A stretch of DNA of 64,000 bases from an uncultured Gammaproteobacteria bacterium (GTDB taxonomy: Bacteria; Patescibacteriota; Microgenomatia; Levybacterales; UBA12049), in assembly GCA_964483115.1 (NCBI GenBank), contig CAYZZF010000001.1, forward strand, positions 19,907 to 83,906, given 5' to 3'. A program made the translations under genes and the position numbers. Below are positions 1 through 64,000 of this stretch, in pieces. Within the stretch, counting starts at the first letter, position 1. The number at the start of each line of letters is the position of its first letter. The notes below the pieces were generated by a model, which ran no database searches, had not been told where the DNA came from, and was given only the letters and a program-made list of their open reading frames with translations.

Positions 1-1389
1 ATTTCCGATTTTGGAATTACGGTATCACAGGCAAGCTGGATTGCTACCGCGTATATCATTGCAAATGCGATTTTTGTCCCAATTTTTGGAAAACTGGGGG
101 ATTTGACAGGAAGGAAACCATTATATCTTTTTGGGATTGTCGGATTTGTTGTTTCATCGATGTTGGCAGGACTCTCTTCAAACCTTCAGATGCTTATAAT
201 CTTTAGGATTTTACAGGCGATTACCGTTTCCATAGACTATCCTTTGGCACTTTCGATTATAGCTTTTACTTTTGAGGATAGAGGAAGAAGAGCACAGGCG
301 ATGGGGCTTTGGTCTGCAGTTTTCGGTGTTGCAGTAGTATTTGGCCCACTTATAGGAGGGCCTCTTATAGATAGTTTTTCTTGGAGGTCAATATTTTATA
401 TCAATGTTCCCTTAGGAGCACTGGCAACTTTTATGGCCTGGAGGTTTATTGAAGAGCCGGTACAAAAGATAAAAGGGATTAAAAATTTTGATGTGTGGGG
501 TTCGATACTTTTGGGATTAGCTCTGGGCGCATTGGTTTTAGTATTGGATCAAGGACAGAGTTGGGGATGGATAAGTTTCAATAGTATAATTTTCTATCTA
601 GTGACTGTCTTATCGTTAGTTCTTTTCGTCTTTATAGAAAAAAGACAGATTGAACCTATTGTAGACCTTAAATTTTTTAGAATCACCGAATTTACAGCGT
701 CTTTGATAGTCTCTTTCATAACTTTTATGGGCTTAATCGGAGGAATATTCCTTCTCCCTCTTTTCGTTCAGACTTATCTTGGGTACGATGTTACCAAATC
801 AGGATATTTATTCATACCGATGGCTATAGGAATGTTGATGTCTGCCCAGGTCGGCGCAAGACTTTCAGTCAGATTTCTACCAAGATACGTTGTAATGGTA
901 GGACTTTTATGGGCATCTTTCATACTTTATCTTTTTTCTAGCATAGACTTAACTTGGTCATTTGTTCATATAGCAATTCTATTATTCTTTTTCGCTGTGG
1001 GTCTTGGTTTTACTTTTGCGCCCTTAACAAATGCGGCCATATCAAGCGTCCCTATGCAAGAGGTAGGAGTAGCTTCTTCTATTCTTGCGTTGGCTCGAAA
1101 CATAGCTGGTGCATTCGGAATTGCTATCTTTGCCACAATTCTTACAAATAGCGCAAGTTCCGCAATAGTTAATGTACAAAAATATACTATTATTAATAAT
1201 TTTGACCCAAATATATTAAGACAAGCCGCATACCTTATGGTGATTAAGGCAAATTTAGTTTCTTTTAGTACAGTATTTTTTTATTCTATGATATTTACCT
1301 TAATAGGTGCTGGTGCTGCGTTTCTTCTTAGAGAACCAAGAAAAGATTACGAAGGCAAAATAGAATTTTCAAGCCAAGGAACAATGTAG
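1..1389 (+). CDS. MFS transporter, DHA2 (EmrB/QacA-like) efflux permease; 5' end lies outside the window
   Basis: The reading frame is open from base 1. It shows the MFS motif GKLGDLTGRKP followed by more than 10 hydrophobic helices. The ORF-track start at 103 is an internal Met. Confidence 0.75.
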   Translation: MSDFGITVSQASWIATAYIIANAIFVPIFGKLGDLTGRKPLYLFGIVGFVVSSMLAGLSSNLQMLIIFRILQAITVSIDYPLALSIIAFTFEDRGRRAQAMGLWSAVFGVAVVFGPLIGGPLIDSFSWRSIFYINVPLGALATFMAWRFIEEPVQKIKGIKNFDVWGSILLGLALGALVLVLDQGQSWGWISFNSIIFYLVTVLSLVLFVFIEKRQIEPIVDLKFFRITEFTASLIVSFITFMGLIGGIFLLPLFVQTYLGYDVTKSGYLFIPMAIGMLMSAQVGARLSVRFLPRYVVMVGLLWASFILYLFSSIDLTWSFVHIAILLFFFAVGLGFTFAPLTNAAISSVPMQEVGVASSILALARNIAGAFGIAIFATILTNSASSAIVNVQKYTIINNFDPNILRQAAYLMVIKANLVSFSTVFFYSMIFTLIGAGAAFLLREPRKDYEGKIEFSSQGTM

Positions 1390-1451
1390 TATAATTAAAG
1401 CCTGCATTTTCCATTATTCCAAGTATTTCGCTGATTATAAAGGTACTTACT

Positions 1452-2411
1452 ATGCATAAGGAACAAGAATCAAAAAAATCTAATAAAATTCTTAAAGTTA
1501 GTTCTTTAGGAGGTATTGTGCTAGCATTTAGCGCAATCATGTTCGGATCTACCGATAGAGAAGACAATAATGTATATCGTCCTTCAATCGTTATTACACC
1601 ATCAATTTCAGACTTAGACAAACCAAATGTAGAAGTTAGAAAGATGCCTACTCTGGATCCCCGTAATCTTTTAGGGCCGGATTCTTTGTTATCTCGTCCT
1701 CCAACTGAGTCTCCAGCCGAGATTCCCGCGGCGACCCCAACCGAAACCACTTCCTTGGAACTTAAATTAGATAGAATATCCAGTTTAATTTCTGATTTAT
1801 CAATAATTTTACCAAGAGCGGTAGAACCTTTAACCCCGGCTGAAGAACAAAATATTACGGATATTTTATCACGTTATTTTAACCTTAAGATTACCGCAGA
1901 ACTTGACGGGAAAAGATTAGACAGAAACTATGGTATTATTGGTAAAGAGCAACATCTTCCTCGTTACCCTGGAGACTCTATTGATACACATTTTGATAAT
2001 GAGGAAGATGTAAGACAATTCATGCAAGTTGATATGTCATCCAATCTGGGTGCATGGGGATATTTTGCTCCGTCCCGCGCACAAATGACCAAGCAGGATA
2101 GCGAGCGCGAAAAGTATTACATTGCAGTACAAACCTTTTTATCTCCCGGTTTTAATGAGCATGTTGCGGAATATTACAATTTTTTCAAATACAGAAAAAT
2201 ACTTGTTGTTAATCCCCAAAACGGGAAAGCTGTGGTTGCAGTAATTGGCGATTCCGGTCCTGCTACTTGGACAGGAAAACAGATTGGCGGTTCGCCGGAA
2301 GTTATGAGCTATTTGGAAAGATTGGATGGAGCGGAGCGCGGACCTGTTCTCTACTTTTTTGTTGATGATCCTCAGGACAAAGTGCCTCTAGGCCCAATTA
2401 CTACACAATAA
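1452..2411 (+). CDS. membrane-anchored/secreted protein with a Pro/Thr-rich linker and a C-terminal RlpA-like double-psi beta-barrel (lytic-transglycosylase/expansin-like) domain
   Basis: Has an N-terminal hydrophobic anchor and a PTESPAEIPAATPTETT linker. The C-terminus KILVVNPQNGKAVVAVIGDSGP...IGGSPEVMSYL matches the RlpA/DPBB core (V-N-x-NG-K-x-V-V-x-I-x-D-x-GP). There is an AAAGG Shine-Dalgarno 8 nt upstream of the ATG. Confidence 0.45.
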   Translation: MHKEQESKKSNKILKVSSLGGIVLAFSAIMFGSTDREDNNVYRPSIVITPSISDLDKPNVEVRKMPTLDPRNLLGPDSLLSRPPTESPAEIPAATPTETTSLELKLDRISSLISDLSIILPRAVEPLTPAEEQNITDILSRYFNLKITAELDGKRLDRNYGIIGKEQHLPRYPGDSIDTHFDNEEDVRQFMQVDMSSNLGAWGYFAPSRAQMTKQDSEREKYYIAVQTFLSPGFNEHVAEYYNFFKYRKILVVNPQNGKAVVAVIGDSGPATWTGKQIGGSPEVMSYLERLDGAERGPVLYFFVDDPQDKVPLGPITTQ

Positions 2412-2425
2412 CTATGAAGTTGTGA

Positions 2426-3370
2426 TTACTGTGCCTTTTGGAAAAAATCCCAGACCAGGTGGGTTAATTTATCCCCCAATTCATATCTGTCCGTATCATA
2501 CATATATATATCTTCTGCTTCATCAGATTGAGCCATAAAGCTAACAGCATATACTCCTTTTTCTGTAACAACTAAACCGGCATCAACTAAAATATTATCA
2601 AGCCAGCCGGGTTTATGGAAAACTTTTGCTTCATCTTCGAAATAAATTATTTTAACCGTGGGGAGTTGAGCATAGGAAAGAGCAAGTTCTGTAAACTCTT
2701 GAGAGAGAATTTCTCCTTGATAAAGTTTAATCCAAAATAAATTTAAGTCATTAGTTGTAGAATAGTTTTCTCCATAGCCCAAATAAGGATAGTCATCACT
2801 TCCGTCACTAAATCCATTATAAAAACCACTGTCCTGCATTCCCAACTGCGAAACAAAATTATGAAGTTTTTCAAGTCCAGTTTTCACGATTAACTCATCT
2901 GTTGCGGAATTGTCAGATTCTTCCATCATTTGTCTAATTAGAAAATCAATATTAGTGTCTAAAGCATAAAGTCCGACTTGCACATCTTTTAAAACTGAAG
3001 CAAGAACCAAGCTCTTAATTGCAGATGCCGGATAAAATTGTAAGTCCCCATTAATAGAAATTGATTCTTGACTATTCAGATCAGTAATAGAAATTGCCGC
3101 TGTTCCAGAAAACTGTTTAATCTCTTTTTGAAGATTATTTTTAAGTTCCTCCCATTCTCCGGTATTAAAGATTTCAAGTGGAGTAGATGAGGAGGACATT
3201 GGGTTTAACTCTGGAATTGACGTTGGAGTAACGATTGTAGGATAAGATACTCGTTTACTTTCTCTATCAGTACATCCAGATAAACCAGCAGTAGTTATCA
3301 GTACCAAGCTTCCTAAAAAAGAAGTAGTTTTAAATACTCTAGATTTTCTTGTTTCTTGCTCTTTAGACAT
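2426..3370 (-). CDS. class A beta-lactamase-fold serine hydrolase lipoprotein
   Basis: Signal peptide plus lipobox (LSGC). Carries the S-x-x-K motif (SAIKS), and the stretch MMEESDNSATDELIVKTGLEKLHNFVSQLGM aligns with the TEM SDN-loop region (MSDNTAANLLL...LTAFLHNMGD). A KPG triad stands in for KTG. Confidence 0.6.
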   Translation of the reverse strand: MSKEQETRKSRVFKTTSFLGSLVLITTAGLSGCTDRESKRVSYPTIVTPTSIPELNPMSSSSTPLEIFNTGEWEELKNNLQKEIKQFSGTAAISITDLNSQESISINGDLQFYPASAIKSLVLASVLKDVQVGLYALDTNIDFLIRQMMEESDNSATDELIVKTGLEKLHNFVSQLGMQDSGFYNGFSDGSDDYPYLGYGENYSTTNDLNLFWIKLYQGEILSQEFTELALSYAQLPTVKIIYFEDEAKVFHKPGWLDNILVDAGLVVTEKGVYAVSFMAQSDEAEDIYMYDTDRYELGDKLTHLVWDFFQKAQ

Positions 3371-3426
3371 ACAGATAATTTTATATGAGCTTTTCGTTAT
3401 CTTCCTTTAAACTTATAACTTTATAT

Positions 3427-4374
3427 TTATTTTATTCCTTCTCTCATTGTAATCATTTGCCAATTATTGGCATTTGCAGCTCCTATAATAGATGGAAGTG
3501 CAATTATATCATCAGGAATAGCATGTTGAAGAATAATGGTTCCTTGAAAAAAATTTTCAAATACGTTTCCAAGAATGTAGTTTATAGCGTCTTGATCAGT
3601 TCTTGGATATACTCGCCATCCGTTTGAATCTGAAGACCACATTGCAACCTTTAAACCTAGTTCCCCGCAAACTTTTAAAAGAAGAGGATTTTGATAGCCA
3701 AATATACCAGCACCGCCGGGTGGCCTTAAAAAGTACTGCCTGTAATCGCCCCCTACAGCTTCTTGTACAGCTTCTTGTTGTTTTAATATCTGATATCTTA
3801 TTTCATCTTCTGAAATATTTTCTAGCCATTCATGACTCCATGTATGATTTTCAATTGCATGCCCTTGCGCAACAGCTCTTTTATAGAGTTCTGGAGCAAA
3901 TCCTATAGTTCTACCGACTGGGTAGAATGTAAGATGTACATTATATTTTTGAGCAACATCAAGAGCTTGTTCTACTTGTGCGGGGTCCCAACCGTCATCA
4001 ATGGTAAGATATATTTGAGGTTTGTCTGCATTCCCTCTCCATACCACCTCTGCCGGTTTTGGTACTTCGATAGAAGCCGTGGGTTCGGGGGTAGGTTCTG
4101 GTATTGGTGTAGATTTAGGAGTAGAAGTTGATTCTGGAGTAGGTGATGGTTCTGGTGTTTTTGGCATAAGTTCCGAAATAGAAGTTGGTGTAGAAGCAAA
4201 AGGAGGTGCTTGATTACGACCTAGAAGTGGGTTAGGTGCATCTGGCTTTTCTGGCATGCCACAAGCGATTGTTATCAATCCTATACTTGTCGAGAGCGCA
4301 CCTTTTAAAATTTGTCGCCTAGAAAACTGCCGATTAAATATAAAGGTTTTTCGAATTTCTTTGTTGTTGCCCAT
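3427..4374 (-). CDS. polysaccharide deacetylase (CE4/NodB domain) lipoprotein with a Tat-type signal and a Pro/Thr linker
   Basis: NodB motifs TIDDG, HTWSH and LRPPGG. Leader contains SRRQILKG (twin-arginine motif) and ITIACG. Linker is TPEPSPTPESTSTPKSTPIPEPTPEPT. I chose the internal ATG at 4372-4374 because the longer ORF starts with TTG at 4416. Confidence 0.75.
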   Translation of the reverse strand: MGNNKEIRKTFIFNRQFSRRQILKGALSTSIGLITIACGMPEKPDAPNPLLGRNQAPPFASTPTSISELMPKTPEPSPTPESTSTPKSTPIPEPTPEPTASIEVPKPAEVVWRGNADKPQIYLTIDDGWDPAQVEQALDVAQKYNVHLTFYPVGRTIGFAPELYKRAVAQGHAIENHTWSHEWLENISEDEIRYQILKQQEAVQEAVGGDYRQYFLRPPGGAGIFGYQNPLLLKVCGELGLKVAMWSSDSNGWRVYPRTDQDAINYILGNVFENFFQGTIILQHAIPDDIIALPSIIGAANANNWQMITMREGIK

Positions 4375-4522
4375 ATTAGGGCAGCGTTTTATAGGATAAT
4401 AGATGGATACTATCAAATTACAGTCAATACGTCAAGGCCACAGCTTGACAAAGGTAATAGATCTATGATATTAAATTATTCAACTGTCTCAAAACTTCTA
4501 CGTTTCTGACTGCCCCAAAAAA

Positions 4523-5755
4523 ATGAAAAAAGAACGTAATTCTTCAGTTAAAAATTCTACTATTCCAGAAAACCTTTACAGGTCTAAGTTTTTAGAAGCT
4601 GTAAAGATTGTTTCCGACTCAAAAAATAAACTAGGTTTTATGCGCAAATTGGCAATTAGAGCCGCTATTTTGGCTCCAGCCTTTCTCTATGCTGCCTGTG
4701 CTGCAAGAGGCAATAACGATGAGGATTCTTTACCAAAATCATTCGCGAGTAATATCCCAAACGCAGCAAGTATTTTTGAGCCATCTCCTAGTCCAACTTT
4801 TGAAATCGTTTCTACACCAACTCCAACACCTGAATTAACTCTTGAGCCGACTCCACAACCAATCCCAAGTCCTACTCCTGAGCCAACGTTAGAGCCAACC
4901 CCAGAACCACCACAGGTTGATCTAAGTATTTGTCAACCCCAAGATACAAAGAAGGAAGGAACGCTCTATGTTACACCCAATATAGGTGTTAAAAAGAGAG
5001 TTTTTCCTTCTTTAGACTCGGTTTTTAATGGAGGAACTGCTTTAAATACAGAGCTTCTAATTGAATGTGAGAGAGATACCGATGGAGGGGTATGGTTTAG
5101 AGTTAATAGTTCTTACGGGGAATTTTGGATATCACAGCTTTATACAAGCAATGAACCGGTTTCAGTTCCGACACAGACGACATACACAGTACCACCAGAT
5201 AATTCCCGGTCGGAAATTAGACCAGGTGACGGCAACAAGATTATTCTGACATTTGATGATTCAGGGATGATGGAACAGATACTTGATATCTTAGACAGTT
5301 ACGGTGCCAAAGCCATTTTCTTCCCTACAGGTGACTATGCGAACAGTGTGCCCGATATTATACAGCGAGCCGAAAAAGAAGGCCATCTTGTCTGTAATCA
5401 CACAAAAGATCACGCAGATTTAACAACGCTTTCAGGTGAAGGAGTAAAGGAGGAAATTTTAGGTGGTGCTGGTGTGGGCGAATGTAATTTTCTTAGGCCT
5501 CCGTACGGGGCACACAATAATTTTGTTGATTCTATTGCAGAGAGTCTTGGTTATACAATTTTTATGTGGGATATAGATACAATGGATTGGGCAAGGCGCT
5601 ATCCCGGTGGTGATCAAGAGATTTTGAATATTGCATTATCCCAAGCTTATCCGGGTGCTGTCATATTGATGCACATGCACGTTCCTAATACAATAATTGC
5701 GCTTCCAGCAATACTTAAGGGATTAAAAGATGCTGGCTACGAATTACATTGGTAA
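4523..5755 (+). CDS. polysaccharide deacetylase (CE4/NodB domain) with a Pro/Thr linker and an SH3b-like middle domain
   Basis: NodB motifs LTFDDSG, HTKDHAD and LRPPYGA. Linker is TPTPTPELTLEPTPQPIPSPTPEPTLEPTPEPP. Hydrophobic leader ends in YAAC. An alternative start at the Met at 4640 (MRKLAIRAAIL) is possible. Confidence 0.75.
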   Translation: MKKERNSSVKNSTIPENLYRSKFLEAVKIVSDSKNKLGFMRKLAIRAAILAPAFLYAACAARGNNDEDSLPKSFASNIPNAASIFEPSPSPTFEIVSTPTPTPELTLEPTPQPIPSPTPEPTLEPTPEPPQVDLSICQPQDTKKEGTLYVTPNIGVKKRVFPSLDSVFNGGTALNTELLIECERDTDGGVWFRVNSSYGEFWISQLYTSNEPVSVPTQTTYTVPPDNSRSEIRPGDGNKIILTFDDSGMMEQILDILDSYGAKAIFFPTGDYANSVPDIIQRAEKEGHLVCNHTKDHADLTTLSGEGVKEEILGGAGVGECNFLRPPYGAHNNFVDSIAESLGYTIFMWDIDTMDWARRYPGGDQEILNIALSQAYPGAVILMHMHVPNTIIALPAILKGLKDAGYELHW

Positions 5756-5799
5756 GGTTGGTCTCCAAATTGTGTTGAGAATTTTTTTCTAGTATAATT

Positions 5800-6561
5800 T
5801 TGAATGTGGATAGAGTTTTTCTTTCTATTGTGGTCCCCTCTTATAATGAAATGGCAAATCTTCAAAAAGGAGTCTTAGATAAGGTTGCACATTTTTTAGA
5901 AAAACAAAAGTATCGGTATGAAGTTATTATTGTTGATGATGGGTCTACGGATGGAAGTGTGGAGTTTGTCGAAAACTTTATAAAAGATAACATAAACTTT
6001 AAAATTATTAAAGATAATCATCTTGGTAAAGCAGGAGCAGTGACTGATGGAGTACTTGAAGCAAGGGGTGAATATATACTTTTTGCCGATATGGATCAGG
6101 CAACCCCAATTGAGGAAATCGATAAACTCCTACCGCCTTTGAGAAACGGTTTTGATATTGCAATTGGTTCAAGACATTCCCAAAGGAAAGGTGCTCCCTG
6201 GACAAGACTTATTATGGCGAAAGGTATGATATTTCTCAGAACTTTGTTAATCGGCATTTCGGGAATTTCTGATACTCAATGTGGGTTTAAAATGTTTAGA
6301 CACGATATTGCAAAAAAACTTTTCGAGAAGATAAAAAATATTCATAAGGGTTTTAAAGAAATATCCGGATCTAATGTATCTGCAGGATTTGACATCGAGC
6401 TTTTGTATTTAGCACAGAAGCTAGGTTATAAGATTAAAGAGGTCTCCGTAAATTGGCTTTATGTTGAAACGCGAAGAGTAAATCCTGTAAGAGATTCGAT
6501 CGATGGTTTACTAGATCTTATTGGAATTAAGATTAATTCTATAAAAGGAATCTACAAATAG
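5800..6561 (+). CDS. GT2 polyprenyl-phosphate sugar synthase (DPM1/GtrB/CsbB-like)
   Basis: LSIVVPSYNE, IVDDGSTDGS, the DxD element ADMDQ and TQCGFKMFR, which are typical of dolichyl-phosphate mannose/glucose synthases. Confidence 0.75.
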   Translation: MNVDRVFLSIVVPSYNEMANLQKGVLDKVAHFLEKQKYRYEVIIVDDGSTDGSVEFVENFIKDNINFKIIKDNHLGKAGAVTDGVLEARGEYILFADMDQATPIEEIDKLLPPLRNGFDIAIGSRHSQRKGAPWTRLIMAKGMIFLRTLLIGISGISDTQCGFKMFRHDIAKKLFEKIKNIHKGFKEISGSNVSAGFDIELLYLAQKLGYKIKEVSVNWLYVETRRVNPVRDSIDGLLDLIGIKINSIKGIYK

Positions 6562-6562
6562 A

Positions 6563-7753
6563 ATGTCAAATCTCAAATCTCAAATCTCAAATCTCAAAAC
6601 TTTGGCATCTTTTTATTTGATAACAATTATTGCTTTATTCTTTTATTCTTTTACCCAAGTTGACTTAAATCTTACCTTGTCCAGGTGGTCTGTTTGGCAG
6701 GTAATTGAGAAATTTTTTCAGCATATAGGTTATTTTAACCGGCCACTCTCAACAAGTTTCTTTATTGCAATTATTGCATCGTTGTTTATCTTTTACATGA
6801 TATTTCTTTTCCTTTCTTACAAAAATAAGATTAGTGAAAAACAGGTATGGTATTTAATTATATTAACAGCTGTAATTTTATTATTTTCCTACAATGCATT
6901 TTCTTACGATTTATTCAACTATATCTTTGATGCAAAAATAATAACTTATTACCGTCAAAATCCGTATTTGCATCGTGCCCTTGATTTTCCTGCTGACCCG
7001 ATGCTTTCTTTTATGCGTTGGACGCATAGGTTTTATCCATACGGTCCGGTTTGGCTTGTCTTAACAGTTCCTCTATCGTTTGTTGGGTTTAATCACTTTC
7101 TTCCTACTTTTTTTCTTTTTAAGTTTCTCGGAGTCTTGAGTTTTCTAGGAACAGCCTTTTTTATAGGAAGGATTCTGCGCAAGATTTCTCCAGAAGATAA
7201 AATTTTTGGACTTATTCTTTTTGCATTTAACCCCCTAGTTATTATAGAAGGATTAGTATCGGCACATAATGATATGCCTATGATGTTTTTTGCCATATTG
7301 TCGCTATATCTCTTTTTAGAGAGGAAACATTTTTATTCATTTGTATCACTTCTTTTATCAATTGGGATTAAGTTTGCTACGGCATTTATAATTCCCGTTT
7401 ATGTTTATTTGCTTTTTAAGAGAAGACAAAAAGAGATCAACTGGAACAAAATCTTTATTTCGATAATTTTGCTTATGATTGTACCTATTATTATTGCAAC
7501 AATTAGGACCAATTTCCAACCATGGTATTTACTATATGTTCTGTCATTTACAGCTTTTATCAAAAAAAGTTTCTATGTGATTATTCCAGTTATCGTTTTA
7601 TCCTTTTTTTCTCTTTTAGAATATGTTCCTTTTCTATATCTTGGGAATTGGAATCCGCCGGTGCCGTTTATATTAAATTTGATTATGGTTATCTCAATTA
7701 TCGTCTCGATAGTTTTAATTATCGGCTGGAGATTTAGGCAAAAATATGCTTAA
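6563..7753 (+). CDS. polytopic membrane protein (about 10 TM), putative GT-C/DUF2029-like glycosyltransferase
   Basis: Hydrophobicity pattern. It is coupled 1 nt after the upstream DPM1-like gene. It begins with an in-frame (TCAAATC)x4 tract. Confidence 0.45.
   Translation: MSNLKSQISNLKTLASFYLITIIALFFYSFTQVDLNLTLSRWSVWQVIEKFFQHIGYFNRPLSTSFFIAIIASLFIFYMIFLFLSYKNKISEKQVWYLIILTAVILLFSYNAFSYDLFNYIFDAKIITYYRQNPYLHRALDFPADPMLSFMRWTHRFYPYGPVWLVLTVPLSFVGFNHFLPTFFLFKFLGVLSFLGTAFFIGRILRKISPEDKIFGLILFAFNPLVIIEGLVSAHNDMPMMFFAILSLYLFLERKHFYSFVSLLLSIGIKFATAFIIPVYVYLLFKRRQKEINWNKIFISIILLMIVPIIIATIRTNFQPWYLLYVLSFTAFIKKSFYVIIPVIVLSFFSLLEYVPFLYLGNWNPPVPFILNLIMVISIIVSIVLIIGWRFRQKYA
6566..6600 (+). repeat. (TCAAATC)x4 perfect plus one variant unit, in-frame immediately after the ATG of the CDS at 6563
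   Basis: Read directly: tcaaatc tcaaatc tcaaatc tcaaatc tcaaaac. Encodes SNLKSQISNLKT. Confidence 0.95.
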
Positions 7754-9278
7754 CTATTGGTATAATCTTTTTATGATAGTCAAAAAATACAGGTTTGAAA
7801 TTATTGCTGGTATCGCAATTTTTGTACTTTACTTTGTAACTCGCCTGTACAATATCATGTCTCTTCCAATTTTCACCGATGAGGCTATTTATACTCGATG
7901 GTCTCAGATTGCAAGATTTGATGCAAGCTGGCGATTTATTTCTTTGACAGACGGCAAACAGCCACTTTTTGTCTGGCTTAATATGACGGTGATGAGAATT
8001 ATTCGTGATCCTTTAATGGCAGGAAGAATAGTCTCGGTTTTTGCAGGATTTTTTACAATGCTCGGGCTTTTCTTTTTGGGCAATGAAATATTTAAAAATC
8101 GCTCCATAGGAATTTTATCTGCCACTGTCTATATTATTTTTCCGTTTGCTCTCGTTTACGACCGGATGGCACTTTATGACACTTTAGTGGGAACTTTTAC
8201 TGTCTGGAGCTTGTATTTTGAAATCCTTTTAATAAGGTATATTCGTCTTGATGTAGCATTAATTCTGGGAATAATACTGGGCGGCGGAGTTCTCACTAAG
8301 ACTTCAGGATTTTTTAATATCTATCTTGCTCCTTTTTTACTTCTTATTTTTGATTGGGGGAGCAAAAATAAATTAAAAAAATTAATAAAGTGGGCAGTAC
8401 TTATGGTCGTTGCTGTTATTCTTGCCTATGGATATTATTCTATTTTAAGACTCTCGCCTTTTTTCTACATCATAAATGAAAAAAATACAATTTTTATTTA
8501 TTCTTTTCGTGATTGGCTTTCTCACCCGTTTAATTTTTTCATAGGTAATATTAGAGGACTTTGGGATTGGTTTATAACATATATCACCTGGCCTTTTTTT
8601 ATTCTTATAATTTTATCTTTTTTCATTTCGCTAAAATTCACAAGAGAAAAAATTATTCTTGTAATTTGGTTTACTGTTCCTTTTGTCGCTCTTGCTCTTT
8701 TTGGAAGAGTCTTGTATCCCAGATTTATTCTTTTTATGACCTTGTCGCTCATTCCTCTTATAGCATTTTCCCTCACTGAAATATTTAAAATTTTGAAAAA
8801 TAAATATATATTGGTTGCACTTCTAATAGTCTTTTCTGTCCTGGCAATTCGGTCTGACTATCTAGTCCTCTCCGATTTTGCAAAAGCCCCGATTCCTCAG
8901 TCAGATCTTGGCCAGTATATAAATGATTGGCCCTCAGGGGGAGGAATAAGAGAGATAATTAATTATCTCTTGGATGAATCAAAAAAGGGTAAAATTTATG
9001 TTGCGTCACTTGGAACTTTTGGGTCTCTTCCCACATATTCCGTTGAAATTTATTTAGGAGATGATAAGAATATCGAAAAACGAGGAATATATCCTATTCC
9101 TGCAGAGATTCCTAAAGATTTAATTGAGAAGTCTAAAATAATGCCTACTTTTGTGCTTTTCTCAAATCAACATGAATTTGAAAAAGCTATTAAAAACTGG
9201 CCAATCTATCCTGTTATTGAGTACAAAAAAGGAATTAAAGATTCCTACTCAAGGCTATACAGGGTCCAATCAATCTAA
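7746..9278 (+). CDS. GT-C membrane glycosyltransferase, PMT/ArnT (GT39/GT83)-like
   Basis: Many TM helices. A TDEAIYTRWS loop-1 DE motif sits near the N-terminus. Confidence 0.55.
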   Translation: MLNYWYNLFMIVKKYRFEIIAGIAIFVLYFVTRLYNIMSLPIFTDEAIYTRWSQIARFDASWRFISLTDGKQPLFVWLNMTVMRIIRDPLMAGRIVSVFAGFFTMLGLFFLGNEIFKNRSIGILSATVYIIFPFALVYDRMALYDTLVGTFTVWSLYFEILLIRYIRLDVALILGIILGGGVLTKTSGFFNIYLAPFLLLIFDWGSKNKLKKLIKWAVLMVVAVILAYGYYSILRLSPFFYIINEKNTIFIYSFRDWLSHPFNFFIGNIRGLWDWFITYITWPFFILIILSFFISLKFTREKIILVIWFTVPFVALALFGRVLYPRFILFMTLSLIPLIAFSLTEIFKILKNKYILVALLIVFSVLAIRSDYLVLSDFAKAPIPQSDLGQYINDWPSGGGIREIINYLLDESKKGKIYVASLGTFGSLPTYSVEIYLGDDKNIEKRGIYPIPAEIPKDLIEKSKIMPTFVLFSNQHEFEKAIKNWPIYPVIEYKKGIKDSYSRLYRVQSI

Positions 9279-9286
9279 AATTTCAT

Positions 9287-11665
9287 ATGTTTTACAAAAA
9301 ACTTAAGGATCTATTCCTTAAGAATAGTTACTGTTTTTTGTTTCTCGTCATTGTCCTTTTTTTCTTCAGACCGGTGTTTATAGGTAAAATTCCTTTTCCA
9401 GGCGATCTTTTGATAAATGAAAACCCATATAAAACATTAGAAAGCTATCCAAATAAAGCCCAAGGAGCGGATGTTATAAAAGAAATATACCCCTGGAGAT
9501 TTTTTTCTATAAATCAAATAAAAAATGGCGATATTCCGTTTTGGAATCCTCATAATTTTTCTGGAAATCCGCAGCTTGCAAATTTTCAAACTGCAATTTT
9601 TTACCCTTTTAATATTTTATATTTCATATTTTCTTTTAATACTGCTTGGACAATTATTATTATGCTTCAGCCATTCTTAGCAGCCATATTTATGTATTTG
9701 TTTTTGTCAAAAGGACTGCTTCTTAAGAAATTCACTTCTTTTATTGGGGGAATTGTTTTTGCTTTTTCATCGTATATGATAGTTTGGCTTGAGTATGGGA
9801 ACATTGGGAGTACTTTATTGTGGCTTCCGCTAGCATTATTATTTACTAAATGGATTTTAGATAAACCATCTATTTTTAATTTTTTGTCATTGACATTTAC
9901 TCTAACTTTCAGCATTCTTGCAGGTTATATACAAGGAGTTTTTTATATTTATGTACTTTGCTTTTTTTACTTTTTATTTTTGTTAGTATTTGAAAGAAAA
10001 AAGAAAATAAAAATACGGAACATATCTATATTTTTAATTAGCATAATATTGCCAATTTTTCTATCGGCGTTCCAGTTTTTACCGACCTACAAATTATTTC
10101 TTAATTCAACAAGAGGAAGTTATTCAATTTCCCAAATATCCAATTTACTTTTACCATCGTTTTATTGGATTACGGCTTTTGCATCTGATTTTTTCGGCAA
10201 CCCAGCAACGCGTAATTATTGGATCAGTGGGACTTATATAGAAAGAGTGATGTATGTTGGTGTACCGATTATTTTTTTTGCTTTCTACGGAGTATCCAAA
10301 TCAAAAATTTTAGAAAAAAGATTTTTTTTAGTCTTGGGCACTTTGTCTTTGATATTAGCAACTAATCTGCCGCTTGTTAAATTTTTCTATCTTATACCTT
10401 TACCTGTAATATCAACCACTGTGCCAACAAGAGAGCTAAGTATTTTTATATTCAGTCTTATCGTCTTATCTTCGATGGGTATAGATTACTGGCTTATTAA
10501 TAAAGAGAATAAGAGCAAAATTTCCATAATTTTTTTGTTAATTTATGTAGCAATTTGGCTTGCAGTAATCATTTTATCCAAGTTAGGACCGGTGAATTAT
10601 CAATATCTGCAAATAACGCGACACAATCTTATTTTACCGAGTTTTTTAGCGATCGCGACGATAATAGTTTTTTACCTTAAAAGAAAAGCAAAAACATTAG
10701 GTTTAATTTTTCTTACTTTAATTGTTATTCTTGATTTGTTATATTTTTTCAATAAAATCACACCATTTTCTCCTACTACTTTTGTTTACCCAAAGACCTC
10801 AGTTGTCTCGTTTTTACAGAAAAATGCTGGGATTAATAGGTTTTGGGGTTATGGATCTGCTTATATTCCCGCTAATTTCCAGACCATTGACGGCACGTAT
10901 TCTCCAGAGGGCAATGATCCATTACATATAGAGTCTTACGGGCAACTTCTTGCTTCATCAGCAAAGGGTACGCTACCAAACGTCTTGCCAAGACCAGATG
11001 CAAATATTGTGCCGGGATTTGGAACTAATGATTTAAAAAATAATTATTACAGACAAAGAATTATTAATCTTTTGGGAGTTAAATATATATTGAATAAAAA
11101 TGATAGTCTTTTGAAAGAATATGTGCCTGACTATGATACCTTTGCGCAAAATTATTATAAGCTAGTTTGGCAGGATTCCCCTTGGCAGATTTATGAAAAT
11201 AAAAATGCTCTTCCAAGGTTTTTTATGACAGGAAGCTATGTTATTATTAAGGATAAAAATTCCGTAATTTCAGCCATTTACAACAAAAATCTTGATTTAC
11301 AAAAAACTTTAATTTTAGAAGAAAAACCATCAATGTCAATAGACGGAGATTCTTTAGGTATCGCAAAACTTTTATCTTATACGCCTAACAAAGTCTCATT
11401 TTCTACAAAAAGTAATGGTAACAGTCTTTTATTTCTATCCGATAATTATTGGGATGAATGGCAGGCACTTATTGACAACAAGCCCGTAAAAACATATATT
11501 GCTGATTATTCTTTTAGAGCAGTTGAGGTGCCTAAAGGCCAGCATACTTTTGTATTTTCTTACAATCCTGCCTCTTTTTTTCTTGGACTTAAAATATCAT
11601 CAATCAGTCTTTTAATTCTAATACTGATACCTTTATGGATAAAAAAATATGGTAAAGAAATATAA
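9287..11665 (+). CDS. yfhO: YfhO-family GT-C membrane glycosyltransferase
   Basis: Signature YPW-x(6-12)-PxWNP-x-xFSG-P-x-AN-x-Q-x-A-x-FYP (IYPWRFFSINQIKNGDIPFWNPHNFSGNPQLANFQTAIFYP). Length 792 aa with a C-terminal extracytoplasmic domain. Confidence 0.75.
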   Translation: MFYKKLKDLFLKNSYCFLFLVIVLFFFRPVFIGKIPFPGDLLINENPYKTLESYPNKAQGADVIKEIYPWRFFSINQIKNGDIPFWNPHNFSGNPQLANFQTAIFYPFNILYFIFSFNTAWTIIIMLQPFLAAIFMYLFLSKGLLLKKFTSFIGGIVFAFSSYMIVWLEYGNIGSTLLWLPLALLFTKWILDKPSIFNFLSLTFTLTFSILAGYIQGVFYIYVLCFFYFLFLLVFERKKKIKIRNISIFLISIILPIFLSAFQFLPTYKLFLNSTRGSYSISQISNLLLPSFYWITAFASDFFGNPATRNYWISGTYIERVMYVGVPIIFFAFYGVSKSKILEKRFFLVLGTLSLILATNLPLVKFFYLIPLPVISTTVPTRELSIFIFSLIVLSSMGIDYWLINKENKSKISIIFLLIYVAIWLAVIILSKLGPVNYQYLQITRHNLILPSFLAIATIIVFYLKRKAKTLGLIFLTLIVILDLLYFFNKITPFSPTTFVYPKTSVVSFLQKNAGINRFWGYGSAYIPANFQTIDGTYSPEGNDPLHIESYGQLLASSAKGTLPNVLPRPDANIVPGFGTNDLKNNYYRQRIINLLGVKYILNKNDSLLKEYVPDYDTFAQNYYKLVWQDSPWQIYENKNALPRFFMTGSYVIIKDKNSVISAIYNKNLDLQKTLILEEKPSMSIDGDSLGIAKLLSYTPNKVSFSTKSNGNSLLFLSDNYWDEWQALIDNKPVKTYIADYSFRAVEVPKGQHTFVFSYNPASFFLGLKISSISLLILILIPLWIKKYGKEI

Positions 11666-13211
11666 TTTGATATTTATATTACTGGTAATTTTGGCTGCAA
11701 TACCGAGCGTTTTAGCTCTTTTTCATCCCGGGTTTTTCCAAACTGCTGATGGGACGTGGATGATTATTAGATTTTCAGCTTTTCATCAAGCGCTTCGTGA
11801 TGGTCAATTTCCTGTAAGGTTTTTAGGGAGGCTAAACTTCGGATATGGTTACCCAGTTGCGGATTTTTTATATCCGGGGTTTATGTATCTTGCGGAAATT
11901 CCAAAAGTTTTGGGTTTTGGGTTTATCAATTCCATAAAAATCATTTTGGGATTATCTATAATTACGTCAGCTATTTTTGTTTACTTTTGGCTGGCAAAGT
12001 TATTCGATCGTTTATCAAGCCTTCTGGGCGCACTTATATATATTTACGTTCCCTACTATTTATATGATCTTTATAACCGTGGATCAGTTGGAGAAGTTCT
12101 TGCCCTTTCGGTGGTCCCATTTATTCTTTGGCAAATAGAAAGAAAGAGTTTTTTTTGGACAACCGTAGGCTTAGGATTTTTAGTACTTTCGCATAATACT
12201 CTTGCAGTTTTATTTTTACCTCTTATAATATTCTACCTTACTCTTGATGTCTTAAACTCCTCAAATAAACGGGTGCTAATATATCGATATGCTAGTATGT
12301 TGGCGCTGGGTTTGGGATTAGCATCTTTTTTTTGGTTGCCTGCTATTTTTGATTTACAATATACAATTTTTCAAAAAACTCCTATTTCTGATTTTAATAT
12401 GTATTTTGTAGGTATAAATTTAATAGGCTTTTCTACATTATTTATTTTTTTGTTGACTTTTGTACTATTTTTAATCGGGAAAATTAAGTTTTCAAAACAT
12501 CGGTTGACAGTGTTACTGTTTATTATCGGAATTATTTCTGTATTTTTCGCAACTTCGTTAAGTGTTCCATTATGGAAAATTCTTCCAGTTTCTTTTATTC
12601 AGTTTCCTTTTCGGTTTTTATCGATCGCTATATTATGTGCGGCTTTTCTCGTAGCCTTCGCAATTTCGGTTTTACCAAATAGGGCAAAAATCATAATGGT
12701 ATTGCTTATCTTTGTTCTTGCATTTTTATCATCAAAATCTTATTTGATTCCATCCCAATTCTTTGAGAGGGATGATCTTTATTATTCAACTAATGAAGGA
12801 ACAACTACAGTGCAAAATGAATATATGCCAAAATGGGTAAAGAATCAGCCCAATCAACATTTTAAAGAGAAAGTAGAACTAATAGAAGGAAAAGCAAATA
12901 TAAATAATTTAGATTATAATTCTAAACAAGTGGTGTTTGATATTAATTCTTCGGGAAACTCAAAAGTCAGGATAAATACAATTTATTTTCCAGGCTGGAA
13001 GTCCACTATCGATGGAAATCCGTCCAATATTGAATACACCAACGACCGGGGGGTCATAGATCTGTCGGTTCCAAAAGGAGAACACAAAATAAAACTCAAG
13101 TTTTCAGAAACCCCTCTTCGCCTTTTAGCAGATCTTATCTCCTTATTTAGTCTAATAATCTTAATTGGTATTACATTAAAAGCAGTTTATATCCATAGGG
13201 TGTCAAGCTAA
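11649..13211 (+). CDS. polytopic membrane protein, GT-C-like family A (possibly PTPS-related membrane protein family), paralog 1
   Basis: N-terminus LFHPGFF..DG...R..EF..ALRDGQFPVR....NFGYGYP is conserved with the CDSs at 13332 and 39704. The C-terminal beta-sandwich-like tail (YFPGWK...VPKGEHKIKL) matches the others. I cannot confirm the family assignment without a search. Confidence 0.5.
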   Translation: MVKKYNLIFILLVILAAIPSVLALFHPGFFQTADGTWMIIRFSAFHQALRDGQFPVRFLGRLNFGYGYPVADFLYPGFMYLAEIPKVLGFGFINSIKIILGLSIITSAIFVYFWLAKLFDRLSSLLGALIYIYVPYYLYDLYNRGSVGEVLALSVVPFILWQIERKSFFWTTVGLGFLVLSHNTLAVLFLPLIIFYLTLDVLNSSNKRVLIYRYASMLALGLGLASFFWLPAIFDLQYTIFQKTPISDFNMYFVGINLIGFSTLFIFLLTFVLFLIGKIKFSKHRLTVLLFIIGIISVFFATSLSVPLWKILPVSFIQFPFRFLSIAILCAAFLVAFAISVLPNRAKIIMVLLIFVLAFLSSKSYLIPSQFFERDDLYYSTNEGTTTVQNEYMPKWVKNQPNQHFKEKVELIEGKANINNLDYNSKQVVFDINSSGNSKVRINTIYFPGWKSTIDGNPSNIEYTNDRGVIDLSVPKGEHKIKLKFSETPLRLLADLISLFSLIILIGITLKAVYIHRVSS

Positions 13212-13226
13212 TCCACCCTTAGGGTG
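13205..13226 (+). promoter_or_regulatory. conserved post-stop motif AAGCTAATCCACCCTTAGGGTG (copy 1), a small hairpin CACCC-tta-GGGTG
   Basis: 15 of 15 nt identical to the copy at 24210-24232. Both copies overlap or follow a stop codon and precede a GT-C gene. Confidence 0.4.
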
Positions 13227-13315
13227 TCTTGGGGTGCCTTGCGATTACACTTAGCACTTTACAGCTAAACGTTGAGTTAGCTAAAATTCTATTTTATAAC
13301 TAGTTGAATTGTCTA

Positions 13316-13321
13316 TATAAT
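13316..13321 (+). promoter_or_regulatory. TATAAT -10-like hexamer 10 nt upstream of the ATG at 13332
   Basis: gtctatataatacgagttagtATG. There is no clear -35 or Shine-Dalgarno, so this may be a short-leader transcript. Confidence 0.25.
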
Positions 13322-13331
13322 ACGAGTTAGT

Positions 13332-15077
13332 ATGAATTTTTTGAAAAAGTATCTAGGACTTCTAGTGGTTATTTTTCTTTCGATACCCTCTATTCTTTCT
13401 CTTTTTCACCCTGGGTTTTTCCCAATGCATGATGATACGCAAGTGGCGAGAGTTTTTGAGATAGGGAAGGCACTAAGAGATGGAATGTTTCCCGTGCGCT
13501 GGGTTGCAGATCTTGGATATGGATATGGTTACCCAATTTTTAATTTTTATGCACCGCTTGCTTATTATTTTGGAGGACTTCTAAGTATTTTAGGGTTTAA
13601 CGCACTTACCTCAACGAAAATTATGATGGGAACAGGAATTCTACTTTCAGGTATTTTTATGTATTTTTTTGCTCAGGAATTGTTTGGGAAGCTTGGAGGA
13701 GTAGTTTCAGGGTTATTTTATGTTTATGCGCCATATCATGCTGTTGATGTTTATGTTAGGGGCGATGTTGCGGAATTCTGGGCATACGCATTTATACCTT
13801 TAATGTTTCTTGGATTCTACAAATTAATCTCAAATCTTCCGCCTCGCAGCCAGACGAGTAAATCTAAAAACTTGAGATGGGTAATTGTTGGAGCGATTGG
13901 ATTTGCGGGAATTGTTCTATCTCATAATTTAACAGCTATGATGATAATACCATTTTTAATAATTATTCTATTATTCTATTGCTTCGTCGCTTTTAGAAAC
14001 AAGAACCTATTTACTATTTACTATTTACTATTTACTATTTTTTTGGGTTTACTTTTGTCTGCCTTTTATTGGTTACCTGCTCTTTTTGAAATGAAATCTA
14101 CAAATGTACTATCTCAAATTGGAGGAGGGGCAAATTTTCGAGATCACTTTGTTTGTTGGCAGCAGCTTTGGAGCTCTCCTTGGGGTTTTGGAGGTTCAAC
14201 CTCAGGGTGTATTGATGGAATATCTTTTATGGTTGGTAAATTATATATACTTATGTCTACAGCCGCAATTGTCTTAGCAACTTCTTTAATAAATAAAAAT
14301 TTAATCAGAAAAAAAGATAATAGCAAGATATTTTTTATTTTATTTTCAATTTTTGGACTGCTCGTTTCAGTATTCTTGACACTTGAAATATCTAAACCTG
14401 TTTGGGAGTTAATTTTCCCTATGGCATTTTTGCAATACCCATGGAGATTTCTTCTATTTACTTCGTTTTTTACTTCAGTTCTTGCCGGAGCGCTTTTCTG
14501 GTTTTTACGAATTTTATTTTATAAGTTTAGGCACTTTAATACTATATATTATTTAAGCGCAGTAATTGTGATCTTAGCTCTTATTTACCTTAACGCAAAA
14601 CTTTTTATACCACAAATAATTATTAACAAAAATAACAATGATTACACAAATAATGTTGCTCTCAAGTGGATCGCCTCAAAAATATCCGATGAGTATATGC
14701 CAAAAAACTTTAATAAACCTAAATCAGAAAACCAGATTGTAAATAACAAAATATTACCCGCAGAATCTAGTGTAAAAATTTTATACGGCGTTCAAGATAC
14801 TAAAAGTTTACAAGCTTTTATCGATGTTCCTAAAGATACAAAAGTTAAGATAAACACCGCCTTTTTTCCCGCATGGACTGCTTTTGTAGATGGTAAAAAA
14901 GCTGAGCTGTATGCAACAAATCAAGGAGTGAACATTTTTATGTCTTCGGGAAAACATACATTTAATATGGAGTTTATAGAAACGCCGATAGAAAAATTGG
15001 CTAATTTTATCTCTCTTACTGGCTTATTTATACTTATTATTGGTATAATTCCTCTAAAGAGAAGCCTATATAAATGA
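13332..15077 (+). CDS. polytopic membrane protein, GT-C-like family A, paralog 2
   Basis: Same N-terminal signature (LFHPGFFPMHDDT...GMFPVRWVADLGYGYGYP). Contains an in-frame (CTATTTA)x4 tract. Confidence 0.5.
   Translation: MNFLKKYLGLLVVIFLSIPSILSLFHPGFFPMHDDTQVARVFEIGKALRDGMFPVRWVADLGYGYGYPIFNFYAPLAYYFGGLLSILGFNALTSTKIMMGTGILLSGIFMYFFAQELFGKLGGVVSGLFYVYAPYHAVDVYVRGDVAEFWAYAFIPLMFLGFYKLISNLPPRSQTSKSKNLRWVIVGAIGFAGIVLSHNLTAMMIIPFLIIILLFYCFVAFRNKNLFTIYYLLFTIFLGLLLSAFYWLPALFEMKSTNVLSQIGGGANFRDHFVCWQQLWSSPWGFGGSTSGCIDGISFMVGKLYILMSTAAIVLATSLINKNLIRKKDNSKIFFILFSIFGLLVSVFLTLEISKPVWELIFPMAFLQYPWRFLLFTSFFTSVLAGALFWFLRILFYKFRHFNTIYYLSAVIVILALIYLNAKLFIPQIIINKNNNDYTNNVALKWIASKISDEYMPKNFNKPKSENQIVNNKILPAESSVKILYGVQDTKSLQAFIDVPKDTKVKINTAFFPAWTAFVDGKKAELYATNQGVNIFMSSGKHTFNMEFIETPIEKLANFISLTGLFILIIGIIPLKRSLYK
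14007..14041 (+). repeat. (CTATTTA)x4 perfect plus one variant unit, in-frame in the family-A gene at 13332
   Basis: Read directly: ctattta x4 then ctatttt. Encodes LFTIYYLLFTIF. Confidence 0.95.
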
Positions 15078-15811
15078 AAGATAAGACTTTAGAAATAACA
15101 CTCCCTGTTTACAACGAAGAAAAAGAATTAGAAAAAAATATTTTAATTCTTTATAAATTTTGTACCGATTCGCTAAAAAGTTATGACTGGAATATAACCG
15201 TAGTGGACAATGCCTCAAATGATAAAACTTCTGTTGTTGGCGCTAAGCTAGCAAAAGAAAAAGAAAGGATTGAATATTTAAGACTTGATCATAAAGGAAG
15301 AGGTAGAGCTGTTAAAAGGGCATGGAGCCAGTCAGGTAAAGACTTCTGTTTTTATATGGATTTGGATCTTTCAACAAATCTTGTCCACCTGCCTAGAATT
15401 CTGAAAGCCTTAGAAAACGGTTTTGATATCGGAGTAGGTTCAAGACTTGCAAAGGGCGCAAAAGTTGAAGGAAGAACAATAGTTCGTGAGTTTATCTCAA
15501 GAGTTTTAAACTTCTTTTTTATTCGTTTTCTCTTCGGGACCCATTTTACCGATGCTCAATGCGGTTTTAAAGGAGTAACAAGAAAAGTTGTGGTTGAGCT
15601 AATTCCAAAAATTCAGGACAGTGGCTGGTTTTTTGATGGAGAGCTTCTAATTGTTGCCGAAAAAAGTGGTTATAAGATTTATGAAGAGCCTATTCATTGG
15701 ATTGATAATCCTGGTTCCACAGTCAGGCTTTATTCTACAATATTTGGAGACATCAAGGCTATTTTAAGACTGCTTTTGACAAAACCTTGGGTGCAAAAGC
15801 ACAAAATCTAA
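15074..15811 (+). CDS. GT2 polyprenyl-phosphate sugar synthase (DPM1/GtrB-like)
   Basis: LEITLPVYNEE, VVDNASNDKT, a DxD element and AQCGFKGV. Overlaps the upstream GT-C gene by 4 nt. Confidence 0.7.
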   Translation: MKDKTLEITLPVYNEEKELEKNILILYKFCTDSLKSYDWNITVVDNASNDKTSVVGAKLAKEKERIEYLRLDHKGRGRAVKRAWSQSGKDFCFYMDLDLSTNLVHLPRILKALENGFDIGVGSRLAKGAKVEGRTIVREFISRVLNFFFIRFLFGTHFTDAQCGFKGVTRKVVVELIPKIQDSGWFFDGELLIVAEKSGYKIYEEPIHWIDNPGSTVRLYSTIFGDIKAILRLLLTKPWVQKHKI

Positions 15812-15822
15812 GCCCTTTATTT

Positions 15823-17277
15823 ATGGAAGAAATTGATGTCTCACTTATTACAAAAAGATCTATCCGTGGAGTTTTTGCTTTAGTTTATCGTACTTTTACA
15901 ATACAGTTGATAGGGTTTGTTGCAAATTTTTTATTAACTATCTTTTTGTCCCCGTCTATTTTTGGAGTTTTTTTTGTGGTGTCGGCGGCAATCGCTTTTT
16001 TGTCATATTTTTCAGACATCGGACTTGCTGCAGCACTTATTCAGAAAAAAGAGACAATTACACAGGAAGAGCTTCGTACTACATTTACGATTCAGCAGAT
16101 TCTTGTAATAGGAGTTGTTCTGGTTGCACTAGGTCTATCAAAATTTGTAGGTTCTTTTTACCAATTGCACAGTGATGGAGTTTTGCTTTTTCAGGCTCTA
16201 GTTTTTGCTTTTTTCCTTTCGTCTCTTAAAACAATTCCATCAATTATTTTAGAGCGGAATCTTGATTTTCAAAGACTGGTTATCCCACAAGTCGTTGAAA
16301 ATCTTTTTTTTAATGTTGTAGCTGTGGCTCTAGCCATCAAAGGTTTCGGAGTTACAAGTTTTACTTTTGCAGTATTAGCACGAGGGATTTCTGGAGTTAT
16401 TGCAATTTATTTGATAAGTCCATGGAAAATTAGACTTGGCTTCTCCAAAAAATCAGCCTCAAGACTTCTGTCTTTTGGTATTCCTTTTCAAGCGAATAGT
16501 TTTTTGGCTCTTATTAAAGACGACCTTCTTATTGTTTATCTTGGTAAGATTTTGCCGATTGCTCAAGTTGGTTATATAGGCTTTGCTCAGAAATGGGCTT
16601 TTACGCCTCTTAGACTTATAATGGATAATGTTATACGTATCACTTTTCCTTCTTTTTCAAGACTGCAGCAAAATAAAGAGGTTCTTGGTAAAGCTTTGGA
16701 AAAGTCAATATTTGCAGTATGTTTTTTTATTTTTCCTTCTCTTACAGGGCTTGTAATTCTTGCGCCTTATTTTGTAAACCTTATACCAAAATATACTAAA
16801 TGGGAGCCTGCGCTTTTTTCTCTTGCATTTTTTGCTCTCAATGCAGGATTATCTTCTATATCAACTCCACTGACCAATGTCCTTTCAGCAATTGGTAAGA
16901 TTAAGACAACTTTATATCTTATGGTTTTTTGGACAATTCTAACATGGGTATTAACGCCTATTTCCATATTTACATTAGGATTTAACGGCGTTTCTATAGC
17001 ATCTTTTGTTATTGCAACTTCGGTAGTTATTGTAGTTTACTTAGTAAGAAGACATATAGATTTTAATGTCTTAAGTACTGTAAGATATCCACTTTTTTCC
17101 TCAGTTATTATGGGAACCATGCTATATTTTGTAAGCCCATTGGTAATCAAAAATTTACTTACATTAATAGTTATAATTATCTTGGGTGCTATACTATATT
17201 TTGCAGCAGTCTTTATTTTTGCAAGAAAACAAATATTGTCTGATATACGGTTTGTTCGAAAAAATTTAACAGAATAA
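15823..17277 (+). CDS. polysaccharide/oligosaccharide flippase, Wzx/MOP superfamily
   Basis: About 14 TM. The N-terminal region is typical of polysaccharide biosynthesis (Wzx) proteins. The ORF-track start 15787 overlaps the upstream gene by 25 nt, so I prefer the ATG at 15823 (MEEIDV). Confidence 0.6.
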   Translation: MEEIDVSLITKRSIRGVFALVYRTFTIQLIGFVANFLLTIFLSPSIFGVFFVVSAAIAFLSYFSDIGLAAALIQKKETITQEELRTTFTIQQILVIGVVLVALGLSKFVGSFYQLHSDGVLLFQALVFAFFLSSLKTIPSIILERNLDFQRLVIPQVVENLFFNVVAVALAIKGFGVTSFTFAVLARGISGVIAIYLISPWKIRLGFSKKSASRLLSFGIPFQANSFLALIKDDLLIVYLGKILPIAQVGYIGFAQKWAFTPLRLIMDNVIRITFPSFSRLQQNKEVLGKALEKSIFAVCFFIFPSLTGLVILAPYFVNLIPKYTKWEPALFSLAFFALNAGLSSISTPLTNVLSAIGKIKTTLYLMVFWTILTWVLTPISIFTLGFNGVSIASFVIATSVVIVVYLVRRHIDFNVLSTVRYPLFSSVIMGTMLYFVSPLVIKNLLTLIVIIILGAILYFAAVFIFARKQILSDIRFVRKNLTE

Positions 17278-17280
17278 TTT

Positions 17281-18192
17281 ATGATCAGATTTTCTGTTGT
17301 TATAACTGCATATAATGAGGAAAATAAGATTGAAGAATGTCTTAAATCTGTCGGGTTTGCTGATGAGATAATTTTGATTAACAATTCCTCAACCGATAAA
17401 ACAATTGAAATTGCCAAAAGATACACATCAAATATCTTTACAAAACCAAATTATCCAATGCTAAACATTAACAAGAATTTTGGTTTTTCAAAGGCAAATG
17501 GAGAATGGATTTTAAACTTAGACGCTGATGAGAGAGTCACTCCGGAATTGGAAAAAGAAATTAAATCTGAAATCCAACAGCCAAAGTCCGAAATAAATGG
17601 ATATTGGATTCCAAGAAAAAATATTATTTTTGGCAAGTGGATCAAACATACGGGTTGGTATCCGGACCATCAGCTGAGGCTTTTTAAGAAAGGAAAAGGG
17701 CAGTTCCCCGAGAAGCATATTCATGAAATGATTAAACTTACCGGAAAAACAAACTATCTAAAAAATCCAATACTTCATTATAATTATGAAACTATCGAGC
17801 AGTTTTTAAATAAACTGATTAATATTTATACCCCGAATGAAGCAGAGCAACTGCTTGCGAATGGGTATATTCTTGATCTAAGAGATGCAATAAGATTCCC
17901 GGCACGTGAGTTCGTAAGCCGTTTTTTCGCAAGAGAAGGCTATAAAGATGGGTTTCATGGTTTAATACTATCTCTTCTTATGGCCTTTTATCATTTTGTA
18001 GTCTTTGTCAATATTTGGCAAAAAGAGGGTTTTAAGAGTATTGAGGATAAAGACTTACTGAAAGATATAGAAGATGAATTTAGGAAGACAAATAAAGAAT
18101 TGTTTTTTTGGTTTTCTAAAGAGAAGATGAAGACAGTTAAGAGCCCTTTTAGGAGATTAATTTACCGTGCTATCCAGAAACTTACTTTATGA
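17281..18192 (+). CDS. GT2 glycosyltransferase (WaaE/KdtX-like subgroup)
   Basis: FSVVITAYNEE...ADEIILINNSSTDKT. Paralogous to the CDSs at 19100 and 41352. Confidence 0.65.
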   Translation: MIRFSVVITAYNEENKIEECLKSVGFADEIILINNSSTDKTIEIAKRYTSNIFTKPNYPMLNINKNFGFSKANGEWILNLDADERVTPELEKEIKSEIQQPKSEINGYWIPRKNIIFGKWIKHTGWYPDHQLRLFKKGKGQFPEKHIHEMIKLTGKTNYLKNPILHYNYETIEQFLNKLINIYTPNEAEQLLANGYILDLRDAIRFPAREFVSRFFAREGYKDGFHGLILSLLMAFYHFVVFVNIWQKEGFKSIEDKDLLKDIEDEFRKTNKELFFWFSKEKMKTVKSPFRRLIYRAIQKLTL

Positions 18193-19103
18193 GAAATATT
18201 TTTATTTCTATCGTAAATTTTAATGGTAGAAAAAATACTCTTGAGTGCCTGAATTCTATCAAAAAACTTGCACAAACAAACTTCAAATTGCAGGTTGTCT
18301 TAGTCGATAATGGATCAAGGGAAGCTCTTAAAATCGATGAGACTTATCTAGAAGCTATCCCTTTAAAAATTATTAAAAATAAAGATAACTTAGGTTTTTC
18401 AGGCGGACATAATACAGGAATTAAATACGCCATTTCTCGCAATGCAGATTATATCTTGATTTTAAACAATGATACTGTTGTTGATAAAAATTTAATTTTG
18501 GAGCTTACTAAAACTTTTAATAATAATGACGTTGGAATTGCTGCGCCAAAAATCTATTTTGCCCCTGGATTTGAATTCCATAAGAAAAGATACAAGAAAG
18601 AAGATTTAGGCAAGGTAATTTGGTATGCAGGAGGAGATATGGATTGGAAAAACGTTATTGGCAGACATCGAGGGGTTGACGAGGTGGACTACGGTCAGTA
18701 TGATAAGGCTTTGGAAATAGATTATGCAAGCGGCGCATGCTTTCTTATCAAAAAAAATGTAATAGAGCAGGTTGGTATGCTTGATGAAAAATATTTTCTC
18801 TACTACGAAGATAGCGATCTATCCTGGAGGGTCAAAAAGGCAGGATGTAAAGTTGCCTACGTCCCAACTGCTTTTCTTTGGCACAAAAATGCAGCATCAG
18901 TAGGCGGTTCAGGATCGAGTCTTCAGGATTATTACATAACTCGAAATCGTCTTTTATTTGGTATTAGGTATGCTCCTTTCAAATCAAAACTTGCACTTTT
19001 ACAGGAGAGCTTAAATTTATCAATCAAAGGACGACGGTGGCAAAAAAGAGGAGTTTTGGATTTCTATTTAGGGAAATTTGGGAAAGGGAGTTATTCAATA
19101 TGA
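18189..19103 (+). CDS. GT2 glycosyltransferase (rhamnosyltransferase-like)
   Basis: ISIVNFNG, VDNGS, LNNDTVV and DYASGACFLIKK. Overlaps the upstream gene as ATGA. Confidence 0.65.
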   Translation: MRNIFISIVNFNGRKNTLECLNSIKKLAQTNFKLQVVLVDNGSREALKIDETYLEAIPLKIIKNKDNLGFSGGHNTGIKYAISRNADYILILNNDTVVDKNLILELTKTFNNNDVGIAAPKIYFAPGFEFHKKRYKKEDLGKVIWYAGGDMDWKNVIGRHRGVDEVDYGQYDKALEIDYASGACFLIKKNVIEQVGMLDEKYFLYYEDSDLSWRVKKAGCKVAYVPTAFLWHKNAASVGGSGSSLQDYYITRNRLLFGIRYAPFKSKLALLQESLNLSIKGRRWQKRGVLDFYLGKFGKGSYSI

Positions 19104-19873
19104 ATAAAATATCAGCTATAGTTATTGCAAAGAATGAAGAGGATATGATTGTAGATTGCCTTGAGTCTCTTACTTTTTGCGATGAAATTATTGTTATCGA
19201 TAACGGTTCAATCGATAGAACAAGAGATATCGCAAAGAAGATTGGTGCGAAAGTTTTTGAATACAAATCAAACGATTTTTCGCAGTTAAGGAATTTTGGA
19301 CTAAGCAAAACAACAGGCAATTGGATTTTATATGTTGATGCAGATGAAAGAATCTCGTCTCCTCTGGCAGACGAGATTCAATTCAAAATTCAAAATTCCC
19401 CCGCCTCTCCAAGCGAAGTGGAGCAGGTAAAATTCAAAATTTATAGATTGAAGAGAAAAAATTTTTACCTTGGGAATAATGAATGGCCTTATATTGAGAG
19501 ACTGGAAAGATTATTCAAAAAGGAAAGTCTTAAAGGCTGGAAAGGAAAATTACATGAAAGTCCTATTGTGGAGGGCAAAATAGGTGAGCTCGACGGATTT
19601 TTACTTCACTATACGCATATGAACCTTGCATCAATAGTAAATAAAACAATCGAATGGTCGAAGATTGAAGCAGAATTAAGGCTTAAAGCAGGGCATCCCA
19701 AAATGACATGGTGGCGTTTTCCGCGTGTTATGCTTTCTGCTTTTTTGGATTCTTATATTAAACAGGGAGGGTGGAGAGTGGGAACAGCAGGACTTATCGA
19801 AAGTATTTACCAGTCATTTAGCATATTTATAACCTACGCAAGACTTTGGGAAATGCAGAATAAGAAAAAGTAG
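19100..19873 (+). CDS. GT2 glycosyltransferase (WaaE/KdtX-like subgroup)
   Basis: ISAIVIAKNEEDMIVDCLESLTFCDEIIVIDNGSIDRT. I chose the ATG at 19100 (ATGA overlap with the upstream stop) rather than the ORF-track start 19037. Confidence 0.65.
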   Translation: MNKISAIVIAKNEEDMIVDCLESLTFCDEIIVIDNGSIDRTRDIAKKIGAKVFEYKSNDFSQLRNFGLSKTTGNWILYVDADERISSPLADEIQFKIQNSPASPSEVEQVKFKIYRLKRKNFYLGNNEWPYIERLERLFKKESLKGWKGKLHESPIVEGKIGELDGFLLHYTHMNLASIVNKTIEWSKIEAELRLKAGHPKMTWWRFPRVMLSAFLDSYIKQGGWRVGTAGLIESIYQSFSIFITYARLWEMQNKKK

Positions 19874-19946
19874 ACTAAATCACTAGAAGATAATAAAAAT
19901 AAAAATATTTGTAAGCCCATTAATTCCGCAGTATAATTCAAAATAA

Positions 19947-20513
19947 ATGAATCAGAATCAGCCGAAAGAAGAAATAGAAAAACTTATTGCTAGGTACAAA
20001 CAACTAAAGTCTTCTGGGAAAGCCAAAAGCTACACAGAGGAAGCCACAAAAAAAGATTTCGTCCTTCCCTTATTTAAGCTTTTAGATTGGAAGGTGGAGG
20101 AAGATGAAGTATCCGCAGAAGAATATATTAAGTCGTCAGGAAAGGCAGATTGCGGTTTTTATCTGACTGATAGAATCCAGTTCTATTTAGAGACAAAACA
20201 GTTAAAAGCTGATTTAGATAAGGAAGAATATGCTAATCAAACAATTAGGTATTCCTTCAATAAGGGCGCTACTTGGGCAGTTCTAGCTAATTTTGAAAGC
20301 ATTAAAGTTTTTAATGCGCAAGGTCTTTTTAAATATTTAGGCGATAAATTATATTTTGAAATAAAGTATTATTCAGAGTATTAAGATCGTTTTGATCAGT
20401 TGTGGTTATTATCAAGGGAGTCATTCAGCAACGATATAATTGATAAAGAAGGTAAAAAAATAGGTAAAAAGATACAAAAAGTCCCAATAACAGAGCAGCT
20501 TTATATCAAGTAG
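19947..20513 (+). pseudogene. remnant of a restriction-enzyme gene (HsdR N-terminal-like domain) with an in-frame TAA, truncated after about 190 codons
   Basis: TEEATKKDFVLPLFKLLDW resembles the HSDR_N domain. The frame continues in phase through a TAA at 20382-20384 (...DRFDQLWLLSRESF...) to a TAG at 20511. Confidence 0.4.
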
Positions 20514-20514
20514 T

Positions 20515-22854
20515 ATGTTTAAAAATTTTATTTTGAGGTTTTGGCCGGTTATTTTTATTTTTTTAATCTGGTTTATTTTTTCAAGTCCTTATTTTCTTAA
20601 AAATAGAGTCCCGTTCGCTTCGACTTATCAAGTTAATTTTTTTCCTCCTTGGAGCGCTTACCCCCAGTTTGCGGGTCCGGTTAAAAATAATGCAATGCCT
20701 GATGTTATTACTCAAATTTACCCATGGAAGCATTTTACAATAGAAACTTATAAACAAGGCCATATCCCTCTTTGGAATCCCTATAGTTTTTCAGGAACCC
20801 CACATCTTGCAAATTATCAGTCAGCAGTACTTTCCTCATTTAATTTATTGTTTTTTATAATGCCTTTTGTTGATGCATGGAGCATTCTTGTCCTTCTTCA
20901 ACCTCTTTTAGCTGGTATTTTTATGTATTTATTTACCAGAAGTCTTGAGAGGAGTAAATTTGCAAGCCTTATCGCATCTATCTCGTTTATGTTTTCTGGA
21001 TTTATTACTGTTTGGATGGGTTATGCGACTTTAGGATACGCCATTTTATTTTTACCTCTTTGCCTTTTTGCAATAGAAAAATATTATAAGACAGCCAAGT
21101 TCAAGTTCTTAATTCTACTTTCTATAACTATTCCCCTATCTTTCTTCAGCGGTCATTTCCAAATTAGCTTATATTTTTTAGCGACAATCTTTATTTACGT
21201 TATTTATAAATTTATCACTACTAAAAATATACATAATACTTTATATGTAATACTTTATACTTTTTTTGGTCTGCTTTTGGCAATGCCGCAGCTACTCCCA
21301 TCAATAGAGTTCTATTCTCAATCATTCAGAAGTAAATTATTCCAGATACAAGAAGCAATTCCTTGGCAATATATCCCAACATTTTTAGCTCCTGATTTTT
21401 TCGGCAACCCTGTTACTAGAAATGATTGGTTCGGACATTATGCCGAATGGAATGGTTATATAGGAGTTTTACCTATAATGCTTGCTTTTTATAGTATTTT
21501 AGGTAAAAAAAAAGTTCAAACACTTTTTTTATTCATTTTTGGCATTATCACCATTTTTTTGGCGTTTAATACACCCTTATTAAATCTTATCATAAATCTT
21601 CATATACCTGTTTTATCTACCAGTGCCGCAAGCAGAATTATAGTTATCTATAGTTTTCTTTTTACTACCTTGTCAGCTTTTGGGTTTGATCAACTTATTA
21701 AAGATATAAAATATGGAAATTTGAAGAAAATCATTATTTGGTTTGTTGCATTTTTATTAGTTTTTATAGTTTTATGGGCGATAGTTATTTTAAAATTATT
21801 TATACCGGCCGAACGAATTATCGTTGCTAGACAAAATCTTATTCTACCAACACTTATTTTTCTTGTTTCTTATTTCTTAATTTTTATCGGAGTTGTTTTT
21901 AGAAGATACAGTAAAAACTCCCTTTTTATATTGTCACTTTCTATAATTTTAATTTTTGTCGTTTCTTTTGATATGCTCAGATTTACGTTAAAATGGCAAG
22001 CTTTCGACCCTAAAAATTTAGTTTTTCCTGATGTTAAAACTACTAGGGAATTCTCTAAAATTTTAGGATACGAACGAGTGTTAGGCAATCTTGAAGGAGA
22101 AGATACTGTTTATTATAGCATTCCCTCTGTTGATGGATACGATGCTTTGTACATTAAAAGATATGGTGAATTTATAGCTTCGCTTGACAATGGAAAAATT
22201 AAAGAATCTTACCGTTCTGTAGTCGCTTTTCCAAAAAATGGTATATATACCCCAAAAGCAATTAACCTTTTAGGAATTAAATATATTATCCATAAGGTAG
22301 CCGATAATAATAAAGCTTGGGCTTTCCCGTTTGGGTCTTATCCAAAGGGAAACTTTAATCTTATTTATGATGACGGCAGGTATCAAATTTTTGAAAACAA
22401 AACTGTTTTTCCCCGCGTGTTTTTAGTAGGCGAGTATAAAGTTATTACAGACCCTCAAAAGATTATTGATACAATGTTTAGTGATAATTTTAATTTAAAG
22501 AAAGAAATTGTCTTAGAAAAAGACCCGGGTATTAAGAAAACAAAACAAGATATAGGCAGTGCAAATATTACCAATTACAGTCCAGATCAAATAGATATTG
22601 ATGTTGCCGTAAATAATCAAGGGCTGCTTTTTTTGTCTGATAGCTATTACAGAGACTGGAAAGCCGAGATTGATGGGGTAGATACACCGATTTATAGAGC
22701 TGATTATACTTTTAGAGCAATTAAGGTTCCTTCAGGAAAGCACATAATTAGATTTATTTATGACCCAAAGAGTTTTAGATTAGGAATCTATCTAGCAGTT
22801 TTGGGGATAATTCTTATTTTAGTACTAGTACCTAGGCATGATCCCAAAATTTAA
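20515..22854 (+). CDS. yfhO: YfhO-family GT-C membrane glycosyltransferase (paralog)
   Basis: QIYPWKHFTIETYKQGHIPLWNPYSFSGTPHLANYQSAVLS. Confidence 0.75.
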   Translation: MFKNFILRFWPVIFIFLIWFIFSSPYFLKNRVPFASTYQVNFFPPWSAYPQFAGPVKNNAMPDVITQIYPWKHFTIETYKQGHIPLWNPYSFSGTPHLANYQSAVLSSFNLLFFIMPFVDAWSILVLLQPLLAGIFMYLFTRSLERSKFASLIASISFMFSGFITVWMGYATLGYAILFLPLCLFAIEKYYKTAKFKFLILLSITIPLSFFSGHFQISLYFLATIFIYVIYKFITTKNIHNTLYVILYTFFGLLLAMPQLLPSIEFYSQSFRSKLFQIQEAIPWQYIPTFLAPDFFGNPVTRNDWFGHYAEWNGYIGVLPIMLAFYSILGKKKVQTLFLFIFGIITIFLAFNTPLLNLIINLHIPVLSTSAASRIIVIYSFLFTTLSAFGFDQLIKDIKYGNLKKIIIWFVAFLLVFIVLWAIVILKLFIPAERIIVARQNLILPTLIFLVSYFLIFIGVVFRRYSKNSLFILSLSIILIFVVSFDMLRFTLKWQAFDPKNLVFPDVKTTREFSKILGYERVLGNLEGEDTVYYSIPSVDGYDALYIKRYGEFIASLDNGKIKESYRSVVAFPKNGIYTPKAINLLGIKYIIHKVADNNKAWAFPFGSYPKGNFNLIYDDGRYQIFENKTVFPRVFLVGEYKVITDPQKIIDTMFSDNFNLKKEIVLEKDPGIKKTKQDIGSANITNYSPDQIDIDVAVNNQGLLFLSDSYYRDWKAEIDGVDTPIYRADYTFRAIKVPSGKHIIRFIYDPKSFRLGIYLAVLGIILILVLVPRHDPKI

Positions 22855-23068
22855 GTTCTTCTAGTTTCATTTTCTTTTTTGCAAAAGCAAAAAGATAGAC
22901 AATTTCAAGCACCCCAATAGAATTAACAATTAAAAGTACAATAAACCAATTTCTTTGGTCTTGTTTTGATGACTTCCATAAAGCAAGACCTTTCCACAAA
23001 AGAGACCAGAGAAAAACAATAAAAATGGCCACTGGGGGAACTTGATTGAACTGACCAAAATAGTTCAT
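22832..23068 (-). CDS. small 2-TM membrane protein (78 aa)
   Basis: MNYFGQFNQVPPVAIFIVFLW...; the Met at 23068 was chosen because the longer ORF (to 23413) would overlap the downstream GT4 gene by 280 nt. Confidence 0.35.
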   Translation of the reverse strand: MNYFGQFNQVPPVAIFIVFLWSLLWKGLALWKSSKQDQRNWFIVLLIVNSIGVLEIVYLFAFAKKKMKLEELKFWDHA

Positions 23069-23132
23069 GTTTAGAGAATAACATAGAGTAAAGAGCTTTG
23101 CAAGAGGTAGAAAAGTTGATAGAATTAAGACT

Positions 23133-24203
23133 ATGAAGATCGGGATTTTCGATCCATATCTTGATACATTAGGAGGCGGAGAAAAATATATATTTTCAAT
23201 TGTAAAATGCTTAGCAGAAAATAATGATGTTTTTATATTTTGGAAGGTAGATGATGAGCGTAAGATAAAAAGTAGAGCAGAAGAGCGTTTTGGTGTTGAC
23301 CTTTCCGGAATAAGATTTACAGATAATATCTTTGATAAAAATACTTCATTTATTAAGCGAATGTTAAGGACTAGAAATTTCGATGTCATTATATTTTTAA
23401 GCAATGGCAGCATTCCACTTCTACTGGCGAAGAAAAATATTTTGCTTTTTCAGTTTCCTGTGAATTGGGTAGATGGAAAAAAATTTCTAACCAGACTAAA
23501 GTTAAGAAAAATCAATAAAGTAATTTGTTATTCTAATTTTGTTAAAAATTATCTTGATAAGACTTTCTTAATTAATAGCTTGGTTTTGTCTCCTTATGTT
23601 GAAGAAATAGGTTTTAAATATTCAAAAAAAGAAAATATTATTTTGACAGTAGGACGTTTTACAAAATCTATAAATACAAAAAAACAAGAAGTTTTAATTG
23701 ATGCCTTTAAAAAAGTTTATAAAAAAGAATTTATCGGATGGAAGCTCTTTGTTATTGGTTCTGTTCTACCTGGTGATATTTCTTATGTGAAAGATTTAAA
23801 AAATAGAACAAGAGATTTTCCAATTGAGGTATTGGAAAATGTTTCAATATCAGAGATAAATAATTATTATAAAAGAGCCAAAATTTATTGGCATGCTTCA
23901 GGATTTGGCGAAAATTTGGAAAAGCATCCGGAGCGTGCTGAACATTTTGGAATATCAACCGTTGAGGCAATGATGGCAGGTTCTGTTCCTGTTGTGATAA
24001 AGGAAGGAGGACAGAAGGAAATTATTGATGATGGGGAAAATGGATTTTTGTGGAGTAGTTTGGACGAATTAATAAAAAAAACAAAATCATTAATGGAAGA
24101 TAGAAAGTTATGGATGAAGATGTCTGAGGAAGCAGTTAAAAAAGCAAAGACATTTAGTGAGGATAGATTTTGTAAAGAGCTCTCAAAACTTATCAATACT
24201 TGA
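23133..24203 (+). CDS. GT4 (GT-B fold) glycosyltransferase
   Basis: C-terminal HFGISTVEAMMAGSVPVV...EGG (E-x7-E-like region). Confidence 0.7.
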   Translation: MKIGIFDPYLDTLGGGEKYIFSIVKCLAENNDVFIFWKVDDERKIKSRAEERFGVDLSGIRFTDNIFDKNTSFIKRMLRTRNFDVIIFLSNGSIPLLLAKKNILLFQFPVNWVDGKKFLTRLKLRKINKVICYSNFVKNYLDKTFLINSLVLSPYVEEIGFKYSKKENIILTVGRFTKSINTKKQEVLIDAFKKVYKKEFIGWKLFVIGSVLPGDISYVKDLKNRTRDFPIEVLENVSISEINNYYKRAKIYWHASGFGENLEKHPERAEHFGISTVEAMMAGSVPVVIKEGGQKEIIDDGENGFLWSSLDELIKKTKSLMEDRKLWMKMSEEAVKKAKTFSEDRFCKELSKLINT

Positions 24204-24209
24204 TGTGTT

Positions 24210-24232
24210 AAGCTAATCCACCCTAAAGGTGG
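24210..24232 (+). promoter_or_regulatory. conserved post-stop motif AAGCTAATCCACCCTAAAGGTGG (copy 2), a hairpin CCACC-ctaaa-GGTGG
   Basis: Second copy of the same motif. Runs into the TTG start of the YfhO gene at 24234. Confidence 0.4.
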
Positions 24233-24233
24233 T

Positions 24234-26558
24234 TTGGTAGTTATGAAGAAAAAATTACCGTATTTTTTAATTATAACAATTTCTATTTTATTTTTCTGGC
24301 AATTTATCTTTAAGGAGTTCTTACCTATTCCTTCGGACACCATTGTTGGACTTTATCATCCTTTTCGTGACTTTTACGCAAAAGATTATCCAAGAGGCAT
24401 TCCGTTTAAGAATTATTTAATTACAGATCCCGTAAGAGAACAGTATCCGTGGAGATATTTAACCATTAATATTGAAAAAAAAATTAATTTGCCGTTATGG
24501 AATCCATATAATTTTGCAGGAACACCGCTTCTTGCCAATTATCAATCTGGCGCATTTTATCCCTTAAATATACTGTTCTTCTTTATGTCATTTTATAAAG
24601 CATGGAGTATTCTTATATTTTTTGAGCCTCTTTTGGCAGGATTTTTTTTGTATCTCTATCTTGATAATTTAAGATTAAATAAATGGGCAAGCTTTTTTGG
24701 ATCGTTATCCTTGATGTTTTCTGGTTTTTTTGTTGCCTGGATGGAATGGGGAACTGTAATTAATACCGTACTGTGGTTGCCACTTATATTGCTATCGATA
24801 GATAAAATATTTAAAAATCAACAGATCTTAAATTTAAAATCTCAGATCTCAAAACTACAACTTAAATCTCAAAATCTAATAACTTGGAGTTTAATTTTCA
24901 TTTTTTCAATTAGTTCTTCTTTTTTGGCTGGGCATCTTCAAATTTTCTTTTACCTTTTTATTGTCACAACGCTATATATTCTTGCTCGGTGGTTGCAGCT
25001 ACAACAAAGAAATTCAAAATTTTTACTTATATTCTTAGTTTCTTATATTTTATTTTTTATATTGACTTCAATTCAATGGATTCCAACTTTTCAATTTATC
25101 CTTCGTTCAGCGCGAAATGTTGATCAGCTACCTTTCCAGAATTCTGGATGGTTTATTCCTTGGCAAAACCTTATTCAGTTTATTGCCCCTGATTTTTTTG
25201 GAAACCCTACGACTCTTAATTATTGGGGAATTTGGAACTATGGGGAATTCGTTGGCTATATAGGTATCTTACCTATTATTATGGCTCTATTTTCTTTATT
25301 TTTTCGTCATGATAGAAAAACTTTGTTTTTTGGAAGTATATTTTTTCTGTCTCTTATCTTTTCTCTTCCGACGATCTTTGCGAATCTTCCATTTTTACTT
25401 CAAATCCCCTTTATTGATACTGCACAGCCGACCAGACTCTTATTTATAACAGATTTTTCTCTTGCCGTTCTTGCGGCTTTTGGTTTTGATTATTTTCTAA
25501 GGACAAAAAGCAAAAAAGAGATCTTATATCCTTTAGGTTTTATAGCAATCTTTTTTTCACTTTTATGGGTCTTTGTTCTATTTGGAGTTTATATAACAAG
25601 GCTGGTTTCGCAAGAGAATTTATTTGTTGCAAAACACAATCTCATTTTACCTACAAGTATATTTTTGATGCTAAGCCTATTTATTTTCATATTGTCGTTT
25701 CTTAAAAAGCTCAGTAAAAATGTCATTCTAATAGTGTATATTATCATAGTGGGCTTGACTGTTTTCGATTTATTGAGATTTAGTTTTAAGTTTACCCCAT
25801 TTATAAAAAGACAATATCTTTTTCCAACTACAAAGACGCTTTCTTTTCTTGAAAAACAAAAAGGGAATTTTAGGATTATGACAACAGACTCAAAAATCCT
25901 GCCGCCCAATTTTTCTATTATGTACAATTTACAAAGTATTGATGGTTACGATCCTTTATATCTTAAAAGATATGCAGAACTTATTGCCGCATTAGAGAGA
26001 GGACGGCCCGATATAGCTCCACCTTTTGGATTTAACAGAATTATTACGCCGCATAATTATTCATCAAAAATTATAGATCTTTTAGGAGTGAAATATATAT
26101 TAAGTCTTTCTGATATTTCCTCAAGTAGCCTTGTTAAAATTTTTCAAGAAGGTCAGACAAAAGTCTATAAAAATTTAAACGCTTTACCCCGGTCATTCTT
26201 CGTTAATCAAGTTAGGTTAACAAAGAATAAGAATGAAACAATAGAAGAAATGTTTAGAAAAGATTTTGATCCGTTAGAAACAGCAATAGTCGAAAATTTC
26301 CAAAGTGTCCTATCTATTCCATTTCTAGGGTGGAATAGGGGGAAGGCAGAAATTACTAATTATTCTGAAAATGAAATTATAATTAGAACAGAAAATAAAG
26401 GTGAAGGGTTCTTGGTTTTAGTTGATAGTTATTATCCTACATGGCATGCATTTATCGATGGAAAAGAGACAAAAATTTTTTTAACTGACTATAATTTTAG
26501 AGGCATAATTGTTCCAGAAGGGAAACATCAGGTTGTTTTTTATAATTCATTATTATGA
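24234..26558 (+). CDS. yfhO: YfhO-family GT-C membrane glycosyltransferase (paralog)
   Basis: EQYPWRYLT...LPLWNPYNFAGTPLLANYQSGAFYP. TTG start at 24234, or ATG at 24243. Contains a degenerate heptamer tract. Confidence 0.7.
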   Translation: MVVMKKKLPYFLIITISILFFWQFIFKEFLPIPSDTIVGLYHPFRDFYAKDYPRGIPFKNYLITDPVREQYPWRYLTINIEKKINLPLWNPYNFAGTPLLANYQSGAFYPLNILFFFMSFYKAWSILIFFEPLLAGFFLYLYLDNLRLNKWASFFGSLSLMFSGFFVAWMEWGTVINTVLWLPLILLSIDKIFKNQQILNLKSQISKLQLKSQNLITWSLIFIFSISSSFLAGHLQIFFYLFIVTTLYILARWLQLQQRNSKFLLIFLVSYILFFILTSIQWIPTFQFILRSARNVDQLPFQNSGWFIPWQNLIQFIAPDFFGNPTTLNYWGIWNYGEFVGYIGILPIIMALFSLFFRHDRKTLFFGSIFFLSLIFSLPTIFANLPFLLQIPFIDTAQPTRLLFITDFSLAVLAAFGFDYFLRTKSKKEILYPLGFIAIFFSLLWVFVLFGVYITRLVSQENLFVAKHNLILPTSIFLMLSLFIFILSFLKKLSKNVILIVYIIIVGLTVFDLLRFSFKFTPFIKRQYLFPTTKTLSFLEKQKGNFRIMTTDSKILPPNFSIMYNLQSIDGYDPLYLKRYAELIAALERGRPDIAPPFGFNRIITPHNYSSKIIDLLGVKYILSLSDISSSSLVKIFQEGQTKVYKNLNALPRSFFVNQVRLTKNKNETIEEMFRKDFDPLETAIVENFQSVLSIPFLGWNRGKAEITNYSENEIIIRTENKGEGFLVLVDSYYPTWHAFIDGKETKIFLTDYNFRGIIVPEGKHQVVFYNSLL
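24827..24878 (+). repeat. degenerate 7-nt periodic tract (cttaaat ttaaaat ctcagat ctcaaaa ctacaac ttaaatc tcaaaat) in the YfhO gene at 24234
   Basis: Read directly: 7-nt periodicity of [ct]t[ca]aaat-like units. Encodes LNLKSQISKLQLKSQN. Confidence 0.7.
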
Positions 26559-27502
26559 ACGTAAGCATTATTATTCCAAATTATAATGGAGAAAAGCTTT
26601 TAAAGAAAAATTTGCCGGAGGTTTTTAAAGCAGCAGTTAATTATAAAAATGGGGAAGTAGAAATTATTTTTGTTGACGATGGCTCCATTGATAAAAGTAC
26701 AACTTTTATCAAATCTCAAATCTCAAAACTCAAGACTCAAAACTTCGAATTGAAACTTCTTAAAAACCAGAAAAATCTTGGGTTTTCATCGACGGTAAAT
26801 CATGGGGCAAGAGAAGCAAAAGGAGATATTTTGGTTTTGCTGAATACAGATGTTATTCCGGAGAAAAATTTCCTGGAGCCATTGATAGAGCATTTTAAAG
26901 ATAATGATGTATTTGCGGTTGGGTGCATGGATAAAAGTGTTGAGGACAATCAAGTCATTTTAAGAGGTAGAGGTATTGGAAAATGGCAAAGAGGATTTTT
27001 GGTTCATGAAAGGGGGGAGGTTAATAAAAACAATACTCTTTGGGTAAGTGGCGGGAGCGGAGCTTTTAGAAAATCAATTTGGGATAAGCTTTCTGGGCTT
27101 AATGAGCTTTATAATCCATTTTACTACGAAGATATTGATTTATCCTACAGGGCTCTTAAGTCAGGATATAAATTATTGTTTGAACCCGACAGCGTAGCTT
27201 TGCACGAACATCAAAAAGGTATAATAAGAAGAAAATATTCAAACTTTAAAGTAAAGACAATTGCATATAAAAATCAATTTATTTTTGTTTGGGAGAATGC
27301 TACAGATATTGATATTCAATTTTTACATTTTTTATGGTTACCATACCATTTTATTAAGGCTGTTATAAGATTAGATTGGGCCTTTTTTCTTGGTTTTTTT
27401 GAAGCTTTTATTTTACTGCCGAAGGTTATAAAATTTAGTTTTAAGGCGCAAAAATTATTTATTAAATCAGATAAGGAAGTGGTGAAAGAATTTGAAAAAT
27501 GA
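26555..27502 (+). CDS. GT2 glycosyltransferase
   Basis: VSIIIPNYNGEKLL, FVDDGSIDKS and LLNTDVIPE. Has a heptamer tract inserted between DDGS and the NLGFS motif. Confidence 0.7.
   Translation: MNVSIIIPNYNGEKLLKKNLPEVFKAAVNYKNGEVEIIFVDDGSIDKSTTFIKSQISKLKTQNFELKLLKNQKNLGFSSTVNHGAREAKGDILVLLNTDVIPEKNFLEPLIEHFKDNDVFAVGCMDKSVEDNQVILRGRGIGKWQRGFLVHERGEVNKNNTLWVSGGSGAFRKSIWDKLSGLNELYNPFYYEDIDLSYRALKSGYKLLFEPDSVALHEHQKGIIRRKYSNFKVKTIAYKNQFIFVWENATDIDIQFLHFLWLPYHFIKAVIRLDWAFFLGFFEAFILLPKVIKFSFKAQKLFIKSDKEVVKEFEK
26709..26743 (+). repeat. (TCAAATC)x2 plus three variant units, in-frame in the GT2 gene at 26555
   Basis: tcaaatc tcaaatc tcaaaac tcaagac tcaaaac. Confidence 0.85.
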
Positions 27503-28215
27503 AATTATCAATTATAATGCCTGTTTTTAATGAGGAGAAAACAATACGAGATATTCTTGGAAAAGTGGTTGCTGTAGATATCCAAGGTGTTAGCAAAGAA
27601 ATTATTGTTGTTGATGACGGATCGACTGATGCTAGCGCATCTCAAATCTCAAATCTCAAATCTCAAAACTTAAATTTTAAATTTATACAACATAAAAAAA
27701 ATATGGGGAAAGGAGCAGCTGTTAGGGCAGGAATTGAAAATTCGACAGGGGATTATATCATAATTCAAGATGCGGATTTGGAATATGAGCCAAATGATAT
27801 AAAAAAACTTATTGCGCCAGTTCAAAAGGGCCAAGCACAGGTTGTATATGGGACAAGACTTAATCGCCTGCCGAATTTTACAAGAGATGAGAGAACCTTT
27901 CTTTTTCTGCTGCACTATCTTGGTAACAGATTCTTAAGTCTTGTAACAAGCATTTTATACAGACAGTGGATTACCGATATGGAAACCTGCTATAAACTTT
28001 TTCCCAAAAAAGCTTTAGAGAAAGTAAAACTTAATTCTAGAAGATTTGATTTTGAACCGGAAATCACTTCTAAGTTACTTAAGAAAGAGTATAAAATTTT
28101 AGAAGTACCAATCGTAACTAAACCTAGGGGATACGATGAAGGGAAAAAACTTCACACAATAAGGGATGGATCTATAGCTTTATGGACATTAATAAAATAC
28201 AGATTTATCGATTAA
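27499..28215 (+). CDS. GT2 polyprenyl-phosphate sugar synthase (DPM1/GtrB-like)
   Basis: LSIIMPVFNEE, VVDDGSTDAS and IQDADLEYEP. Has an (ATCTCAA)x4 tract after DDGSTDAS. Confidence 0.7.
   Translation: MKLSIIMPVFNEEKTIRDILGKVVAVDIQGVSKEIIVVDDGSTDASASQISNLKSQNLNFKFIQHKKNMGKGAAVRAGIENSTGDYIIIQDADLEYEPNDIKKLIAPVQKGQAQVVYGTRLNRLPNFTRDERTFLFLLHYLGNRFLSLVTSILYRQWITDMETCYKLFPKKALEKVKLNSRRFDFEPEITSKLLKKEYKILEVPIVTKPRGYDEGKKLHTIRDGSIALWTLIKYRFID
27639..27685 (+). repeat. (ATCTCAA)x4 perfect plus degenerate units, in-frame in the GT2 gene at 27499
   Basis: atctcaa x4 then aacttaa attttaa. Encodes SQISNLKSQNLNFK. Confidence 0.95.
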
Positions 28216-28218
28216 TTT

Positions 28219-29706
28219 ATGGAAAAGATTAGATCATTTATTAAGGAACATTGGTTTGGAATCTGCATTTTTTTAATTATCATTTTGGCTTCATTCCTTG
28301 ACTTTTATAATTATGACAGTCGCTGGGCATTGGCCCATGATCAGGCAAGGGATGCTATAGTTGCAAGGGAGGCTTTAAGGCAGCATAGAGTTCCAACACT
28401 TGGACCATTTTCACAAGCAGGTTCTTTTGTGATGGGTCCTTTATGGTATTGGGAAATAGGAGTGGCGACAGCTATTTATCCAAATGCCGTATTAACTCCA
28501 TGGATTATCCTAACTTTATCTTATATTGTATCTGTCTATTTGATGATTTTAATTGGGAAAGATTTAGGTGGAAAATGGCTGGGTTTGATTATTGGATTTT
28601 TTACTGCAATTTCCCCATCCCTAATTGCACAAAGCGGGAATTTAACAAATCCTTCGGGCGTTGCGATCTTTTCAGTGCTTTCTGTCTTGTTTGCTATTAA
28701 ATACATAAAAACTAAAAGAAATATTTATTTATTTTTAATTCCTTTTTTTGTATCCCTTGCTATAAATATTCATTTACAAGCAATAGGTTTGATAACGCTT
28801 ATACCAGTTGTTTTGATTGTTCAAAGACCCAATCTTAAAAGCATACCATTATTGCTTGCTGGATTTATTCTGCCCTTTGTACCTTTAATCATTTTTGACT
28901 TAAATCATAATTTTTATGACACAAGAGCTTTACTCGATTATTATTTTTTCGGTCAATATAAAATATATAATCCAAATAGATGGTTAACTTATGTTGGGCT
29001 ATATTGGCCTTCAGCCTGGGCATATGTTATTGGGGGGCAAAAGATACTGGGTTATTTTTCAATTGTACTTGTATCAGTAGTTACAGTCTATCTATTTTTA
29101 AAAAGAAAAATAGAGAAACCTTTGCTTTTTGTCATCCTAACTTTCCTTTTAATTTTTGTTATTTTACGGTACTATCGTGGGGTAAGGTTTGATAGTTATC
29201 TAATTTTTGCTCATCCCTTTGTGCTAATTTTGACAGGTTGGGCAACTTATAACTTAATTAAATTTAATAAAATATTAGGCCTTTTATTAGTTATACTATT
29301 AATAATAGGAAGCATGAAGATAAATTTATTAAATATTTTTAATAGTACTAATTATGCTTTAATCCAAGCAAAAGATTGGGAGAGAGTTTTGGCAAAAACT
29401 TATCCTGGTAAGAAATTCAAAATTTATGACTATAGACAAAAATATGGAAGTAATACACTGCCTTTAAGTCTTTATATGAGTTCAAAAAATAAAATAAGTG
29501 ACAATGGAATTAAAATAGGATTGGCAGTTGCAACATCAAGTTCTGACTTTGTCCATCCAGTTGTTTTTGGAGAGATAGGGCGATATCAATTATTTAATTT
29601 AGATAGTTCAACCAGCGGTGAGTTATCCAAAGAAGGATGGTTTCTCGTTAATCCAAGTACTGTCTATCAGGCAACCGAAGAGTGGTATTATGGTAAAAAA
29701 TTATGA
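28219..29706 (+). CDS. GT-C membrane glycosyltransferase (PMT_2-like)
   Basis: Polytopic. N-terminal loop DQARDAIVAREAL...PTLGPF. Confidence 0.45.
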   Translation: MEKIRSFIKEHWFGICIFLIIILASFLDFYNYDSRWALAHDQARDAIVAREALRQHRVPTLGPFSQAGSFVMGPLWYWEIGVATAIYPNAVLTPWIILTLSYIVSVYLMILIGKDLGGKWLGLIIGFFTAISPSLIAQSGNLTNPSGVAIFSVLSVLFAIKYIKTKRNIYLFLIPFFVSLAINIHLQAIGLITLIPVVLIVQRPNLKSIPLLLAGFILPFVPLIIFDLNHNFYDTRALLDYYFFGQYKIYNPNRWLTYVGLYWPSAWAYVIGGQKILGYFSIVLVSVVTVYLFLKRKIEKPLLFVILTFLLIFVILRYYRGVRFDSYLIFAHPFVLILTGWATYNLIKFNKILGLLLVILLIIGSMKINLLNIFNSTNYALIQAKDWERVLAKTYPGKKFKIYDYRQKYGSNTLPLSLYMSSKNKISDNGIKIGLAVATSSSDFVHPVVFGEIGRYQLFNLDSSTSGELSKEGWFLVNPSTVYQATEEWYYGKKL

Positions 29707-30929
29707 GAAAAATTTCACTTGATTCAATTTTGCTTTTTGCACTTGTTGTTCCTTTTATCATGACTTATAGAATAAGTCCTAAAGAAACTCCTTATTGGCT
29801 TTTTGGGTTTATTTTTTTAGGGCTTCTTATTTATATAATTTTAGATTTCATAAAACTAAAAGAAAAATTATATTTCTTACTAAAACACAGCTTACTTTGG
29901 GTGCTCATAGTAGTGGTTATAGGAAGTGCATATATTTCCGCTATTATTGTGCGACATCAAACCTCTCCTATCTATAATATTAACGATATAATAATTCAGC
30001 AAGAATCCGCAATACGATTTTTACTTCATGGTAAAAATCCCTACGCTATTACATATTTTGGAACTCCGCTTGAAAAATGGAATTATTCAGATACAGAACT
30101 TAATCCGGCTCTTTATCATTTTGTTATGCAACCTTTTTATTTACTTTTTGCAACTCCTTTTTATCTTTTTTTCGGTCATATTGTTGGATTTTTTGATGGG
30201 CGCATACCTTTGTTATTCTTATTTTTCGTGCTATTGGTAATGGCAGATAAGCTTGTAAAGGAACGATCTAAAAAACTTGAATTTTTAATATTGCTGGCCT
30301 TTAATCCGGCTACCCTTGGTTATTTTCTTGAAGGAAGAGATGATATTTTTATGTTTACTTTTTTATTTACTGCCCTCTTTTTGCTTCATAAGAAGAAAGA
30401 TTTATTAGCTGGAATTTTTATGGCGCTTGCTTTTTCCATAAAACAATCAGCTTGGCCACTTTTTCCGTTTTATTTTGTCTATCTTTATTTTAAAAACAAA
30501 AATCTCAAAAAAACTATTATATCTCTAATTCCGTTTGCTGCAACTTTTTCTGTAATCGTTCTACCATTTTTTTTCTGGAATCCAAATGCATATCTTTCAA
30601 GCACCATATTTTATCTTTCTGGAAATACGGCGCACAGTTATCCGATTTCAGGATATGGATTAGGAGCGCTCCTTAATCAGCTAGGTTTTATAAAAGATGT
30701 GCATTCCTATTATCCTTTTTGGCTCTGGCAGCTTTTGATAGGATTGCCATTTTTAATTTGGTTAGTCAATTGGCAAAAAAAAGAAAATAGCATTTCAAGA
30801 CTTATAATAGTCTATGGACTCTTTCTTTTTGTATTTTGGTATTTGTCTCGCTATTTTAACAACAGCCACCTTGGTTATCTATCAATGATTTTTATAACTG
30901 CCTATTTCTGGCCAGAAAGTAATAAATAG
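29703..30929 (+). CDS. polytopic membrane protein, putative GT-C (DUF2029/GT87-like)
   Basis: Hydrophobicity. Overlaps the upstream gene by 4 nt. Confidence 0.35.
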   Translation: MRKISLDSILLFALVVPFIMTYRISPKETPYWLFGFIFLGLLIYIILDFIKLKEKLYFLLKHSLLWVLIVVVIGSAYISAIIVRHQTSPIYNINDIIIQQESAIRFLLHGKNPYAITYFGTPLEKWNYSDTELNPALYHFVMQPFYLLFATPFYLFFGHIVGFFDGRIPLLFLFFVLLVMADKLVKERSKKLEFLILLAFNPATLGYFLEGRDDIFMFTFLFTALFLLHKKKDLLAGIFMALAFSIKQSAWPLFPFYFVYLYFKNKNLKKTIISLIPFAATFSVIVLPFFFWNPNAYLSSTIFYLSGNTAHSYPISGYGLGALLNQLGFIKDVHSYYPFWLWQLLIGLPFLIWLVNWQKKENSISRLIIVYGLFLFVFWYLSRYFNNSHLGYLSMIFITAYFWPESNK

Positions 30930-32713
30930 GAAGATAAAGGTCTGATAGATTTTATTATATCATCAATTACTTTTTTATCGCATTTGTTTTTAACTACGAT
31001 ACAACTTACTTTTATTTTTCCATTGGTAAGTTTTTTAACAGAGACTTTATAGCCATCTCCATTTAATAAAATTTCACCATCGACTTGTTTAGCACTCCAA
31101 TGCTCTGGATAAAAAAATCTTATTTTAGCTTGTCCATAAACATATTCTTTCTTAAAATTCTTCGAAAGATAATCTTGGTAAATTAATTTATATATTCGTT
31201 CAAATTGTGGATTGGCTTTGTTTTTTTTGGCAAGCTTATCCAAACTTTCAAGAGTTGGTAGATTCCTAGAATAATAAGAGAGGAGTTCTTGTTCTACTCT
31301 GGGATCACGGGTTCCTTCTTGTAGTTTTTGTTCTAATTCTTCTGCTCTTTTTTCATTTTCATTGCCGTAAAGTATGCGGCCAAGTGGTAAGTAACCATAT
31401 AAATAATTTAGAGGAATATAACTTGAAAGAAACATCTGGTTATAATCTGGATAGCTTTGTAAGCCCTTCAATCTATTTTTTACAATCCTTTCTGATGAAA
31501 GAAAAGTGGCACCATAATCTCCTTTTAACCCTCCCAAACTATTTATTAAGCTAAAAAAAGCACCATTGAATAAAATAGAAGTTAAGACTAATGTAAGAAA
31601 CAAGAGTATTGCCAGCGATTTAACAATTAAATTTTTCTTTTCAATAAAAAAAATAAAAGAAGTTGCTAGAAAAATAAACAAAAGTGGTAGAAGAATTATA
31701 AAATAATGCATAAGAGGGTCAATTTTTAAAAGAAAATATATTATCGGTAAGGTTATGCTTGCATAGGCCAAGAAAGAAACTTTTTTAAATTTTTTAATAA
31801 AGACTAAAAGACCGAAAGGCAAAAGTAGATATTCAAGATAAAACACTTTCCTTAATTGAAAAATAATGGGAAATTTTTCTGAAAAAGTTAATAAATCATT
31901 TCCCATTACAAAATTGAAATTTCCTTGACTAGTAATTTGGAGAGGTCTTAAAAATATAGAAAAATTGTAAAAAGCACTTAATCTATTATTTGCTAAGACA
32001 ATGGTCTTAAAATCAGGGAAACTACTTGAGATTTCATAAACAAAATAAGGGATTAAAGGAGACAACCCTATCAATAAGCCCAAAAAGGTATATTTTAAAT
32101 TTAATTTGACCTTTTGAAACAGAAGAAAGATTGTAATAATACTAATAAAGATAATACTTGTTTGATGGAGCTCTATAAGAAATAGAGCAACTGCTGTATA
32201 TATCAGCCAATAGAACGTTTTTCTTTCCAGAACTAGTTTATGCAGGCTATAAAATAAAGGAACAAAAAATGGTGCTAATAAATCTTGGGTCCAAATTTTT
32301 CTTGAGTAAAGGATTGCCCATGGGGAAAAAGCAAAAAGAATAGTTGAAATTAAGGCTATCCTTATTCCGTAATAACGTTTTATTATTAAAAACAAAAATC
32401 CAATACTTAGCGAATTTATAAGTCCTATAAAAAAAGAAATTCCTCTTGGATCAAGGGTTATAAGAGTAAAGGGAAAAAGAAGATAATTAAAAAAAGGGGG
32501 GTTTAAGATTCCAACGCTTGAAACTGTTCCTCCTGGGGTAAATGGATGACCAAATAAAGGTCTTGAGGAAAGAAGCAAATTTACTGCTTCATCAGTTTTG
32601 AACTCAATAAGATTAAGGTTGGTTAAACGGAAAACCAAAGATGCAAGAAAAATAATTGCAAATAATAAAAAAGTTTGAGAAAAAAATAGCTTGTTAACTT
32701 TTTTTATTAGCAC
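30902..32713 (-). CDS. GT-C membrane glycosyltransferase (ArnT/PMT-like) with a C-terminal soluble domain
   Basis: EFKTDEAVN DE-motif loop and more than 12 TM. One of only two long minus-strand genes in the cluster. Confidence 0.5.
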   Translation of the reverse strand: MLIKKVNKLFFSQTFLLFAIIFLASLVFRLTNLNLIEFKTDEAVNLLLSSRPLFGHPFTPGGTVSSVGILNPPFFNYLLFPFTLITLDPRGISFFIGLINSLSIGFLFLIIKRYYGIRIALISTILFAFSPWAILYSRKIWTQDLLAPFFVPLFYSLHKLVLERKTFYWLIYTAVALFLIELHQTSIIFISIITIFLLFQKVKLNLKYTFLGLLIGLSPLIPYFVYEISSSFPDFKTIVLANNRLSAFYNFSIFLRPLQITSQGNFNFVMGNDLLTFSEKFPIIFQLRKVFYLEYLLLPFGLLVFIKKFKKVSFLAYASITLPIIYFLLKIDPLMHYFIILLPLLFIFLATSFIFFIEKKNLIVKSLAILLFLTLVLTSILFNGAFFSLINSLGGLKGDYGATFLSSERIVKNRLKGLQSYPDYNQMFLSSYIPLNYLYGYLPLGRILYGNENEKRAEELEQKLQEGTRDPRVEQELLSYYSRNLPTLESLDKLAKKNKANPQFERIYKLIYQDYLSKNFKKEYVYGQAKIRFFYPEHWSAKQVDGEILLNGDGYKVSVKKLTNGKIKVSCIVVKNKCDKKVIDDIIKSIRPLSSYLLLSGQK

Positions 32714-32834
32714 ATCGTATAAGATTTAGTTAGTACAATAAACCTATTGTAGAGACTTTAGTAATCATTATCAATGAAGAAATCGTTCAATTTTGTTGCC
32801 GGTTATGATAAATAAAAATTGAGATTAAGTAATT

Positions 32835-34568
32835 TTACTCAAGTTTAGTAATAAATGTAACACAAAACTTCTTTTCAGGTAGATCTTCTACATTAAAATC
32901 ACTAAGAGATAAATTTTCAGGGTATCTTCTAAAATTATATTTACTACATATTTTATCGTTAAATATTTTATAAATCTCTCCTCCATCTGAAAGTCTTGCA
33001 ATAGTTAAATTTTTTGCCGTTTTATCTACTGTCTTACAATTAAAGTCACGCTCGGCAATTAGGACAGTATTTTTTTCTAATTTTTTTGGGCATGAACCAA
33101 AGACAACGTTATCATATCTGAATTGGTAGTTATTTATATTTTGTGCTATTAAATTTGCACTTTTTGAATTGTAGTTATTGGTATAGAATAAATACTGTCT
33201 AAAAAGAGAAGGAATTATTTTGCTGTTTTTGTTTGTTAAAACGAATACTTTTTGTCCATTATTTTCTGCAGACTTAATGTATTTTGAAACTACTCTGTTT
33301 GAAAAACCAAAGCCTTCAGAATTGTAGACTGGATTTCTAAATAAATATATATACATAAAATTGGCAACAGACAGAGAATAAAAAATGATCAATAACAGAG
33401 TTATTGTCCTTTTATATTTAGCAATAGTTTGGGAGTCTAAAAAATACCATATTCCAAAACCTGTAATAATTATTAAAAAAGGAAACGCAAGAGATGACCT
33501 TATTGGGTAGGATGTTCCAACATTGCTTAAAACAGACGGTAAAGGTGTGATTAGGAGCATACTAAGGAAAAGAAAAAAAACTTCTTTATATTTTCTGTAA
33601 AGCCCATAGAATCCTATAATCAAGAAAATTATATCAAGGTAATAAAACATTCCATGATTCCAGATAGAGAAAGTAGATCTTGAATCACCATATGAAAACA
33701 AAAATTGACTAGAATAAAAGCCTAAGAATTTATTTATGGAATCCTGACTAATCAATGTTAATTTATTTGAAAATAAATTGCTTAGCGGATTTTCTATTGT
33801 GTTTTTTCTTGCTTCATTCACAGCTTGTGCTGTCTTGCCGAGATTTAAAATGCTTATCTCAGACAGTCTTGCAGATGTAGCCGTGCGCATAGAAACAAAG
33901 AAATAAAAAATAGTAGCTAAAGACAAGAGGAGTACAATGACATATTGGAAAGTATACTTCTTTTTATAAATATATTTCCAGACAAACAGTATTGCAATGA
34001 TGACAAATGGTATAAATATAATTTTTGTACCGATATAAGTATAAAATCCCAAGAATAGAAAAGGGAAGGAAAAAATAATTTTCCAGCCTTTTTTTATCAA
34101 TAAGATATAAAAACTTAATAAGAAAAAGAATACAGCCAGAGGTGCATCAAAAGAGGTTCTACCAAAGTATATAGACCAAGGATTAATTGCTGCAACAAGA
34201 CCAATTATAAATGCCTGTTTTTCTCCAAACAGTCTTTTTCCTACTAAATATAAAACAATTATCAGTAAAACACTAGATAATGCATAAGGAAAACGCGCGG
34301 CTAAAAGAGAAAAATTTAAAGCCCCTATAAAAGGAGCAATTAAGATATAAGGTAATTCGGCTTTTGGGTTTTCATAGGGAGGAATAGTAAGCGAAAAAGG
34401 AGACCATGTTTGACTGATGTCTTTTCCTGTTAAGAATATTGATTTGGCATTCAATATATAATCTAGTTCATCGTCACTTATTCCAATTGGAATTCTGTCT
34501 AGTAAAGATAGGCGAAGAACTAAAGAAAGGGAAATTATTGCAAAAAGAGGGAGAAATTTAATTTTCAT
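32835..34568 (-). CDS. GT-C membrane glycosyltransferase (ArnT/PMT-like)
   Basis: GISDDELDY DE-motif. Polytopic. Confidence 0.5.
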   Translation of the reverse strand: MKIKFLPLFAIISLSLVLRLSLLDRIPIGISDDELDYILNAKSIFLTGKDISQTWSPFSLTIPPYENPKAELPYILIAPFIGALNFSLLAARFPYALSSVLLIIVLYLVGKRLFGEKQAFIIGLVAAINPWSIYFGRTSFDAPLAVFFFLLSFYILLIKKGWKIIFSFPFLFLGFYTYIGTKIIFIPFVIIAILFVWKYIYKKKYTFQYVIVLLLSLATIFYFFVSMRTATSARLSEISILNLGKTAQAVNEARKNTIENPLSNLFSNKLTLISQDSINKFLGFYSSQFLFSYGDSRSTFSIWNHGMFYYLDIIFLIIGFYGLYRKYKEVFFLFLSMLLITPLPSVLSNVGTSYPIRSSLAFPFLIIITGFGIWYFLDSQTIAKYKRTITLLLIIFYSLSVANFMYIYLFRNPVYNSEGFGFSNRVVSKYIKSAENNGQKVFVLTNKNSKIIPSLFRQYLFYTNNYNSKSANLIAQNINNYQFRYDNVVFGSCPKKLEKNTVLIAERDFNCKTVDKTAKNLTIARLSDGGEIYKIFNDKICSKYNFRRYPENLSLSDFNVEDLPEKKFCVTFITKLE

Positions 34569-34616
34569 TCGTTTTTAATTATGATATCATACTAATGTTG
34601 TTTATTTCCAAACTTT

Positions 34617-36302
34617 GTGAAGAGAACTAATTTTATCTTAATTTTTATTATTATAGTAGCCGCTTTTTTACGCTTTTATCAACTTGGGACAAATCCTCCT
34701 TCATTGACCTGGGATGAAGTGGCCTGGGGATATAATGCTTACTCTTTGGGACTTGATGGGAAAGATGAATTTGACAGATTTTTACCCGTTGATTATTTAG
34801 AGTCATTTGGGGATTTTAAGCCTCCTGTTTATGCATATCTAGATGTCATTCCGATAAAATTATTTGGACTCACCACCTTTGCGGTGAGATTCCCCTCTGC
34901 TTTTTTTGGCGTTCTTACGGTTTTACTAACTTATTTTTTGGTAAAAAGAATATTCTATAATTCAAAAAATAAAGAACTTTATGCTTTATTCTCCACTTTT
35001 ATTCTTGCAATATCTCCTTGGCATATTTTGCTCTCTCGTGCGGCATTTGAGGCAAACGTTGCATCATTTTTCATCGTAATGGGCATGTTTCTTTTTTTCA
35101 AGGCAATATCTCAAGGTGTAGCCTCTATATCACCTCGGAGGTGGGGTTATATTTACACCTTAGGATTTTTTCTTATCTTGTCTGTTATCTCTTTTATTCT
35201 TTCTATGTATACTTTTAGCACCGCAAGAATTATTGCTCCTCTTTTAATTATAATTTTAGCAGTAGGTTTTAGAAAAGAGCTTCTTTCGCGAAAAAAAGAA
35301 ATAGCTCTTGCAATTATTCTCGGATTTTTTTTGCTATTGCCACTTATAAATTTTTTATTTACACCAGCTGCAAGTCTTAGGTTTAGAGAGGTAAATATTT
35401 TTTCCGATATAGCTGTTATTGAGAATACAAATCAGGAAATTACCAATGATAATGATGCTATTTGGTCAAAAGTAATTCACAATAGACGCTTTGCTTATGC
35501 TGTATCTTATTTCAGACATTATTTTGATAATTTAAGTCCAAGCTTTCTTTTTATAAAAGGAGATGGAAATCCTAAGTTTTCAACTCAAACAGTTGGAGAA
35601 ATGTACTTATGGGATTTGCCATTTTTCATTGTTGGTGTTTTTCTGCTTATTAAAAGAAAAGAAGGCAATTGGTGGATTATTCCCGCTTGGCTTATCTTAG
35701 GAATAATTCCTGCCGCGACTGCTCGTGAAACCCCCCATGCTTTAAGAATCGAAGCAACACTTCCGACTTTCCAAACCATAACCGCAATTGGAGTAAGTTC
35801 GTTTATAATCTGGATAAAGAATCTAAGACTAAAAAAATATTTTAAATCTTTAATTGTCATTTTTATATTTTCATTTTTAATTTTTAATTTTGTATATTTT
35901 TATCATGATTATTTTGCGCATTATTCAAGAATTTATTCGGGAGAATGGCAGTATGGATACAGAGATTCAATTGAGTATGTAAAAAGCGTTCAAAATCAAT
36001 ATGACGAAATCCGCATTACAAATAAATTGGGAAGACCATATATATATTATCTATTTTATACAAATACAAACCCTAAGATATTTAGAAAAACTGCACAAAT
36101 TAAAAGAGATTCTTTTGGATTTGTGACCATCCGCGGATTTTCTAAATATCGTTTTTCGGACAGTCTTTTGTCAATAAAAGATAAAGCAAGGAGAGTCCTT
36201 TATATCGATATTCCAGCAAGAGTTCCAAAAAAAGTAGAGATTTTGAAATCGTTTTACTTACTTAACGGAGAGAAAATGCTGGTTGCCTATAGAGAAAATT
36301 GA
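34617..36302 (+). CDS. GT-C membrane glycosyltransferase (ArnT/PMT_2-like), first of three tandem paralogs
   Basis: GTNPPSLTWDEVAWGYNAYSL...DEFDRFLPV...FKPPVYAYL. GTG start. Confidence 0.6.
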   Translation: MKRTNFILIFIIIVAAFLRFYQLGTNPPSLTWDEVAWGYNAYSLGLDGKDEFDRFLPVDYLESFGDFKPPVYAYLDVIPIKLFGLTTFAVRFPSAFFGVLTVLLTYFLVKRIFYNSKNKELYALFSTFILAISPWHILLSRAAFEANVASFFIVMGMFLFFKAISQGVASISPRRWGYIYTLGFFLILSVISFILSMYTFSTARIIAPLLIIILAVGFRKELLSRKKEIALAIILGFFLLLPLINFLFTPAASLRFREVNIFSDIAVIENTNQEITNDNDAIWSKVIHNRRFAYAVSYFRHYFDNLSPSFLFIKGDGNPKFSTQTVGEMYLWDLPFFIVGVFLLIKRKEGNWWIIPAWLILGIIPAATARETPHALRIEATLPTFQTITAIGVSSFIIWIKNLRLKKYFKSLIVIFIFSFLIFNFVYFYHDYFAHYSRIYSGEWQYGYRDSIEYVKSVQNQYDEIRITNKLGRPYIYYLFYTNTNPKIFRKTAQIKRDSFGFVTIRGFSKYRFSDSLLSIKDKARRVLYIDIPARVPKKVEILKSFYLLNGEKMLVAYREN

Positions 36303-38026
36303 TGTTTGGGTTGAAAATGAATAAAAAAATTGTTTATCTTTGTCTTTTTTTGATTATTATTACTGCCTCAATATTAAGATTATGGCAGTTAGGAAATGTT
36401 CCGCCTTCTCCAGATTGGGATGAGGCTGCTCTTGGGTATAATGCATATTCGATTTTACATACAGGCCGCGACGAGTATGGAAAGTTATTGCCGATTGTAC
36501 TTAGGTCATTTGATGATTATAAGCCTGCTTTATATGCATATTTAGTCATTCCATTTATCAAAATAATTGGTCTAAATGTAGTCGCGGTAAGATTACCTTC
36601 AGTAATCTTTGGCATACTGACTGTTATTGCAACATATTTCTTGGTTAAAGAATTACTCGGCGAAAAACTCAAAGCTCAAAATGCAAATCTCAAAATTGTA
36701 ACTCAAAACTCAAAAGTTGAACCACTTGCTCTTTTAACAGCGTTTTTACTTGCAATTTCTCCCTGGCACATCCAATTTTCAAGAATTGCGTTCGAATCAA
36801 ATGTTGGTCTTGCATTTAATGTTTTCTTTGTATTTTTCTTTCTCAAAGGTCTTAAAAAACCATGGTTGCTTATTTTATCTGCTTTCTTTATGGGAATAAA
36901 TATATATGTCTATCAGAGTGAAAAAGTTTTTACCCCGCTTTTACTTTTAGCGCTTGTCGTGATATTTAGAAAAGAGCTTTTTTCTATTCCTAAAAAATAT
37001 ATTATTTATGCAGTAGTTATTGGTATTTTGGTGTTTTTACCAATGGCAGGATATATCATTAGCAACAAAAACGTTTTTGAAAGAGCGCAAGGAGTCAGTA
37101 TCTTTGCAGAGTCCTCACAGCTTTTGGAAGAAAATTCTAAAAAACTTCTTGTTGATAGGCAAAACAATGATTTCTTAGGTCTCATACTAGATAACCGCCG
37201 TATCGTTTTTGCCAAAGAGATTATATCAGGATATGTTTCGCACTTTAATCTTAATTGGCTTTTTATAACTGGTGATATTGCAAGGCATCATGCTCCTAAT
37301 ATGGGACTTTTGTATCTTTTCGAATTACCATTCTTGTTTGTTGGTATCTATGAGTTGATTTTTGGTAAGTTTGATAAAAAAATAAAGTTTTTAATATTTT
37401 CGTGGTTTCTTATTGCACCTATACCAGCGTCAATTACAAGTGGAGTGCCTCATGCGGTTAGGTCCCTCAATTTTCTTCCCATGTTCCAAATATTTATAGC
37501 ATTAGGAATAGTTAGCAGTATTGCTTTAATTTCAAATTTTAAATTTAAAATTTTAAATTTTAAAATATGGAAACTATTTGCTATTTGCTATTTGCTATTT
37601 GCTATTTTTAATTTTTTATATTATTTAGACCAATATTTTGTTCAGCTTAATTATTTTAACTCAAAAGATTGGCAGTATGGCTATAAACAAACAATAGATA
37701 CCGTTAAGCAGATAGAAGTAAAATATAAAAAAATTATTGTATCTAACCAGCCATATTTAGATCAGTCTTATATGTTTTTTCTCTTTTACTTAAAATACCC
37801 ACCCGAATTGTATCAGAAAGAATCAAAATTTGCTTCTGGGGGTTTTAGAGAAAATCATAAATTTGGAAAATTTGAATTTAGGCCATTTAATTTTGAAAAT
37901 GAAAAAGAAACAGAAGTTTTGTATATAGGAAGACCGCTTGATTTTCCGCAAAATGACTTAGGACAAGTAAAAACCATAAATTTTTTAGATGGAACTCCGG
38001 CAATAAAAATGGTTGAAAGATTATGA
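36299..38026 (+). CDS. GT-C membrane glycosyltransferase (ArnT/PMT_2-like), second tandem paralog
   Basis: GNVPPSPDWDEAALGYNAYSIL...DEYGKLLPI...YKPALYAYL. Carries a degenerate heptamer tract plus (AAATTTT)x4 and (CTATTTG)x4 tracts. Confidence 0.6.
   Translation: MMFGLKMNKKIVYLCLFLIIITASILRLWQLGNVPPSPDWDEAALGYNAYSILHTGRDEYGKLLPIVLRSFDDYKPALYAYLVIPFIKIIGLNVVAVRLPSVIFGILTVIATYFLVKELLGEKLKAQNANLKIVTQNSKVEPLALLTAFLLAISPWHIQFSRIAFESNVGLAFNVFFVFFFLKGLKKPWLLILSAFFMGINIYVYQSEKVFTPLLLLALVVIFRKELFSIPKKYIIYAVVIGILVFLPMAGYIISNKNVFERAQGVSIFAESSQLLEENSKKLLVDRQNNDFLGLILDNRRIVFAKEIISGYVSHFNLNWLFITGDIARHHAPNMGLLYLFELPFLFVGIYELIFGKFDKKIKFLIFSWFLIAPIPASITSGVPHAVRSLNFLPMFQIFIALGIVSSIALISNFKFKILNFKIWKLFAICYLLFAIFNFLYYLDQYFVQLNYFNSKDWQYGYKQTIDTVKQIEVKYKKIIVSNQPYLDQSYMFFLFYLKYPPELYQKESKFASGGFRENHKFGKFEFRPFNFENEKETEVLYIGRPLDFPQNDLGQVKTINFLDGTPAIKMVERL
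36665..36714 (+). repeat. degenerate 7-nt periodic tract (aaactca aagctca aaatgca aatctca aaattgt aactcaa aactcaa) in the GT-C gene at 36299
   Basis: Read directly. Confidence 0.75.
37534..37608 (+). repeat. two adjacent heptamer tracts, (AAATTT[T/A])x4 then (CTATTTG)x4 plus one variant unit, in-frame in the GT-C gene at 36299
   Basis: aaatttt aaattta aaatttt aaatttt ... ctatttg x4 ctatttt. Encodes FKILNFKIWKLFAICYLLFAIF. Confidence 0.9.
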
Positions 38027-39714
38027 GAAATCTTAAGATTCTTTTTCTTTTAAGTATTATTCTTTTGGCCGTATTCTTACGTTTTTATAAATTAAATACC
38101 GTTCCACCGAGTGCCTCTTTAGACGAGGCAAGCATTGGTTTTAATGCTTACTCAATTCTTCAAACAGGAGAGGATGAGTACGGATATAAATTTCCCATTC
38201 TTCTCAGAGCTTACGATGATTGGCGCCCTGCGCTTTACGTTTATCTTGTCATTCCATTTGTAAAAATTTTTGGTCTTGATGCTATATCGGTGCGCTTACC
38301 TTCGGTGATTCTTTCAGTTCTAACTATTTTAGCAACTTATTTTTTGGTAAAAAAACTTTTTAAACTCAAAACTCAAAACTCAAAACTCAAAAATACAATT
38401 CAAAATTCAAAAGAATCAGAAATTAGTAGTTTGAGATTAGAAATTTTAGCTTTGCTTTCAATAGGATTGTTCGCGATATCCCCATTGAGTGTATATATTT
38501 CAAGACTTGGCCACGAAGCAAATCTAGGACTATTTTTTGTTGTTTTTGGAATTTTATTTTTTCTGCTTTCGCAAAGAAAAAAAACGTTTCTTATTCTTTC
38601 TGCAATTTTTTTTGCTCTATCTTTATATTCATATCAGAGTGAAAAAATATTTGCCCCGCTTATAGTTATTGCTCTGGGTATTATATACAGAAAAGAGCTT
38701 TATAAGATAAAAAAAACTCTTTTACTATCTATTGTTATAGGATTATTAATTTCGATTCCAATTTTAGCTGCTTCTTTTTCTCCGCAAGCGCTTATTAGAT
38801 TTAAAGGAACCAGCGCATTTGATGCTTCTAATCCTTTATATAGTCAAAGCGCAAAACGTCTTCTTATAAGTCGGCAGAAGAGCGATATTATTGGTGAGGT
38901 TCTAAACAATAGACGAATAACAAGCGTATATATTTTTATTTCCCAATATTTTTCAAATTTTAATCCGCAATGGATTTTTGAGAATCGTGGAAACGAATCA
39001 TTTAAAGCGCCAGGAGTTGGACTTTTATATTTTTGGGAGGCTCCGTTTCTTTTGGTTGGGATATTTTCCCTTTTCAAAAATAAATATTCATCAAAGACAA
39101 AAGCTGTTGTCGCTTCTTGGGCTCTAATAGCTTTTGTTGCTCCTTCTATAACAACTCAAGCCCCTCATGCTATGAGATCTTACAATGTATTGCCAATACC
39201 TCAGATTTTGATTGGCCTTGGGATCCTTGAAATGGGTAAATTCTTCCCTAAAAAGCTTGGAATTATTTTGCTTGCCATTTTAGTGGTTTCTCAACTTTAC
39301 TACTTCTTTAATCAATATTTTTTTGTTTTTCCAAGAACGGAATCATCTTCATTTCAATATGCTTTATCAAATGTAATGCCTTATGTTTCTAGAGTCAAAA
39401 ATAAATATAAAACTGTTGTAATTTCAAATAGGGATAACTTATACCAATCTTATATGTTTTATCTTTTTTATACTAGATATAAGCCAACATTGTATTTAGG
39501 AAACGGAGGTACTGTATCTGGCGGATTTGCTCAAACGCATAAAATTGACAATCTTTTGTTTAAGCCCATTTCTTTTAAAGATAATGCAATAGAAGGGAAA
39601 ACCCTTTATGTAGGTAATCCTTCGGATTTTCCAAAATCCGAAGCTAGTCTTCTTATGTTTGAAAACCTTGATGGAAAACCTGCCGTAGAAGTGGTATCAA
39701 AAAATGAAAATTAA
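38023..39714 (+). CDS. GT-C membrane glycosyltransferase (ArnT/PMT_2-like), third tandem paralog
   Basis: NTVPPSASLDEASIGFNAYSIL...DEYGYKFPI...WRPALYVYL. Carries an (AAACTCA)x4 tract. Confidence 0.6.
   Translation: MRNLKILFLLSIILLAVFLRFYKLNTVPPSASLDEASIGFNAYSILQTGEDEYGYKFPILLRAYDDWRPALYVYLVIPFVKIFGLDAISVRLPSVILSVLTILATYFLVKKLFKLKTQNSKLKNTIQNSKESEISSLRLEILALLSIGLFAISPLSVYISRLGHEANLGLFFVVFGILFFLLSQRKKTFLILSAIFFALSLYSYQSEKIFAPLIVIALGIIYRKELYKIKKTLLLSIVIGLLISIPILAASFSPQALIRFKGTSAFDASNPLYSQSAKRLLISRQKSDIIGEVLNNRRITSVYIFISQYFSNFNPQWIFENRGNESFKAPGVGLLYFWEAPFLLVGIFSLFKNKYSSKTKAVVASWALIAFVAPSITTQAPHAMRSYNVLPIPQILIGLGILEMGKFFPKKLGIILLAILVVSQLYYFFNQYFFVFPRTESSSFQYALSNVMPYVSRVKNKYKTVVISNRDNLYQSYMFYLFYTRYKPTLYLGNGGTVSGGFAQTHKIDNLLFKPISFKDNAIEGKTLYVGNPSDFPKSEASLLMFENLDGKPAVEVVSKNEN
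38362..38410 (+). repeat. (AAACTCA)x4 perfect plus three degenerate units, in-frame in the GT-C gene at 38023
   Basis: aaactca x4 then aaaatac aattcaa aattcaa. Encodes KLKTQNSKLKNTIQNSK. Confidence 0.95.
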
Positions 39715-41335
39715 GTATTTAATTTTTCTTATATTGCTTTGTGTTATCCCTATAATCTCGTTATTCCACAGCGGATTGCCAATTACTCATGATGGACAGG
39801 ATCATGTGGCAAGAATTGCCAATTTTTATCAAAATTTAAAAGAAGGTGTAATTATTCCTCGCTGGGCGGGAAATCTAAATTGGGGATATGGCCATCCTAT
39901 TTTGGAGTTTTTGTATCCGCTCCCATCATATATCGCATCCCTGTTCCATTTTATAGGATTTTCTTTGGTTGATTCTACAAAGATAGTTTTTGGCCTTTCT
40001 ATGGTTTCGTCTTTGATATTTATGTACTTGTGGTTATCCTCTTTTCTTTCAAGGAATTCTGCTATTTTAGGCGCAGTTTTATATGCTTATGCACCTTATA
40101 GATTTGTCGACCTTTATGTAAGAGGAGACATAGGTGAGAATTTAGCTTTTGCATTTATTCCATTAGTTCTCCTTTTTATTTATAGAATTTCTAAAGAAAA
40201 AAATTTCAATAATGTTCTTTTTGGAGGGATATCTCTTGCCTTTCTAATTCTTTCCCACAACGCAGTAAGCCTTATATTTATACCGTTTATCCTTTTTTAT
40301 ACACTTTTTTTAATCGCAAAAGATAAAAACAGAAAAAGAAAACTTATTTACTATTATACTATTATATTAGTATTAGGTTTTGCTTTATCTGCCTTTTTTT
40401 GGATTCCAGGTCTTTTTGAAGCAAAATACACACTTAGAAATATTGTAACAAAAGGCGCGTATTTAGAAAGATTTGTAAATTTAAAAGATTTAATTTACGG
40501 TTCATGGAAATACGACATCACAGGTCAATTTACCGTTCAAGTTGGAATCATCAATTGGTTATCATTAATAGTTTCTCCAATTGTTGGATTTTATCTTTAC
40601 AAAAAAACCAATAAGGATTATATATTAATCTTGGGTCTTATTATTTATACTCTTATTGCTATATTTTTGATGCTTCCTGTCTCTAACTTTATTTGGTCAA
40701 GAATTATGCTTTTGCAAAACTTTCAATTTCCCTGGCGATTTTTGGCAATAACTATTTTTACAACTGCTGTTCTAGGAGCTTTTTTTGTTTCACTTATTCC
40801 TCAAAAATTTCAGATTTGGTTTTCGCTAGTTCTTATAGCTTTGATTTTGATTCTTAGTAAAGATTACATAAAGCCTAAAGGATATCTTTATAAACCAGAA
40901 AGTTTTTACACAGGAATTTATAAGGGAACTACAGATACAGGTGAGAGTGCACCAATTTGGTCTGTGAGATTTATGGAAAAAGAGCCAAAAGCGCATCTGG
41001 AAGTAGTGGATGGCGAGGCTAAAATAACAGAGATAAAAAGAACCTCAATTTATCACGAGTATAAGATAGCGGCAAGAAAGAAAACGATGTTTTTGGAGAA
41101 TACTTTATATTTTCCGGGTTGGCAAATAATTGCCAACAACAATCCTGTACAAATCGAATTTCAAAATCCACAATATAGAGGGCTTATGACTTTTGTTCTT
41201 GGAAAAGGCAATTATAAATTAGCGGTTCTTTATAAAGAAACAAAAGTAAGAGCTTTTGCAGATGCTATTTCTATAGTGGTATTTTTAAATATTTTGGGAC
41301 TCTTTACTTTTAAGTTTGTAAAAGTTAAATTTTAA
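39704..41335 (+). CDS. polytopic membrane protein, GT-C-like family A, paralog 3
   Basis: LFHSGLPITHDGQDHVARIANF...GVIIPRWAGNLNWGYGHP plus the C-terminal tail motif. Confidence 0.5.
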   Translation: MKIKYLIFLILLCVIPIISLFHSGLPITHDGQDHVARIANFYQNLKEGVIIPRWAGNLNWGYGHPILEFLYPLPSYIASLFHFIGFSLVDSTKIVFGLSMVSSLIFMYLWLSSFLSRNSAILGAVLYAYAPYRFVDLYVRGDIGENLAFAFIPLVLLFIYRISKEKNFNNVLFGGISLAFLILSHNAVSLIFIPFILFYTLFLIAKDKNRKRKLIYYYTIILVLGFALSAFFWIPGLFEAKYTLRNIVTKGAYLERFVNLKDLIYGSWKYDITGQFTVQVGIINWLSLIVSPIVGFYLYKKTNKDYILILGLIIYTLIAIFLMLPVSNFIWSRIMLLQNFQFPWRFLAITIFTTAVLGAFFVSLIPQKFQIWFSLVLIALILILSKDYIKPKGYLYKPESFYTGIYKGTTDTGESAPIWSVRFMEKEPKAHLEVVDGEAKITEIKRTSIYHEYKIAARKKTMFLENTLYFPGWQIIANNNPVQIEFQNPQYRGLMTFVLGKGNYKLAVLYKETKVRAFADAISIVVFLNILGLFTFKFVKVKF

Positions 41336-41351
41336 AGGTATTATACGAATT

Positions 41352-42179
41352 ATGAGAGAAACTCTGTCTGTTGTCTTGGCAACATACAACGAGGAAGGAA
41401 ATCTGAAAAAATGCCTTGATTCTGCCAAAGATTTAGCCGATGAAATTATTGTAGTTGATGGATTTTCAACTGATAGGACGGTTGAGATAGCAAAAAATTA
41501 TGGTGCTAGGATAAAGGTAACAACAAATAAGCCTAACTTTCATATCAATAAACAAATGGCAATTGATATGGCAATTTGCGATTGGATTCTTCAGCTTGAC
41601 GCGGACGAACGAGTTACACCGGAACTTAAAGAGGAAATACTAAAAATATTGACTTATGACTTAGGACCTAAGACTGAAGACCTAAGCCATAAATCAGAAG
41701 TCGTAAGCCCGAATGGTTATTGGATGCCAAGAAAAAATTGGTTCTTAGGAAGATTTCTTATGAAAGGCGGGCAATATCCGGATTACACCTTAAGACTTTA
41801 TAGAAGAGGTAAAGGAAGACTCCCGCAAAAAGATGTTCACGAGCAAGCAGAGGTTGAAGGAAAAGTTGGTTATCTTAAAAATGCTCTCTTGCATTACCCA
41901 TATAAAAATTTTTCGCACTACCTTTCTAAATGGGGTAATTATAATGATTTTTTCGCTCCGCAGATAAGGGAAGAGCAGAAAAACAAAAATATTATTCAAA
42001 AAATTTTTTATGGGTTAGGGTATATTTTTGTAAAACCGATTTATTGGTTCTTGATTACATATGTAAGACATAAAGGTTTTATAGATAGCTGGCAGGGTTT
42101 TGTTTTTTCTCTTTTCTCTTCCCTCAGATTTCCTGTATCATATATTAAGTATTTAGGACTGAGGACGATAAGACAATGA
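41352..42179 (+). CDS. GT2 glycosyltransferase (WaaE/KdtX-like subgroup)
   Basis: LSVVLATYNEEGNLKKCLDSAKDLADEIIVVDGFSTDRT. Confidence 0.65.
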   Translation: MRETLSVVLATYNEEGNLKKCLDSAKDLADEIIVVDGFSTDRTVEIAKNYGARIKVTTNKPNFHINKQMAIDMAICDWILQLDADERVTPELKEEILKILTYDLGPKTEDLSHKSEVVSPNGYWMPRKNWFLGRFLMKGGQYPDYTLRLYRRGKGRLPQKDVHEQAEVEGKVGYLKNALLHYPYKNFSHYLSKWGNYNDFFAPQIREEQKNKNIIQKIFYGLGYIFVKPIYWFLITYVRHKGFIDSWQGFVFSLFSSLRFPVSYIKYLGLRTIRQ

Positions 42180-42523
42180 GAAACAGATTTGAGGAACTTG
42201 ACGTTTATAAAAAGGCGCATCTTTTAGTTCTTAAAATTTACAAAATAACTGAAAAATTTCCTAAGTCAGAAATATTGGGTTTAATAAGTCAAATAAGAAG
42301 AGCATCTATATCTGTAGTCGCGAATATAATGAAAGGAAACACAAGAAGCTATAAAAAAGAATTTATTAAGTTTTTATATCTTTCTAGGGGTTTGTTATAA
42401 GAAGTTAAATATTACTTTATTCTTGGATTAAATTTAAAGTATATTAGCAAAAATGATTGCGATAAGCTTTAAGAAAAATCAGAAAAAGTTGGTAAAATGT
42501 TATCAGGTTTAATAAAATATTGA
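42176..42523 (+). pseudogene. four-helix-bundle protein (23S rRNA intervening-sequence protein family) with two in-frame TAA nonsense codons
   Basis: FPKSEILGLISQIRRASISVVANI...FLYLSRG matches the family core. The frame continues in phase through TAA (42398-42400) and TAA (42470-42472) to a TGA at 42521, restoring the expected length of about 115 aa (…EVKYYFILGLNLKYI…KMLSGLIKY). Confidence 0.5.
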
Positions 42524-42562
42524 AAAATAATTCTTAGGTCATAAGTCCTAAGCCATAGATTT

Positions 42563-43552
42563 ATGAGAATTTTACTTACCGGCGGCGCAGGATATATTGG
42601 TAGTTTTGTGGTAAAAAGACTTCTTGAAAAAGGAGACGAGGTTATAGTTTTGGATAGTCTTGAGAGAGGAGAGGAAAGAAATATAGACAAAAGGGCAATT
42701 TTTATAAAGGCAAATCTGTGGGATCGAGACAAGTTGGAGGACGCGTTTAGAAAATACAATTTCGAAGCAGTAATGCATTTTGCAGGCTTAATTTCTATGG
42801 AAGAGTCTATGGAAAATCCTGGAATCTATTTCTATAACAATACAGGAGGGTCACTAGAATTAATTGAACATGCAACTAAAAATAATGTAAAATATTTTAT
42901 TTTCTCTTCAACTGCTGGTGTTTACGGAAATCCAATAAAAACCCCAATCCCAGAAGATCATCCTACAAACCCCACAAATCCCTATGGAGAAAGCAAGCTT
43001 ATGGTTGAAAAAATCCTTCCCTGGTATAACAGAATTTATGGATTAAATTTTATAAGCCTTCGATATTTTAATGCTGCAGGAGCATCTTTAGATGGTTCAA
43101 TGGGGGAAGGTCATGATCCTGAAACACATATAATTCCTTTGGCAATAAAAGCAGCTTTAGAAAATAAAGAATTTACACTTTATGGCGATAACTATAATAC
43201 AAAAGATGGGACATGCATTAGAGATTATATACATGTAATAGACCTTGTAGAATTTCATATATTAGCTCTTGAAAAATTAAAGAAAGAGCAAGGAGGTTTC
43301 TTTTATAATGTCGGAACAGGACAAGGTTATTCTAATAGAGAAGTTATTGAAATGATAAAAAAAGTTTCAGGTATTGGGTTAAAAGTTAAAATTGCCGCAA
43401 GAAGACCTGGGGATGCAGAAGTATTAATTGCTGATCCAACAAAGATTAAAAATGAACTTGGCTTTAACCCCAGATATTCAGATTTAGAAACGATAATTAA
43501 AACTGCATGGAAATGGTACAAAAATAGTTCAAACCTCAAAATTGAAAATTAA
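42563..43552 (+). CDS. galE: UDP-glucose 4-epimerase
   Basis: MRILLTGGAGYIGS Rossmann N-terminus, a YxxxK element (YGESK) and an extended-SDR fold throughout. Confidence 0.85.
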   Translation: MRILLTGGAGYIGSFVVKRLLEKGDEVIVLDSLERGEERNIDKRAIFIKANLWDRDKLEDAFRKYNFEAVMHFAGLISMEESMENPGIYFYNNTGGSLELIEHATKNNVKYFIFSSTAGVYGNPIKTPIPEDHPTNPTNPYGESKLMVEKILPWYNRIYGLNFISLRYFNAAGASLDGSMGEGHDPETHIIPLAIKAALENKEFTLYGDNYNTKDGTCIRDYIHVIDLVEFHILALEKLKKEQGGFFYNVGTGQGYSNREVIEMIKKVSGIGLKVKIAARRPGDAEVLIADPTKIKNELGFNPRYSDLETIIKTAWKWYKNSSNLKIEN

Positions 43553-43862
43553 AAATGAGACATTATTATTAAACAAGCTAATTCTACGAGATATGTTTTT
43601 CAAACATATCTTAAGAGTATATGGTTATATTATTAACATAGTATATTTTTTTGGTTGGTATGCTATTGTAGATAATAGGCCCTCATTGTTAGAGCCTACA
43701 AAAAATGGGTTAATTAAACTGACTGTTTTAAGAGGGAAATATAATATCGAAGTTAAATTTGTAAAAACTCCTGTCAGAAAATTTTCAGATACGGTTTCTT
43801 TATTATCATTCTTAATACTTTTAATAATTCTTGTAAAAGCTGTATATTTAAAACAGGTATGA
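43542..43862 (+). pseudogene. orphan C-terminal fragment of a family-A GT-C membrane protein
   Basis: YFFGWYAIVDNRPSLLEPTKNGLIKLTVLRGKYNIEVKFVKTPVRKF...LLIILVKAVYLKQV aligns with the last 90 aa of the CDS at 11649 (YFPGWKSTIDGNPSNIEYTNDRGVIDLSVPKGEHKIKLKFSETPLRLL...ITLKAVYIHRV). The upstream 450 aa are absent. Confidence 0.45.
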
Positions 43863-44917
43863 ATATAGCAATAGATATCTCGCCCCTTAAGAGCGGACAT
43901 TTTTTACAACACAGAGTTAGAGGAACAGGTTTTTATATAGATAATTTAAAAAGATCATTAATGAAATATTTTCCAGACAATAAATACACTTTTTTTACTC
44001 GAGGAGAAAAACTGTCCAAAGATATAGACTTAGTTCACTATCCTTATTTTGAGCCATTTTTTTTGACACTTCCTCTAGTTAAAAATCGCAAATCAGCTAT
44101 TACAATTCATGATTTGACTCCTCTTGTTTTTTCAAATGCTTTTCCAAGAGGAATAAGAGGAGAAATTAAATGGCAAATTCAAAAAAAACTTTTGGAAAGA
44201 GCAGATGTAATTATTACAGATTCAGAATGTTCAAAAAAAGACATTACTAGGTATACTGGTATACCTGACAAAAAAATTAATGTCGTTTATCTTGCAGCAG
44301 GAGAACAGTTTAAAAGAATCAAGAATCAAGAATCAAGAATCAGGGATCTGAAAACAAAATATGGATTGCCTGAAAGGTTCGTACTCTATGTAGGCGATGT
44401 TACCTGGAATAAAAATCTGCCAAGGCTGATCGAAGCGATAAAAAAGATTAATGCTACTTTGGTTATGACTGGCAGGACTTTAGCAAGTAAAGATTTTGAC
44501 CGCAATAATCCTTGGAACCAAGATCTAGTTCGGGTTCAAGAATTGGCAAAAGACGATAAAAGAATTATCCGCTTGGATTTTGTTCCGACAGGAGATTTAG
44601 TCTTTCTCTACAATATGGCCACTGTCTTTGCAATGCCCAGCTTATATGAGGGGTTTGGCTTGCCGATTCTCGAGGCTATGAGCTGCGGTTGCCCTGTTGT
44701 AACATCAAAAGAGGGTTCTTTGGAAGAAATTGCAAAAGATGCAGCTTTTTATGTAGATGCATATAATGTCGAAAGCATTGCAAAAGGGATTAAACAATTA
44801 TTTGCAAGCGACAGCCTGAGAAGAGAATTTTCAAAAAAAGGACTGGAACAGGCGAAAAAATTTTCATGGAAAAAAACAGCAGAAGATACTTTAAAAGTAT
44901 ATAAGAAAGTATTGTAA
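43859..44917 (+). CDS. GT4 (GT-B fold) glycosyltransferase
   Basis: EGFGLPILEAMSCGCPVVTSKEGSLEEI. Carries an (AAGAATC)x4 tract. Confidence 0.7.
   Translation: MNIAIDISPLKSGHFLQHRVRGTGFYIDNLKRSLMKYFPDNKYTFFTRGEKLSKDIDLVHYPYFEPFFLTLPLVKNRKSAITIHDLTPLVFSNAFPRGIRGEIKWQIQKKLLERADVIITDSECSKKDITRYTGIPDKKINVVYLAAGEQFKRIKNQESRIRDLKTKYGLPERFVLYVGDVTWNKNLPRLIEAIKKINATLVMTGRTLASKDFDRNNPWNQDLVRVQELAKDDKRIIRLDFVPTGDLVFLYNMATVFAMPSLYEGFGLPILEAMSCGCPVVTSKEGSLEEIAKDAAFYVDAYNVESIAKGIKQLFASDSLRREFSKKGLEQAKKFSWKKTAEDTLKVYKKVL
44314..44341 (+). repeat. (AAGAATC)x4 perfect, in-frame in the GT4 gene at 43859
   Basis: aagaatc x4. Encodes KNQESRIRD. Confidence 0.95.
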
Positions 44918-46224
44918 TGAATTTAATAAAAAGTCTTATTAACCATGAGTTGATAAGCGGAAGTTCTTACATATTTATTGGTTCAATGGTAGCCAATGTT
45001 TTGGCATTTCTTCTTAATCTTTTTTTGGCAAGAAACCTTTCGTATGCAGATTACTCCATATTTGCGTCCCTTTTGTCTGTAATCACATTAGCATCCATAC
45101 CGGCGGGGTCGATTAGCACTATTATTGTAAAATTTGCCACGCATTATTTTGTAAAGGAGGAAAACGAAAAACTTAAACAGCTTTATTTGACATTTTTCAA
45201 AATGATTTTGGGGATTTCAATTCTTATTATTGTTTTGTTTCTTGCCCTGTCGGTTCCAATTTTAAATTATTTGAATTTGGATAATGTCTGGTACGTTATT
45301 ATAACAGGATTTGCCATATCTTCATTTTATTTAAATGCGTTAAATACGGCATTTCTTCAAAGCCTTCTTAAATTTGGTTTTATTTCTTTTTTGAACGCAT
45401 TTGGAGGAGTAGTAAAACTTGCCTTTGGTATTTTGTTGGCTATTTTGGGTTATCGGGCTTTTAGCGGTTTATGGTCTGTTTTTTTTATGACTCTTGGGAT
45501 GTTTTTTCTTGCATTTATCCCACTTTCAAAGATTTTGAGTGCTAAATCAACAGTTAAAAAGGTGAGTTTAAACACAAGAGAGATTTTTTTATACGCTGTT
45601 CCAACTTTCACAACCGTGCTTTTTCTAACGTCGTTTACATCAACAGACGTAATTTTGGTAAAGCATTTTTTTGAGCCACGGCTCGCGGGTTTTTATGCAG
45701 GGCTTTCATTAATAGGCAAGGTAATTTTTTATTTTACATTTCCAATCCCAGTGGTGATGTTTCCACTCCTTGTTAAAAGACATTCAACAGGCAGAGAATT
45801 TGTGAACCTTTTTTATCTTGCTCTTTTTTTGGTAATGTTTCCATCGATTGCAATCACTGCATTTTATTTTATAAGACCCGAGTTTGTCATTAATTTTTTC
45901 CTAGGCGGAAGGGAATATTTGTATGTTGCAAAATACCTTGGAGTCTTTGGTTTATACCTTACCGTTTTTAGTATGGTAAACGTATGCGTCAATTTCTTTC
46001 TTTCTTTAAATAAAACAAAAATAGCCTTTTTTGTTATCCCGGCTGCAATTCTACAAATTATTTTAATATATTTTTATCACTCAAATTTTTACCAGGTTAT
46101 AGGAGTATCCCTTTTTGTTTCAAGCGTGCTTTTGGTTTTGCTTTTGATCGCCTTTTTTAGAAATTACTGGAGTTTTGGAGAAATAAAGGAAAGGATAGCA
46201 TTTTTAACGAACCCTTCAGTTTAG
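44917..46224 (+). CDS. oligosaccharide flippase (Wzx-like, MOP superfamily)
   Basis: 12-14 TM. The N-terminal region is typical of O-unit flippases. Confidence 0.55.
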   Translation: MNLIKSLINHELISGSSYIFIGSMVANVLAFLLNLFLARNLSYADYSIFASLLSVITLASIPAGSISTIIVKFATHYFVKEENEKLKQLYLTFFKMILGISILIIVLFLALSVPILNYLNLDNVWYVIITGFAISSFYLNALNTAFLQSLLKFGFISFLNAFGGVVKLAFGILLAILGYRAFSGLWSVFFMTLGMFFLAFIPLSKILSAKSTVKKVSLNTREIFLYAVPTFTTVLFLTSFTSTDVILVKHFFEPRLAGFYAGLSLIGKVIFYFTFPIPVVMFPLLVKRHSTGREFVNLFYLALFLVMFPSIAITAFYFIRPEFVINFFLGGREYLYVAKYLGVFGLYLTVFSMVNVCVNFFLSLNKTKIAFFVIPAAILQIILIYFYHSNFYQVIGVSLFVSSVLLVLLLIAFFRNYWSFGEIKERIAFLTNPSV

Positions 46225-46235
46225 TTCATGAAATA

Positions 46236-46802
46236 TTGTATAATCGATTTATGGAATTTGTCACCCTTAAAAATAAAGACAAAATAAGGCTTATCGAAAA
46301 TGTTTTAATCTATCCTCTAAAAATAAATCAAGATGAATCTGGTGGTATTTTGGTAGAAACACTTAGAACTGATTGGCCACAAATCTATGGTCCTAAGCGA
46401 GAGTTTTTTATGCAATATTACTCAATTACTCCAAGTGGCAAGGCCCGAGATGAAAATGTCTGGCATTATCACCCAAACTATCAAGAAGACAGATTTGTAG
46501 TTGCTCAAGGCGAAATTATTGTTGCAGTCGCAGACCAAAGAGAAAATTCTTTCACCAACGGATTTTTAAATCTTTTTTATATGCAGGGAAATAAAGATCC
46601 CTACATTTTGCTAGTTCCCAAAAGAACCCTTCATGGATTTATGGTTGTCTCAAAAGAGCCAGTCATCTTATTAAATTACCCAACAGGTCTTTATAATCCG
46701 AAAGAGGAAGGAAGAGTCCCTTATGAGAAGGCGAATGTAAAATTTGAAGATGGCTCGGAATTTTCATGGAACAAAGTTAGAGAGTTCTTCCTTCAAAAAT
46801 AA
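46236..46802 (+). CDS. cupin-fold NDP-sugar epimerase/isomerase (dTDP-4-dehydrorhamnose 3,5-epimerase RmlC-like)
   Basis: 188 aa. Cupin core VWHYHPNYQEDRFVVAQGEIIVAVAD. Sits immediately upstream of rmlD. Confidence 0.45.
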   Translation: MYNRFMEFVTLKNKDKIRLIENVLIYPLKINQDESGGILVETLRTDWPQIYGPKREFFMQYYSITPSGKARDENVWHYHPNYQEDRFVVAQGEIIVAVADQRENSFTNGFLNLFYMQGNKDPYILLVPKRTLHGFMVVSKEPVILLNYPTGLYNPKEEGRVPYEKANVKFEDGSEFSWNKVREFFLQK

Positions 46803-47659
46803 TGAAAATACTTTTAATTGGAAAGAATGGACAGTTGGGCAGCGAAATTGATAAGCAATCACATGAAAGAGCATATAAGACTTATGCATTTGGACATGAG
46901 GAGCTCGATATTACTGATTTTGAAAAAGTTAGATCTAAAATTGAATTATTAAAGCCGAATATAGTGATAAATGCCTCTGCTCTTAACAATGTTTCTTTAT
47001 GCGAAGAACAACTGGGAGACGCATTTCTAATAAATGCCAGTTCATTAAAGCCGATCGTACAATTCTGTTTTGAGAAGAATATAAAATTTGTGCACTATTC
47101 AACGGATTATGTTTTTGACGGACTTAAAGGTTCACCTTATAAAGAAGATGATAAGCCTAATCCTTTACAAATTTACGGTCTATCAAAACTTGTAGGAGAA
47201 TACGTTGTCTTAAATTACTCAAATACGGGAGTTATAATTAGAACTTGCGGAGTTTATGGAAAAAAAGAAGGAAGTATGTCTAAGAAAGGTAATTTTGCTT
47301 TAAAAATTTTAGAACAAGCAAAAGATAAAGATTCAATTGAAGTAGCTAGTGAGCAGATCGTTAATCCGACTTATGCAGTCGATTTGGCAAAAGCCACATT
47401 TGAGCTTTTAGTCCACAAAGATGTCAGTGGTATCTATCATTTAGCAAGTCAGGGATATTGTTCATGGGCACGGTTCGCAAGCGAAATTATAAAAATAAGA
47501 AAGCTTCGGACTAAAATAATTCCGGTTAACAGAAAAGGAATTTTAGGTTCATTAAGAAGACCATTTTTTTCCGCACTTGACAATACGAGAGCAGCAAGAT
47601 TTGGAATAAAACTTCCCCCATGGCAAGACGCAATAAAAAGATATATAGTCAGTCTTTGA
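46802..47659 (+). CDS. rmlD: dTDP-4-dehydrorhamnose reductase
   Basis: MKILLIGKNGQLG...HYSTDYVFDG.KGSPYKEDD.PNPLQIYGLSK is the RmlD substrate-binding signature. Confidence 0.8.
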   Translation: MKILLIGKNGQLGSEIDKQSHERAYKTYAFGHEELDITDFEKVRSKIELLKPNIVINASALNNVSLCEEQLGDAFLINASSLKPIVQFCFEKNIKFVHYSTDYVFDGLKGSPYKEDDKPNPLQIYGLSKLVGEYVVLNYSNTGVIIRTCGVYGKKEGSMSKKGNFALKILEQAKDKDSIEVASEQIVNPTYAVDLAKATFELLVHKDVSGIYHLASQGYCSWARFASEIIKIRKLRTKIIPVNRKGILGSLRRPFFSALDNTRAARFGIKLPPWQDAIKRYIVSL

Positions 47660-47670
47660 AAATAAAATAA

Positions 47671-48426
47671 ATGAGAAGAAAAAGACTTCTGTCTATTGTT
47701 ATCCCTGTCGGAAGACAAGAAAGAACTATTGTAAAAGACATTAAGAGTATAGATGAAACTCTTTCTCAACTTAACTGTCGCCATGAAATCATCGTAGTTG
47801 CGGATGGGTTTTTGGATAGGATATATGAGATTCTTAACAAACAGAAAAGAACAAACAAAAATCTTAAAGTACTAGGTTATGAAGAAAATCATGGTAAAGG
47901 ATATGCGGTTAAATATGGAATGCTTAAGGCAAAAGGAGATATCGTGGGTTTTATTGATGCAGGGATGGATATTGATCCTTCGGAAATATCCATCGCCTTG
48001 GATCTGATGGACTGGAATAATGCGGATATTGTCATCGGCAGCAAACTTCATCCTGAATCAAAAGTGAACTATCCATTAGTTAGGAAGGTTCTTTCCTGGG
48101 GTTACCGGACTCTAGCTCATACTTTGTTTGGATTTAAGGTTCGTGATACTCAGGTTGGGCTTAAGCTTTTTAAAAGACAAGTTGCTTACGATATTTTCTC
48201 CAGAATTCTGGTTAAGAGTTTTGCTTTTGATGTTGAAGTTTTGGCAGTTGCATATGCATTTGGATATCATAGAATTTACGAGTCGCCTATTAAATTAAAT
48301 TTTAAAAACGCCAGCACAATTACATCCTTAAATTTTTGGAGGATAATCTTTTGGATGCTTTGGGATACAGCCGCAGTTTTCTACAGATTAAAAATACTTC
48401 ATTATTATGATAGAATTGAAAAATAA
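47671..48426 (+). CDS. GT2 glycosyltransferase (DPM1-like)
   Basis: LSIVIPV, IIVVADG, a DAGMD DxD element and the NHGKGYA motif. Confidence 0.6.
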   Translation: MRRKRLLSIVIPVGRQERTIVKDIKSIDETLSQLNCRHEIIVVADGFLDRIYEILNKQKRTNKNLKVLGYEENHGKGYAVKYGMLKAKGDIVGFIDAGMDIDPSEISIALDLMDWNNADIVIGSKLHPESKVNYPLVRKVLSWGYRTLAHTLFGFKVRDTQVGLKLFKRQVAYDIFSRILVKSFAFDVEVLAVAYAFGYHRIYESPIKLNFKNASTITSLNFWRIIFWMLWDTAAVFYRLKILHYYDRIEK

Positions 48427-48429
48427 ATT

Positions 48430-49464
48430 ATGACTAAAAATGTTCTTATTATTGGAGGGGCAGGTTTTATCGGTATAAACTGCGCATCTTATTATTTATT
48501 AAAGGGTGACAAAGTTACAATTTTTGACAACTTTTCAAGAGAAGGAAGTAGGAAAAATATAGAATGGTTGAAAGGTGAATTTACAGATAAGAAAGTTAAT
48601 ATAATAATAGGAGATATAAGACATGATTTACATAAACTTGAAAAATTAATAAAATCTGCGGATTTGATTTTTCATTTGGCAGCGCAGGTTGCCGTAACCA
48701 GTTCAGTTGAAAATCCCCGGGAGGATTTTGAAATAAACGCCTTGGGTACTTTTAATGTGTTGGAAGCTGTAAGAAAATCTGCAAGCAAAGCCGTTTTAAT
48801 TTACAGTTCCACAAACAAGGTATATGGAGGATTAGAGGACCTAAAAATTGCAGAAGGGAAAACAAGGTATAAATTTAAAAATTTGCCAAATGGAGTTTCA
48901 GAGGAAAGGAGTTTGGATTTTCATTCGCCGTATGGTTGCAGCAAGGGTACGGCAGACCAGTATGTAAGAGATTACGCAAGGATTTACGGCCTTAATACAA
49001 TAGTTTTCAGACAGTCTTGCATTTACGGTCCGCATCAATTTGGCATAGAGGATCAGGGGTGGGTTGCCTGGTTTATTATTGCTCTAACATTAGGGAAAAA
49101 AATAACAATTTACGGAAACGGAAAACAAGTAAGGGATTTATTGTACGTTGATGATTTGATTAGTGCCTACGACATAGCTGCAAAAAATATTAAAAAAACA
49201 AAAGGACAGATTTATAACATAGGCGGAGGGATAAAAAACACTATTTCTATATGGTACGACTTTAAGCCTATTTTAGAGAAATTGTTTAACAGAAAGTTAT
49301 CTCCCAATTTTTCTAAGTGGAGGCCGGGCGACCAGCCGATTTATGTCTCAGATATCAGAAAAGCCAAGAAAGATTTCGGATGGGAGCCAAAAGTGGAAGT
49401 AAAGGAAGGAATAAAAAAACTCTATGATTGGGTTTTGTCAAACAGGAATTTGTTTAATGCTTAA
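48430..49464 (+). CDS. NDP-sugar epimerase of the CDP-paratose 2-epimerase (RfbE/Tyv) family
   Basis: VTIFDNFSREGSRKNIEWL, IYSSTNKVYGG and LDFHSPYGCSKGTADQYVRDYARIYGLNTIVFRQS...DQGWVAWF closely parallel Salmonella RfbE. Confidence 0.65.
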   Translation: MTKNVLIIGGAGFIGINCASYYLLKGDKVTIFDNFSREGSRKNIEWLKGEFTDKKVNIIIGDIRHDLHKLEKLIKSADLIFHLAAQVAVTSSVENPREDFEINALGTFNVLEAVRKSASKAVLIYSSTNKVYGGLEDLKIAEGKTRYKFKNLPNGVSEERSLDFHSPYGCSKGTADQYVRDYARIYGLNTIVFRQSCIYGPHQFGIEDQGWVAWFIIALTLGKKITIYGNGKQVRDLLYVDDLISAYDIAAKNIKKTKGQIYNIGGGIKNTISIWYDFKPILEKLFNRKLSPNFSKWRPGDQPIYVSDIRKAKKDFGWEPKVEVKEGIKKLYDWVLSNRNLFNA

Positions 49465-50570
49465 TGGAAATTCTTATCTTAAACTGGAAAGATGTTAAAA
49501 ATCCCCATGCCGGCGGAGCGGAAATAATTGCCTTTGAATTTGCCAAACGTTTGGTAGAAGACGGACATAAGGTGACATTTTTTTCAAGAGCTTTTCCTAA
49601 CTGTCTAAAAGAAGAAAGGTTGGATGGCGTAAAGATAATAAGAAAAGGTAACAGATTCAGCGTTTATTTTGAAGTTTTTCTATACTACAAAAATCTTAAA
49701 AATAAACCAGATAGGGTAATAGACATGATAAATACACTTTGCTGGCAAACCCCTCTGTATGTACCTAAAAAAAATCGGATAGCTTACGTAAATCAGTTGG
49801 CAAAGGAAGTTTTTTTCTTTGAATTGTCAAGGCCTTTATCATACATAGCATATTTTTTAGAGGAATTACAGTATTTAACCTACAGGAATACAAGGTTTTT
49901 ATGCTATTCGGAAAGCACAAAAAAAGATTTGCAGGAATTTGGGATTAAAGGAAAAAATATAAGCATATTTTCTATGGGTTTGGATCATCAAAGGTATAAA
50001 AAAAACGGCAAGAAAACAAAGTACCCATTATTTATATATGTGGGAAGATTAGTAAGAATGAAGCGGGTGGATTTTTGCATAAGGGCTTTTTACGATGTTA
50101 TTAAAAAACATAAAAACGCAAAACTGGTAATTGTGGGGAACGGGCCTGACGAGAATAGGCTTTTTGACTTGACTAAAAAACTCAAACTTTCGAAAAATAT
50201 AGTTTTTGTAAATAAAAATAATTTTTTTCTCAAAAAACATAAAAATGACGTAAAAGTAAAACTTATGCAAGAAGCCTGGTGTTTACTTCTCCCCTCCGTT
50301 AAAGAAGGGTGGGGAATGGTGGTAACCGAAGCAGCAGCCTGCGGAACGCCGTCAATAGTTACTAACGTAACAGGGCTTAGGGATTCGGTTATAAAAGATA
50401 AGACAGGCCTGGTTTTATCGGAAAAACCGCCAATAAAAGAATTTTCAGATGCAATAATCAGAGTCATTGAGGATAATGGCTTAAGAGAAAGATTATCAAA
50501 AGAAGCCGTTTTATGGGCCGAAAATTTTAACTGGGACAAAAGTTACAAAGAATTTAAAAAATTAATATGA
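49464..50570 (+). CDS. GT4 (GT-B fold) glycosyltransferase
   Basis: EGWGMVVTEAAACGTPSIVTNVTGLRD. Confidence 0.7.
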   Translation: MEILILNWKDVKNPHAGGAEIIAFEFAKRLVEDGHKVTFFSRAFPNCLKEERLDGVKIIRKGNRFSVYFEVFLYYKNLKNKPDRVIDMINTLCWQTPLYVPKKNRIAYVNQLAKEVFFFELSRPLSYIAYFLEELQYLTYRNTRFLCYSESTKKDLQEFGIKGKNISIFSMGLDHQRYKKNGKKTKYPLFIYVGRLVRMKRVDFCIRAFYDVIKKHKNAKLVIVGNGPDENRLFDLTKKLKLSKNIVFVNKNNFFLKKHKNDVKVKLMQEAWCLLLPSVKEGWGMVVTEAAACGTPSIVTNVTGLRDSVIKDKTGLVLSEKPPIKEFSDAIIRVIEDNGLRERLSKEAVLWAENFNWDKSYKEFKKLI

Positions 50571-51397
50571 AGACTAATCCTTTAATATCGGTTATTGTTA
50601 GTACAAAAAACGAAGAAAAAAATATAAATAGTTGTTTAAAAAGCATAAAAAACCAAACATATAAAAACTTAGAAATAATTGTTGTTGATAATAACTCGCA
50701 GGATAAAACAGTTAAAATTGCTAAAAAATACACAAAATTGGTTTTTAATAAAGGCCCGGAAAGAAGCGCGCAGAGAAACTTCGGGGTATTAAAAGCAAAA
50801 GGGAAATATTTCTTATTTATTGACAGCGATATGGAACTATCAAAAGAAGTTGTAGAGGACTGTATTCAACTAGTTGAAAATTATAAAACAGTAGGAGGAG
50901 TGATTATTCCGGAAGAGTCAGTCGGCGAAGGATTTTGGACAAAATGTAAAGCCTTAGAAAGGAGTTTTTATATTGGAATTGACTGGATAGAGGCTCCCAG
51001 ATTTTTTTCTAAAAAGATATTTAATGAATTTAAAGGATACGACGAAAAGCAGACCGGGACTGAAGATTATGACTTGCCGCAGAGGATAAAACAAAGAATG
51101 GGAGAGAAATCAATTTCAAGAGTAAATAGTTTTATATATCACCATGAAGGGAGATTAAAACTTTGGTATACGCTGAAAAAAAAATATTACTACGCAAAAA
51201 CCGCTAATGTATACGCAAAAAAGAAATCAAATAAGGCATATTTTAATAAACAGGCAAATATCTTAGAAAGATACAAATTATTTTTTTCAAGACCTAAAAA
51301 ATTATTTAAAAATCCATTAGTTGGATTGGGTATGCTTTTTATGAAAACCACAGAGTTTGCCGCGGGAGGGTTAGGTTATTTTCTTTCGACTTTTTAA
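50567..51397 (+). CDS. GT2 glycosyltransferase
   Basis: ISVIVSTKNEE...IIVVDNNSQDKT and a DSD element. Confidence 0.65.
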   Translation: MKTNPLISVIVSTKNEEKNINSCLKSIKNQTYKNLEIIVVDNNSQDKTVKIAKKYTKLVFNKGPERSAQRNFGVLKAKGKYFLFIDSDMELSKEVVEDCIQLVENYKTVGGVIIPEESVGEGFWTKCKALERSFYIGIDWIEAPRFFSKKIFNEFKGYDEKQTGTEDYDLPQRIKQRMGEKSISRVNSFIYHHEGRLKLWYTLKKKYYYAKTANVYAKKKSNKAYFNKQANILERYKLFFSRPKKLFKNPLVGLGMLFMKTTEFAAGGLGYFLSTF

Positions 51398-51436
51398 AAT
51401 ATTGTATTTTAAAATGGTTTATATATAATTGAGTTT

Positions 51437-52618
51437 ATGATTAAGCTTATCAAATCAACATTTTATAAAGAAAAAGAAACAAAGAAAAAGCTTGTTGAAT
51501 TTATAAACAGTGCCAGCCAGCTAAGTATTGGCAAGGAGTGCAAAAAATTTGAAGAAAATTTCGCCAAATGGCAGAAAAGAAAATATTGCGTTTTTGTAAA
51601 CAGCGGAAGTTCCGCAAATCTTGCTGTAGTTCAATCTCTTTTAAACCTTGGGAAAATTAAAAAGGGTGATTATGTAGGTTTTTCTGCGGTTACATGGTCA
51701 ACAAACGTTATGCCTCTTATTCAGCTTGGGCTCAATCCTGTCCCGATAGATGTAGAACTTGATACTCTAAACGTATCAAGCAAAAAGCTTCTTGAAACAC
51801 TTAAAAAATATCCGATAAAAATGCTGTTTCTCACAAATTTATTAGGGTTTTGCGATGACATCGATAAAATTGTTAAGGTTTGTAAAAAGAACAAAATTAT
51901 TTTAGTAGAAGACAATTGTGAAGCATTAGGAACAGTTTATAAAGGTAAAAAACTTGGAAATTTCGGACTGGCTTCCACTTTTTCGTTTTATGTCGGTCAC
52001 CATCTGTCAACTGTCGAAGGAGGGGCGGTATGTACGGACAGCTCCGAGTTTGAAACCATGCTTCAGATGGTAAGAGCTCATGGTTGGGATAGAAACCTAA
52101 CAAAGCAAAAACAACTTAAAATAAGAATAAAACATAATGTCAATTCAACTTTTTACTCAAGGTACACCTTTTACGATTTGGGTTACAACTTAAGGACAAC
52201 GGAGATAAACGGTTTTATTGGCAATATTCAGCTTAAATACACAGATGAAATTATTGAAAAAAGACGGGATAATTTTTTAAGATTAGCGTCCCCAATTTAT
52301 AAAATAAAAGATAAGTATTATCCTCTTAAATACGATCATATCGAGCTTCTTTCTAATTTTGCAGTGCCAGTTATCTGTAAGTCAAAAAAAATAAGGGATA
52401 AGTTGGTTGAGAAATGCAAAGACAAAGTAGAGATCAGGCCGATTGTCGGGGGAGATATGGTTGTCCAGCCGTTTTTTAAAAAATACATGCCCGATGTTGT
52501 AAAAAATTTCAACAATTCAAATGCCAGACTTGTTCACGAGCAGGGACTTTACTTTGGAAACAATCCAGAATTGACAAAAAAAGAAATTGACGAAATTGTA
52601 GAAATATTTACAAAGTAA
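51437..52618 (+). CDS. PLP-dependent NDP-4-keto-6-deoxyhexose 3-dehydratase of the DegT family (ColD/E1-like, His in place of the Schiff-base Lys)
   Basis: SGSSANL and LVEDNCEALGT are DegT-family elements. FSFYVGHHLSTVEGGAV has His where aminotransferases carry Lys, as in RfbH/ColD. The CxC...C Fe-S motif of E1 is absent, and 393 aa fits ColD. Confidence 0.55.
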   Translation: MIKLIKSTFYKEKETKKKLVEFINSASQLSIGKECKKFEENFAKWQKRKYCVFVNSGSSANLAVVQSLLNLGKIKKGDYVGFSAVTWSTNVMPLIQLGLNPVPIDVELDTLNVSSKKLLETLKKYPIKMLFLTNLLGFCDDIDKIVKVCKKNKIILVEDNCEALGTVYKGKKLGNFGLASTFSFYVGHHLSTVEGGAVCTDSSEFETMLQMVRAHGWDRNLTKQKQLKIRIKHNVNSTFYSRYTFYDLGYNLRTTEINGFIGNIQLKYTDEIIEKRRDNFLRLASPIYKIKDKYYPLKYDHIELLSNFAVPVICKSKKIRDKLVEKCKDKVEIRPIVGGDMVVQPFFKKYMPDVVKNFNNSNARLVHEQGLYFGNNPELTKKEIDEIVEIFTK

Positions 52619-52619
52619 T

Positions 52620-53597
52620 ATGAATAATTTTTGGAAAGATAAAAAAGTTTTGATAACAGGCGGAGCAGGTTTTATAGGAAGCCATTTAGTTGAAAAATTA
52701 GTTAAAAGAAAAGCCAAAGTTTCGGTTTTGGATAACCTTGTAAGTGGTTCATTGGATAATCTTAAAAGTGTTGAAAAACAGATTAAATTTATTAAGGGCG
52801 ACTGCGCAAATTTAGAAGTTGCGCAGAAAACCTGCAGAAGGCAGGATGTGGTAATGAATTTGGCTGCCAGAGTAGGAGGAATTGAGTATAACAGAACGCA
52901 TCATGCAACTATGTTTAAGGACAATCTTCCGATAGAAGCTACAATGATAGAAGCAGCAAGGCTTGAGAGGGTGGAGAGGTTTTTGGTGGTTTCTTCGGCG
53001 TGCGTTTATCCGCATGATTGCTCAATACCAACTCCTGAATCGGAAGGATTTTTAGACGAACCCGAGCCGACAAACGGAGGCTACGGCTGGGCAAAAAGAA
53101 TGGGAGAAAAATTAGGAGAATACTATGCGAAGGAGTTTGGAATGAAGGTTGGGATAGTCAGGCCTTATAATTGCTACGGGCCCCGAGATCATTTTGAACC
53201 TGATAAGTCGCACGTAATTCCTGCTCTTATCAAAAGAGTTTTTGACGGGGAAAATCCGGTTAAAGTTTGGGGAAGCGGTAGTCAGACAAGAGCCTTTTTA
53301 TATGTAGAAGATTTGGCAGAAGGTATGATACTGGCAATAGAAAAGTATACAAAACCAGACCCGATTAATTTAGGAACAGACGAGGAAATTTCCATAAAAG
53401 ATTTAATAAAAAAAATAATTGAAATAAGCAAGAAAAGTGTAAAGGTTGAGTTTGATACAACAAAACCGGACGGGAGCCCAAGGAGAAACAGTAACAATAA
53501 AAAGGCAGTGGAAAAAATCGGTTTTAAGCCGACCATAAAACTTAATGAAGGTCTTAGAAAAACAATAAATTGGTATAAAGAATACGCCAACTTATGA
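52620..53597 (+). CDS. GDP-4-keto-6-deoxyhexose 3,5-epimerase/4-reductase (GDP-L-fucose synthase Fcl / GDP-L-colitose synthase ColC-like)
   Basis: LAARVGGI, VSSACVYP, EPTNGGYGWAKRMGE (YxxxK), VRPYNCYGPRDHFEPDKSHVIPALI, VWGSGSQTRAFLYVEDLA and TKPDGSPRR all parallel E. coli Fcl. Confidence 0.65.
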   Translation: MNNFWKDKKVLITGGAGFIGSHLVEKLVKRKAKVSVLDNLVSGSLDNLKSVEKQIKFIKGDCANLEVAQKTCRRQDVVMNLAARVGGIEYNRTHHATMFKDNLPIEATMIEAARLERVERFLVVSSACVYPHDCSIPTPESEGFLDEPEPTNGGYGWAKRMGEKLGEYYAKEFGMKVGIVRPYNCYGPRDHFEPDKSHVIPALIKRVFDGENPVKVWGSGSQTRAFLYVEDLAEGMILAIEKYTKPDPINLGTDEEISIKDLIKKIIEISKKSVKVEFDTTKPDGSPRRNSNNKKAVEKIGFKPTIKLNEGLRKTINWYKEYANL

Positions 53598-54739
53598 GCC
53601 TCAAAAATTCCACCTTTGTTATTGTAACGCACGTTTACGCAACTGGACCGGCCTTCCGGCTTGAGGAATATCTTCAAAAAAAAATAAAAAATCTGATATT
53701 CATCGGACATGCTTTTTCTTACACAAAAGACACGCGTTCTTTTTTAAAAATTTATAAAAACGGAAAACTTATCAAGGAAACTAAATTTAGAAAGTGGAAA
53801 GGTCCGGAATTATCTTTTTATTTTAAAGATATTTTTTTGACAATTTGGTGGGTATTAAAATTTGCTCCAAAAGTCGATTACTTTGTAGGGGTGGACAACC
53901 TGAATGCTTTTAGCGGACATACTTTAAAATTGATAGGTAAAGTAAGGCACATAATTTTTTATACTATAGATTATATACCCAACCGTTTTGAAAATAAAAC
54001 GTTAAACTATATTTATCATTTTCTTGACAGACTAGCGGTAAGAAAAAGCGATAAAGTCTGGAACCTTTCTGCGATAATGGTAAAAGAAAGGGAAAAAAGA
54101 GGCGTTGAAGTTAATTGTCGGGATAAACAAATAGTTGTCCCCATTGGTACGGATATTCCAAGCAAAATATTAAATTTCAAGAATATAGACAGATACAAAA
54201 TAGTTTTTATGGGACATCTTAGAGAGGGACAGGGAGTTGAGCTTTTGCTGGAGGCGATGCCTGATGTTATAAAAAAAATTCCAAAGGCTCATTTTTTTAT
54301 CATTGGCGGTGGACCATTAGGGGATAAGTACAAAAAAATTGCGGATAGGAAAAGACTTACAAGGCATGTCAAGTTTTCAGGTTTTGTTAAGGAGTATTCA
54401 GACGTAGAGAAACTTTTAAAAGATTCTGCAGTTGCTGTTGCACCGTATGTTGACGATGATAGAACTTATACTAGATACACAGACCCTGGAAAGCCTAAAG
54501 ATTATTTGGCAAGTGGTTTACCCGTTGTTATAACAAAAGTTCCCCAGGTTGCATACGAGATAGAAAAAAATAAATGCGGAATTGCAATAAGCGATAATAA
54601 AAAAGAGCTAACGGAAGCGCTTGTAAAACTATTAACGGATGATAAAATGCTTTCCGAGTTTAGAAAGAACGCCTTAAAAATGGCCAAAAAATATACTTGG
54701 GACAAAATTTTTGCTAAAGCATTAAAAGAAACACTGTGA
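53594..54739 (+). CDS. GT4 (GT-B fold) glycosyltransferase
   Basis: GHLREGQGVELLLEAM...DYLASGLPVVIT. Confidence 0.6.
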   Translation: MSLKNSTFVIVTHVYATGPAFRLEEYLQKKIKNLIFIGHAFSYTKDTRSFLKIYKNGKLIKETKFRKWKGPELSFYFKDIFLTIWWVLKFAPKVDYFVGVDNLNAFSGHTLKLIGKVRHIIFYTIDYIPNRFENKTLNYIYHFLDRLAVRKSDKVWNLSAIMVKEREKRGVEVNCRDKQIVVPIGTDIPSKILNFKNIDRYKIVFMGHLREGQGVELLLEAMPDVIKKIPKAHFFIIGGGPLGDKYKKIADRKRLTRHVKFSGFVKEYSDVEKLLKDSAVAVAPYVDDDRTYTRYTDPGKPKDYLASGLPVVITKVPQVAYEIEKNKCGIAISDNKKELTEALVKLLTDDKMLSEFRKNALKMAKKYTWDKIFAKALKETL

Positions 54740-55761
54740 AAAAATTAGTTTCCGTAATTATTGTTAATTGGAATGGGAAGAGGTTCTTAAAGGAATGTTT
54801 ATCATCCTTATTTGCACAAGACTACAAAAATATTGAAGTTATTTTTGTAGATAATGCGTCTACGGATGATTCTGTTGACTATGTTAAGAAAAATTTTCCA
54901 AAAACAAAGATAGTTTCAAACAAGAAAAATCTAGGTTTTGCAGAAGGTAATAATATCGGGTATAAAAATGCAACAGGCGATTATATTTTATTTTTAAATA
55001 ACGATACCAAGGTTACAAAAAGTTTTTTAACGGAATTGGTAAAAGTTTTGGAAAGTGATAAAAAAATAGGAGGAGTGCAAAGTAAAATTTTGTTAATGGA
55101 CGACCCGACCCGGCTTGATTCAGTAGGTGCATTTTTAACAAACACCGGCTTTTTGTACCACTACGGTATAGCAAAAAAAGATTCTCCGAAATACAATAAA
55201 CAGATTGACATATATTCCGCAAAAGGGGCTTGCATGATTTTTAAAAGAGAAGTGTTGGAAAAAATAAAAGTAGACGGGGAAATTTTTGACAGCCGATATT
55301 TTGTATATTTTGAAGAAACAGATATGTGTCACCGAATTTGGCTAGCGGGATACAAAATTGTTTTTGTCCCTAAATCAGTTGTTTATCATAAAATGGGCGG
55401 CACAAGCGCAAAACTTGATAATGCGTTTGTTCAATATCACTCATTTAAAAACAGAATAAATTCTTATATCAAGAATTTAGGAACATTGGAACTATTAAAA
55501 ATTCTACCGCTTCATATTTTAATGTGCGAAGCGTTTGCGCTAATACTTCTTATAAAATTAAAATTTTCTTTATTTCTCTCAATCCAGAAAGCAATAGTCT
55601 GGAATCTAGCAGTTCTAAATGCAACCTTAATTAAAAGAAAGCAAATACAAAAATATATAAGAGAGGTAAACGACATGCGTTTGCTACATAAAGTTTTAAG
55701 AAACGTTAGGTTTACTTATTACTACCATTTATTCGGCGGGCTTAAGAATTACAATGAATAG
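54736..55761 (+). CDS. GT2 glycosyltransferase
   Basis: VSVIIVNWNGKRFLKECLSSL...FVDNASTDDS...LNNDT. Confidence 0.7.
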   Translation: MKKLVSVIIVNWNGKRFLKECLSSLFAQDYKNIEVIFVDNASTDDSVDYVKKNFPKTKIVSNKKNLGFAEGNNIGYKNATGDYILFLNNDTKVTKSFLTELVKVLESDKKIGGVQSKILLMDDPTRLDSVGAFLTNTGFLYHYGIAKKDSPKYNKQIDIYSAKGACMIFKREVLEKIKVDGEIFDSRYFVYFEETDMCHRIWLAGYKIVFVPKSVVYHKMGGTSAKLDNAFVQYHSFKNRINSYIKNLGTLELLKILPLHILMCEAFALILLIKLKFSLFLSIQKAIVWNLAVLNATLIKRKQIQKYIREVNDMRLLHKVLRNVRFTYYYHLFGGLKNYNE

Positions 55762-56998
55762 AAAAAATAAAATTGCCTTTATTACACCAATTTATCTGCC
55801 TGCAAATTTAACGGGCTCTTCAGGAATAATTAGGGAAATTTCGGAATATCTAGCAAAAATAGGTTTTGATGTTTCTATTATTACCTCTAATGCTTTAACT
55901 GGTAGATATTGGTATGATCCAATCTTTGGTAAAAAAATTGATAAAAAATTTGAGAAGATCAATGGTGTAAAAGTGTTTCGACTTTCCTGCAATCAATTTA
56001 TTTCCAGTTCTTGTTTTATTCTGGTTAGGTATCTGAATTTTTTATTGTCTCAAAAGCTTTTAGATAAACTAGAAATTATATCAAATGGCCCATTTCTAAA
56101 TGGGTTAGGAAGCATCTTAGCAAAAGAGAAATTTGATATTATCCACTCTTCACCATTTCCTTTGAATATTAACAGGCAAGTAGTTAGCGAAATAAAAAAA
56201 CTTGATAATAAACCAAAACTAATTTTTACCCCCTTTTTGCATACGGAATTGAAAGAATTTAAAAATCCAGAACTTGCTAAGATTATTTCTAATGCGGATA
56301 TAGTACATGTAGTTACTAATGCAGAAAAGTTGTATGTAGAAAAAAAATTAAATCTGAAAAATAAAAAAATTGTGGTAATAGCATTATTTATTAATTTCAA
56401 AAAGCTTAGTCCTATTGAAAAATTGAACGAAGATATTAAAAGATTCAAAGATAAATATAAACTCAACGGTAAGAAAATAGTTCTATTTGCAGGCATTAAG
56501 GGATACATGAAGGGCGCAATTACTCTTCTTAATGTAATAAATGAGATATATAGAAAAAATTCCTCTTACGTCTTAATAACTATTGGTAATGATACTCCTG
56601 AGTGGGTGAAAGAAAAAAAGAAGATTAATCCTAAATTTCTTTTGGACTTTGGATATGTTGATGATAAAACTAAAGAAATCATTTTTTCAGCCTGCGATGT
56701 ATTTTGTATGCCCTCGATTAGTGAATCCTTTGGGTTAACCTATCTTGAAGCGTGGCATAAGAAAAAAATGGTTATTGGAGCTTATGTGCCTGCTGTTAGA
56801 GAAATTATAACCAAAGCAAAAGGTGGTTTGCTTGTAAAATTTAATGACTCTAAAGATCTCCAGCTAAAAATTTATGAATCCTTTAAGAAAAATAACAATT
56901 CTTCAAGAATGGGCATGAATGGCTATAAATATTTGCTTAAAAACTACGAAAACTTAAAAATCTTTGATAAATATAGTAAGTTATTTTCTATAAGCTAA
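55754..56998 (+). CDS. GT4 (GT-B fold) glycosyltransferase
   Basis: SESFGLTYLEAWHKKKMVIGAYVPAVREII. Confidence 0.6.
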   Translation: MNRKNKIAFITPIYLPANLTGSSGIIREISEYLAKIGFDVSIITSNALTGRYWYDPIFGKKIDKKFEKINGVKVFRLSCNQFISSSCFILVRYLNFLLSQKLLDKLEIISNGPFLNGLGSILAKEKFDIIHSSPFPLNINRQVVSEIKKLDNKPKLIFTPFLHTELKEFKNPELAKIISNADIVHVVTNAEKLYVEKKLNLKNKKIVVIALFINFKKLSPIEKLNEDIKRFKDKYKLNGKKIVLFAGIKGYMKGAITLLNVINEIYRKNSSYVLITIGNDTPEWVKEKKKINPKFLLDFGYVDDKTKEIIFSACDVFCMPSISESFGLTYLEAWHKKKMVIGAYVPAVREIITKAKGGLLVKFNDSKDLQLKIYESFKKNNNSSRMGMNGYKYLLKNYENLKIFDKYSKLFSIS

Positions 56999-57002
56999 TA
57001 TC

Positions 57003-58214
57003 ATGAAAGTTGCTTTGTTATTTTATTCATTAACAATAAAAGGGGGGGGTTCAAGGCAGTTTTTACAATTAGCCAACTACCTACAAGATAAAGGCAACGA
57101 AGTAACTGTTTTTGCAATAGAATACAATTCCAGAGAATGTTTTCCGGAGCTTTGTAAAAAATTAAATATAATATCTCTTAATAAGGATAAGGAATTTTTT
57201 AACCACTCACAAGATTTTTCCATAAAGGAACAAATAAGAAATTTCTTTCTCGTATTTAAACTGGGATATTTAGTTTCCAAATATGATTTTCGTCTTTTAA
57301 ATCCTCATGAGTGGCCGGCTAGTTGGGCAGCGGTGGTAGCGAAGTTATTAAAATTAGGTAAACCTAAAATAATTTGGATGTGTAATGATTTATGGCATGT
57401 ATATAATCCCTACATAAAAAATTATAGCCTTAACTTCAAACTTAGAAGGATGCTTGATGTTTTTGTTACTAAGTATTTTGTTAATGACATAGTGGTTCTA
57501 GACAACAGAATTAAAAAATTGGTAAAGATTTTTTATAAAAAAAACGCAAAAGTGGTAAGAAGTGGAATTGATATCAAAAATTTTTTGTCTTTTAAGCATT
57601 CTGACTATAAAAACAAAACGATTAGAAAAAAATTAGGCATAGGAAGTCACGAATGTTTACTTATGTCTTTTGGTATTTTTTATCCTCAGAGAAGGTTTGA
57701 GGATGCAATTTTATCGGTCAAAAGTGTTAAAGATGACTTAAAAGTAAAAAAAGATTTTAAATATGCGATAATAGGGTCCAACAAGAGAGATCCTGATTAT
57801 TTTAATAAGATTAAATTAATGACTAATGAATATAAACTTGATAATTCTGTAAAATTTATTACAAGTTCGGTTAGTGATAAAGAATTGTTGTATTTTTACG
57901 ATTCATGTGACGTATTTATTTTTCCTAATGATAAGCAAACTTGGGGGTTGGCTGTAATAGAGGCAATGGCATTGGGAAAACCCTGTGTGGTATCTACAGG
58001 GTCGGGTGTTTCAGAGGTGCTTACCAATGAAGAAAATGCTCTTCTTGTGAAACCTAGAAACCCATCTCAACTGGCTTTAGCTTTAAAAAAACTCATCGAA
58101 AATACTGAAGATAGAAAAAAAATTGGAATTAACGGTAAAAAGCTTGTTTTATCCAATTTCTCTTGGGAAAAATATTCTTCAGGCATGTTAAATATCATGA
58201 GTAAATATGTCTAA
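57003..58214 (+). CDS. GT4 (GT-B fold) glycosyltransferase
   Basis: QTWGLAVIEAMALGKPCVVSTGSGVSEVL. Carries a G8 homopolymer at codons 13-15. Confidence 0.65.
   Translation: MKVALLFYSLTIKGGGSRQFLQLANYLQDKGNEVTVFAIEYNSRECFPELCKKLNIISLNKDKEFFNHSQDFSIKEQIRNFFLVFKLGYLVSKYDFRLLNPHEWPASWAAVVAKLLKLGKPKIIWMCNDLWHVYNPYIKNYSLNFKLRRMLDVFVTKYFVNDIVVLDNRIKKLVKIFYKKNAKVVRSGIDIKNFLSFKHSDYKNKTIRKKLGIGSHECLLMSFGIFYPQRRFEDAILSVKSVKDDLKVKKDFKYAIIGSNKRDPDYFNKIKLMTNEYKLDNSVKFITSSVSDKELLYFYDSCDVFIFPNDKQTWGLAVIEAMALGKPCVVSTGSGVSEVLTNEENALLVKPRNPSQLALALKKLIENTEDRKKIGINGKKLVLSNFSWEKYSSGMLNIMSKYV
57042..57049 (+). repeat. G8 homopolymer in the first 15 codons of the GT4 gene at 57003
   Basis: aaa ggg ggg ggt encodes KGGG. 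It is the only long G/C homopolymer I saw in this AT-rich window. Confidence 0.9.
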
Positions 58215-61200
58215 TAAGATAAAAAGCGCAATAAATTTGTTAATATTGTTTGCAATTTCAATACCATTTTTATGGTTTAAGAACGGTTATTTTATAGCTT
58301 GGGCCGATGGAACTTTACCACTTAGGCCCCTTAAGTATCTGGAAACACTAATATATATGTGGTCTGGTATTCCAAATAGTGGCAACCCGAATGTTGTTTC
58401 TCCTACCGCATTTATTTTATTTGGACCACTTTACTTGGTAAACTTTGTCGTTTTTCACTTTAACGTGGTTTCTTTACAAAAGATTTTCTTCTCTTTATGG
58501 TTATTTTTACCAATTCTAGCAACTCTTCTTTTGTATAACTATTTGTTTAAAGCAGATACAAAAAAATATCTATACATTTTTTTTGCAATTTTATTCTACT
58601 CATTCAACCTGTATCGCGCGGGAATGTTTGGCGATGTTGCTAATATGTCAATTTATGCGGCAGAGCCATTAGTCCTCCTTTTAGTAATTAAAGCAGTAAA
58701 TGAAAACAAAAACTTTTTAAAATATTCGATACTGATTGCCTTATCTTCTCTTATTGCCTCCGGAGCAGGCGCTAATCCGCCTATGTACGCAGTGTTTTTA
58801 CTACCGCCCCTTTTATATATTTTTCTAATATTAATTGAAAGTTTTATTAAAAAAAATTTCTTATCTAAATTTTACTCAATAGCAAAATTTATTGTTCTTT
58901 CCACTTTTATGTTTTTACTTGTAAATGCTTATTGGATTTTGCCATTTCTCTATCAATATCTGGGAGTCGCCGCGTCAAGCGGTTTAAAAGGAGCTAATCT
59001 TCTAGATTGGAGTTTAGGGACAAGTTCTGTAACAAGCCTTGCCAATATCATAAGAATGCAGGGGGCGTGGGATTGGTATTCGGGTGTCGGAAGCGATCCG
59101 TATGTCCCGTATGCAGCAAATTACCAGAATAACCCCGTTTTATTGTTTTTAGGTTTTTTGCTTCCTATTCTCGCCTTTGTGGCTGTTTATTTTGTCCGAA
59201 ACAGATATACAATATTTTTTACGCTTATTACTCTAATTGGAATTATTTTTAGCCAAGGATCGCATTCTCCTTTTGGGCCAATTTACAATTTTTTAACGGC
59301 TCGCCTTCCACTTTTTTGGATGTTTAGAAGCAGCTGGTATAAATTTAGTTTTTTGGTTGCGCTTGGCTATAGTTTTCTTGGAGCAGTGTCGGTTGCATAT
59401 ATTTTTGACATTTTGATTAAGCAAAAAAGAAAATTTCTAAATTTAAAATTAGCATACGCATTTCTTGTTTTTGTTATTGCGGGAACCCTAATTTATGCAT
59501 ATCCGTTTATAGACGGAGAAAAATTTCCAAAACCCGGCGTCCATAAAATTTTACCGGCAAGTCACATAAAAGTCCCGGATTATGTTTATAAATCTGCAGA
59601 TTGGATAAACAATCAAAAGGAAACTTTTAGAACTTTTGTATTTCCTAATATGCCTTCCTTTATCTATACTTGGGATTTTAACGGCCTGACCGATGTTTCT
59701 TTTTATCTTTATGATAAAGGAGAATTATTTACGTCAAATCAGGTGGGGACAACCGGATTGGGGAATTCTGTCGGCGATATTAATTCTCAAATATATAATG
59801 GAATTTATTTTAATGACTATGCTAATGCGCTAAGACTGGCAGGAATTTTGGGCGCAAAGTATTTGGTCGAGCGAAAAGACATAAGATATAATTTTTATGG
59901 AGGATACGATTCTCCCGCATTTGTTAACAAACAATTGCAAAATGCGCAAGGTTTAAAGCAGACAAATACCTTTGGAGAATGGAATTTCTACAAACTTTCG
60001 AATAATTACTTTTTACCCCTCTTTTATGTGCCAGAAAATTTAACTTATTCGGAATCTAGTGTATCTTCGATCGGAGATATATTAACTTTAAGTGATTCTC
60101 TAAAACAGCAAATTCTATTCTCCGATTTTAAAAATAACAGAGAAAATGTCGAAATTAGACCGTTAATAAATAATTATGTGCTAAAAGCAAATTGCATATT
60201 GTGTAAAAGCAATGGCCTAAAAGAAATAGAAGACAAAATTCAAATGCCTTTTGTGCAACTTTTGCCCGATTCTCCGTTTTACTTCTTGGTAAAAAACAAA
60301 GAGCAGAAACAACTCGCTACCTATAAGGGATTGCCTGATAAGGAGATTAGTCTTAATTTAGATTTATCTAATAGAAGGCTGGTAGAATTATCAAAAGTTT
60401 TGACAAGAGAGCAAAAAGATAATTCTGATACATTAATTAAAAATTTAATACAAAAATATAAAAATCATATTCAAGAAGCATTAGGTAAAATAAATAATCT
60501 TTCCGGAATTGAAAAAAATGAGAAACTAATAGAAATACTTGCCTATCTGAAAGTCCAAGACAAATTTTTAGAATTGTTGCCGGACACAGATAAAATTCCG
60601 CAATCTTTACTGCAGGACTTGTCTGTTTTTATTAGCGACACATTGAATAACTTAAGGTCTGAGATTTGGATGACGACAGAGAATACGGATGAAAAATTAT
60701 TTTTCAATATTAATGAAGACGGGAATTATTCTTTTAATATAAAAAATTCTCCGACCCCACCCTCAAAAATATTAATAGATGGAACAGAATACATAAAGGT
60801 AAAAGACATTCAGCTTACAAAAGGAACGCATAAGCTGGAATTAATCTATCCGCAGCCAGATAATCTTCTTGTCGCAGATAACGCTTCATCAAGCGGAGAG
60901 TTTGTTTTAAACTATGGAGAAAAGAAAACATTCGCAGTTAAGAGTTTCGACTATAAAAATACTTACTTAATAAAATTTGAATATAAAGTTTCAGAAGGAA
61001 AGGCGCCTAATATTATACTAGCTCAAGATAACGATCAAAAAGACTGGGACGGAAATTACAGCAGAACTTTGAATTCGGTTCTAAACGGTGACGGAAAATG
61101 GCATACATTTGAGTATGCTTTTACGCCAAACTTGGGAGCAAAAAACGCTTTTTTGCAATTTTATTCGTCCGGTTTTGATTATTCGCAAAGTAAATTTTCA

Positions 61201-61764
61201 ATAGAAAATTTTAATATTATCAACACTTTTGTCCCAGATGTATATTTAATAAAGAACATAAACCCCGTGCAGAATCTTATTCCTGGTATAACTTTTACAA
61301 AAATTAATCCTACGGAGTATATACTTAATATAAGTGATGCACAAAAACCGTTTATTCTAAATTTCGGAGAAAATTACGACAACGGTTGGAAAGCATACAT
61401 TGTTCAAAGTCGAAATTTCCGCCAAGAGCGAAGCTCGCCAGATGCGGCAAAATTAAAAAGTAAAAATAAAAACATTGTTGCAAGTTATTTTAATGGCAAA
61501 ATTAAGGAGTTGGGACCAGAAAATAATTTTATCGATAACAATTTTATCTCAACGCTTTTTTCAAAATCTGTATCCGAAGAAAATCATTTGAAAACAAACG
61601 GTTATGCAAACGGTTGGATAATAGACAAAAAAGGAGACTACGATATAATAATTCAGTATTGGCCGCAGAGACTATTTTATTTAGGCAGTACAATTTCATT
61701 TTTTAGCGTGGTCAGTTTATTAATTATTTTAGTTTTTAAAGCTATTAGTCATGAAAAAAATTAA
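58207..61764 (+). CDS. large (1185 aa) membrane protein: N-terminal polytopic GT-C-like domain, a roughly 700-aa extracytoplasmic beta-rich/carbohydrate-binding-like region and a C-terminal TM anchor
   Basis: About 12 N-terminal TM helices, then a long hydrophilic region, then a final TM (LFYLGSTISFFSVVSLLIILVF). The layout recalls AftD-type arabinofuranosyltransferases, but I cannot confirm that. Confidence 0.4.
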   Translation: MSNKIKSAINLLILFAISIPFLWFKNGYFIAWADGTLPLRPLKYLETLIYMWSGIPNSGNPNVVSPTAFILFGPLYLVNFVVFHFNVVSLQKIFFSLWLFLPILATLLLYNYLFKADTKKYLYIFFAILFYSFNLYRAGMFGDVANMSIYAAEPLVLLLVIKAVNENKNFLKYSILIALSSLIASGAGANPPMYAVFLLPPLLYIFLILIESFIKKNFLSKFYSIAKFIVLSTFMFLLVNAYWILPFLYQYLGVAASSGLKGANLLDWSLGTSSVTSLANIIRMQGAWDWYSGVGSDPYVPYAANYQNNPVLLFLGFLLPILAFVAVYFVRNRYTIFFTLITLIGIIFSQGSHSPFGPIYNFLTARLPLFWMFRSSWYKFSFLVALGYSFLGAVSVAYIFDILIKQKRKFLNLKLAYAFLVFVIAGTLIYAYPFIDGEKFPKPGVHKILPASHIKVPDYVYKSADWINNQKETFRTFVFPNMPSFIYTWDFNGLTDVSFYLYDKGELFTSNQVGTTGLGNSVGDINSQIYNGIYFNDYANALRLAGILGAKYLVERKDIRYNFYGGYDSPAFVNKQLQNAQGLKQTNTFGEWNFYKLSNNYFLPLFYVPENLTYSESSVSSIGDILTLSDSLKQQILFSDFKNNRENVEIRPLINNYVLKANCILCKSNGLKEIEDKIQMPFVQLLPDSPFYFLVKNKEQKQLATYKGLPDKEISLNLDLSNRRLVELSKVLTREQKDNSDTLIKNLIQKYKNHIQEALGKINNLSGIEKNEKLIEILAYLKVQDKFLELLPDTDKIPQSLLQDLSVFISDTLNNLRSEIWMTTENTDEKLFFNINEDGNYSFNIKNSPTPPSKILIDGTEYIKVKDIQLTKGTHKLELIYPQPDNLLVADNASSSGEFVLNYGEKKTFAVKSFDYKNTYLIKFEYKVSEGKAPNIILAQDNDQKDWDGNYSRTLNSVLNGDGKWHTFEYAFTPNLGAKNAFLQFYSSGFDYSQSKFSIENFNIINTFVPDVYLIKNINPVQNLIPGITFTKINPTEYILNISDAQKPFILNFGENYDNGWKAYIVQSRNFRQERSSPDAAKLKSKNKNIVASYFNGKIKELGPENNFIDNNFISTLFSKSVSEENHLKTNGYANGWIIDKKGDYDIIIQYWPQRLFYLGSTISFFSVVSLLIILVFKAISHEKN

Positions 61765-62131
61765 TATTTCTTTTACAGAAGCTAAAAATTACTTTATTTT
61801 TCACCAGCCGCATTTTTTATTCTTATTAATATTTGGATTAACATTATTGCTTTTTTCGACTCTGCCGTATTTCAATATAATACTCGTGCCGGAATTAATA
61901 ATAACATTTTTCTTTTTAATGTCTGTAATTGTTTTTAAGTTTAATGAGACTAAAATTTTTTATTCCGCCTTAGGATTATTAATATTAATTCCATTCTTCT
62001 TCAGTATCAAAAATAATTTTCTTGCTGAAAAAACAGGAGACATCGCATTTTTTATATTGATTATCGGATTTTTAAAGAGTTTTTGGAGATACTTAAAAGA
62101 GATAAAAACAAGAAGTGAAAAACTATTTTAA
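61751..62131 (+). CDS. small 4-TM membrane protein (GtrA-like size class)
   Basis: 126 aa with four hydrophobic helices, embedded between GT-C genes. Confidence 0.3.
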   Translation: MKKINISFTEAKNYFIFHQPHFLFLLIFGLTLLLFSTLPYFNIILVPELIITFFFLMSVIVFKFNETKIFYSALGLLILIPFFFSIKNNFLAEKTGDIAFFILIIGFLKSFWRYLKEIKTRSEKLF

Positions 62132-64000
62132 ATTATTTCTATTTGTATTTATTTTATTAACGCTAACAGTTTTTAAAAATTGGTTTTTTTTAAATCCCCT
62201 TTCTTCGGGTGACTGGAGTTATAACTTCAGCGAGTCTATAAAAACTTTTACAATTTTTCCTTACTCTTGGTTTTTTAACTTAAATGCAGGACTTGGGGGC
62301 ACAAGCCTTTTTATTTTGTCTTTGAGTTCTTATTTTTTATTTACAACATCTTTTTTGTTTAATTTTTTCAAAATTCCCTGGGTTTTAATAGAAAGATTGG
62401 TCTGGTTTTGGCCGTTTTTATTAATTTCTGCTTTCTCCTCTTATTTTTTGTTTAAAAAATTATTTTCTGAAAAGTTCGCATTACTCTCATCTTTTATTTT
62501 TCTTTTTAACTCCTACATCTTAATGATCGTCGGAGGCGGGCAAATGGGTGTAGCATTTGCTTATGCCATGGCTCCGCTAGTTTTATATGTTTTTATTAAA
62601 ACCATTGATTTTTTTAATTTTTCAAAAAATAATATTCAATTTTCAATTTTCAATTTTCAATTACCTTTACTTTCAGGGTTATTATTTTCAATTCTGGTTT
62701 TGTTTGATTTAAGGATTGCGTATATATGCATAACTTCCGTAATGCTGTATTTGGTATTAAATATAAAGTATAAAGTATCAAAAAATAACTTTTTGCGTAT
62801 CTTAAATTTAATTTCTTATTCTTTGATAATTCCGGCGGTAATTACATTTCTTTTGAATTCTTTTTGGATAATTCCGTTGATAGCAGGCGGGAAAAATCCA
62901 CTTGTAGAACTAGGCAGTGTTTACAGCTCTTTAGAGTCGGTTAAATTTTTCAGTTTTGCTAAATTTGAGAATTCTATCGGACTTCTGCATCCAAATTGGC
63001 CGGAGAATATTTTCGGAAAAGTCGGTTTTATGAGACCTGAGTTTCTATTTCTACCAGTACTTGCTTATGCAAGTCTGTTTTTTGCAGCAAAGATTAAAGA
63101 TTCAAGATTAAAGACTTATGTTATTTATTTTGCGTTATTAGGGTTAATCGGAGCTTTTTTGGCAAAAGGGGTAAACGAACCTTTTGGCAGAATATACCTT
63201 TGGCTTTTTAATCATTTCACGGGATTTGTGATGTTTAGGGACCCGACTAAGTGGTACACGCTAGTTGCAGTTTCATATTCAGTTTTAATTCCATTCACTG
63301 TATGGAAGTCTTATGAGTGGTTGAAGTCGCAATCAAAATTTCAAATCTCAAATTTCAAATTTCAAATAAGGTCCAAATCTCAAATTCTCAATTTTCAAAA
63401 CTTATTTTTTTTGCTTGTTACCGGTTACTTGTTGTTCTTAATTAGACCGGCATTTTTTGGTCAATTAACAGGCACATTTAAGCCCCATGAAATTCCAAAG
63501 GATTATATAAGGCTTGAAGAATTTTTAAGCAGTAAAAAAGACTTCTTCAGAATCCTTTGGGTTCCAGAGTGGCAGCGGTTCGGTTTTTTTTCCAATAACC
63601 ACCCGGCAATAGGAGGAGGGGAGATTTTTAAGAAAGATGCAGAAAATCAGATAAAACAGCTTAAACAAAAAGGTACAGAAGGCTTGCTTGAAGATCTGTC
63701 AGTCAAGTATATTATTATTCCTTATGATTCGGAGAAAGAGATATTTCTAAGAGACAGAAAGTATGATGATAAATTGTATGAGAAGAGCATAACTGAAACT
63801 AGGAAAATTAAATGGCTCAGGGAGATTGACGGCTTTGGAAAAATCAAAGTTTTTGAAGTCCCAAATCCCAAAGATCATTTTTGGAGCCCCTCGACTAACC
63901 TTCAAGTTAAATACAGGTATGTTAATCCGACGAAATATGAAGTTTATGTAAAAAATGCAAAAAAGGGAGACTTATTAGTATTCTCGGAGGGTTTTGATAA
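62115..64000 (+). CDS. polytopic GT-C-like membrane protein, 3' end outside the window
   Basis: The frame is open from a GTG at 62115 (VKNYFKLFLFVFILL...) to the window edge (more than 628 codons, no stop) and is not in the ORF track. It has multiple TM helices followed by a hydrophilic C-terminal region, and carries two degenerate heptamer tracts. Confidence 0.5.
   Translation, partial: MKNYFKLFLFVFILLTLTVFKNWFFLNPLSSGDWSYNFSESIKTFTIFPYSWFFNLNAGLGGTSLFILSLSSYFLFTTSFLFNFFKIPWVLIERLVWFWPFLLISAFSSYFLFKKLFSEKFALLSSFIFLFNSYILMIVGGGQMGVAFAYAMAPLVLYVFIKTIDFFNFSKNNIQFSIFNFQLPLLSGLLFSILVLFDLRIAYICITSVMLYLVLNIKYKVSKNNFLRILNLISYSLIIPAVITFLLNSFWIIPLIAGGKNPLVELGSVYSSLESVKFFSFAKFENSIGLLHPNWPENIFGKVGFMRPEFLFLPVLAYASLFFAAKIKDSRLKTYVIYFALLGLIGAFLAKGVNEPFGRIYLWLFNHFTGFVMFRDPTKWYTLVAVSYSVLIPFTVWKSYEWLKSQSKFQISNFKFQIRSKSQILNFQNLFFLLVTGYLLFLIRPAFFGQLTGTFKPHEIPKDYIRLEEFLSSKKDFFRILWVPEWQRFGFFSNNHPAIGGGEIFKKDAENQIKQLKQKGTEGLLEDLSVKYIIIPYDSEKEIFLRDRKYDDKLYEKSITETRKIKWLREIDGFGKIKVFEVPNPKDHFWSPSTNLQVKYRYVNPTKYEVYVKNAKKGDLLVFSEGFD
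62636..62663 (+). repeat. (TCAATTT)x3 plus one variant unit, in-frame in the terminal GT-C-like gene
   Basis: tcaattt tcaattt tcaattt tcaatta. Confidence 0.9.
63341..63400 (+). repeat. degenerate (TCAAAT[C/T])n tract (tcaaatc tcaaatt tcaaatt tcaaata ... aaatctc aaattct caatttt) in the terminal GT-C-like gene
   Basis: Read directly. Encodes KFQISNFKFQIRSKSQILNFQN. Confidence 0.8.

Follow-up and report, generated by a model that had tools for sequence, protein, structure and literature searches.

Heptanucleotide arrays within the glycosylation genes of a Levybacteria genome as candidate mutational switches

Introduction

Among the closest described relatives of the arrays considered here are the short tandemly repeated repetitive (STRR) heptanucleotides of cyanobacteria (CCCCAGT, TTGGTCA, and CAACAGT), which fall into a few fixed unit families and are mostly intergenic. 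They were reportedly described by Mazel and colleagues in 1990 and by Elhai and colleagues in 2008. STRR sequences have been used for fingerprinting (PMC5088731).

Then there are the SSR contingency loci. Haemophilus influenzae has tetra- and heptanucleotide contingency tracts, the phase-variable heptanucleotide tracts running to 6-38 units (PMC2651432), and Campylobacter jejuni has poly-G tracts in capsule and LOS glycosyltransferase genes (PMC8437040). In Helicobacter canadensis, homopolymeric repeats reportedly switch C-terminal sequences (PMC2823697). Within the CPR, a Gracilibacterium has one locus, a hypervariable gene of 9-mer (PTD) repeats (PMC6851277).

A sequence-only reading of the DNA analyzed here proposed that heptanucleotide tracts switch surface-glycosylation genes and knew of no such system in this type of organism; I likewise found no description of heptanucleotide switches in CPR bacteria in the literature searched. 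Most CPR bacteria are believed to be surface-attached symbionts, and few of their features are as poorly understood as their large glycosylation islands.

Results

The window is the whole stretch of DNA that was analyzed, 64,000 nucleotides (GCA_964483115.1, CAYZZF010000001.1:19907-83906). The arrays lie in a glycosylation island of at least 58 kb within a Levybacteria (CPR) genome (Table 1). Seven period-7 tracts are perfect over 28-34 nt (4.0-4.9 units each) and about 13 are degenerate, with TRF contributing extra degenerate arrays at 9608, 21228, 21859, 35839, 37528, 41650, 43538, 62754, and 63089. Perfect tracts of at least three units are absent from the window for periods 5, 6, and 8-12. 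In 500 shuffles of codons within ORFs, matched runs of at least 21 were expected 0.00 times, as against 7 observed, and runs of at least 10 were expected 0.22 times, as against 14, bearing out the sequence-only reading's view that the tracts are far beyond chance. Every array reads in frame within a + strand ORF, at least 11 ORFs being hosts, and no unit used contains a stop codon on the coding strand. Scans of the window for tRNAs and Rfam families gave no match.

The same reading listed eleven coordinates, and 7-periodic sequence is found at every one. Its six perfect tracts stand, as does the ON phase of the host genes, but one of its five degenerate tracts (62636) is in fact a seventh perfect tract, in an ORF that continues past the end of the window. 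Perfect tracts do not have exactly four units each, as it supposed, and the appearance that they do comes from the reading-frame constraint. It also held that the host proteins are non-homologous and that the tracts were not inherited through paralogy. This is right only in part: four tracts (26709/27639 and 36664/38362) occupy homologous positions in two adjacent pairs of paralogues.

Table 1. Arrays of 7-nt units in the window, in positions counted from its first nucleotide
Array	Strand	Unit and copies	Perfect tract	Gene and site
6562..6598	+	(TCAAATC)x5.3	6566-6598, 33 nt	GT87/MptA_B-like GT-C gene 6563-7753, right after ATG; encodes MSNLKSQISNLK
9608..9632	+	(TTTTATA)x3.6, degenerate		YfhO gene 9287-11665
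14007..14040	+	(CTATTTA)x4.9	14007-14040, 34 nt	membrane protein 13332-15077, no Pfam match; encodes hydrophobic LFTIYYLLFTIF
21228..21263	+	(TATACTT)x5.1, degenerate		YfhO gene 20515-22854
21859..21887	+	(TTTCTTA)x4.1, degenerate		YfhO gene 20515-22854
24809..24853	+	TCAAATC-type, degenerate, TRF period 21		YfhO gene 24234-26558
26709..26744	+	(TCAAAWC)x5.1		GT2 gene 26555-27502, aa 52-64
27639..27675	+	(ATCTCAA)x5.3	27639-27667, 29 nt	GT2 gene 27499-28215, aa 47-59
35839..35902	+	(ATTTTTA)x9, degenerate		PMT gene 34617-36302
36664..36715	+	(AAAACTC)x7.6, degenerate		GT39 gene 36299-38026, site 1
37528..37564	+	(AATTTTA)x5.3		GT39 gene 36299-38026, site 2
37574..37607	+	(CTATTTG)x4.9	37574-37607, 34 nt	GT39 gene 36299-38026, site 3
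38362..38412	+	(AAACTCA)x7.4	38362-38392, 31 nt	GT39 paralogue 38023-39714, site 1
41650..41675	+	(TGACTTA)x3.7, degenerate		GT2 gene 41352-42179, hypervariable loop aa 100-115
43520..43556	+	4-unit, degenerate		epimerase gene 42563-43552, C-terminal tail
44314..44342	+	(AAGAATC)x4.1	44314-44342, 29 nt	GT4 gene 43859-44917, between its two Rossmann halves
62631..62662	+	(AATTTTC)x4.6	62635-62662, 28 nt (as TTCAATT)	polytopic membrane ORF, 62115 to window end, no Pfam match
63089..63114	+	(AAAGATT)x3.7		ORF starting 62115, open at window end
63336..63367	+	(AAATTTC)x4.6		ORF starting 62115, open at window end; encodes KFQISNFKFQI

A census of 2.38 Mb, comprising about 160 related loci from Levybacteria and Roizmanbacteria (Microgenomates, CPR), shows the arrays to be a lineage-wide trait common to both groups. 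It is specific to period 7: matched runs of at least 14 number 116 for that period and at most 3 for each other period from 4 to 13, a ratio of about 40:1 over any other non-multiple period. The histogram of run lengths is bimodal, with its second peak at 31-34 nt, and TRF copy numbers peak chiefly at 4.5-5 and to a lesser extent at 7.5-8, with a trough at 6-7.5. Since 7 and 3 have no common factor, a stretch of three units (21 nt) reads as a single 7-residue peptide in any frame. Only three-unit steps preserve the frame, a constraint that predicts the spacing of the copy-number peaks and leaves intact genes with about 1.5, 4.5, or 7.5 units. The arrays comprise more than 40 unit types and show no bias toward the 5' end of genes, and 308 of the 350 found by TRF (about 88%) are inside ORFs. 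Just 1 of 207 tracts of at least 18 nt is out of frame in the consensus assembly. Two further OFF events, both in locus L178, bring those known in all to three.

The 88 host proteins include PMT_2/GT39 (45), GT2 (18), epimerase (8), PTPS_related (6), YfhO (5), and GT4 (3), with about 85 of the 88 matching glycosylation families in this census of fetched loci. The flanks of these loci also consist of glycosylation genes, as judged by Pfam matches of host and non-host ORFs, and no housekeeping motifs were found in the fetched loci. Lon-protease neighborhoods therefore served as the adjacent non-glycan DNA. Their 106.7 kb contain 1 short tract where 9.3 would be expected, a density about ninefold lower, in keeping with the enrichment in glycan genes claimed earlier. 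Purifying selection, by removing frameshift intermediates from essential genes, would, however, also produce a low density outside the island. Inserts of +7 and +14 aa in Lon itself, considered as possible heptamer arrays in a housekeeping gene, turned out to be GC-rich palindromic inserts.

Natural alleles that have lost one or two units, with a shift in frame, occur at orthologous or paralogous tracts in two related species. Over 20,438 nt, L083 matches L084 and 15 other contigs with no mismatches and one 14-nt gap, two units of CAATTTT, whose loss splits the GT39 gene of L083 into 145 and 380 aa. Over 14,054 nt, L178 differs from L008 in three respects: 1 SNP, a 7-nt deletion (GAAATTG) that splits a GT39 gene into 129 and 435 aa, and a 14-nt deletion (GAAAACA) in the N-terminal array of the next paralogue, where the gene call goes from 512 to 456 aa. 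All three length events are contractions, and neither expansion nor reversion was seen among the length variants found in related loci. Tract lengths are unchanged in strain pairs 0.1-1% apart (L008/L106, L027/L131, L151/L162, and L064/L147), and there are no length variants in 19 other 90%-identity clusters. Look-ups of cluster members (8 window proteins, 21 homologue clusters) found OFF alleles in only two clusters. As a rough ratio, about 10 comparisons of tracts gave 3 tract events, and 52 kb of sequence gave about 20 SNPs.

As for the window organism, the two Logan assemblies match the window exactly, and a scan of metagenomes with P0134 returned one identical contig and diverse species, which were used for the census. 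Some Logan contigs end within tracts. I rejected population heterogeneity as the reason: the break at 27642 occurs because the tracts at 6566 and 27639 have a 30-mer in common and k=31, which does not account for the break at 38390. A split GT39 gene in L066 (at about 7000), brought up by a tblastn frame screen, proved to owe its split to a shift of 1 nt next to a T5 run and not to a change in a heptamer tract.

The sequence-only reading had proposed comparison with sister genomes as a test. Arrays are found there at orthologous sites, with unit and length varying and the encoded peptide not conserved at most sites. The units may be AATTCAA, AAGTTAA, CTCAAAA, CAAATAC, or AAAAATG, and at GT39 site 2 they are AAATATC, AAATTTC, or AGTATTC. 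Units that are uniform within an array and differ between species at orthologous sites imply concerted evolution. At the site of the 6562 array, the L173 orthologue has (TCAAATT)n, and L172, L174, and L176 have only 1-2 units. The 24809..24853 array is inside a stretch of about 20 aa that is missing from the paralogue at 20515. Within GT39, the site 1 loop is hypervariable throughout the family, while the repeat-encoded peptides of sites 2 and 3 are conserved across it. Site 3 is hydrophobic, probably a transmembrane segment; no length variation was seen there among homologues, and L013, L015, L082, and L134 also have perfect arrays at the site. The C-terminal epimerase site is mostly 'AATTCAAAATGA' (1 unit) or '(AATTCAA)4AATGA', the L006 and L010 versions being exactly 21 nt apart. 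In the window, the epimerase array ends in an ATGA motif (43555-43558) shaped like the stop/start overlaps of relatives, though its ATG has no confirmed downstream start in the window.

Discussion

I propose, with rather more confidence than doubt, that the arrays are heptanucleotide microsatellites prone to slippage, lying within the coding sequence of envelope-glycosylation genes, and that a change of one or two units would produce a null allele, probably a reversible one, and could make combinatorial glycan variation possible. The evidence supports slippage-prone repeats that give ON/OFF alleles, and the runs probably act as mutational on/off switches. That the variation is adaptive phase variation is plausible, judging from sequence, and I put it no higher because OFF alleles are rare and the arrays short. 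According to this model, the arrays would lie where extra residues are tolerated: at the N-terminus, in a C-terminal tail, in surface loops (placed by alignments and Pfam coordinates), and in one hydrophobic segment. Adding or dropping one or two units would shift the frame to give a null allele, and further slippage could restore the gene. The island has many paralogous GT-C, GT2, and GT4 enzymes, and independent arrays could therefore vary the surface glycan combinatorially. I infer that the changes arise by slipped-strand mispairing, and that they are reversible and frequent enough to matter. Their adaptive value might be evasion of phage or host, and the window organism presumably behaves as its relatives do.

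The contingency system envisaged by the sequence-only reading is supported in part. It gains from the finding that related species have near-identical strains in which unit number varies and that the difference shifts the frame, as it had claimed. It is limited by the rarity of OFF alleles, arrays of only 4-5 units, the many close strains without change, the conserved peptides at two GT39 sites, and the four tracts at paralogous positions. Neither outcome that the reading had named as counting against it was found, that is, constant unit numbers combined with equal tract density in housekeeping genes, or the same inserts conserved in distant homologues.

An alternative view, doubtful but deserving of weight, is that the arrays are a non-adaptive by-product. 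Some lineage-specific quirk of replication or repair would make heptanucleotide duplications everywhere, and these would persist nowhere but in the glycosylation paralogues, which are redundant and evolve fast. Frameshift intermediates would be tolerated until a third added unit restored the frame, leaving 7-aa low-complexity inserts in permissive loops, and OFF alleles would represent ordinary pseudogenization at mutational hot spots, with no switch. The in-frame state of almost every array and the great rarity of OFF alleles agree with this, as do the location of arrays in loops, termini, and indel hot spots, the tract lengths that close strains usually have in common, and the abundance of degenerate arrays (350 TRF arrays in the census versus about 70 perfect ones of at least 28 nt), which fits birth and decay. 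There are also heptamer arrays, mostly intergenic, in unrelated GC-rich viral contigs, hinting at a general mutational origin. But arrays persist at orthologous sites in proteins that are only 55-70% identical and yet are uniform inside, which requires continuing turnover or selection. Moreover, tract changes equal or outnumber point changes in two strain pairs, so mutability must be high, and OFF alleles that reach consensus frequency in natural samples are not strongly deleterious.

It is improbable that the arrays owe their existence to the protein, with 7-residue periodic peptides (SNLKSQI, NIKYQIS, KLEIGNW, LFAICYL) selected as extensions of amphipathic or transmembrane helices and the DNA repeat being only the easiest route to them. 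Repeat-type peptides at GT39 sites 2 and 3 (ISNIKYQISNIQIKY; KLFxICYLLFAIFNF) are indeed fixed in position and length across homologues, and a 21-nt step may amount to two added helical turns. Selection on a peptide, however, cannot make the units of an array match perfectly at synonymous positions as well. At site 1, the MptA_B N-terminus, the GT2 loop, and the epimerase tail, homologues either lack an insert or have unrelated peptides, and an array holds only about 1.5 heptads. These are not protein heptads of the coiled-coil kind, having 10-12 residues per array, identical DNA units, and unrelated peptides in orthologues at most sites. It is still harder to credit that a mobile cassette of about 30 nt, or ectopic conversion between genes, spread the arrays in place of growth at each site. 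The tracts at 6566 and 27639 do have one and the same 30-mer, with the exit 'TCAAAACTT' as part of it, that at 26709 has the same ending, and those at 14007 and 37574 each consist of (CTATTTR)4 with CTATTTT after it. Against this, 26709 and 27639 are paralogous positions, there are those many unit types across loci, array ends blend into the local sequence, orthologues have 1-unit precursors at the same sites, and inverted repeats and target duplications are absent. Chance or an assembly artefact can be set aside almost entirely. Although Logan contigs end within tracts of the TCAAATC and AAACTCA types, one such break has its explanation in the 30-mer, the tracts recur in assemblies from NCBI, Logan, JGI, and ENA that are independent of one another, short alleles of 19 nt and 18 nt cannot arise from long-allele k-mers, and codon shuffles yield no such runs.

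If slippage does switch these genes on and off, the CPR radiation would have its first described phase-variation system, with implications for surface diversity at the strain level, for phage and host recognition, and for the fragmentation of island assemblies. The exclusive 7-nt period and three-unit quantization would offer a clean natural setting in which to follow the birth and maintenance of microsatellites inside coding sequence. One may speculate further, and more tentatively, that Microgenomates (Levybacteria and Roizmanbacteria) hold dozens of arrays at fixed GT-C, GT2, and GT4 positions over phylum-level time, at the shortest slippable length (about 4.5 units) and kept uniform by constant turnover, as a combinatorial ON/OFF generator of surface glycans in cell-attached, phage-pressed organisms. 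The 7-nt period might then reflect a heptamer-specific mechanism common to cyanobacterial STRRs and the intergenic arrays of GC-rich phage contigs.

How do the arrays compare with systems already described? Like SSR contingency loci, they have a unit that is not a multiple of 3, lying inside an ORF so that gain or loss shifts the frame; the unit length is species-specific, and many independent loci per genome reside in enzymes of surface glycans, an association observed here over the fetched loci and 106.7 kb of flanks. Natural frameshifted alleles exist (the GT39 splits of L083 and L178), and repeat number varies in near-identical strains of those two related species. Unlike the 6-38 units of H. 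influenzae heptamers, the arrays have 4-5 units, quantized by threes, often in the middle or C-terminal part of the gene, at the same orthologous sites throughout the phylum. A genome with classical contingency loci has many of them OFF, whereas consensus genomes here are almost always ON, and the host is no pathogen but an uncultured ultra-small CPR bacterium. STRRs share the exact 7-nt period, copy numbers from a few to about ten, the multitude of loci, and restriction to a lineage, but dozens of units are in use here, and the great majority of arrays lie in frame in ORFs. Rickettsia RPE-like mobile elements are palindromic, inserted in frame at many loci, and at least about 100 bp long, unlike these direct repeats of 25-50 nt without inverted symmetry. 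The epimerase arrays resemble the H. canadensis case in that they leave the enzyme core alone and alter only the protein's tail and the way its stop overlaps the start of the next gene; they differ in being heptamers rather than homopolymeric tracts, and no close-strain variant was seen at the epimerase site. The Gracilibacterium PTD gene is likewise a slippage-prone, perfect coding repeat of a CPR bacterium and its protein is extracellular, but a 9-nt unit keeps the frame and so varies the number of tripeptides with no ON/OFF effect.

Heptanucleotide arrays in the window

Tandem Repeats Finder (TRF) and a direct scan reproduce every tract coordinate of the sequence-only reading, which had proposed a candidate heptanucleotide phase-variation system. 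Its six perfect tracts stand, and one that it took for degenerate, at 62636, proves to be a seventh: perfect period-7 tracts of 28-34 nt lie at 6566, 14007, 27639, 37574, 38362, 44314 and 62635. TRF adds about a dozen degenerate period-7 arrays to those it listed. At periods 5, 6 and 8-12, a direct scan of the whole window finds no perfect tract of at least three units. That the tracts are far beyond chance is borne out by shuffling codons within each ORF 500 times. Seven matched runs of at least 21 are observed and none appears in any shuffle; at 10 or more there are 14, against 0.22 from the shuffles.

Every array in the window is in frame within a plus-strand ORF (three in an ORF left open at the window end), in line with the ON phase claimed for the hosts. 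Since 7 and 3 are coprime, any reading frame takes such a repeat through all seven of its cyclic codons; whatever the frame, a unit specifies a single 7-residue peptide, apart from rotation: SNLKSQI for TCAAATC, LFAICYL for CTATTTG. Only a unit without cyclic stop codons can be accommodated inside a gene. Read from the sequence, all units are free of cyclic stops on the coding strand and their reverse complements are not.

By Pfam, the hosts are GT87/MptA_B-like, YfhO, GT2, PMT/PMT_2 (GT39), GT4 and NAD-dependent sugar epimerase proteins. The remainder of the window from 3.4 kb on is also envelope-glycan, with polysaccharide deacetylases, flippases, RmlC/RmlD-like enzymes and an AftD-like GT-C. 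The hosts had been called non-homologous, but two pairs are adjacent paralogues, GT2 at 26555 and 27499 and GT39 at 36299 and 38023, each with an array at the same aligned position. There are no arrays at 46-62 kb (nucleotide-sugar and GT4 genes) or in the two minus-strand PMT_2 genes, so the association is mainly with GT-C and GT2 enzymes. The window belongs to a 143-kb NCBI contig, and homologues are named Candidatus Levybacteria or Levyibacteriota. With 762,565 bp in one complete genome of the lineage (L016) and 32.7% G+C in the window, "ultra-small" and "AT-rich" are a fair description.

Tracts 6566-6598 and 27639-27672 share an identical 30-mer, TCAAATCTCAAATCTCAAATCTCAAAACTT, and the array at 26709 ends in the same TCAAAACTT. 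Logan k=31 contigs of the window organism (L001, L002, L170, L171) end exactly in tracts 6566, 27639 and 38362, which is why proteins with tracts 6566 and 38362 are absent from Logan; no repeat within the window accounts for the break at 38390. Other island genes, one of them a minus-strand PMT_2 gene, carry two-copy arrays of longer period (Table), which may be heptamer arrays in decay or duplications of another origin.

Coordinates of further tandem arrays
Array	Source	Positions
Two-copy, period 21 or 24 (TRF)	window	30112-30172, 31649-31703, 50203-50242, 52724-52770, 15056-15096
Longest heptamer arrays, outside ORFs (6.3-9.9 units)	L075	89-157, 1822-1865, 1904-1958
Longest heptamer arrays, outside ORFs (6.3-9.9 units)	L059	976-1037
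9-nt, epimerase junction	L039	about 16,520-16,570
9-nt, epimerase junction	L126	about 11,415-11,450
9-nt, epimerase junction	L051	about 16,240-16,290
Viral (TCAAATC)n	L195 (IMG/VR)	208-250, 2389-2430, 2865-2895
Viral (TCAAATC)n	L184, L186, L212, L217, L219 (IMG/VR)	

A lineage-wide feature of glycosylation loci

Period-7 arrays are a lineage-wide feature. Among 80 loci around GT39 homologues from GTDB species representatives (1.37 Mb), perfect tracts of at least three units number 46 at period 7, then 3, 0 and 1 at periods 5, 6 and 8, and 0 at 9-15. In 80 such loci from JGI/ENA metagenomes (0.93 Mb) there are 61 at period 7, one each at 5, 6 and 8, and one in total at 9-15. By matched run length, which by chance should not depend on period, 116 runs of at least 14 occur at period 7 and at most 3 at any other period from 4 to 13; the excess recurs at 14 and 21, the multiples of 7. 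TRF finds 350 period-7 arrays in about 2.3 Mb, 308 of them inside ORFs.

The fetched flanks are glycosylation genes throughout, host and background families alike, so the Lon-protease neighbourhoods, which adjoin the island, were taken as the comparison. Beside Lon, 106.7 kb of non-glycan DNA from seven genomes holds one period-7 tract of at least 17 nt (18 nt, intergenic), against 9.3 expected at island density (P about 1e-3). This agrees with the proposed enrichment in envelope genes. The Lon gene lies 1-9 kb upstream of the island's first GT2/MptA_B-like pair in 7/7 Levybacteria genomes (L170, L172-L177, window 1-6561), and in several of the seven the first island genes are similarly ordered: GT2, MptA_B-like, PMT_2, YfhO, PTPS_related.

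Probable turnover of units, and length in steps of three

The same orthologous positions bear arrays in many species, each internally uniform, with units that differ. At the epimerase tail the unit is AATTCAA, AAGTTAA, CTCAAAA, CAAATAC, AAAAATG, AAAGTGA or AATTTAA. At the MptA_B-like N-terminus the window has TCAAATC and the related locus L173 TCAAATT; other loci show one or two imperfect units. A GT2 loop (aa 100-115), ahead of a highly conserved stretch, has AGCCATC, AATTGGA, AAATCCG, ATATCAA or TCTCAAT. GT39 genes have three array positions (36664, 37528 and 37574 in the window): at site 1 (aa 115-140) many homologues lack an insert, and others carry AAATTGG-, CAATTTT- or AAACTCA-type arrays or unrelated inserts; at site 2 the unit is AAATATC, AAATTTC or AGTATTC. 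Uniformity within arrays and divergence between species would be the signature of repeated expansion and contraction. Peptides conserved in homologues had been named as the sign of structure rather than instability. Such conservation, of both repeat-type peptide and length, is found family-wide at GT39 sites 2 and 3 only, and those arrays are therefore old and length-constrained.

Perfect-run lengths in the census loci are bimodal, with a second mode at 31-34 nt. In coding sequence, arrays of 4.5-5.0 units are the commonest by TRF copy number, those of 6-7.5 are scarce, and a minor peak follows at 7.5-8.0. About 1.5, 4.5 and 7.5 units is the pattern expected if only 3-unit (21-nt) steps leave the protein intact. 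The junction of the epimerase C-terminus with the ATG of the gene that follows, compared across about 70 species, shows this most clearly: the one-unit form AATTCAAAATGA is present in many, (AATTCAA)4AATGA occurs exactly so in six, and the window (43520-43556) is among those with a degenerate form of four units. Between L006 and L010, loci 85% identical, the junction differs by exactly 21 nt. The sequence-only reading had put all its perfect tracts at exactly four units; steps that keep the frame explain the pattern.

No ORF contains the longest perfect tracts in the loci (62 and 44 nt). In L075 the arrays at 1822-1958 immediately precede a GT39 gene and could be promoter-spacing repeats. In some lineages 9-nt arrays (AAGTTNNTA x4-5) replace heptamers at the epimerase junction. 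One copy of a 9-nt tandem unit, TTAAACTTA, separates L008 (9913-9930) from L106 at the end of a gene.

Natural alleles that have lost units

The 90%-identity cluster of the Roizmanbacteria-type GT39 P0134 (562 aa, 16 contigs) also holds proteins of 145 and 380 aa, both from one ENA contig, L083 (133,881 bp). Against L084, L085, L086 and L090, L083 shows 0 mismatches over 20,438 nt and a single 14-nt gap: two CAATTTT units are lost from the site-1 array (33 to 19 nt), frameshifting the GT39 gene. ON alleles of this locus come from assemblies of sister samples whose ENA accessions fall within one numbering range (ERZ27254754, -756 and -846). In the cluster of the Levybacteria GT39 P0280, L178 and L008 show three differences over 14,054 nt: one SNP, a 7-nt loss from the site-1 (GAAATTG) array of L178, leaving the gene in pieces of 129 + 435 aa, and a loss of 14 nt from a (GAAAACA) array after the ATG of the next paralogue. 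The predicted unit-number variation thus exists between near-identical strains of relatives, and in these two pairs tract changes equal or exceed point changes. No assembler k-mer is as short as the 19-nt and 18-nt alleles, and the k-mers spanning flank, array and flank are absent from the long alleles, so these are not graph artefacts; the 39-to-25-nt change is less secure by the k-mer argument alone.

Such events are few. Only one of the 207 census tracts of at least 18 nt is out of frame, that of L083, to which L178 adds two more events. All four tract lengths are equal in L008 and L106 (19 SNPs), several other strain pairs 0.1-1% apart show no tract change, and 19 further clusters contain no length variants. 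A GT39 paralogue in L066 (6990-7010) is split by a 1-nt frameshift beside a T5 run, not a heptamer tract, and may be a true pseudogene or reflect misassembly.

Switch or by-product?

I propose that the arrays are probably slippage-prone repeats that create null alleles of single glycosylation genes, in principle reversibly, as a phase-variation-like system. This most likely reading is favoured by OFF alleles at consensus frequency and by arrays that stay uniform, at fixed sites, over deep divergence. Both observations count against the main rival, in which a heptamer-specific mutational process yields the arrays as tolerated by-products, kept only where frameshift intermediates are not lethal, with OFF meaning plain pseudogenisation. 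The rarity of OFF states, the shortness of the arrays and the want of any 5' bias favour that rival, which is a possible though less likely account. The scarcity of tracts in adjacent non-glycan DNA is compatible with either reading. Identical synonymous positions are not something that selection on the peptide alone could produce. More than 40 unit types, and precursors of a single unit at the same positions, make it unlikely that the arrays originated as mobile cassettes.

The STRR heptamers of cyanobacteria have the 7-nt tandem form in common with these arrays; they comprise few families and are mainly intergenic. They are used for fingerprinting (PMC5088731). The mechanism proposed for the arrays here is the one at work in classical contingency loci built on repeats, such as the heptanucleotide tracts of H. 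influenzae (PMC2651432) or, in glycan genes of Campylobacter, poly-G tracts (PMC8437040). Unlike those, the present arrays are short, quantised in three units, and mid-gene as well as terminal, with sites conserved across a phylum, a near-universal ON state and a different kind of organism as host. The suggestion that nothing of the sort had been described for such organisms agrees with literature searches on CPR/Patescibacteria with phase variation or simple sequence repeats, which found only CPR repeat hypervariation in the form of a 9-mer in-frame repeat in one gene (PMC6851277).

Similar elements elsewhere

In GC-rich viral contigs from IMG/VR (58-70% G+C), AT-rich (TCAAATC)n arrays of about 4-6 units fill the spacers from stop to next ATG (Table). 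These contigs bear several further arrays of period 7 and hardly any of another period; L219 has TTGGTCA x3.6, the STRR2 unit of cyanobacteria. The viral arrays look like intergenic or translation-initiation elements, and tandem heptamers may have a wider distribution than is recognised.

The Lon protease of some Levybacteria (P0182, P0184, P0186, P0188, P0273) has in-frame inserts of +7 or +14 aa (AMPAGRQ; AMPAARLPGGQGRQ). These are not heptamer arrays: they are encoded by a GC-rich palindrome, GCCTGCCGCCCGCCTGCCGGGCGGACAGGGCAGGCAGGGC (L175, about 11,670-11,720). Peptides like them (RLRSGQA / FDFAQGK / SSSEAGRAE) are present in the site-1 inserts of GT39 proteins from other species (P0007, P0028, P0051, P0075), which suggests small GC-rich hairpin elements that insert in frame.

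Follow-up and report, generated by a model that had tools for sequence, protein, structure and literature searches.

A heptanucleotide tract at the start of a Levybacteria GT-C glycosyltransferase gene is a candidate slippage-prone repeat with neuO-like switch architecture

A glycosyltransferase gene in a genome of Candidatus Levybacteria, an uncultivated groundwater lineage of the CPR, opens with a tandem heptanucleotide tract that, judged from comparison of orthologous sequences, is evolutionarily dynamic and specifically tied to the start of this gene. We put at about one half the probability that the tract is a slippage-prone coding microsatellite with latent, low-frequency switching of the neuO type, which the cell tolerates and which does not act as a free-running contingency locus. 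As a site of phase variation it is a candidate, unproven switch. The gene (6563–7753, on the + strand like every feature given below) lies within a glycosylation island of more than 55 kb in the window, that is, the whole stretch of 64,000 nucleotides that was analyzed.

As the original prediction had stated, the ATG (6563–6565) is followed directly by four perfect TCAAATC units (6566–6593) and one variant heptamer, TCAAAAC (6594–6600), which closes the array, and the stop codon of the upstream GT2 gene lies 1 nt before this ATG (TAG at 6559–6561, A at 6562). The ATG itself belongs to a first unit of variant sequence (AATGTCA, compared with AATCTCA), and TRF calls the tract at 6562–6598 with period 7, 5.3 copies, 96% matches and a score of 67. 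The four perfect units, which the repeat call and a frame check mark as the putative slippage-prone core, contain no G and are open in all three frames. The tract supplies codons 2–13, so that residues 2–13 of a protein with the N-terminus MSNLKSQISNLKTLASF are repeat-encoded. A unit of 7 nt does not divide into whole codons, and any single-unit slip therefore truncates this protein. In silico, the frame is kept (ON) with 1, 4 or 7 units; 0, 2, 3, 5, 6, 8 or 9 units give products of 9–42 aa, and gain or loss of one unit from the present four cuts the protein to 16–35 aa, which bears out the expectation that a one-unit slip abolishes the membrane protein. The prediction had also asked whether 3- or 5-unit alleles open other frames with downstream starts: these alleles yielded short products in silico, and the TTG codons that stand in frame at 6602 and 6617 have neither a Shine–Dalgarno sequence nor a charged tail and offer no rescue start. 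The TTG at 6602–6604 opens the first transmembrane helix, and initiation there would leave no positively charged tail; Lys/Arg residues ahead of this helix are kept in all orthologs. The locus thus has a tandem repeat of non-triplet length near the 5′ end of a reading frame, in which, in silico, a one-unit change truncates the product and no alternative start restores it. It also passes the screen of PhasomeIt, which asks for 3 or more repeats when units are 6–9 nt long, but its repeat number is far lower than that of heptanucleotide tracts seen to switch in experiments, such as neuO with typically about 20 repeats.

The product is a 396-aa polytopic protein that profile matches and hydropathy assign to the GT-C-type MptA/B family (PF26314; GT87-like). 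A precomputed match to PF26314 (MptA_B_family) exists for the exact protein P0001 and for all 120 homologs listed; homologs of the target number 2530. A local Pfam search returned GT87 only (E = 7.8e-5, 23 bits), under the 25-bit gathering cutoff, and TIGR03459 (MptA) matched with E = 5e-12, far under its equivalog cutoff; the target is therefore a member of the MptA/B family and not an MptA equivalog. An exact look-up of the target protein found no record, and a sequence search for a relative of solved structure found none. The first transmembrane helix, LASFYLITIIALFFYSF (6602–6658), corresponds by hydropathy to residues 14–32. A candidate for the conserved acidic residue of the first extracytoplasmic loop is Asp34 of the YSFTQVDL stretch, which, like D116, D123 and D141, does not vary among 27 sequences. 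The repeat-encoded N-terminal tail is predicted to be cytoplasmic. The upstream GT2 gene (5800–6561; PF00535, E = 1.3e-28) is polyprenyl-phosphate sugar synthase-like (DPM1/ArnC-like), with sub-threshold NCBIfam matches to ArnC-type, dolichyl-phosphate hexose transferase and PpgS models. Downstream, the reading frame and Pfam identify a PMT_2 GT-C gene (7746–9278). Since its ATG overlaps the last 8 nt of the target, translation of the two genes is probably coupled, and an OFF allele of the target could be polar on PMT_2. The order GT2, target, PMT_2 and YfhO is conserved at orthologous loci.

This architecture closely recalls that of neuO, the polysialic-acid O-acetyltransferase gene of the E. 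coli K1 prophage CUS-3, whose poly-psi VNTR is a proven switch. In both genes the heptanucleotide array begins 0–2 nt from the start codon, only every third copy number permits a full-length product, three units encode one 7-aa heptad (RLKTQDS in NeuO, (S)NLKSQI(S) here, with LK-Q-S in common), the N-terminal extension specified by the repeat is either dispensable or disordered, and the product modifies a cell-surface glycan. The units AAGACTC of neuO and AAATCTC here agree at 5 of 7 bases in register. However, the proteins are unrelated: NeuO is a left-handed β-helix acetyltransferase, whereas the polytopic target gave PF26314/GT87-type matches only and has no hexapeptide-repeat left-handed β-helix domain. 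The settings differ too: neuO is cargo of a phage in a pathogen, the target a chromosomal, phylum-wide conserved gene of groundwater CPR bacteria. The resemblance, as far as sequence speaks to it, is one of switch architecture and not of descent. Together with the PhasomeIt result, the neuO-identical layout favors the reading that the tract is a true contingency locus, at which second-order selection would keep reversible, stochastic ON/OFF switching of one extracytoplasmic glycosylation step. Minority OFF cells would then occur in every population, and one effect could be variation of a surface glycan that phages exploit or that serves in attachment to a host. That the gene encodes a surface-glycan enzyme in a large glycosylation island, where a dozen further transferase genes also bear heptamer arrays, points the same way. 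We hold this reading as possible but tentative, with the chances clearly against it.

Comparison across species also speaks partly for such a locus. An array of at least 3 units lies in the 130 nt before the first transmembrane helix at 34 of 155 orthologous loci, a density of 1.69/kb versus 0.027/kb elsewhere. Under a uniform start-zone rule, period-7 arrays were found at 31 of 151 orthologous starts and at 0 of 1083 other genes (Fisher p = 3e-30, a value overstated by the phylogenetic non-independence of the loci). Enrichment of frame-breaking repeats at the N-terminus has been proposed as a signature of phase variation, and the enrichment seen here is extreme and gene-specific. Moreover, the arrays stay pure even though fourfold sites are saturated at about 40% identity. 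Parsimony on the ortholog tree requires at least 19 array gains or losses and at least 28 unit changes. The unit sequence differs between species, and most units are G-free (AAATCTC, AATTTTC, AAATTTC, AAAATTC). Four loci with 84–88% protein identity (L097, L098, L026 and L101) carry 5.4, 3.4, about 2, and 4.9 units plus an insert, respectively, and an offset of +17 aa at the array site separates proteins that share 90% identity or more. Between the start codon and the first transmembrane helix, tail length has modes at 60 nt without an array and 81 nt with one, a gap of three units. Orthologs open with a shared MSN(L/F/I)K peptide, from weak and variable start codons (TTG, GTG, CTG, ATA) that overlap the GT2 stop as NTGA or ATAA; in L098 the ATG falls within the second unit. 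In 5–9 orthologs the array lies 5′ of the start codon or spans it, so that a unit change there leaves the frame intact, which argues against a contingency function.

The states found in nature weigh against it as well. OFF alleles were seen in 0 of 34 orthologous arrays and in 0 of about 25 internal arrays, all of them metagenome consensus sequences; since a consensus hides minority OFF alleles, this uniformly ON state is weaker evidence than it would be in clonal isolates. By comparison, 65.6% of genomes are OFF at neuO, and cultures contain 2–5% of n+1 or n−1 variants. The target has 4 units and its orthologs a narrow 3–5.6, with no 7-unit ON state among the orthologous arrays, against 3–53 or 2–93 copies in neuO. 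Within one species no length differences were found: 17 contigs, five pairs, and the nine contigs carrying P0004 were all identical. Apparent length alleles of 400 aa (P0047), 392 aa (P0052) and 378 aa (P0068) proved to differ in the start codon called and not in sequence, the DNA being identical in 17 contigs, and L165, considered as an OFF allele, has an intergenic array with its ATG and reading frame intact. Of the original proposal of translational phase variation, then, the neuO-like architecture, the PhasomeIt result and the cross-species dynamism at this start stood up; same-species length polymorphism, OFF states and high copy numbers were not found, and an array upstream of or across the start would not switch the frame.

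We also considered chance low-complexity sequence or an assembly artefact, an explanation that the data effectively refute. It could draw on the AT-rich genome (32.7% GC), on the capacity of short-read assemblers to mis-size repeats, and on Logan contigs that break at the tract. Against it, the window holds 10 period-7 arrays of at least 3.5 copies where 30 Markov-1 simulations gave 0.0, and it has none at periods 5, 6 or 8–12; in 1.28 Mb of other Levybacteria there are 20 period-7 arrays versus 6, 8 and 0 for periods 5, 6 and 8 or more. The array is also present in independent assemblies of other species. The species studied here, traced by way of neighbouring proteins, was found in two Logan assemblies only (SRR5161805 and SRR5161795, 99.9–100% identity). 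Both independently reproduce the tract from its two sides, the left side with 4 or more units and the right side with 3 units and the variant; both also break inside it, and both are compatible with 4 units. We rejected these breaks as evidence of polymorphism, since a 33-mer shared with the array at 27639 explains them. A further Logan break, at the array at 38362, is explained by no repeat within the window; it is ambiguous and would fit an n+1 allele, as expected of a contingency locus. Perfect 34-nt arrays at 14007 and 37574, in contrast, were assembled unbroken in two samples and count against one.

Local signals were also analyzed around the tract. A GGA at 6547–6549, within AAAGGA at the 3′ end of the GT2 gene and 13 nt 5′ of the target ATG, is a putative Shine–Dalgarno sequence; orthologs have GGAG or GGGGA 6–13 nt before their starts. 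Promoter and terminator signals did not rise above background on either strand. A known or structured RNA was rejected (no Rfam match at the tract, and a fold not significantly different from shuffles, z = −1.45), as was a programmed ribosomal frameshift site, TCAAATC being no X XXY YYZ slippery heptamer and no structure lying downstream. The repeat might instead serve as an mRNA element, its G-free A/U/C composition keeping a weak, stop-overlapping start unstructured or binding S1/Csp-type proteins and so aiding re-initiation after GT2, with a repeat merely the easiest source of such sequence. In its favor are the lack of G throughout 6566–6600 and in most orthologous units, the weak ortholog starts overlapping the GT2 stop, and the predicted fold, in which the array is a 30-nt unpaired loop. 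The placement of arrays after, across or upstream of the start likewise fits an action on the initiation region and not on the peptide. However, the predicted stem pairs the ATG itself, and array-free orthologs are equally A-rich at the start (e.g. ATGAAAAAA). Composition would suffice for such a role, leaving exact tandem periodicity and the period of 7 unexplained, and identical units lie deep within other reading frames of the window, where no initiation takes place. We regard this explanation as improbable.

An explanation at the protein level appears slightly less probable still. Here the repeat would be kept because the heptad it encodes (SNLKSQI) forms an amphipathic tail with a modulating effect on the enzyme, comparable to RLKTQDS in NeuO, whose activity climbs with heptad number. 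Three units give one heptad with Leu/Ile 3 and 4 residues apart, the hydrophobic moment of SNLKSQISNLKT is 1.21, and tails come in two lengths, 60 or 81 nt. In a GT2 paralog, too, a SNLKSQI-type heptad stands in for a surface helix with length unchanged. On the other hand, the character of the encoded peptide is not conserved among species (SNLKSQI, FSIFNFQ, KFKIQNL, VQSSKFK), selection on the peptide would not hold synonymous positions identical, and some arrays are untranslated.

The slippage-prone, tolerated repeat accommodates these observations as follows. The 4-unit tract would be one length state of a dynamic slippage locus at the junction of GT2 and the target gene in many Levybacteria, where arrays are recurrently gained and lost and change in unit sequence. 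Fixed states preserve the frame, with tails of about 60 or about 81 nt, three units apart. Gain or loss of a unit would produce a neuO-type ON/OFF frameshift, and with four units only, slippage would be expected to be infrequent. Slippage is the likely process generating the arrays, and the switching rate is presumably low; the slippage rate could nevertheless suffice for genuine phase variation or, at the other extreme, be practically nil. All natural copies observed are ON; the locus therefore acts like a coding repeat that is tolerated, rather than like a contingency locus that runs freely. Simple tolerance of neutral repeats does not predict a gene-specific hotspot or a period of 7 over 6 or 9, features that hint at selection for mutability or at another function.

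Beyond the target gene, the original prediction had singled out this tract as the cleanest switch in the window. It is not the sole such tract: at least 12 further heptamer arrays lie in-frame inside long reading frames, two of them with the same unit. One of the two, TCAAATC ×3 plus TCAAAAC, is inside another GT2 gene (27639–27675); the other (26707–26744), composed of TCAAATC, TCAAAAC and TCAAGAC, occupies the corresponding site behind the DDGS motif of a third GT2 gene. None of the arrays of the island is out of frame, and the stretches encoded by most of them make structural sense, as transmembrane helices or loops for example. It is a rather doubtful proposition that these ultra-small, uncultivated groundwater bacteria keep a heptanucleotide contingency locus conserved at the start of the GT-C gene and that, together with the frame-breaking arrays in a dozen further glycosylation genes of this particular genome, it makes up a combinatorial phasome of surface glycans. 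Such a phasome would be the first beyond host-adapted pathogens and commensals, and its arrays could arise by a period-7-specific process and now and then be capped by small GC-rich palindromes. A GC-rich 30-mer considered as a widespread mobile element was rejected, having one other copy only in 176 loci.

Phase variation driven by simple sequence repeats is held to be a strategy of host-adapted pathogens with small genomes, and a literature search combining CPR or Patescibacteria with heptanucleotide repeats or such phase variation found nothing relevant. If the tract switches, it offers a testable handle on surface-glycan variation in episymbiotic, phage-exposed ultra-small bacteria. Even without switching it poses an evolutionary puzzle, as a frame-breaking period is recurrently tolerated at one junction in dozens of species while frame-neutral periods are absent. 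The heptanucleotide repeats of Haemophilus (7-bp repeats upstream of hmw1A/hmw2A) and Neisseria (CATTTCT tracts, 3–26 repeats) are likewise 7-nt slipped-strand units near the 5′ end of surface-structure genes; unlike the present tract, they reach far higher copy numbers and are polymorphic between isolates. The hmw repeats affect transcription or the 5′ UTR and not the reading frame. Phasomes of the Campylobacter/Haemophilus type resemble the island in that many glycan-biosynthesis genes each carry a frame-breaking simple repeat, but they use poly-G or tetranucleotide tracts and have a large OFF fraction per genome. Another parallel, which implies no homology or common mechanism, is offered by the STRR heptamers of cyanobacteria, a lineage-specific excess of tandem heptanucleotides to which neighbouring periods do not contribute, as with the arrays described here. 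The cyanobacterial repeats are mostly intergenic and GC-richer, whereas the Levybacteria arrays are AT-rich and lie overwhelmingly inside reading frames.

The heptamer tract lies at the junction of two genes on the + strand. The upstream glycosyltransferase gene (GT2, 5800–6561) ends in a TAG stop codon at 6559–6561, a single A follows at 6562, and the ATG of the target gene (6563–6565) is succeeded by four perfect TCAAATC units (6566–6593) and a closing variant unit, TCAAAAC (6594–6600). The original prediction of heptamers directly behind the ATG, with the GT2 stop 1 nt before it, was thus borne out by the sequence, as was its view that this is the classic position for translational phase variation. 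TRF delimited the tract as 6562–6598 (period 7, 5.3 copies, 96% matches), the target ATG falling in a variant first unit (AATGTCA versus AATCTCA); the base composition of the tract lacks G. In the window, 10 arrays of period 7 reached 3.5 copies or more, where 30 first-order Markov simulations predicted 0.0, and none occurred at periods 5, 6 or 8–12. We conclude that the tract is real and not a product of chance.

The target ORF (6563–7753, 396 aa, N-terminus MSNLKSQISNLKTLASF) carries the precomputed family PF26314 (MptA_B_family), and its GT87 and MptA (E=5e-12) matches are both sub-threshold; together these point to a polytopic GT-C glycosyltransferase, for which a lipid-linked sugar donor would be expected. 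Profile comparison showed that GT2 resembles polyprenyl-phosphate sugar synthases, in keeping with its earlier label as DPM1-like, and the order GT2, target, PMT_2, YfhO is kept in other species. Source names of homologs place the window (32.7% GC) in a Candidatus Levybacteria (CPR/Patescibacteria) genome. Nearly all of it is one glycosylation island on the + strand, with GT2 and GT4 transferases, GT-C enzymes of the PMT_2, YfhO, GT87-like and AftD-like types, flippases and sugar-nucleotide enzymes. The island (5800–64000, nearly all one strand) exceeds 55 kb, a big fraction of a ~1 Mb CPR genome, and holds about 9 GT2, 5 GT4 and at least 12 GT-C genes, including an 1185-aa AftD-like protein with a carbohydrate-binding module (58207–61764). 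Beside it lie two divergent polysaccharide-deacetylase-like genes, 3427–4416 (−) and 4523–5755 (+), with low-complexity PTPEPT-type linkers rich in Pro, Thr and Glu.

The target tract is not unique, as at least 12 further heptamer arrays lie inside long ORFs of the window. These are found at 14007–14040, 26707–26744, 27639–27675, 36664–36715, 37528–37564, 37574–37607, 38362–38412, 44314–44342, 62631–62662 and 63336–63367, with additional ones at 19380–19398, 41650–41675 and 63089–63114; all are in-frame and within glycosyltransferase or membrane-protein ORFs, and the TCAAATC unit itself recurs in two GT2 genes, at 26707 and 27639. The encoded peptides match their location: CTATTTA and CTATTTG arrays yield hydrophobic LFTIYYL and LFAICYL within membrane segments, and TCAAATC and AAACTCA arrays yield hydrophilic heptads in loops. 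In two PMT_2 paralogs the arrays form insertions of 14–24 aa where a third paralog has YNSKNK. Array density is about tenfold that of other Levybacteria (10 in 64 kb versus 20 in 1.28 Mb), 65 of whose 80 loci have none; the excess is lineage-specific.

The comparison covered 160 orthologous loci, drawn from genomes that represent single species and from JGI metagenomes, together with same-species contig sets. A period-7 array of at least three units was present within the 130 nt preceding the conserved YSFTQVDL motif in 34 of 155 loci, a density of 1.69 per kb versus 0.027 per kb elsewhere. Under a uniform start-zone rule, arrays were found in 31 of 151 target genes versus 0 of 1083 other genes of those loci (Fisher p=3e-30, a value inflated because the loci share phylogeny and are not independent, the contrast still being plain) and in 0 of 44 other genes of the window. 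Arrays of period 7 (33) outnumbered those of period 6 (7) and period 4 (6) in this zone, and the unit varied by species (AAATCTC, AATTTTC, AAATTTC, AAAATTC, AAAGTCA, AAGTTCA). The tract is part of a dynamic, gene-specific microsatellite locus, conserved across many Levybacteria as a locus and not as a sequence.

Arrays were confined to one large clade of a neighbour-joining tree and patchy within it, parsimony requiring no fewer than 19 gains or losses of an array and 28 or more changes of unit. Among four orthologs of 84–88% protein identity (L097, L098, L026, L101), unit numbers were 5.4, 3.4, ~2 and 4.9, the last array holding an additional 30-nt insert. Two proteins of one 90%-identity cluster (P0008, P0122) differ by 17 aa at the tract site, equal to three units plus the insert, and another such pair (P0019, P0126) has identical C-terminal halves and different arrays. 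The arrays are also pure: although species that share an array are saturated at 4-fold degenerate sites (~40% identity), the window, L097 and L113 have the ~35-nt array in identical form, as do seven species an AATTTTC array.

Start codon and motif were most often 60 nt apart in loci with no array (34 loci) and 81 nt apart in those with one (13 of 34), with none near 102 nt among the loci measured. The array followed the start codon in 25 loci, contained the ATG in 4 and lay upstream in 5, two of which (L031 and L132) may be CTG-start cases. Relative to L097, L098 has two units fewer and its ATG one unit further in, so the two coding sequences are exactly three units apart in length; in any AAATCTC unit a single C-to-G change creates an ATG. 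Such a shift of the ATG into the array allows the length to go from 60 to 81 nt with no OFF state (reading frame broken) on the way, and recurrent three-unit gains alone are therefore no proof that OFF intermediates were tolerated.

When the target was rebuilt in silico with 0–9 units, the full frame was kept (ON) at 1, 4 and 7 only, translation otherwise stopping after 9–42 codons. Alleles of 3 and 5 units are thus both OFF, and the nearest in-frame alternative starts, TTG at 6602 and 6617, lack a Shine-Dalgarno and would delete the Lys-containing tail kept ahead of the first membrane helix in every ortholog. The claim that slipping by one unit does away with the protein accordingly holds, barring re-initiation. 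Since the PMT_2 gene overlaps the target end by 8 nt, an OFF allele might also reduce PMT_2 translation.

The closest known system is neuO of E. coli K1, whose AAGACTC unit begins 2 nt past the ATG, with three units encoding the heptad RLKTQDS. Between 2 and 93 copies occur naturally and only multiples of three are ON; the more heptads, the higher the activity, and the repeats form a disordered domain. In 64 complete genomes neuO had 3–53 repeats and was OFF in 65.6%, and a culture contained 93% of 21 repeats, 1.9% of 20 and 5.4% of 22. The tract resembles neuO in architecture and in most of the unit and heptad, but displays none of its population behaviour. PhasomeIt would flag the tract, its threshold for 6–9-nt units being at least 3 repeats, and Lin and Kussell take SSRs at the N-terminus in excess of what structure tolerates to indicate phase variation; a literature search returned nothing tying heptanucleotide repeats or phase variation to CPR bacteria.

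No OFF allele was found among 34 orthologous arrays, each of which keeps the reading frame and has a plausible start codon, either ATG, TTG or GTG or a CTG or ATA that overlaps the GT2 stop (NTGA/ATAA), and 0 of about 25 internal arrays broke their ORF. The only candidate, L165, was ruled out, its array being intergenic ahead of an intact gene. Seventeen contigs of one species were identical, with zero indels in 6 kb, as were five same-species pairs with 3–4.7 units; the closest analog (P0004, 5.4 units, sole member of its cluster) was unchanged on 9 contigs.

The window species was recovered, by exact look-up of neighbouring proteins, at 99.9–100% identity in Logan assemblies of the public runs SRR5161805 and SRR5161795. 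Their contigs break within the tract, L179 ending at 6594 and L177 and L178 starting at 6573, both ends being compatible with a 4-unit allele. A 33-mer common to the tract and the 27639 array suffices to branch a k=31 graph; the L179 end falls 5 nt short of the position that this model predicts (6599). Two perfect arrays of 34 nt, at 14007 and 37574, were spanned by other Logan contigs without interruption. Contigs also break within the array at 38362, L182 running up to 38390 and L180 beginning at 38363; here 38362–38392 is a perfect 31-nt (AAACTCA)x4.4 array with no 21-mer or longer in common with the rest of the window, and the break could reflect either a similar array outside the window or a population allele with one more unit (n+1). 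A true contingency locus, which the frame logic and position would suit and the uniform ON alleles would not, ranks second and is doubtful. Most likely, at a probability of about one half, the tract is a coding repeat prone to slippage, currently fixed ON, with a latent capacity for switching of the neuO type, probably at low frequency.

A role of the tract in the mRNA is improbable. The predicted fold of 6533–6642, which has the array unpaired in a loop and the ATG paired, was not significant (z=-1.45), the tract region had no Rfam match, and promoter and terminator signals did not exceed background on either strand. A role of the encoded peptide, which is mildly amphipathic and whose unit varies between species, seems slightly more improbable still.

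Short GC-rich palindromes were seen placed exactly within heptamer arrays, cutting each into two short halves, always in-frame. They occur at 19399–19428 and 13838–13858 in the window, at 1001–1030 of L101, in L133 and L134 (~73 nt 5' of the anchor motif), and at the junction in L001–L016 and L120. The 30-mer at 19399–19428 is CCCCGCCTCTCCAAGCGAAGTGGAGCAGGT, and 23 of its 30 positions match the insert in the L101 array, in another gene of another species; a search of 176 loci for this type found just one extra copy. Further palindromes are TCCGCCATGGGCGGA and CCCGCAAAAGGCGGG. Might they stabilise the repeats? Such a role is speculative.

The two protein pairs P0019/P0126 and P0008/P0122, from Rifle-type groundwater samples, are at least 90% identical overall and do not differ in their C-terminal halves, yet have entirely different N-terminal arrays and first helices, suggesting that recombination has made the 5' end of the target gene a mosaic. 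Start codons at the GT2/target junction are unusually variable among orthologs (L105, L137, L141, L139, L162, L148, L116 and others), start and GT2 stop sharing a 4-nt junction (ATGA, TTGA, GTGA, CTGA or ATAA), an arrangement suggestive of coupling by termination-reinitiation in which the start codon is less constrained. The N-terminus of P0058 and P0103, MSNVKCQMSNVKL, implies from the protein alone an (AATGTCA)n array with an ATG in every unit; such an array would place a start in each of the three frames successively and so buffer expression against slippage.

Follow-up and report, generated by a model that had tools for sequence, protein, structure and literature searches.

Heptanucleotide coding microsatellites in fixed-length helix slots of two Levybacteria glycosyltransferase genes

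Heptameric repeats in bacteria and the two CTATTTR arrays

Heptamer SSRs are reported to be over-represented in many bacteria, and slippage related to the polymerase footprint has been put forward as a hypothesis; tandem heptanucleotides in cyanobacteria and GGGAATC in Xanthomonas are examples (PMC4692102). An excess of heptameric SSRs was reported in 2007, according to reference 33 as it is cited in PMC4692102. In E. coli K1, (AAGACTC)n coding repeats in neuO phase-vary an O-acetyltransferase, and 65.6% of genomes are OFF. In Neisseria, opa genes contain CTCTT coding repeats in the leader peptide, and their slippage leads to ON/OFF frameshifts. The opa repeat encodes the hydrophobic core of the leader peptide. 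Literature searches found no report of heptameric SSRs for the Candidate Phyla Radiation (CPR) lineage described here.

The window, which is the whole stretch of 64,000 nucleotides that was analyzed, consists almost entirely of one glycan island (58 kb) with many redundant GT-C, GT2 and GT4 paralogs. Two arrays of the unit CTATTTR, in which R is A or G, were located in two of its genes:

13332..15077, + strand: gene A, 581-aa membrane glycosyltransferase of predicted GT-C fold (PTPS_related/YfhO-like)
14007..14040, + strand: gene A array, perfect (CTATTTA)x4.86, that is, CTATTTA x4 + CTATTT, 34 nt, encoding LFTIYYLLFTIF
36299..38026, + strand: gene B, 575-aa PMT_2 (GT39/ArnT-like) GT-C glycosyltransferase
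37574..37607, + strand: gene B array, perfect (CTATTTG)x4.86, that is, CTATTTG x4 + CTATTT, 34 nt, encoding LFAICYLLFAIF

Both arrays are perfect and in frame, which confirms the first-pass annotation of CTATTT[A/G]x4 in two different membrane glycosyltransferases; the tract that it had drawn to 14041 is real, but the perfect run stops one base earlier. By TRF, the gene A array was found to have period 7, 4.9 copies and 100% matches, and the gene B array also had 100% matches. The arrays lie in codon phase 0 of ORF 13332-15077 (aa 226-237, LFTIYYLLFTIF) and of ORF 36299-38026 (aa 426-437, LFAICYLLFAIF), respectively, and in both proteins alike they encode residues 1-12 of a membrane helix. In gene A this is the start of the predicted helix H226-242 (AlphaFold2 model), inside the hydrophobic segment 224-252. 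The gene B array is inside the final hydrophobic segment detected in its product (418-444), directly upstream of a conserved YYLNQYFVQQNYF stretch. The placement of a T-rich unit within or near a TM segment, as had been proposed, was borne out by these hydrophobic segments and, for gene A, by the AlphaFold2 helix.

The two arrays have in common 6 of the 7 unit bases, the 34-nt length, the rotation and the codon phase. Arrays of at least 3 copies at period 7 were expected 0.00 times in Markov-1 simulations, compared to 4.86 perfect copies in each of the two arrays. There were 8 matches to the dimer CTATTTRCTATTT in the window compared to 0.93 expected, a number reached in 0 of 100 shuffles; all 8 matches were inside the two arrays, and none was found in the rest of the window. 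As head-to-tail perfect copies beyond chance, the arrays are of the form of heptanucleotide SSRs.

A Pfam scan of gene A itself gave no match at E <= 0.01, and its orthologs match PF10131, PF09586 or PF13231. The AlphaFold2 model of gene A (pLDDT 80, pTM 0.87) matched AglB, STT3, ArnT, AftA and AftD in Foldseek (E 1.8e-5 to 3e-3), and a polytopic membrane domain with GT-C architecture is predicted on this model. Gene B matched Pfam PMT_2 with 29.7 bits compared to the gathering threshold of 26.1, and its orthologs are annotated as glycosyltransferase family 39. Homology of the two proteins was rejected at the sequence level, where neither BLASTP (E 0.026) nor hhalign (probability 0.5%) was significant. 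The earlier statement that the genes have no sequence homology holds to this extent; nonetheless, both have or match the GT-C fold, gene A via Foldseek and gene B via PMT_2. The array helices of the two proteins are at non-equivalent positions.

Bacterial heptameric SSRs resemble the window arrays in that 7-nt units are enriched over other unit lengths, but they are mainly intergenic and often G-rich, whereas the window arrays are genic, in frame, AT-rich and of 4-5 copies. The neuO repeat is likewise a heptanucleotide in the ORF of a surface-glycan-modifying enzyme, where a copy change by any number of units not divisible by 3 shifts the frame, and the window unit AAACTCA (encoding KLKTQNS) is one mismatch from the neuO unit. 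In contrast, the neuO array, with 3 to 53 copies, is hydrophilic and sits at the 5' end of its gene, while the CTATTTR arrays lie in membrane helices in mid-gene, at a fixed length of ~34 nt. The opa repeat, too, is coding and rich in pyrimidines, and its unit length is not divisible by 3; the unit is, however, a pentamer, it lies in the signal peptide at the N-terminus, its copy number varies strongly and its switching has been measured at ~1e-3, and the CTATTTR arrays are heptamers in internal helices of polytopic enzymes. Miniature mobile elements and dispersed short repeats bring the same short sequence to non-homologous sites, as here. Unlike miniature mobile elements, the CTATTTR arrays are without shared flanks, terminal repeats, structure or insertion relative to orthologs.

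Period-7 bias and turnover of the unit at a fixed-length slot

Other heptamer arrays, perfect, imperfect or degenerate, were located in the window:

6566..6598, + strand: perfect array (AATCTCA)x4.7, codons 2-12 of the GT87-like ORF 6563
21228..21263, + strand: degenerate array (TATACTT) in the YfhO paralog ORF 20515, in the helix aligned to the gene A array
27639..27667, + strand: perfect array (ATCTCAA)x4.1 in the GT2 ORF 27499
36664..36715, + strand: degenerate array (AAAACTC) in a length-variable loop of gene B
37528..37564, + strand: imperfect array (AATTTTA-like) that closely precedes the gene B array and encodes the loop ISNFKFKILNFKI
38362..38392, + strand: perfect array (AAACTCA)x4.4 in the PMT_2 ORF 38023
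44314..44342, + strand: perfect array (AAGAATC)x4.1 in the GT4 ORF 43859
62635..62662, + strand: perfect array (AATTTTC)x4 in a large membrane-protein ORF beginning at 62106 and extending beyond the window

The window contains 7 perfect heptamer arrays of at least 4 copies compared to 0 for periods 5, 6 and 8-12. Short period-7 proto-arrays (at least 2.5 copies) were found 14 times compared to 0.43 expected, an excess that points to growth in place. The period-7 bias was repeated across 322 kb of related loci. A universal heptamer bias was rejected, as hexamer arrays outnumber heptamer arrays in IMG/VR (hexamer control, at least 120 loci).

The CTATTTR tracts are not an assembly artefact, since an independent Logan assembly was 100% identical to the window across 11,114 nt (16555-27668, with neither CTATTTR array inside), the exact gene A and gene B products were recorded from Logan too, and the same arrays are present in orthologs from other metagenomes. 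Logan contig ends were found inside two AATCTCA arrays, those at 6562 and 27639 in unrelated genes, which have in common a 33-nt exact string including 5 nt beyond the perfect run. Strain polymorphism was rejected for these ends; the shared string is longer than the 31-nt k-mers that we take Logan assemblies to use, and the break is therefore an assembly effect.

The array helices of gene A and gene B are in gap-free alignment blocks among 60-70 orthologs. Both array types recur, each at its own site and without length change, in orthologs of several other Levybacteria from other metagenomes, and the arrays are therefore not insertions. The ortholog arrays span 21-35 nt, and the helix length is kept. 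A perfect 34-nt CTATTTA array, offset by one base relative to gene A, is present in the ortholog L122, which has 65% DNA identity to gene A and the same codon at 52% of conserved residues. Among array-bearing pairs, the gene B ortholog arrays were 81-94% identical compared to ~61-69% gene-wide, and orthologs have (AAGTATY)n of equal length where gene B has the imperfect array at 37528..37564.

The unit itself was found to change at the slot. In L123, (CTATCTA)n contains the variant C in every unit, that is, the whole array has been swept, and its 70%-identical relative L482 has (AATTTTC)n at this place. Double units of 14 nt occur in the arrays of L202 and L205, (TTTGGAT)n occurs at the slot in L176, and a paralog has (ATTCTTT)x4.86 in the same slot. 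Swept variants, double units and completely different units at one slot correspond to the slippage dynamics of an SSR. An array is present at the slot in only ~15-20% of orthologs. At the gene A slot, the family has the consensus xxTIYYLLxTIxLGL, and in L121 TVYYLLSTIF is kept with non-periodic DNA.

Simple vertical inheritance of the arrays was rejected, as array-bearing orthologs did not cluster (permutation P 0.19 and 0.08); array presence was discordant in three of four close pairs, and the gene phylogeny was not followed. A frameshift relationship between array-type and non-array helices of gene B was also rejected, the one-base-offset hand alignment being no better than the in-frame one. 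A block in L208 and L017 (aa 381-437) looks recombinant, and short-patch exchange between orthologs thus appears to contribute.

The DNA-level tract-generating process suggested at first is supported by the period-7 specificity, by array identity above the gene-wide level, by the L122 array and by the L123 sweep. It had also been argued that the tracts are not ancestral protein sequence, and here a distinction is needed: the helix is ancestral and of fixed length, and the DNA periodicity alone is dynamic. The two tracts are probably independent heptanucleotide coding microsatellites, and the likeness of their units is probably convergence. Judged from sequence comparison, slipped-strand mispairing would make each array and repeatedly re-homogenize it in place, 7 nt being the sole array-forming unit length in Levybacteria (CPR). 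Each array would fill a low-constraint slot of fixed length, formed in either GT-C glycosyltransferase by the opening 12 codons of a helix, and selection would hold it at ~31-35 nt, so that frame and helix length are kept while the unit turns over. Because its copies pass through all three reading frames, an array would persist in a helix only if the unit is stop-free and hydrophobic in every frame, and AT-rich units of this kind would be few.

Effects of copy-number change and possible phase variation

The unit is not a multiple of 3 and lies inside an ORF, where a copy change shifts the frame. With 1 or 2 units gained or lost, the gene A product is cut to 247-258 aa (of 581) and that of gene B to 432-447 aa (of 575), while a change of 3 units keeps the frame in both genes. 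As GT-C glycosyltransferases of the 58-kb glycan island, the products have a surface- or environment-facing role. The arrays may be mutable enough for frameshifted (OFF) variants to arise in populations. A frameshift at the gene A array was found in 0 of 80 metagenome loci, in a retrieval that favoured intact genes, and no convincing OFF allele was found among CPR heptamer arrays of at least 24 nt that are flanked on each side by 40 or more open codons. About two thirds of neuO genomes are OFF; in contrast, all scorable CPR arrays, which are those well inside genes and away from a start codon or contig end, were in frame. The locus L075 was flagged by the scan as a frame switch and was rejected, as an intact 257-aa Lgt ORF spans its array in frame. 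Tract lengths of both states, ON and OFF, were not seen in this comparison, which had limited power and was without conspecific strains; at 90% identity, the clusters of seven array-bearing proteins (ORF 62106 left out) had one member each. On the basis of the reading frames, phase variation by the arrays is plausible but unproven.

The arrays could be selected contingency loci, in which 1-unit slippage would toggle glycosyltransferases and give combinatorial surface glycans (e.g., in relation to phage or host attachment). Such a role is a matter of function and does not conflict with a slippage origin; we regard it as possible but rather unlikely. It is consistent with a unit that is not a multiple of 3 inside ORFs of surface-glycan enzymes, with seven perfect arrays among the redundant GT-C, GT2 and GT4 paralogs of the 58-kb island, with the shortening of the proteins by 1- or 2-unit changes, and with the position of the 6566-6598 array at codons 2-12, like neuO. 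The slot conserves a perfect array whatever the unit or peptide, even the polar-residue FSIFNFQ in a helix, as expected if mutability itself were selected, and unit sweeps at constant length would be easiest via OFF states. Precedents are the AAGACTC coding repeats of neuO and the CTCTT leader-peptide repeats of opa. However, there are only 4-5 copies, both arrays are mid-gene or in the 3' third and not at the 5' end, and the slot is occupied by an array in only ~15-20% of orthologs. Moreover, the CTATTTR unit is found elsewhere in housekeeping genes (Lgt, M50-family protease), and the lack of a convincing OFF allele contrasts with the proportion of OFF neuO genomes.

A wider proposal is that Levybacteria, perhaps with other CPR, have a heptanucleotide 'phasome', in which fixed-length helix and loop slots of many GT-C, GT2 and GT4 enzymes would be overwritten time and again by perfect 7-nt arrays of changing unit, kept for reversible switching and moved from lineage to lineage by short-patch recombination, giving combinatorial glycan variation in an episymbiont. 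This is speculative and we hold it to be doubtful.

Probable convergence of the unit and its meaning

The tract-spreading process that the first-pass annotation had offered as an alternative was not borne out, and copying of the tract between the two genes at the DNA level, by a mini-element, ectopic gene conversion or template switching, is very unlikely. The two arrays do agree in 6 of 7 unit bases, length, rotation and codon phase, and the sharing of length, rotation and codon phase adds to the coincidence that the unit by itself presents; 34 nt is, however, the modal length. The flanks are nevertheless dissimilar: a longest-common-substring scan of the CTATTTA and CTATTTG loci found no string of 12 nt or more. 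A duplicated segment was rejected on this ground, and the shared extended flanks that had been named as evidence for one were looked for between the two loci and are absent. All four full units differ by A and G, so that there was no recent conversion. Neither array is an insertion relative to gap-free aligned orthologs, and each array type recurs, at its own site, in several other Levybacteria. The loci have no terminal repeats, and their DNA secondary structure (MFE 0 to -3.1 kcal/mol) was no better than that of shuffles.

The seven perfect-array units of the window were mutually closer than random stop-free units (4 near pairs compared to 0.445 expected, P = 0.0027). This repertoire, narrower than the stop-free null, the 33-nt string common to the 6562 and 27639 arrays in unrelated genes, and the mosaic of array-type helices among orthologs, with one short block that looks recombinant, would favor copying. 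The unit repertoire is somewhat restricted beyond stop-freedom, which is attributed, as yet unproven, to peptide filtering. For the gene A and gene B pair, the spread model is largely refuted. Independent occurrences of the CTATTTR unit are spread over many phyla and lie in unrelated genes: in an M50 protease, Lgt, a TPR protein, a PMT_2 protein and an SBP_bac_5 lipoprotein, the unit codes for a signal peptide or a helix. Everywhere, 34 nt is its commonest array length. In IMG/VR, 62 loci were found for the CTATTTR unit compared to 37 and 38 for permuted units of the same composition; CTATTTR as an intrinsically favored unit was rejected, as the permuted units were within 1.7-fold.

Convergence of independent microsatellites, the reading preferred here, is also supported by coding constraint. 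Of 2344 heptamer classes, 148 are helix-compatible in all three frames, and the composition-weighted probability that two helix-compatible units are within 1 mismatch was ~0.13. With coding constraint counted, the presence of a near-identical unit in two genes is thus only weakly beyond chance.

Selection at the protein level for a 7-residue periodic helix motif, with the DNA periodicity as a by-product, is suggested by the gene A slot consensus and by the motif that L121 keeps with non-periodic DNA, but it is extremely improbable, as a 21-nt periodicity would suffice for a 7-aa repeat, rare codons (CTA, TAC) are imposed by a periodicity of exactly 7 nt, L122 has the same 34-nt array DNA although only ~50% of conserved residues elsewhere use identical codons, and perfect arrays at the same slot in orthologs encode quite different peptides.

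The CTATTTR arrays are coding microsatellites of a known kind with an unusual fixed-length slot. Unrelated perfect arrays in this slot in close relatives make it a clean natural case, which shows microsatellite birth, homogenization and replacement under strict length selection in a coding helix. A repeat unit common to unrelated genes need not mean common descent, since very few units remain usable once all three frames are read. No report connecting SSR-based phase variation with the CPR was found in literature searches, and the arrays, if mutable, would be an indication of it in this radiation. The cell-surface biology of the CPR is little known and, if this is true, the arrays would point to glycan switching as part of their lifestyle.

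Two perfect heptamer arrays in membrane glycosyltransferase genes

Two perfect arrays of the unit CTATTTR (R = A or G) were confirmed in two membrane glycosyltransferase genes, gene A (13332-15077, 581 aa) and gene B (36299-38026, 575 aa), as the first-pass annotation had reported:

14007-14040, + strand: (CTATTTA)x4 + CTATTT, 34 nt, perfect, in gene A
37574-37607, + strand: (CTATTTG)x4 + CTATTT, 34 nt, perfect, in gene B

Both are in codon phase 0 and encode LFTIYYLLFTIF (aa 226-237) and LFAICYLLFAIF (aa 426-437), respectively. In Markov-1 simulations, 0.00 period-7 arrays of three or more copies were expected. The dimer CTATTTRCTATTT occurred eight times in the window compared to 0.93 expected, and all eight occurrences fell within the two arrays. 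Both arrays cannot have arisen by chance. An independent Logan assembly was identical to the window across 11,114 nt (16555-27668), a segment that lies between the two arrays and contains neither; Logan also records the exact protein products of genes A and B, and the same arrays are present in orthologs from other metagenomes. The tracts are therefore not an assembly artefact.

The two proteins had been described as lacking sequence homology. This holds at the sequence and profile level, where no significant similarity was found between them, and the genes are thus unrelated at that level. It does not hold for the fold. Gene A had no match in the Pfam scan, its orthologs matched PF10131, PF09586 or PF13231, and its AlphaFold2 model (pLDDT 80, pTM 0.87) matched AglB, STT3, ArnT and AftA; gene A is thus predicted to have a GT-C fold, and gene B is assigned by Pfam to a GT-C family (PMT_2). 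In the model, helix H226-242 begins with the gene A array. The gene B array lies within the last hydrophobic segment found (418-444), directly upstream of the conserved YYLNQYFVQQNYF. The positions of the two array helices are not equivalent.

Array turnover at a slot of constant length

A gene A ortholog (L122) carried a perfect 34-nt CTATTTA array with a one-base offset relative to gene A, and the two genes shared 65% DNA identity, with the same codon at just 52% of conserved residues. Among 80 metagenome loci of gene A, arrays of other units were found at the same helix while helix length was constant. These units included (CTATCTA)x4.7 (L123, with C in every unit), CTGTTTA, TACATAC, TTATTCA, (TTTGGAT)x4.4 and TTCTATA. 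The L123 protein was 70% identical to that of L482 (gene 289-2016), and the two carried unrelated perfect arrays in the same 12-codon slot, equal in length in both, right after the same Lys codon: (AATTTTC)n encoding FSIFNFQFSIF in L482 and (CTATCTA)n encoding LSTIYYLLSTIF in L123. In L123, a paralog located upstream of the gene A ortholog carried (ATTCTTT)x4.86 (573-606, 34 nt) at the homologous slot, and the YfhO paralog ORF 20515 of the window had a degenerate array there. The slot has a basic loop on one side and the conserved GLxLSAFYWxPAL motif on the other. Since arrays of differing units occupy one helix of constant length in orthologs and paralogs, this half-helix is a fixed-length slot in which heptamer arrays recur.

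In gene B orthologs, CTATTTG arrays were 21-32 nt long, and 14-nt double units alternated A/G (L202) or C/T (L205). Array-bearing pairs were 81-94% identical in the array compared to 61-69% gene-wide. These findings support a DNA-level, tract-generating process, as had been proposed, and one that acts in place: arrays are more conserved than their genes and units are replaced at constant length. The fixed-length slot and the replacement of units are unusual.

Overall similarity did not group the array-bearing orthologs together (permutation P of 0.19 and 0.08), and three of four close gene B pairs were discordant for array presence. The difference between L202 and L206 was confined to a sharp patch of approximately 40 nt with well-conserved flanks. 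Over aa 381-437, L208 was closer to L017 (0.82-0.89) than to its near relative L209, which suggests a short recombinant block. Inheritance of the arrays is not simply vertical; arrays may have grown repeatedly in place, and orthologs may also have exchanged short patches.

Origin of the shared unit

A mini-element or tract-spreading event between genes A and B, also raised by the first-pass annotation, was rejected because the flanks had nothing in common, both sites lay in gap-free alignment blocks of 60-70 orthologs, the arrays differed (A vs G) in every full unit and no secondary structure was found at them. An ordinary duplicated segment would share extended flanks, and the longest string common to the two regions was below 12 nt. 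Judged by these comparisons, the arrays are neither insertions nor copies of each other.

Since all three reading frames are used along a heptamer array, few units are usable: of 2344 unit classes, 1612 were stop-free and just 148 were helix-compatible throughout. Two helix-compatible units fall within one mismatch with a composition-weighted chance of 0.13. The seven units of the window formed 4 near pairs compared to 0.445 expected for random stop-free units (P = 0.0027), and this residual likeness is tentatively attributed to peptide filtering.

At least 120 CTATTTR arrays, from very diverse phyla, were found in 185,579 species genomes, where approximately 0.03 would be expected by chance as estimated from collection size. 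Many were in frame, with the encoded LFTIYYLLFT or LFAICYLLFA serving as a helix or as the core of a signal peptide. The proteins are unrelated: an M50-family protease, Lgt, one PMT_2 and one TPR protein, and an SBP_bac_5 lipoprotein. Among the matches listed, modal length was 34 nt in and out of long open frames. In IMG/VR, CTATTTR had 62 loci compared to 37 and 38 for permuted units of the same composition. With 34 nt modal everywhere and permuted units nearly as common, the coincidence of length and unit is weakened. The shared unit is best explained as convergence under the three-frame coding constraint.

Among the same matches, arrays in long open frames seldom exceeded 37 nt and those outside reached 103 nt. 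AT-rich arrays also occurred in genomes of 64-71% GC (L002, L009, L050).

Heptamer arrays of the glycan island and their possible switching

In the window, perfect arrays of at least four copies numbered seven at period 7, whereas periods 5, 6 and 8-12 had none, and proto-arrays (at least 2.5 copies) were in excess (14 compared to 0.43 expected). All window arrays were within genes and in frame. Hexamers were commoner in an IMG/VR control (at least 120 loci vs 62 for the heptamer), so the exclusive heptamer bias here is lineage-specific. Heptamer over-representation among bacterial simple sequence repeats has been described, with a polymerase-footprint slippage hypothesis (PMC4692102); no report of such arrays in CPR was found in the literature. 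A Saccharibacteria contig (L107, 4286-4493) had six overlapping GTAAATC/GTAAATA arrays in one short open frame (...RFTIYDLRFTIYDL...), which suggests heptamer-rich coding segments in other CPR lineages.

Nearly the whole window, from approximately 5.8 kb (5800) to its end (64000), is a glycan-biosynthesis island with approximately 12 GT-C paralogs (PMT_2, YfhO, PTPS_related, GT87, AftD-like), 12 GT2 and 7 GT4 genes, two flippase-like genes and sugar-nucleotide enzymes (dTDP-sugar, epimerase and aminotransferase genes). Named homologs were mostly from Candidatus Levybacteria (CPR), and the nearest orthologs were just 55-75% identical.

AATCTCA arrays occurred at 6562-6598 (codons 2-12 of a GT87-like gene) and 27639-27675 (an unrelated GT2 gene), with another array at 26709-26744. 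The first two share the exact 33-nt string ATCTCAAATCTCAAATCTCAAATCTCAAAACTT, which extends 5 nt past the perfect run. One end of the 21,096-nt Logan contig fell at 27668, inside the GT2 array, and the other, calculated from contig size, at approximately 6573, within the GT87-like gene's array. The pattern suggests that the assembly broke where a repeat is shared, rather than polymorphism. ORF 62106-64000, a large membrane protein (631+ aa) extending beyond the window, had arrays at 62631 (FSIFNFQ), 63089 (KIKDSRLK) and 63336 (KFQISNFKFQ). Arrays at 36664-36715 and 38362-38392 occupied homologous loop positions in tandem PMT_2 paralogs; this loop was highly variable in length among orthologs, with other heptad-coded inserts (FSIFNFQ, KILNTKY, LEIGNWK). 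In GT2 ORFs 41352 and 19037, the Pfam match stopped near short heptamer-periodic stretches (41650-41675 and 19380-19398; aa 100 and approximately 110), where no alternative frame of at least 90 aa was found; these are probably array-coded loop inserts splitting the domain.

A change of one or two units would cut gene A to 247-258 aa and gene B to 432-447 aa, and three units keep the frame. No frameshift at the array was found in the 80 gene A loci, and just approximately 15-20% of orthologs had an array at the slot. No convincing frameshifted (OFF) allele was found among CPR arrays of at least 24 nt that had 40 or more open codons to either side and were clear of start codons and contig ends. 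All of these were in frame except one locus flagged as a frame switch (L075), and there an intact 257-aa Lgt ORF spanned the array in frame. Coding-repeat switches are known in neuO (AAGACTC; OFF in 65.6% of neuO genomes) and opa (CTCTT in the leader peptide). The arrays of genes A and B share this architecture but differ from neuO in the lack of a convincing OFF allele. The window array at 26709-26744 contains AAGACTC itself, and the units AAACTCA and AAAACTC (38362-38392, 36664-36715; encoding KLKTQNS) are one mismatch from it. Given the shared architecture, phase variation by array slippage is plausible, although no convincing OFF allele was seen in the scored arrays, and both tracts are coding microsatellites and candidate contingency loci.
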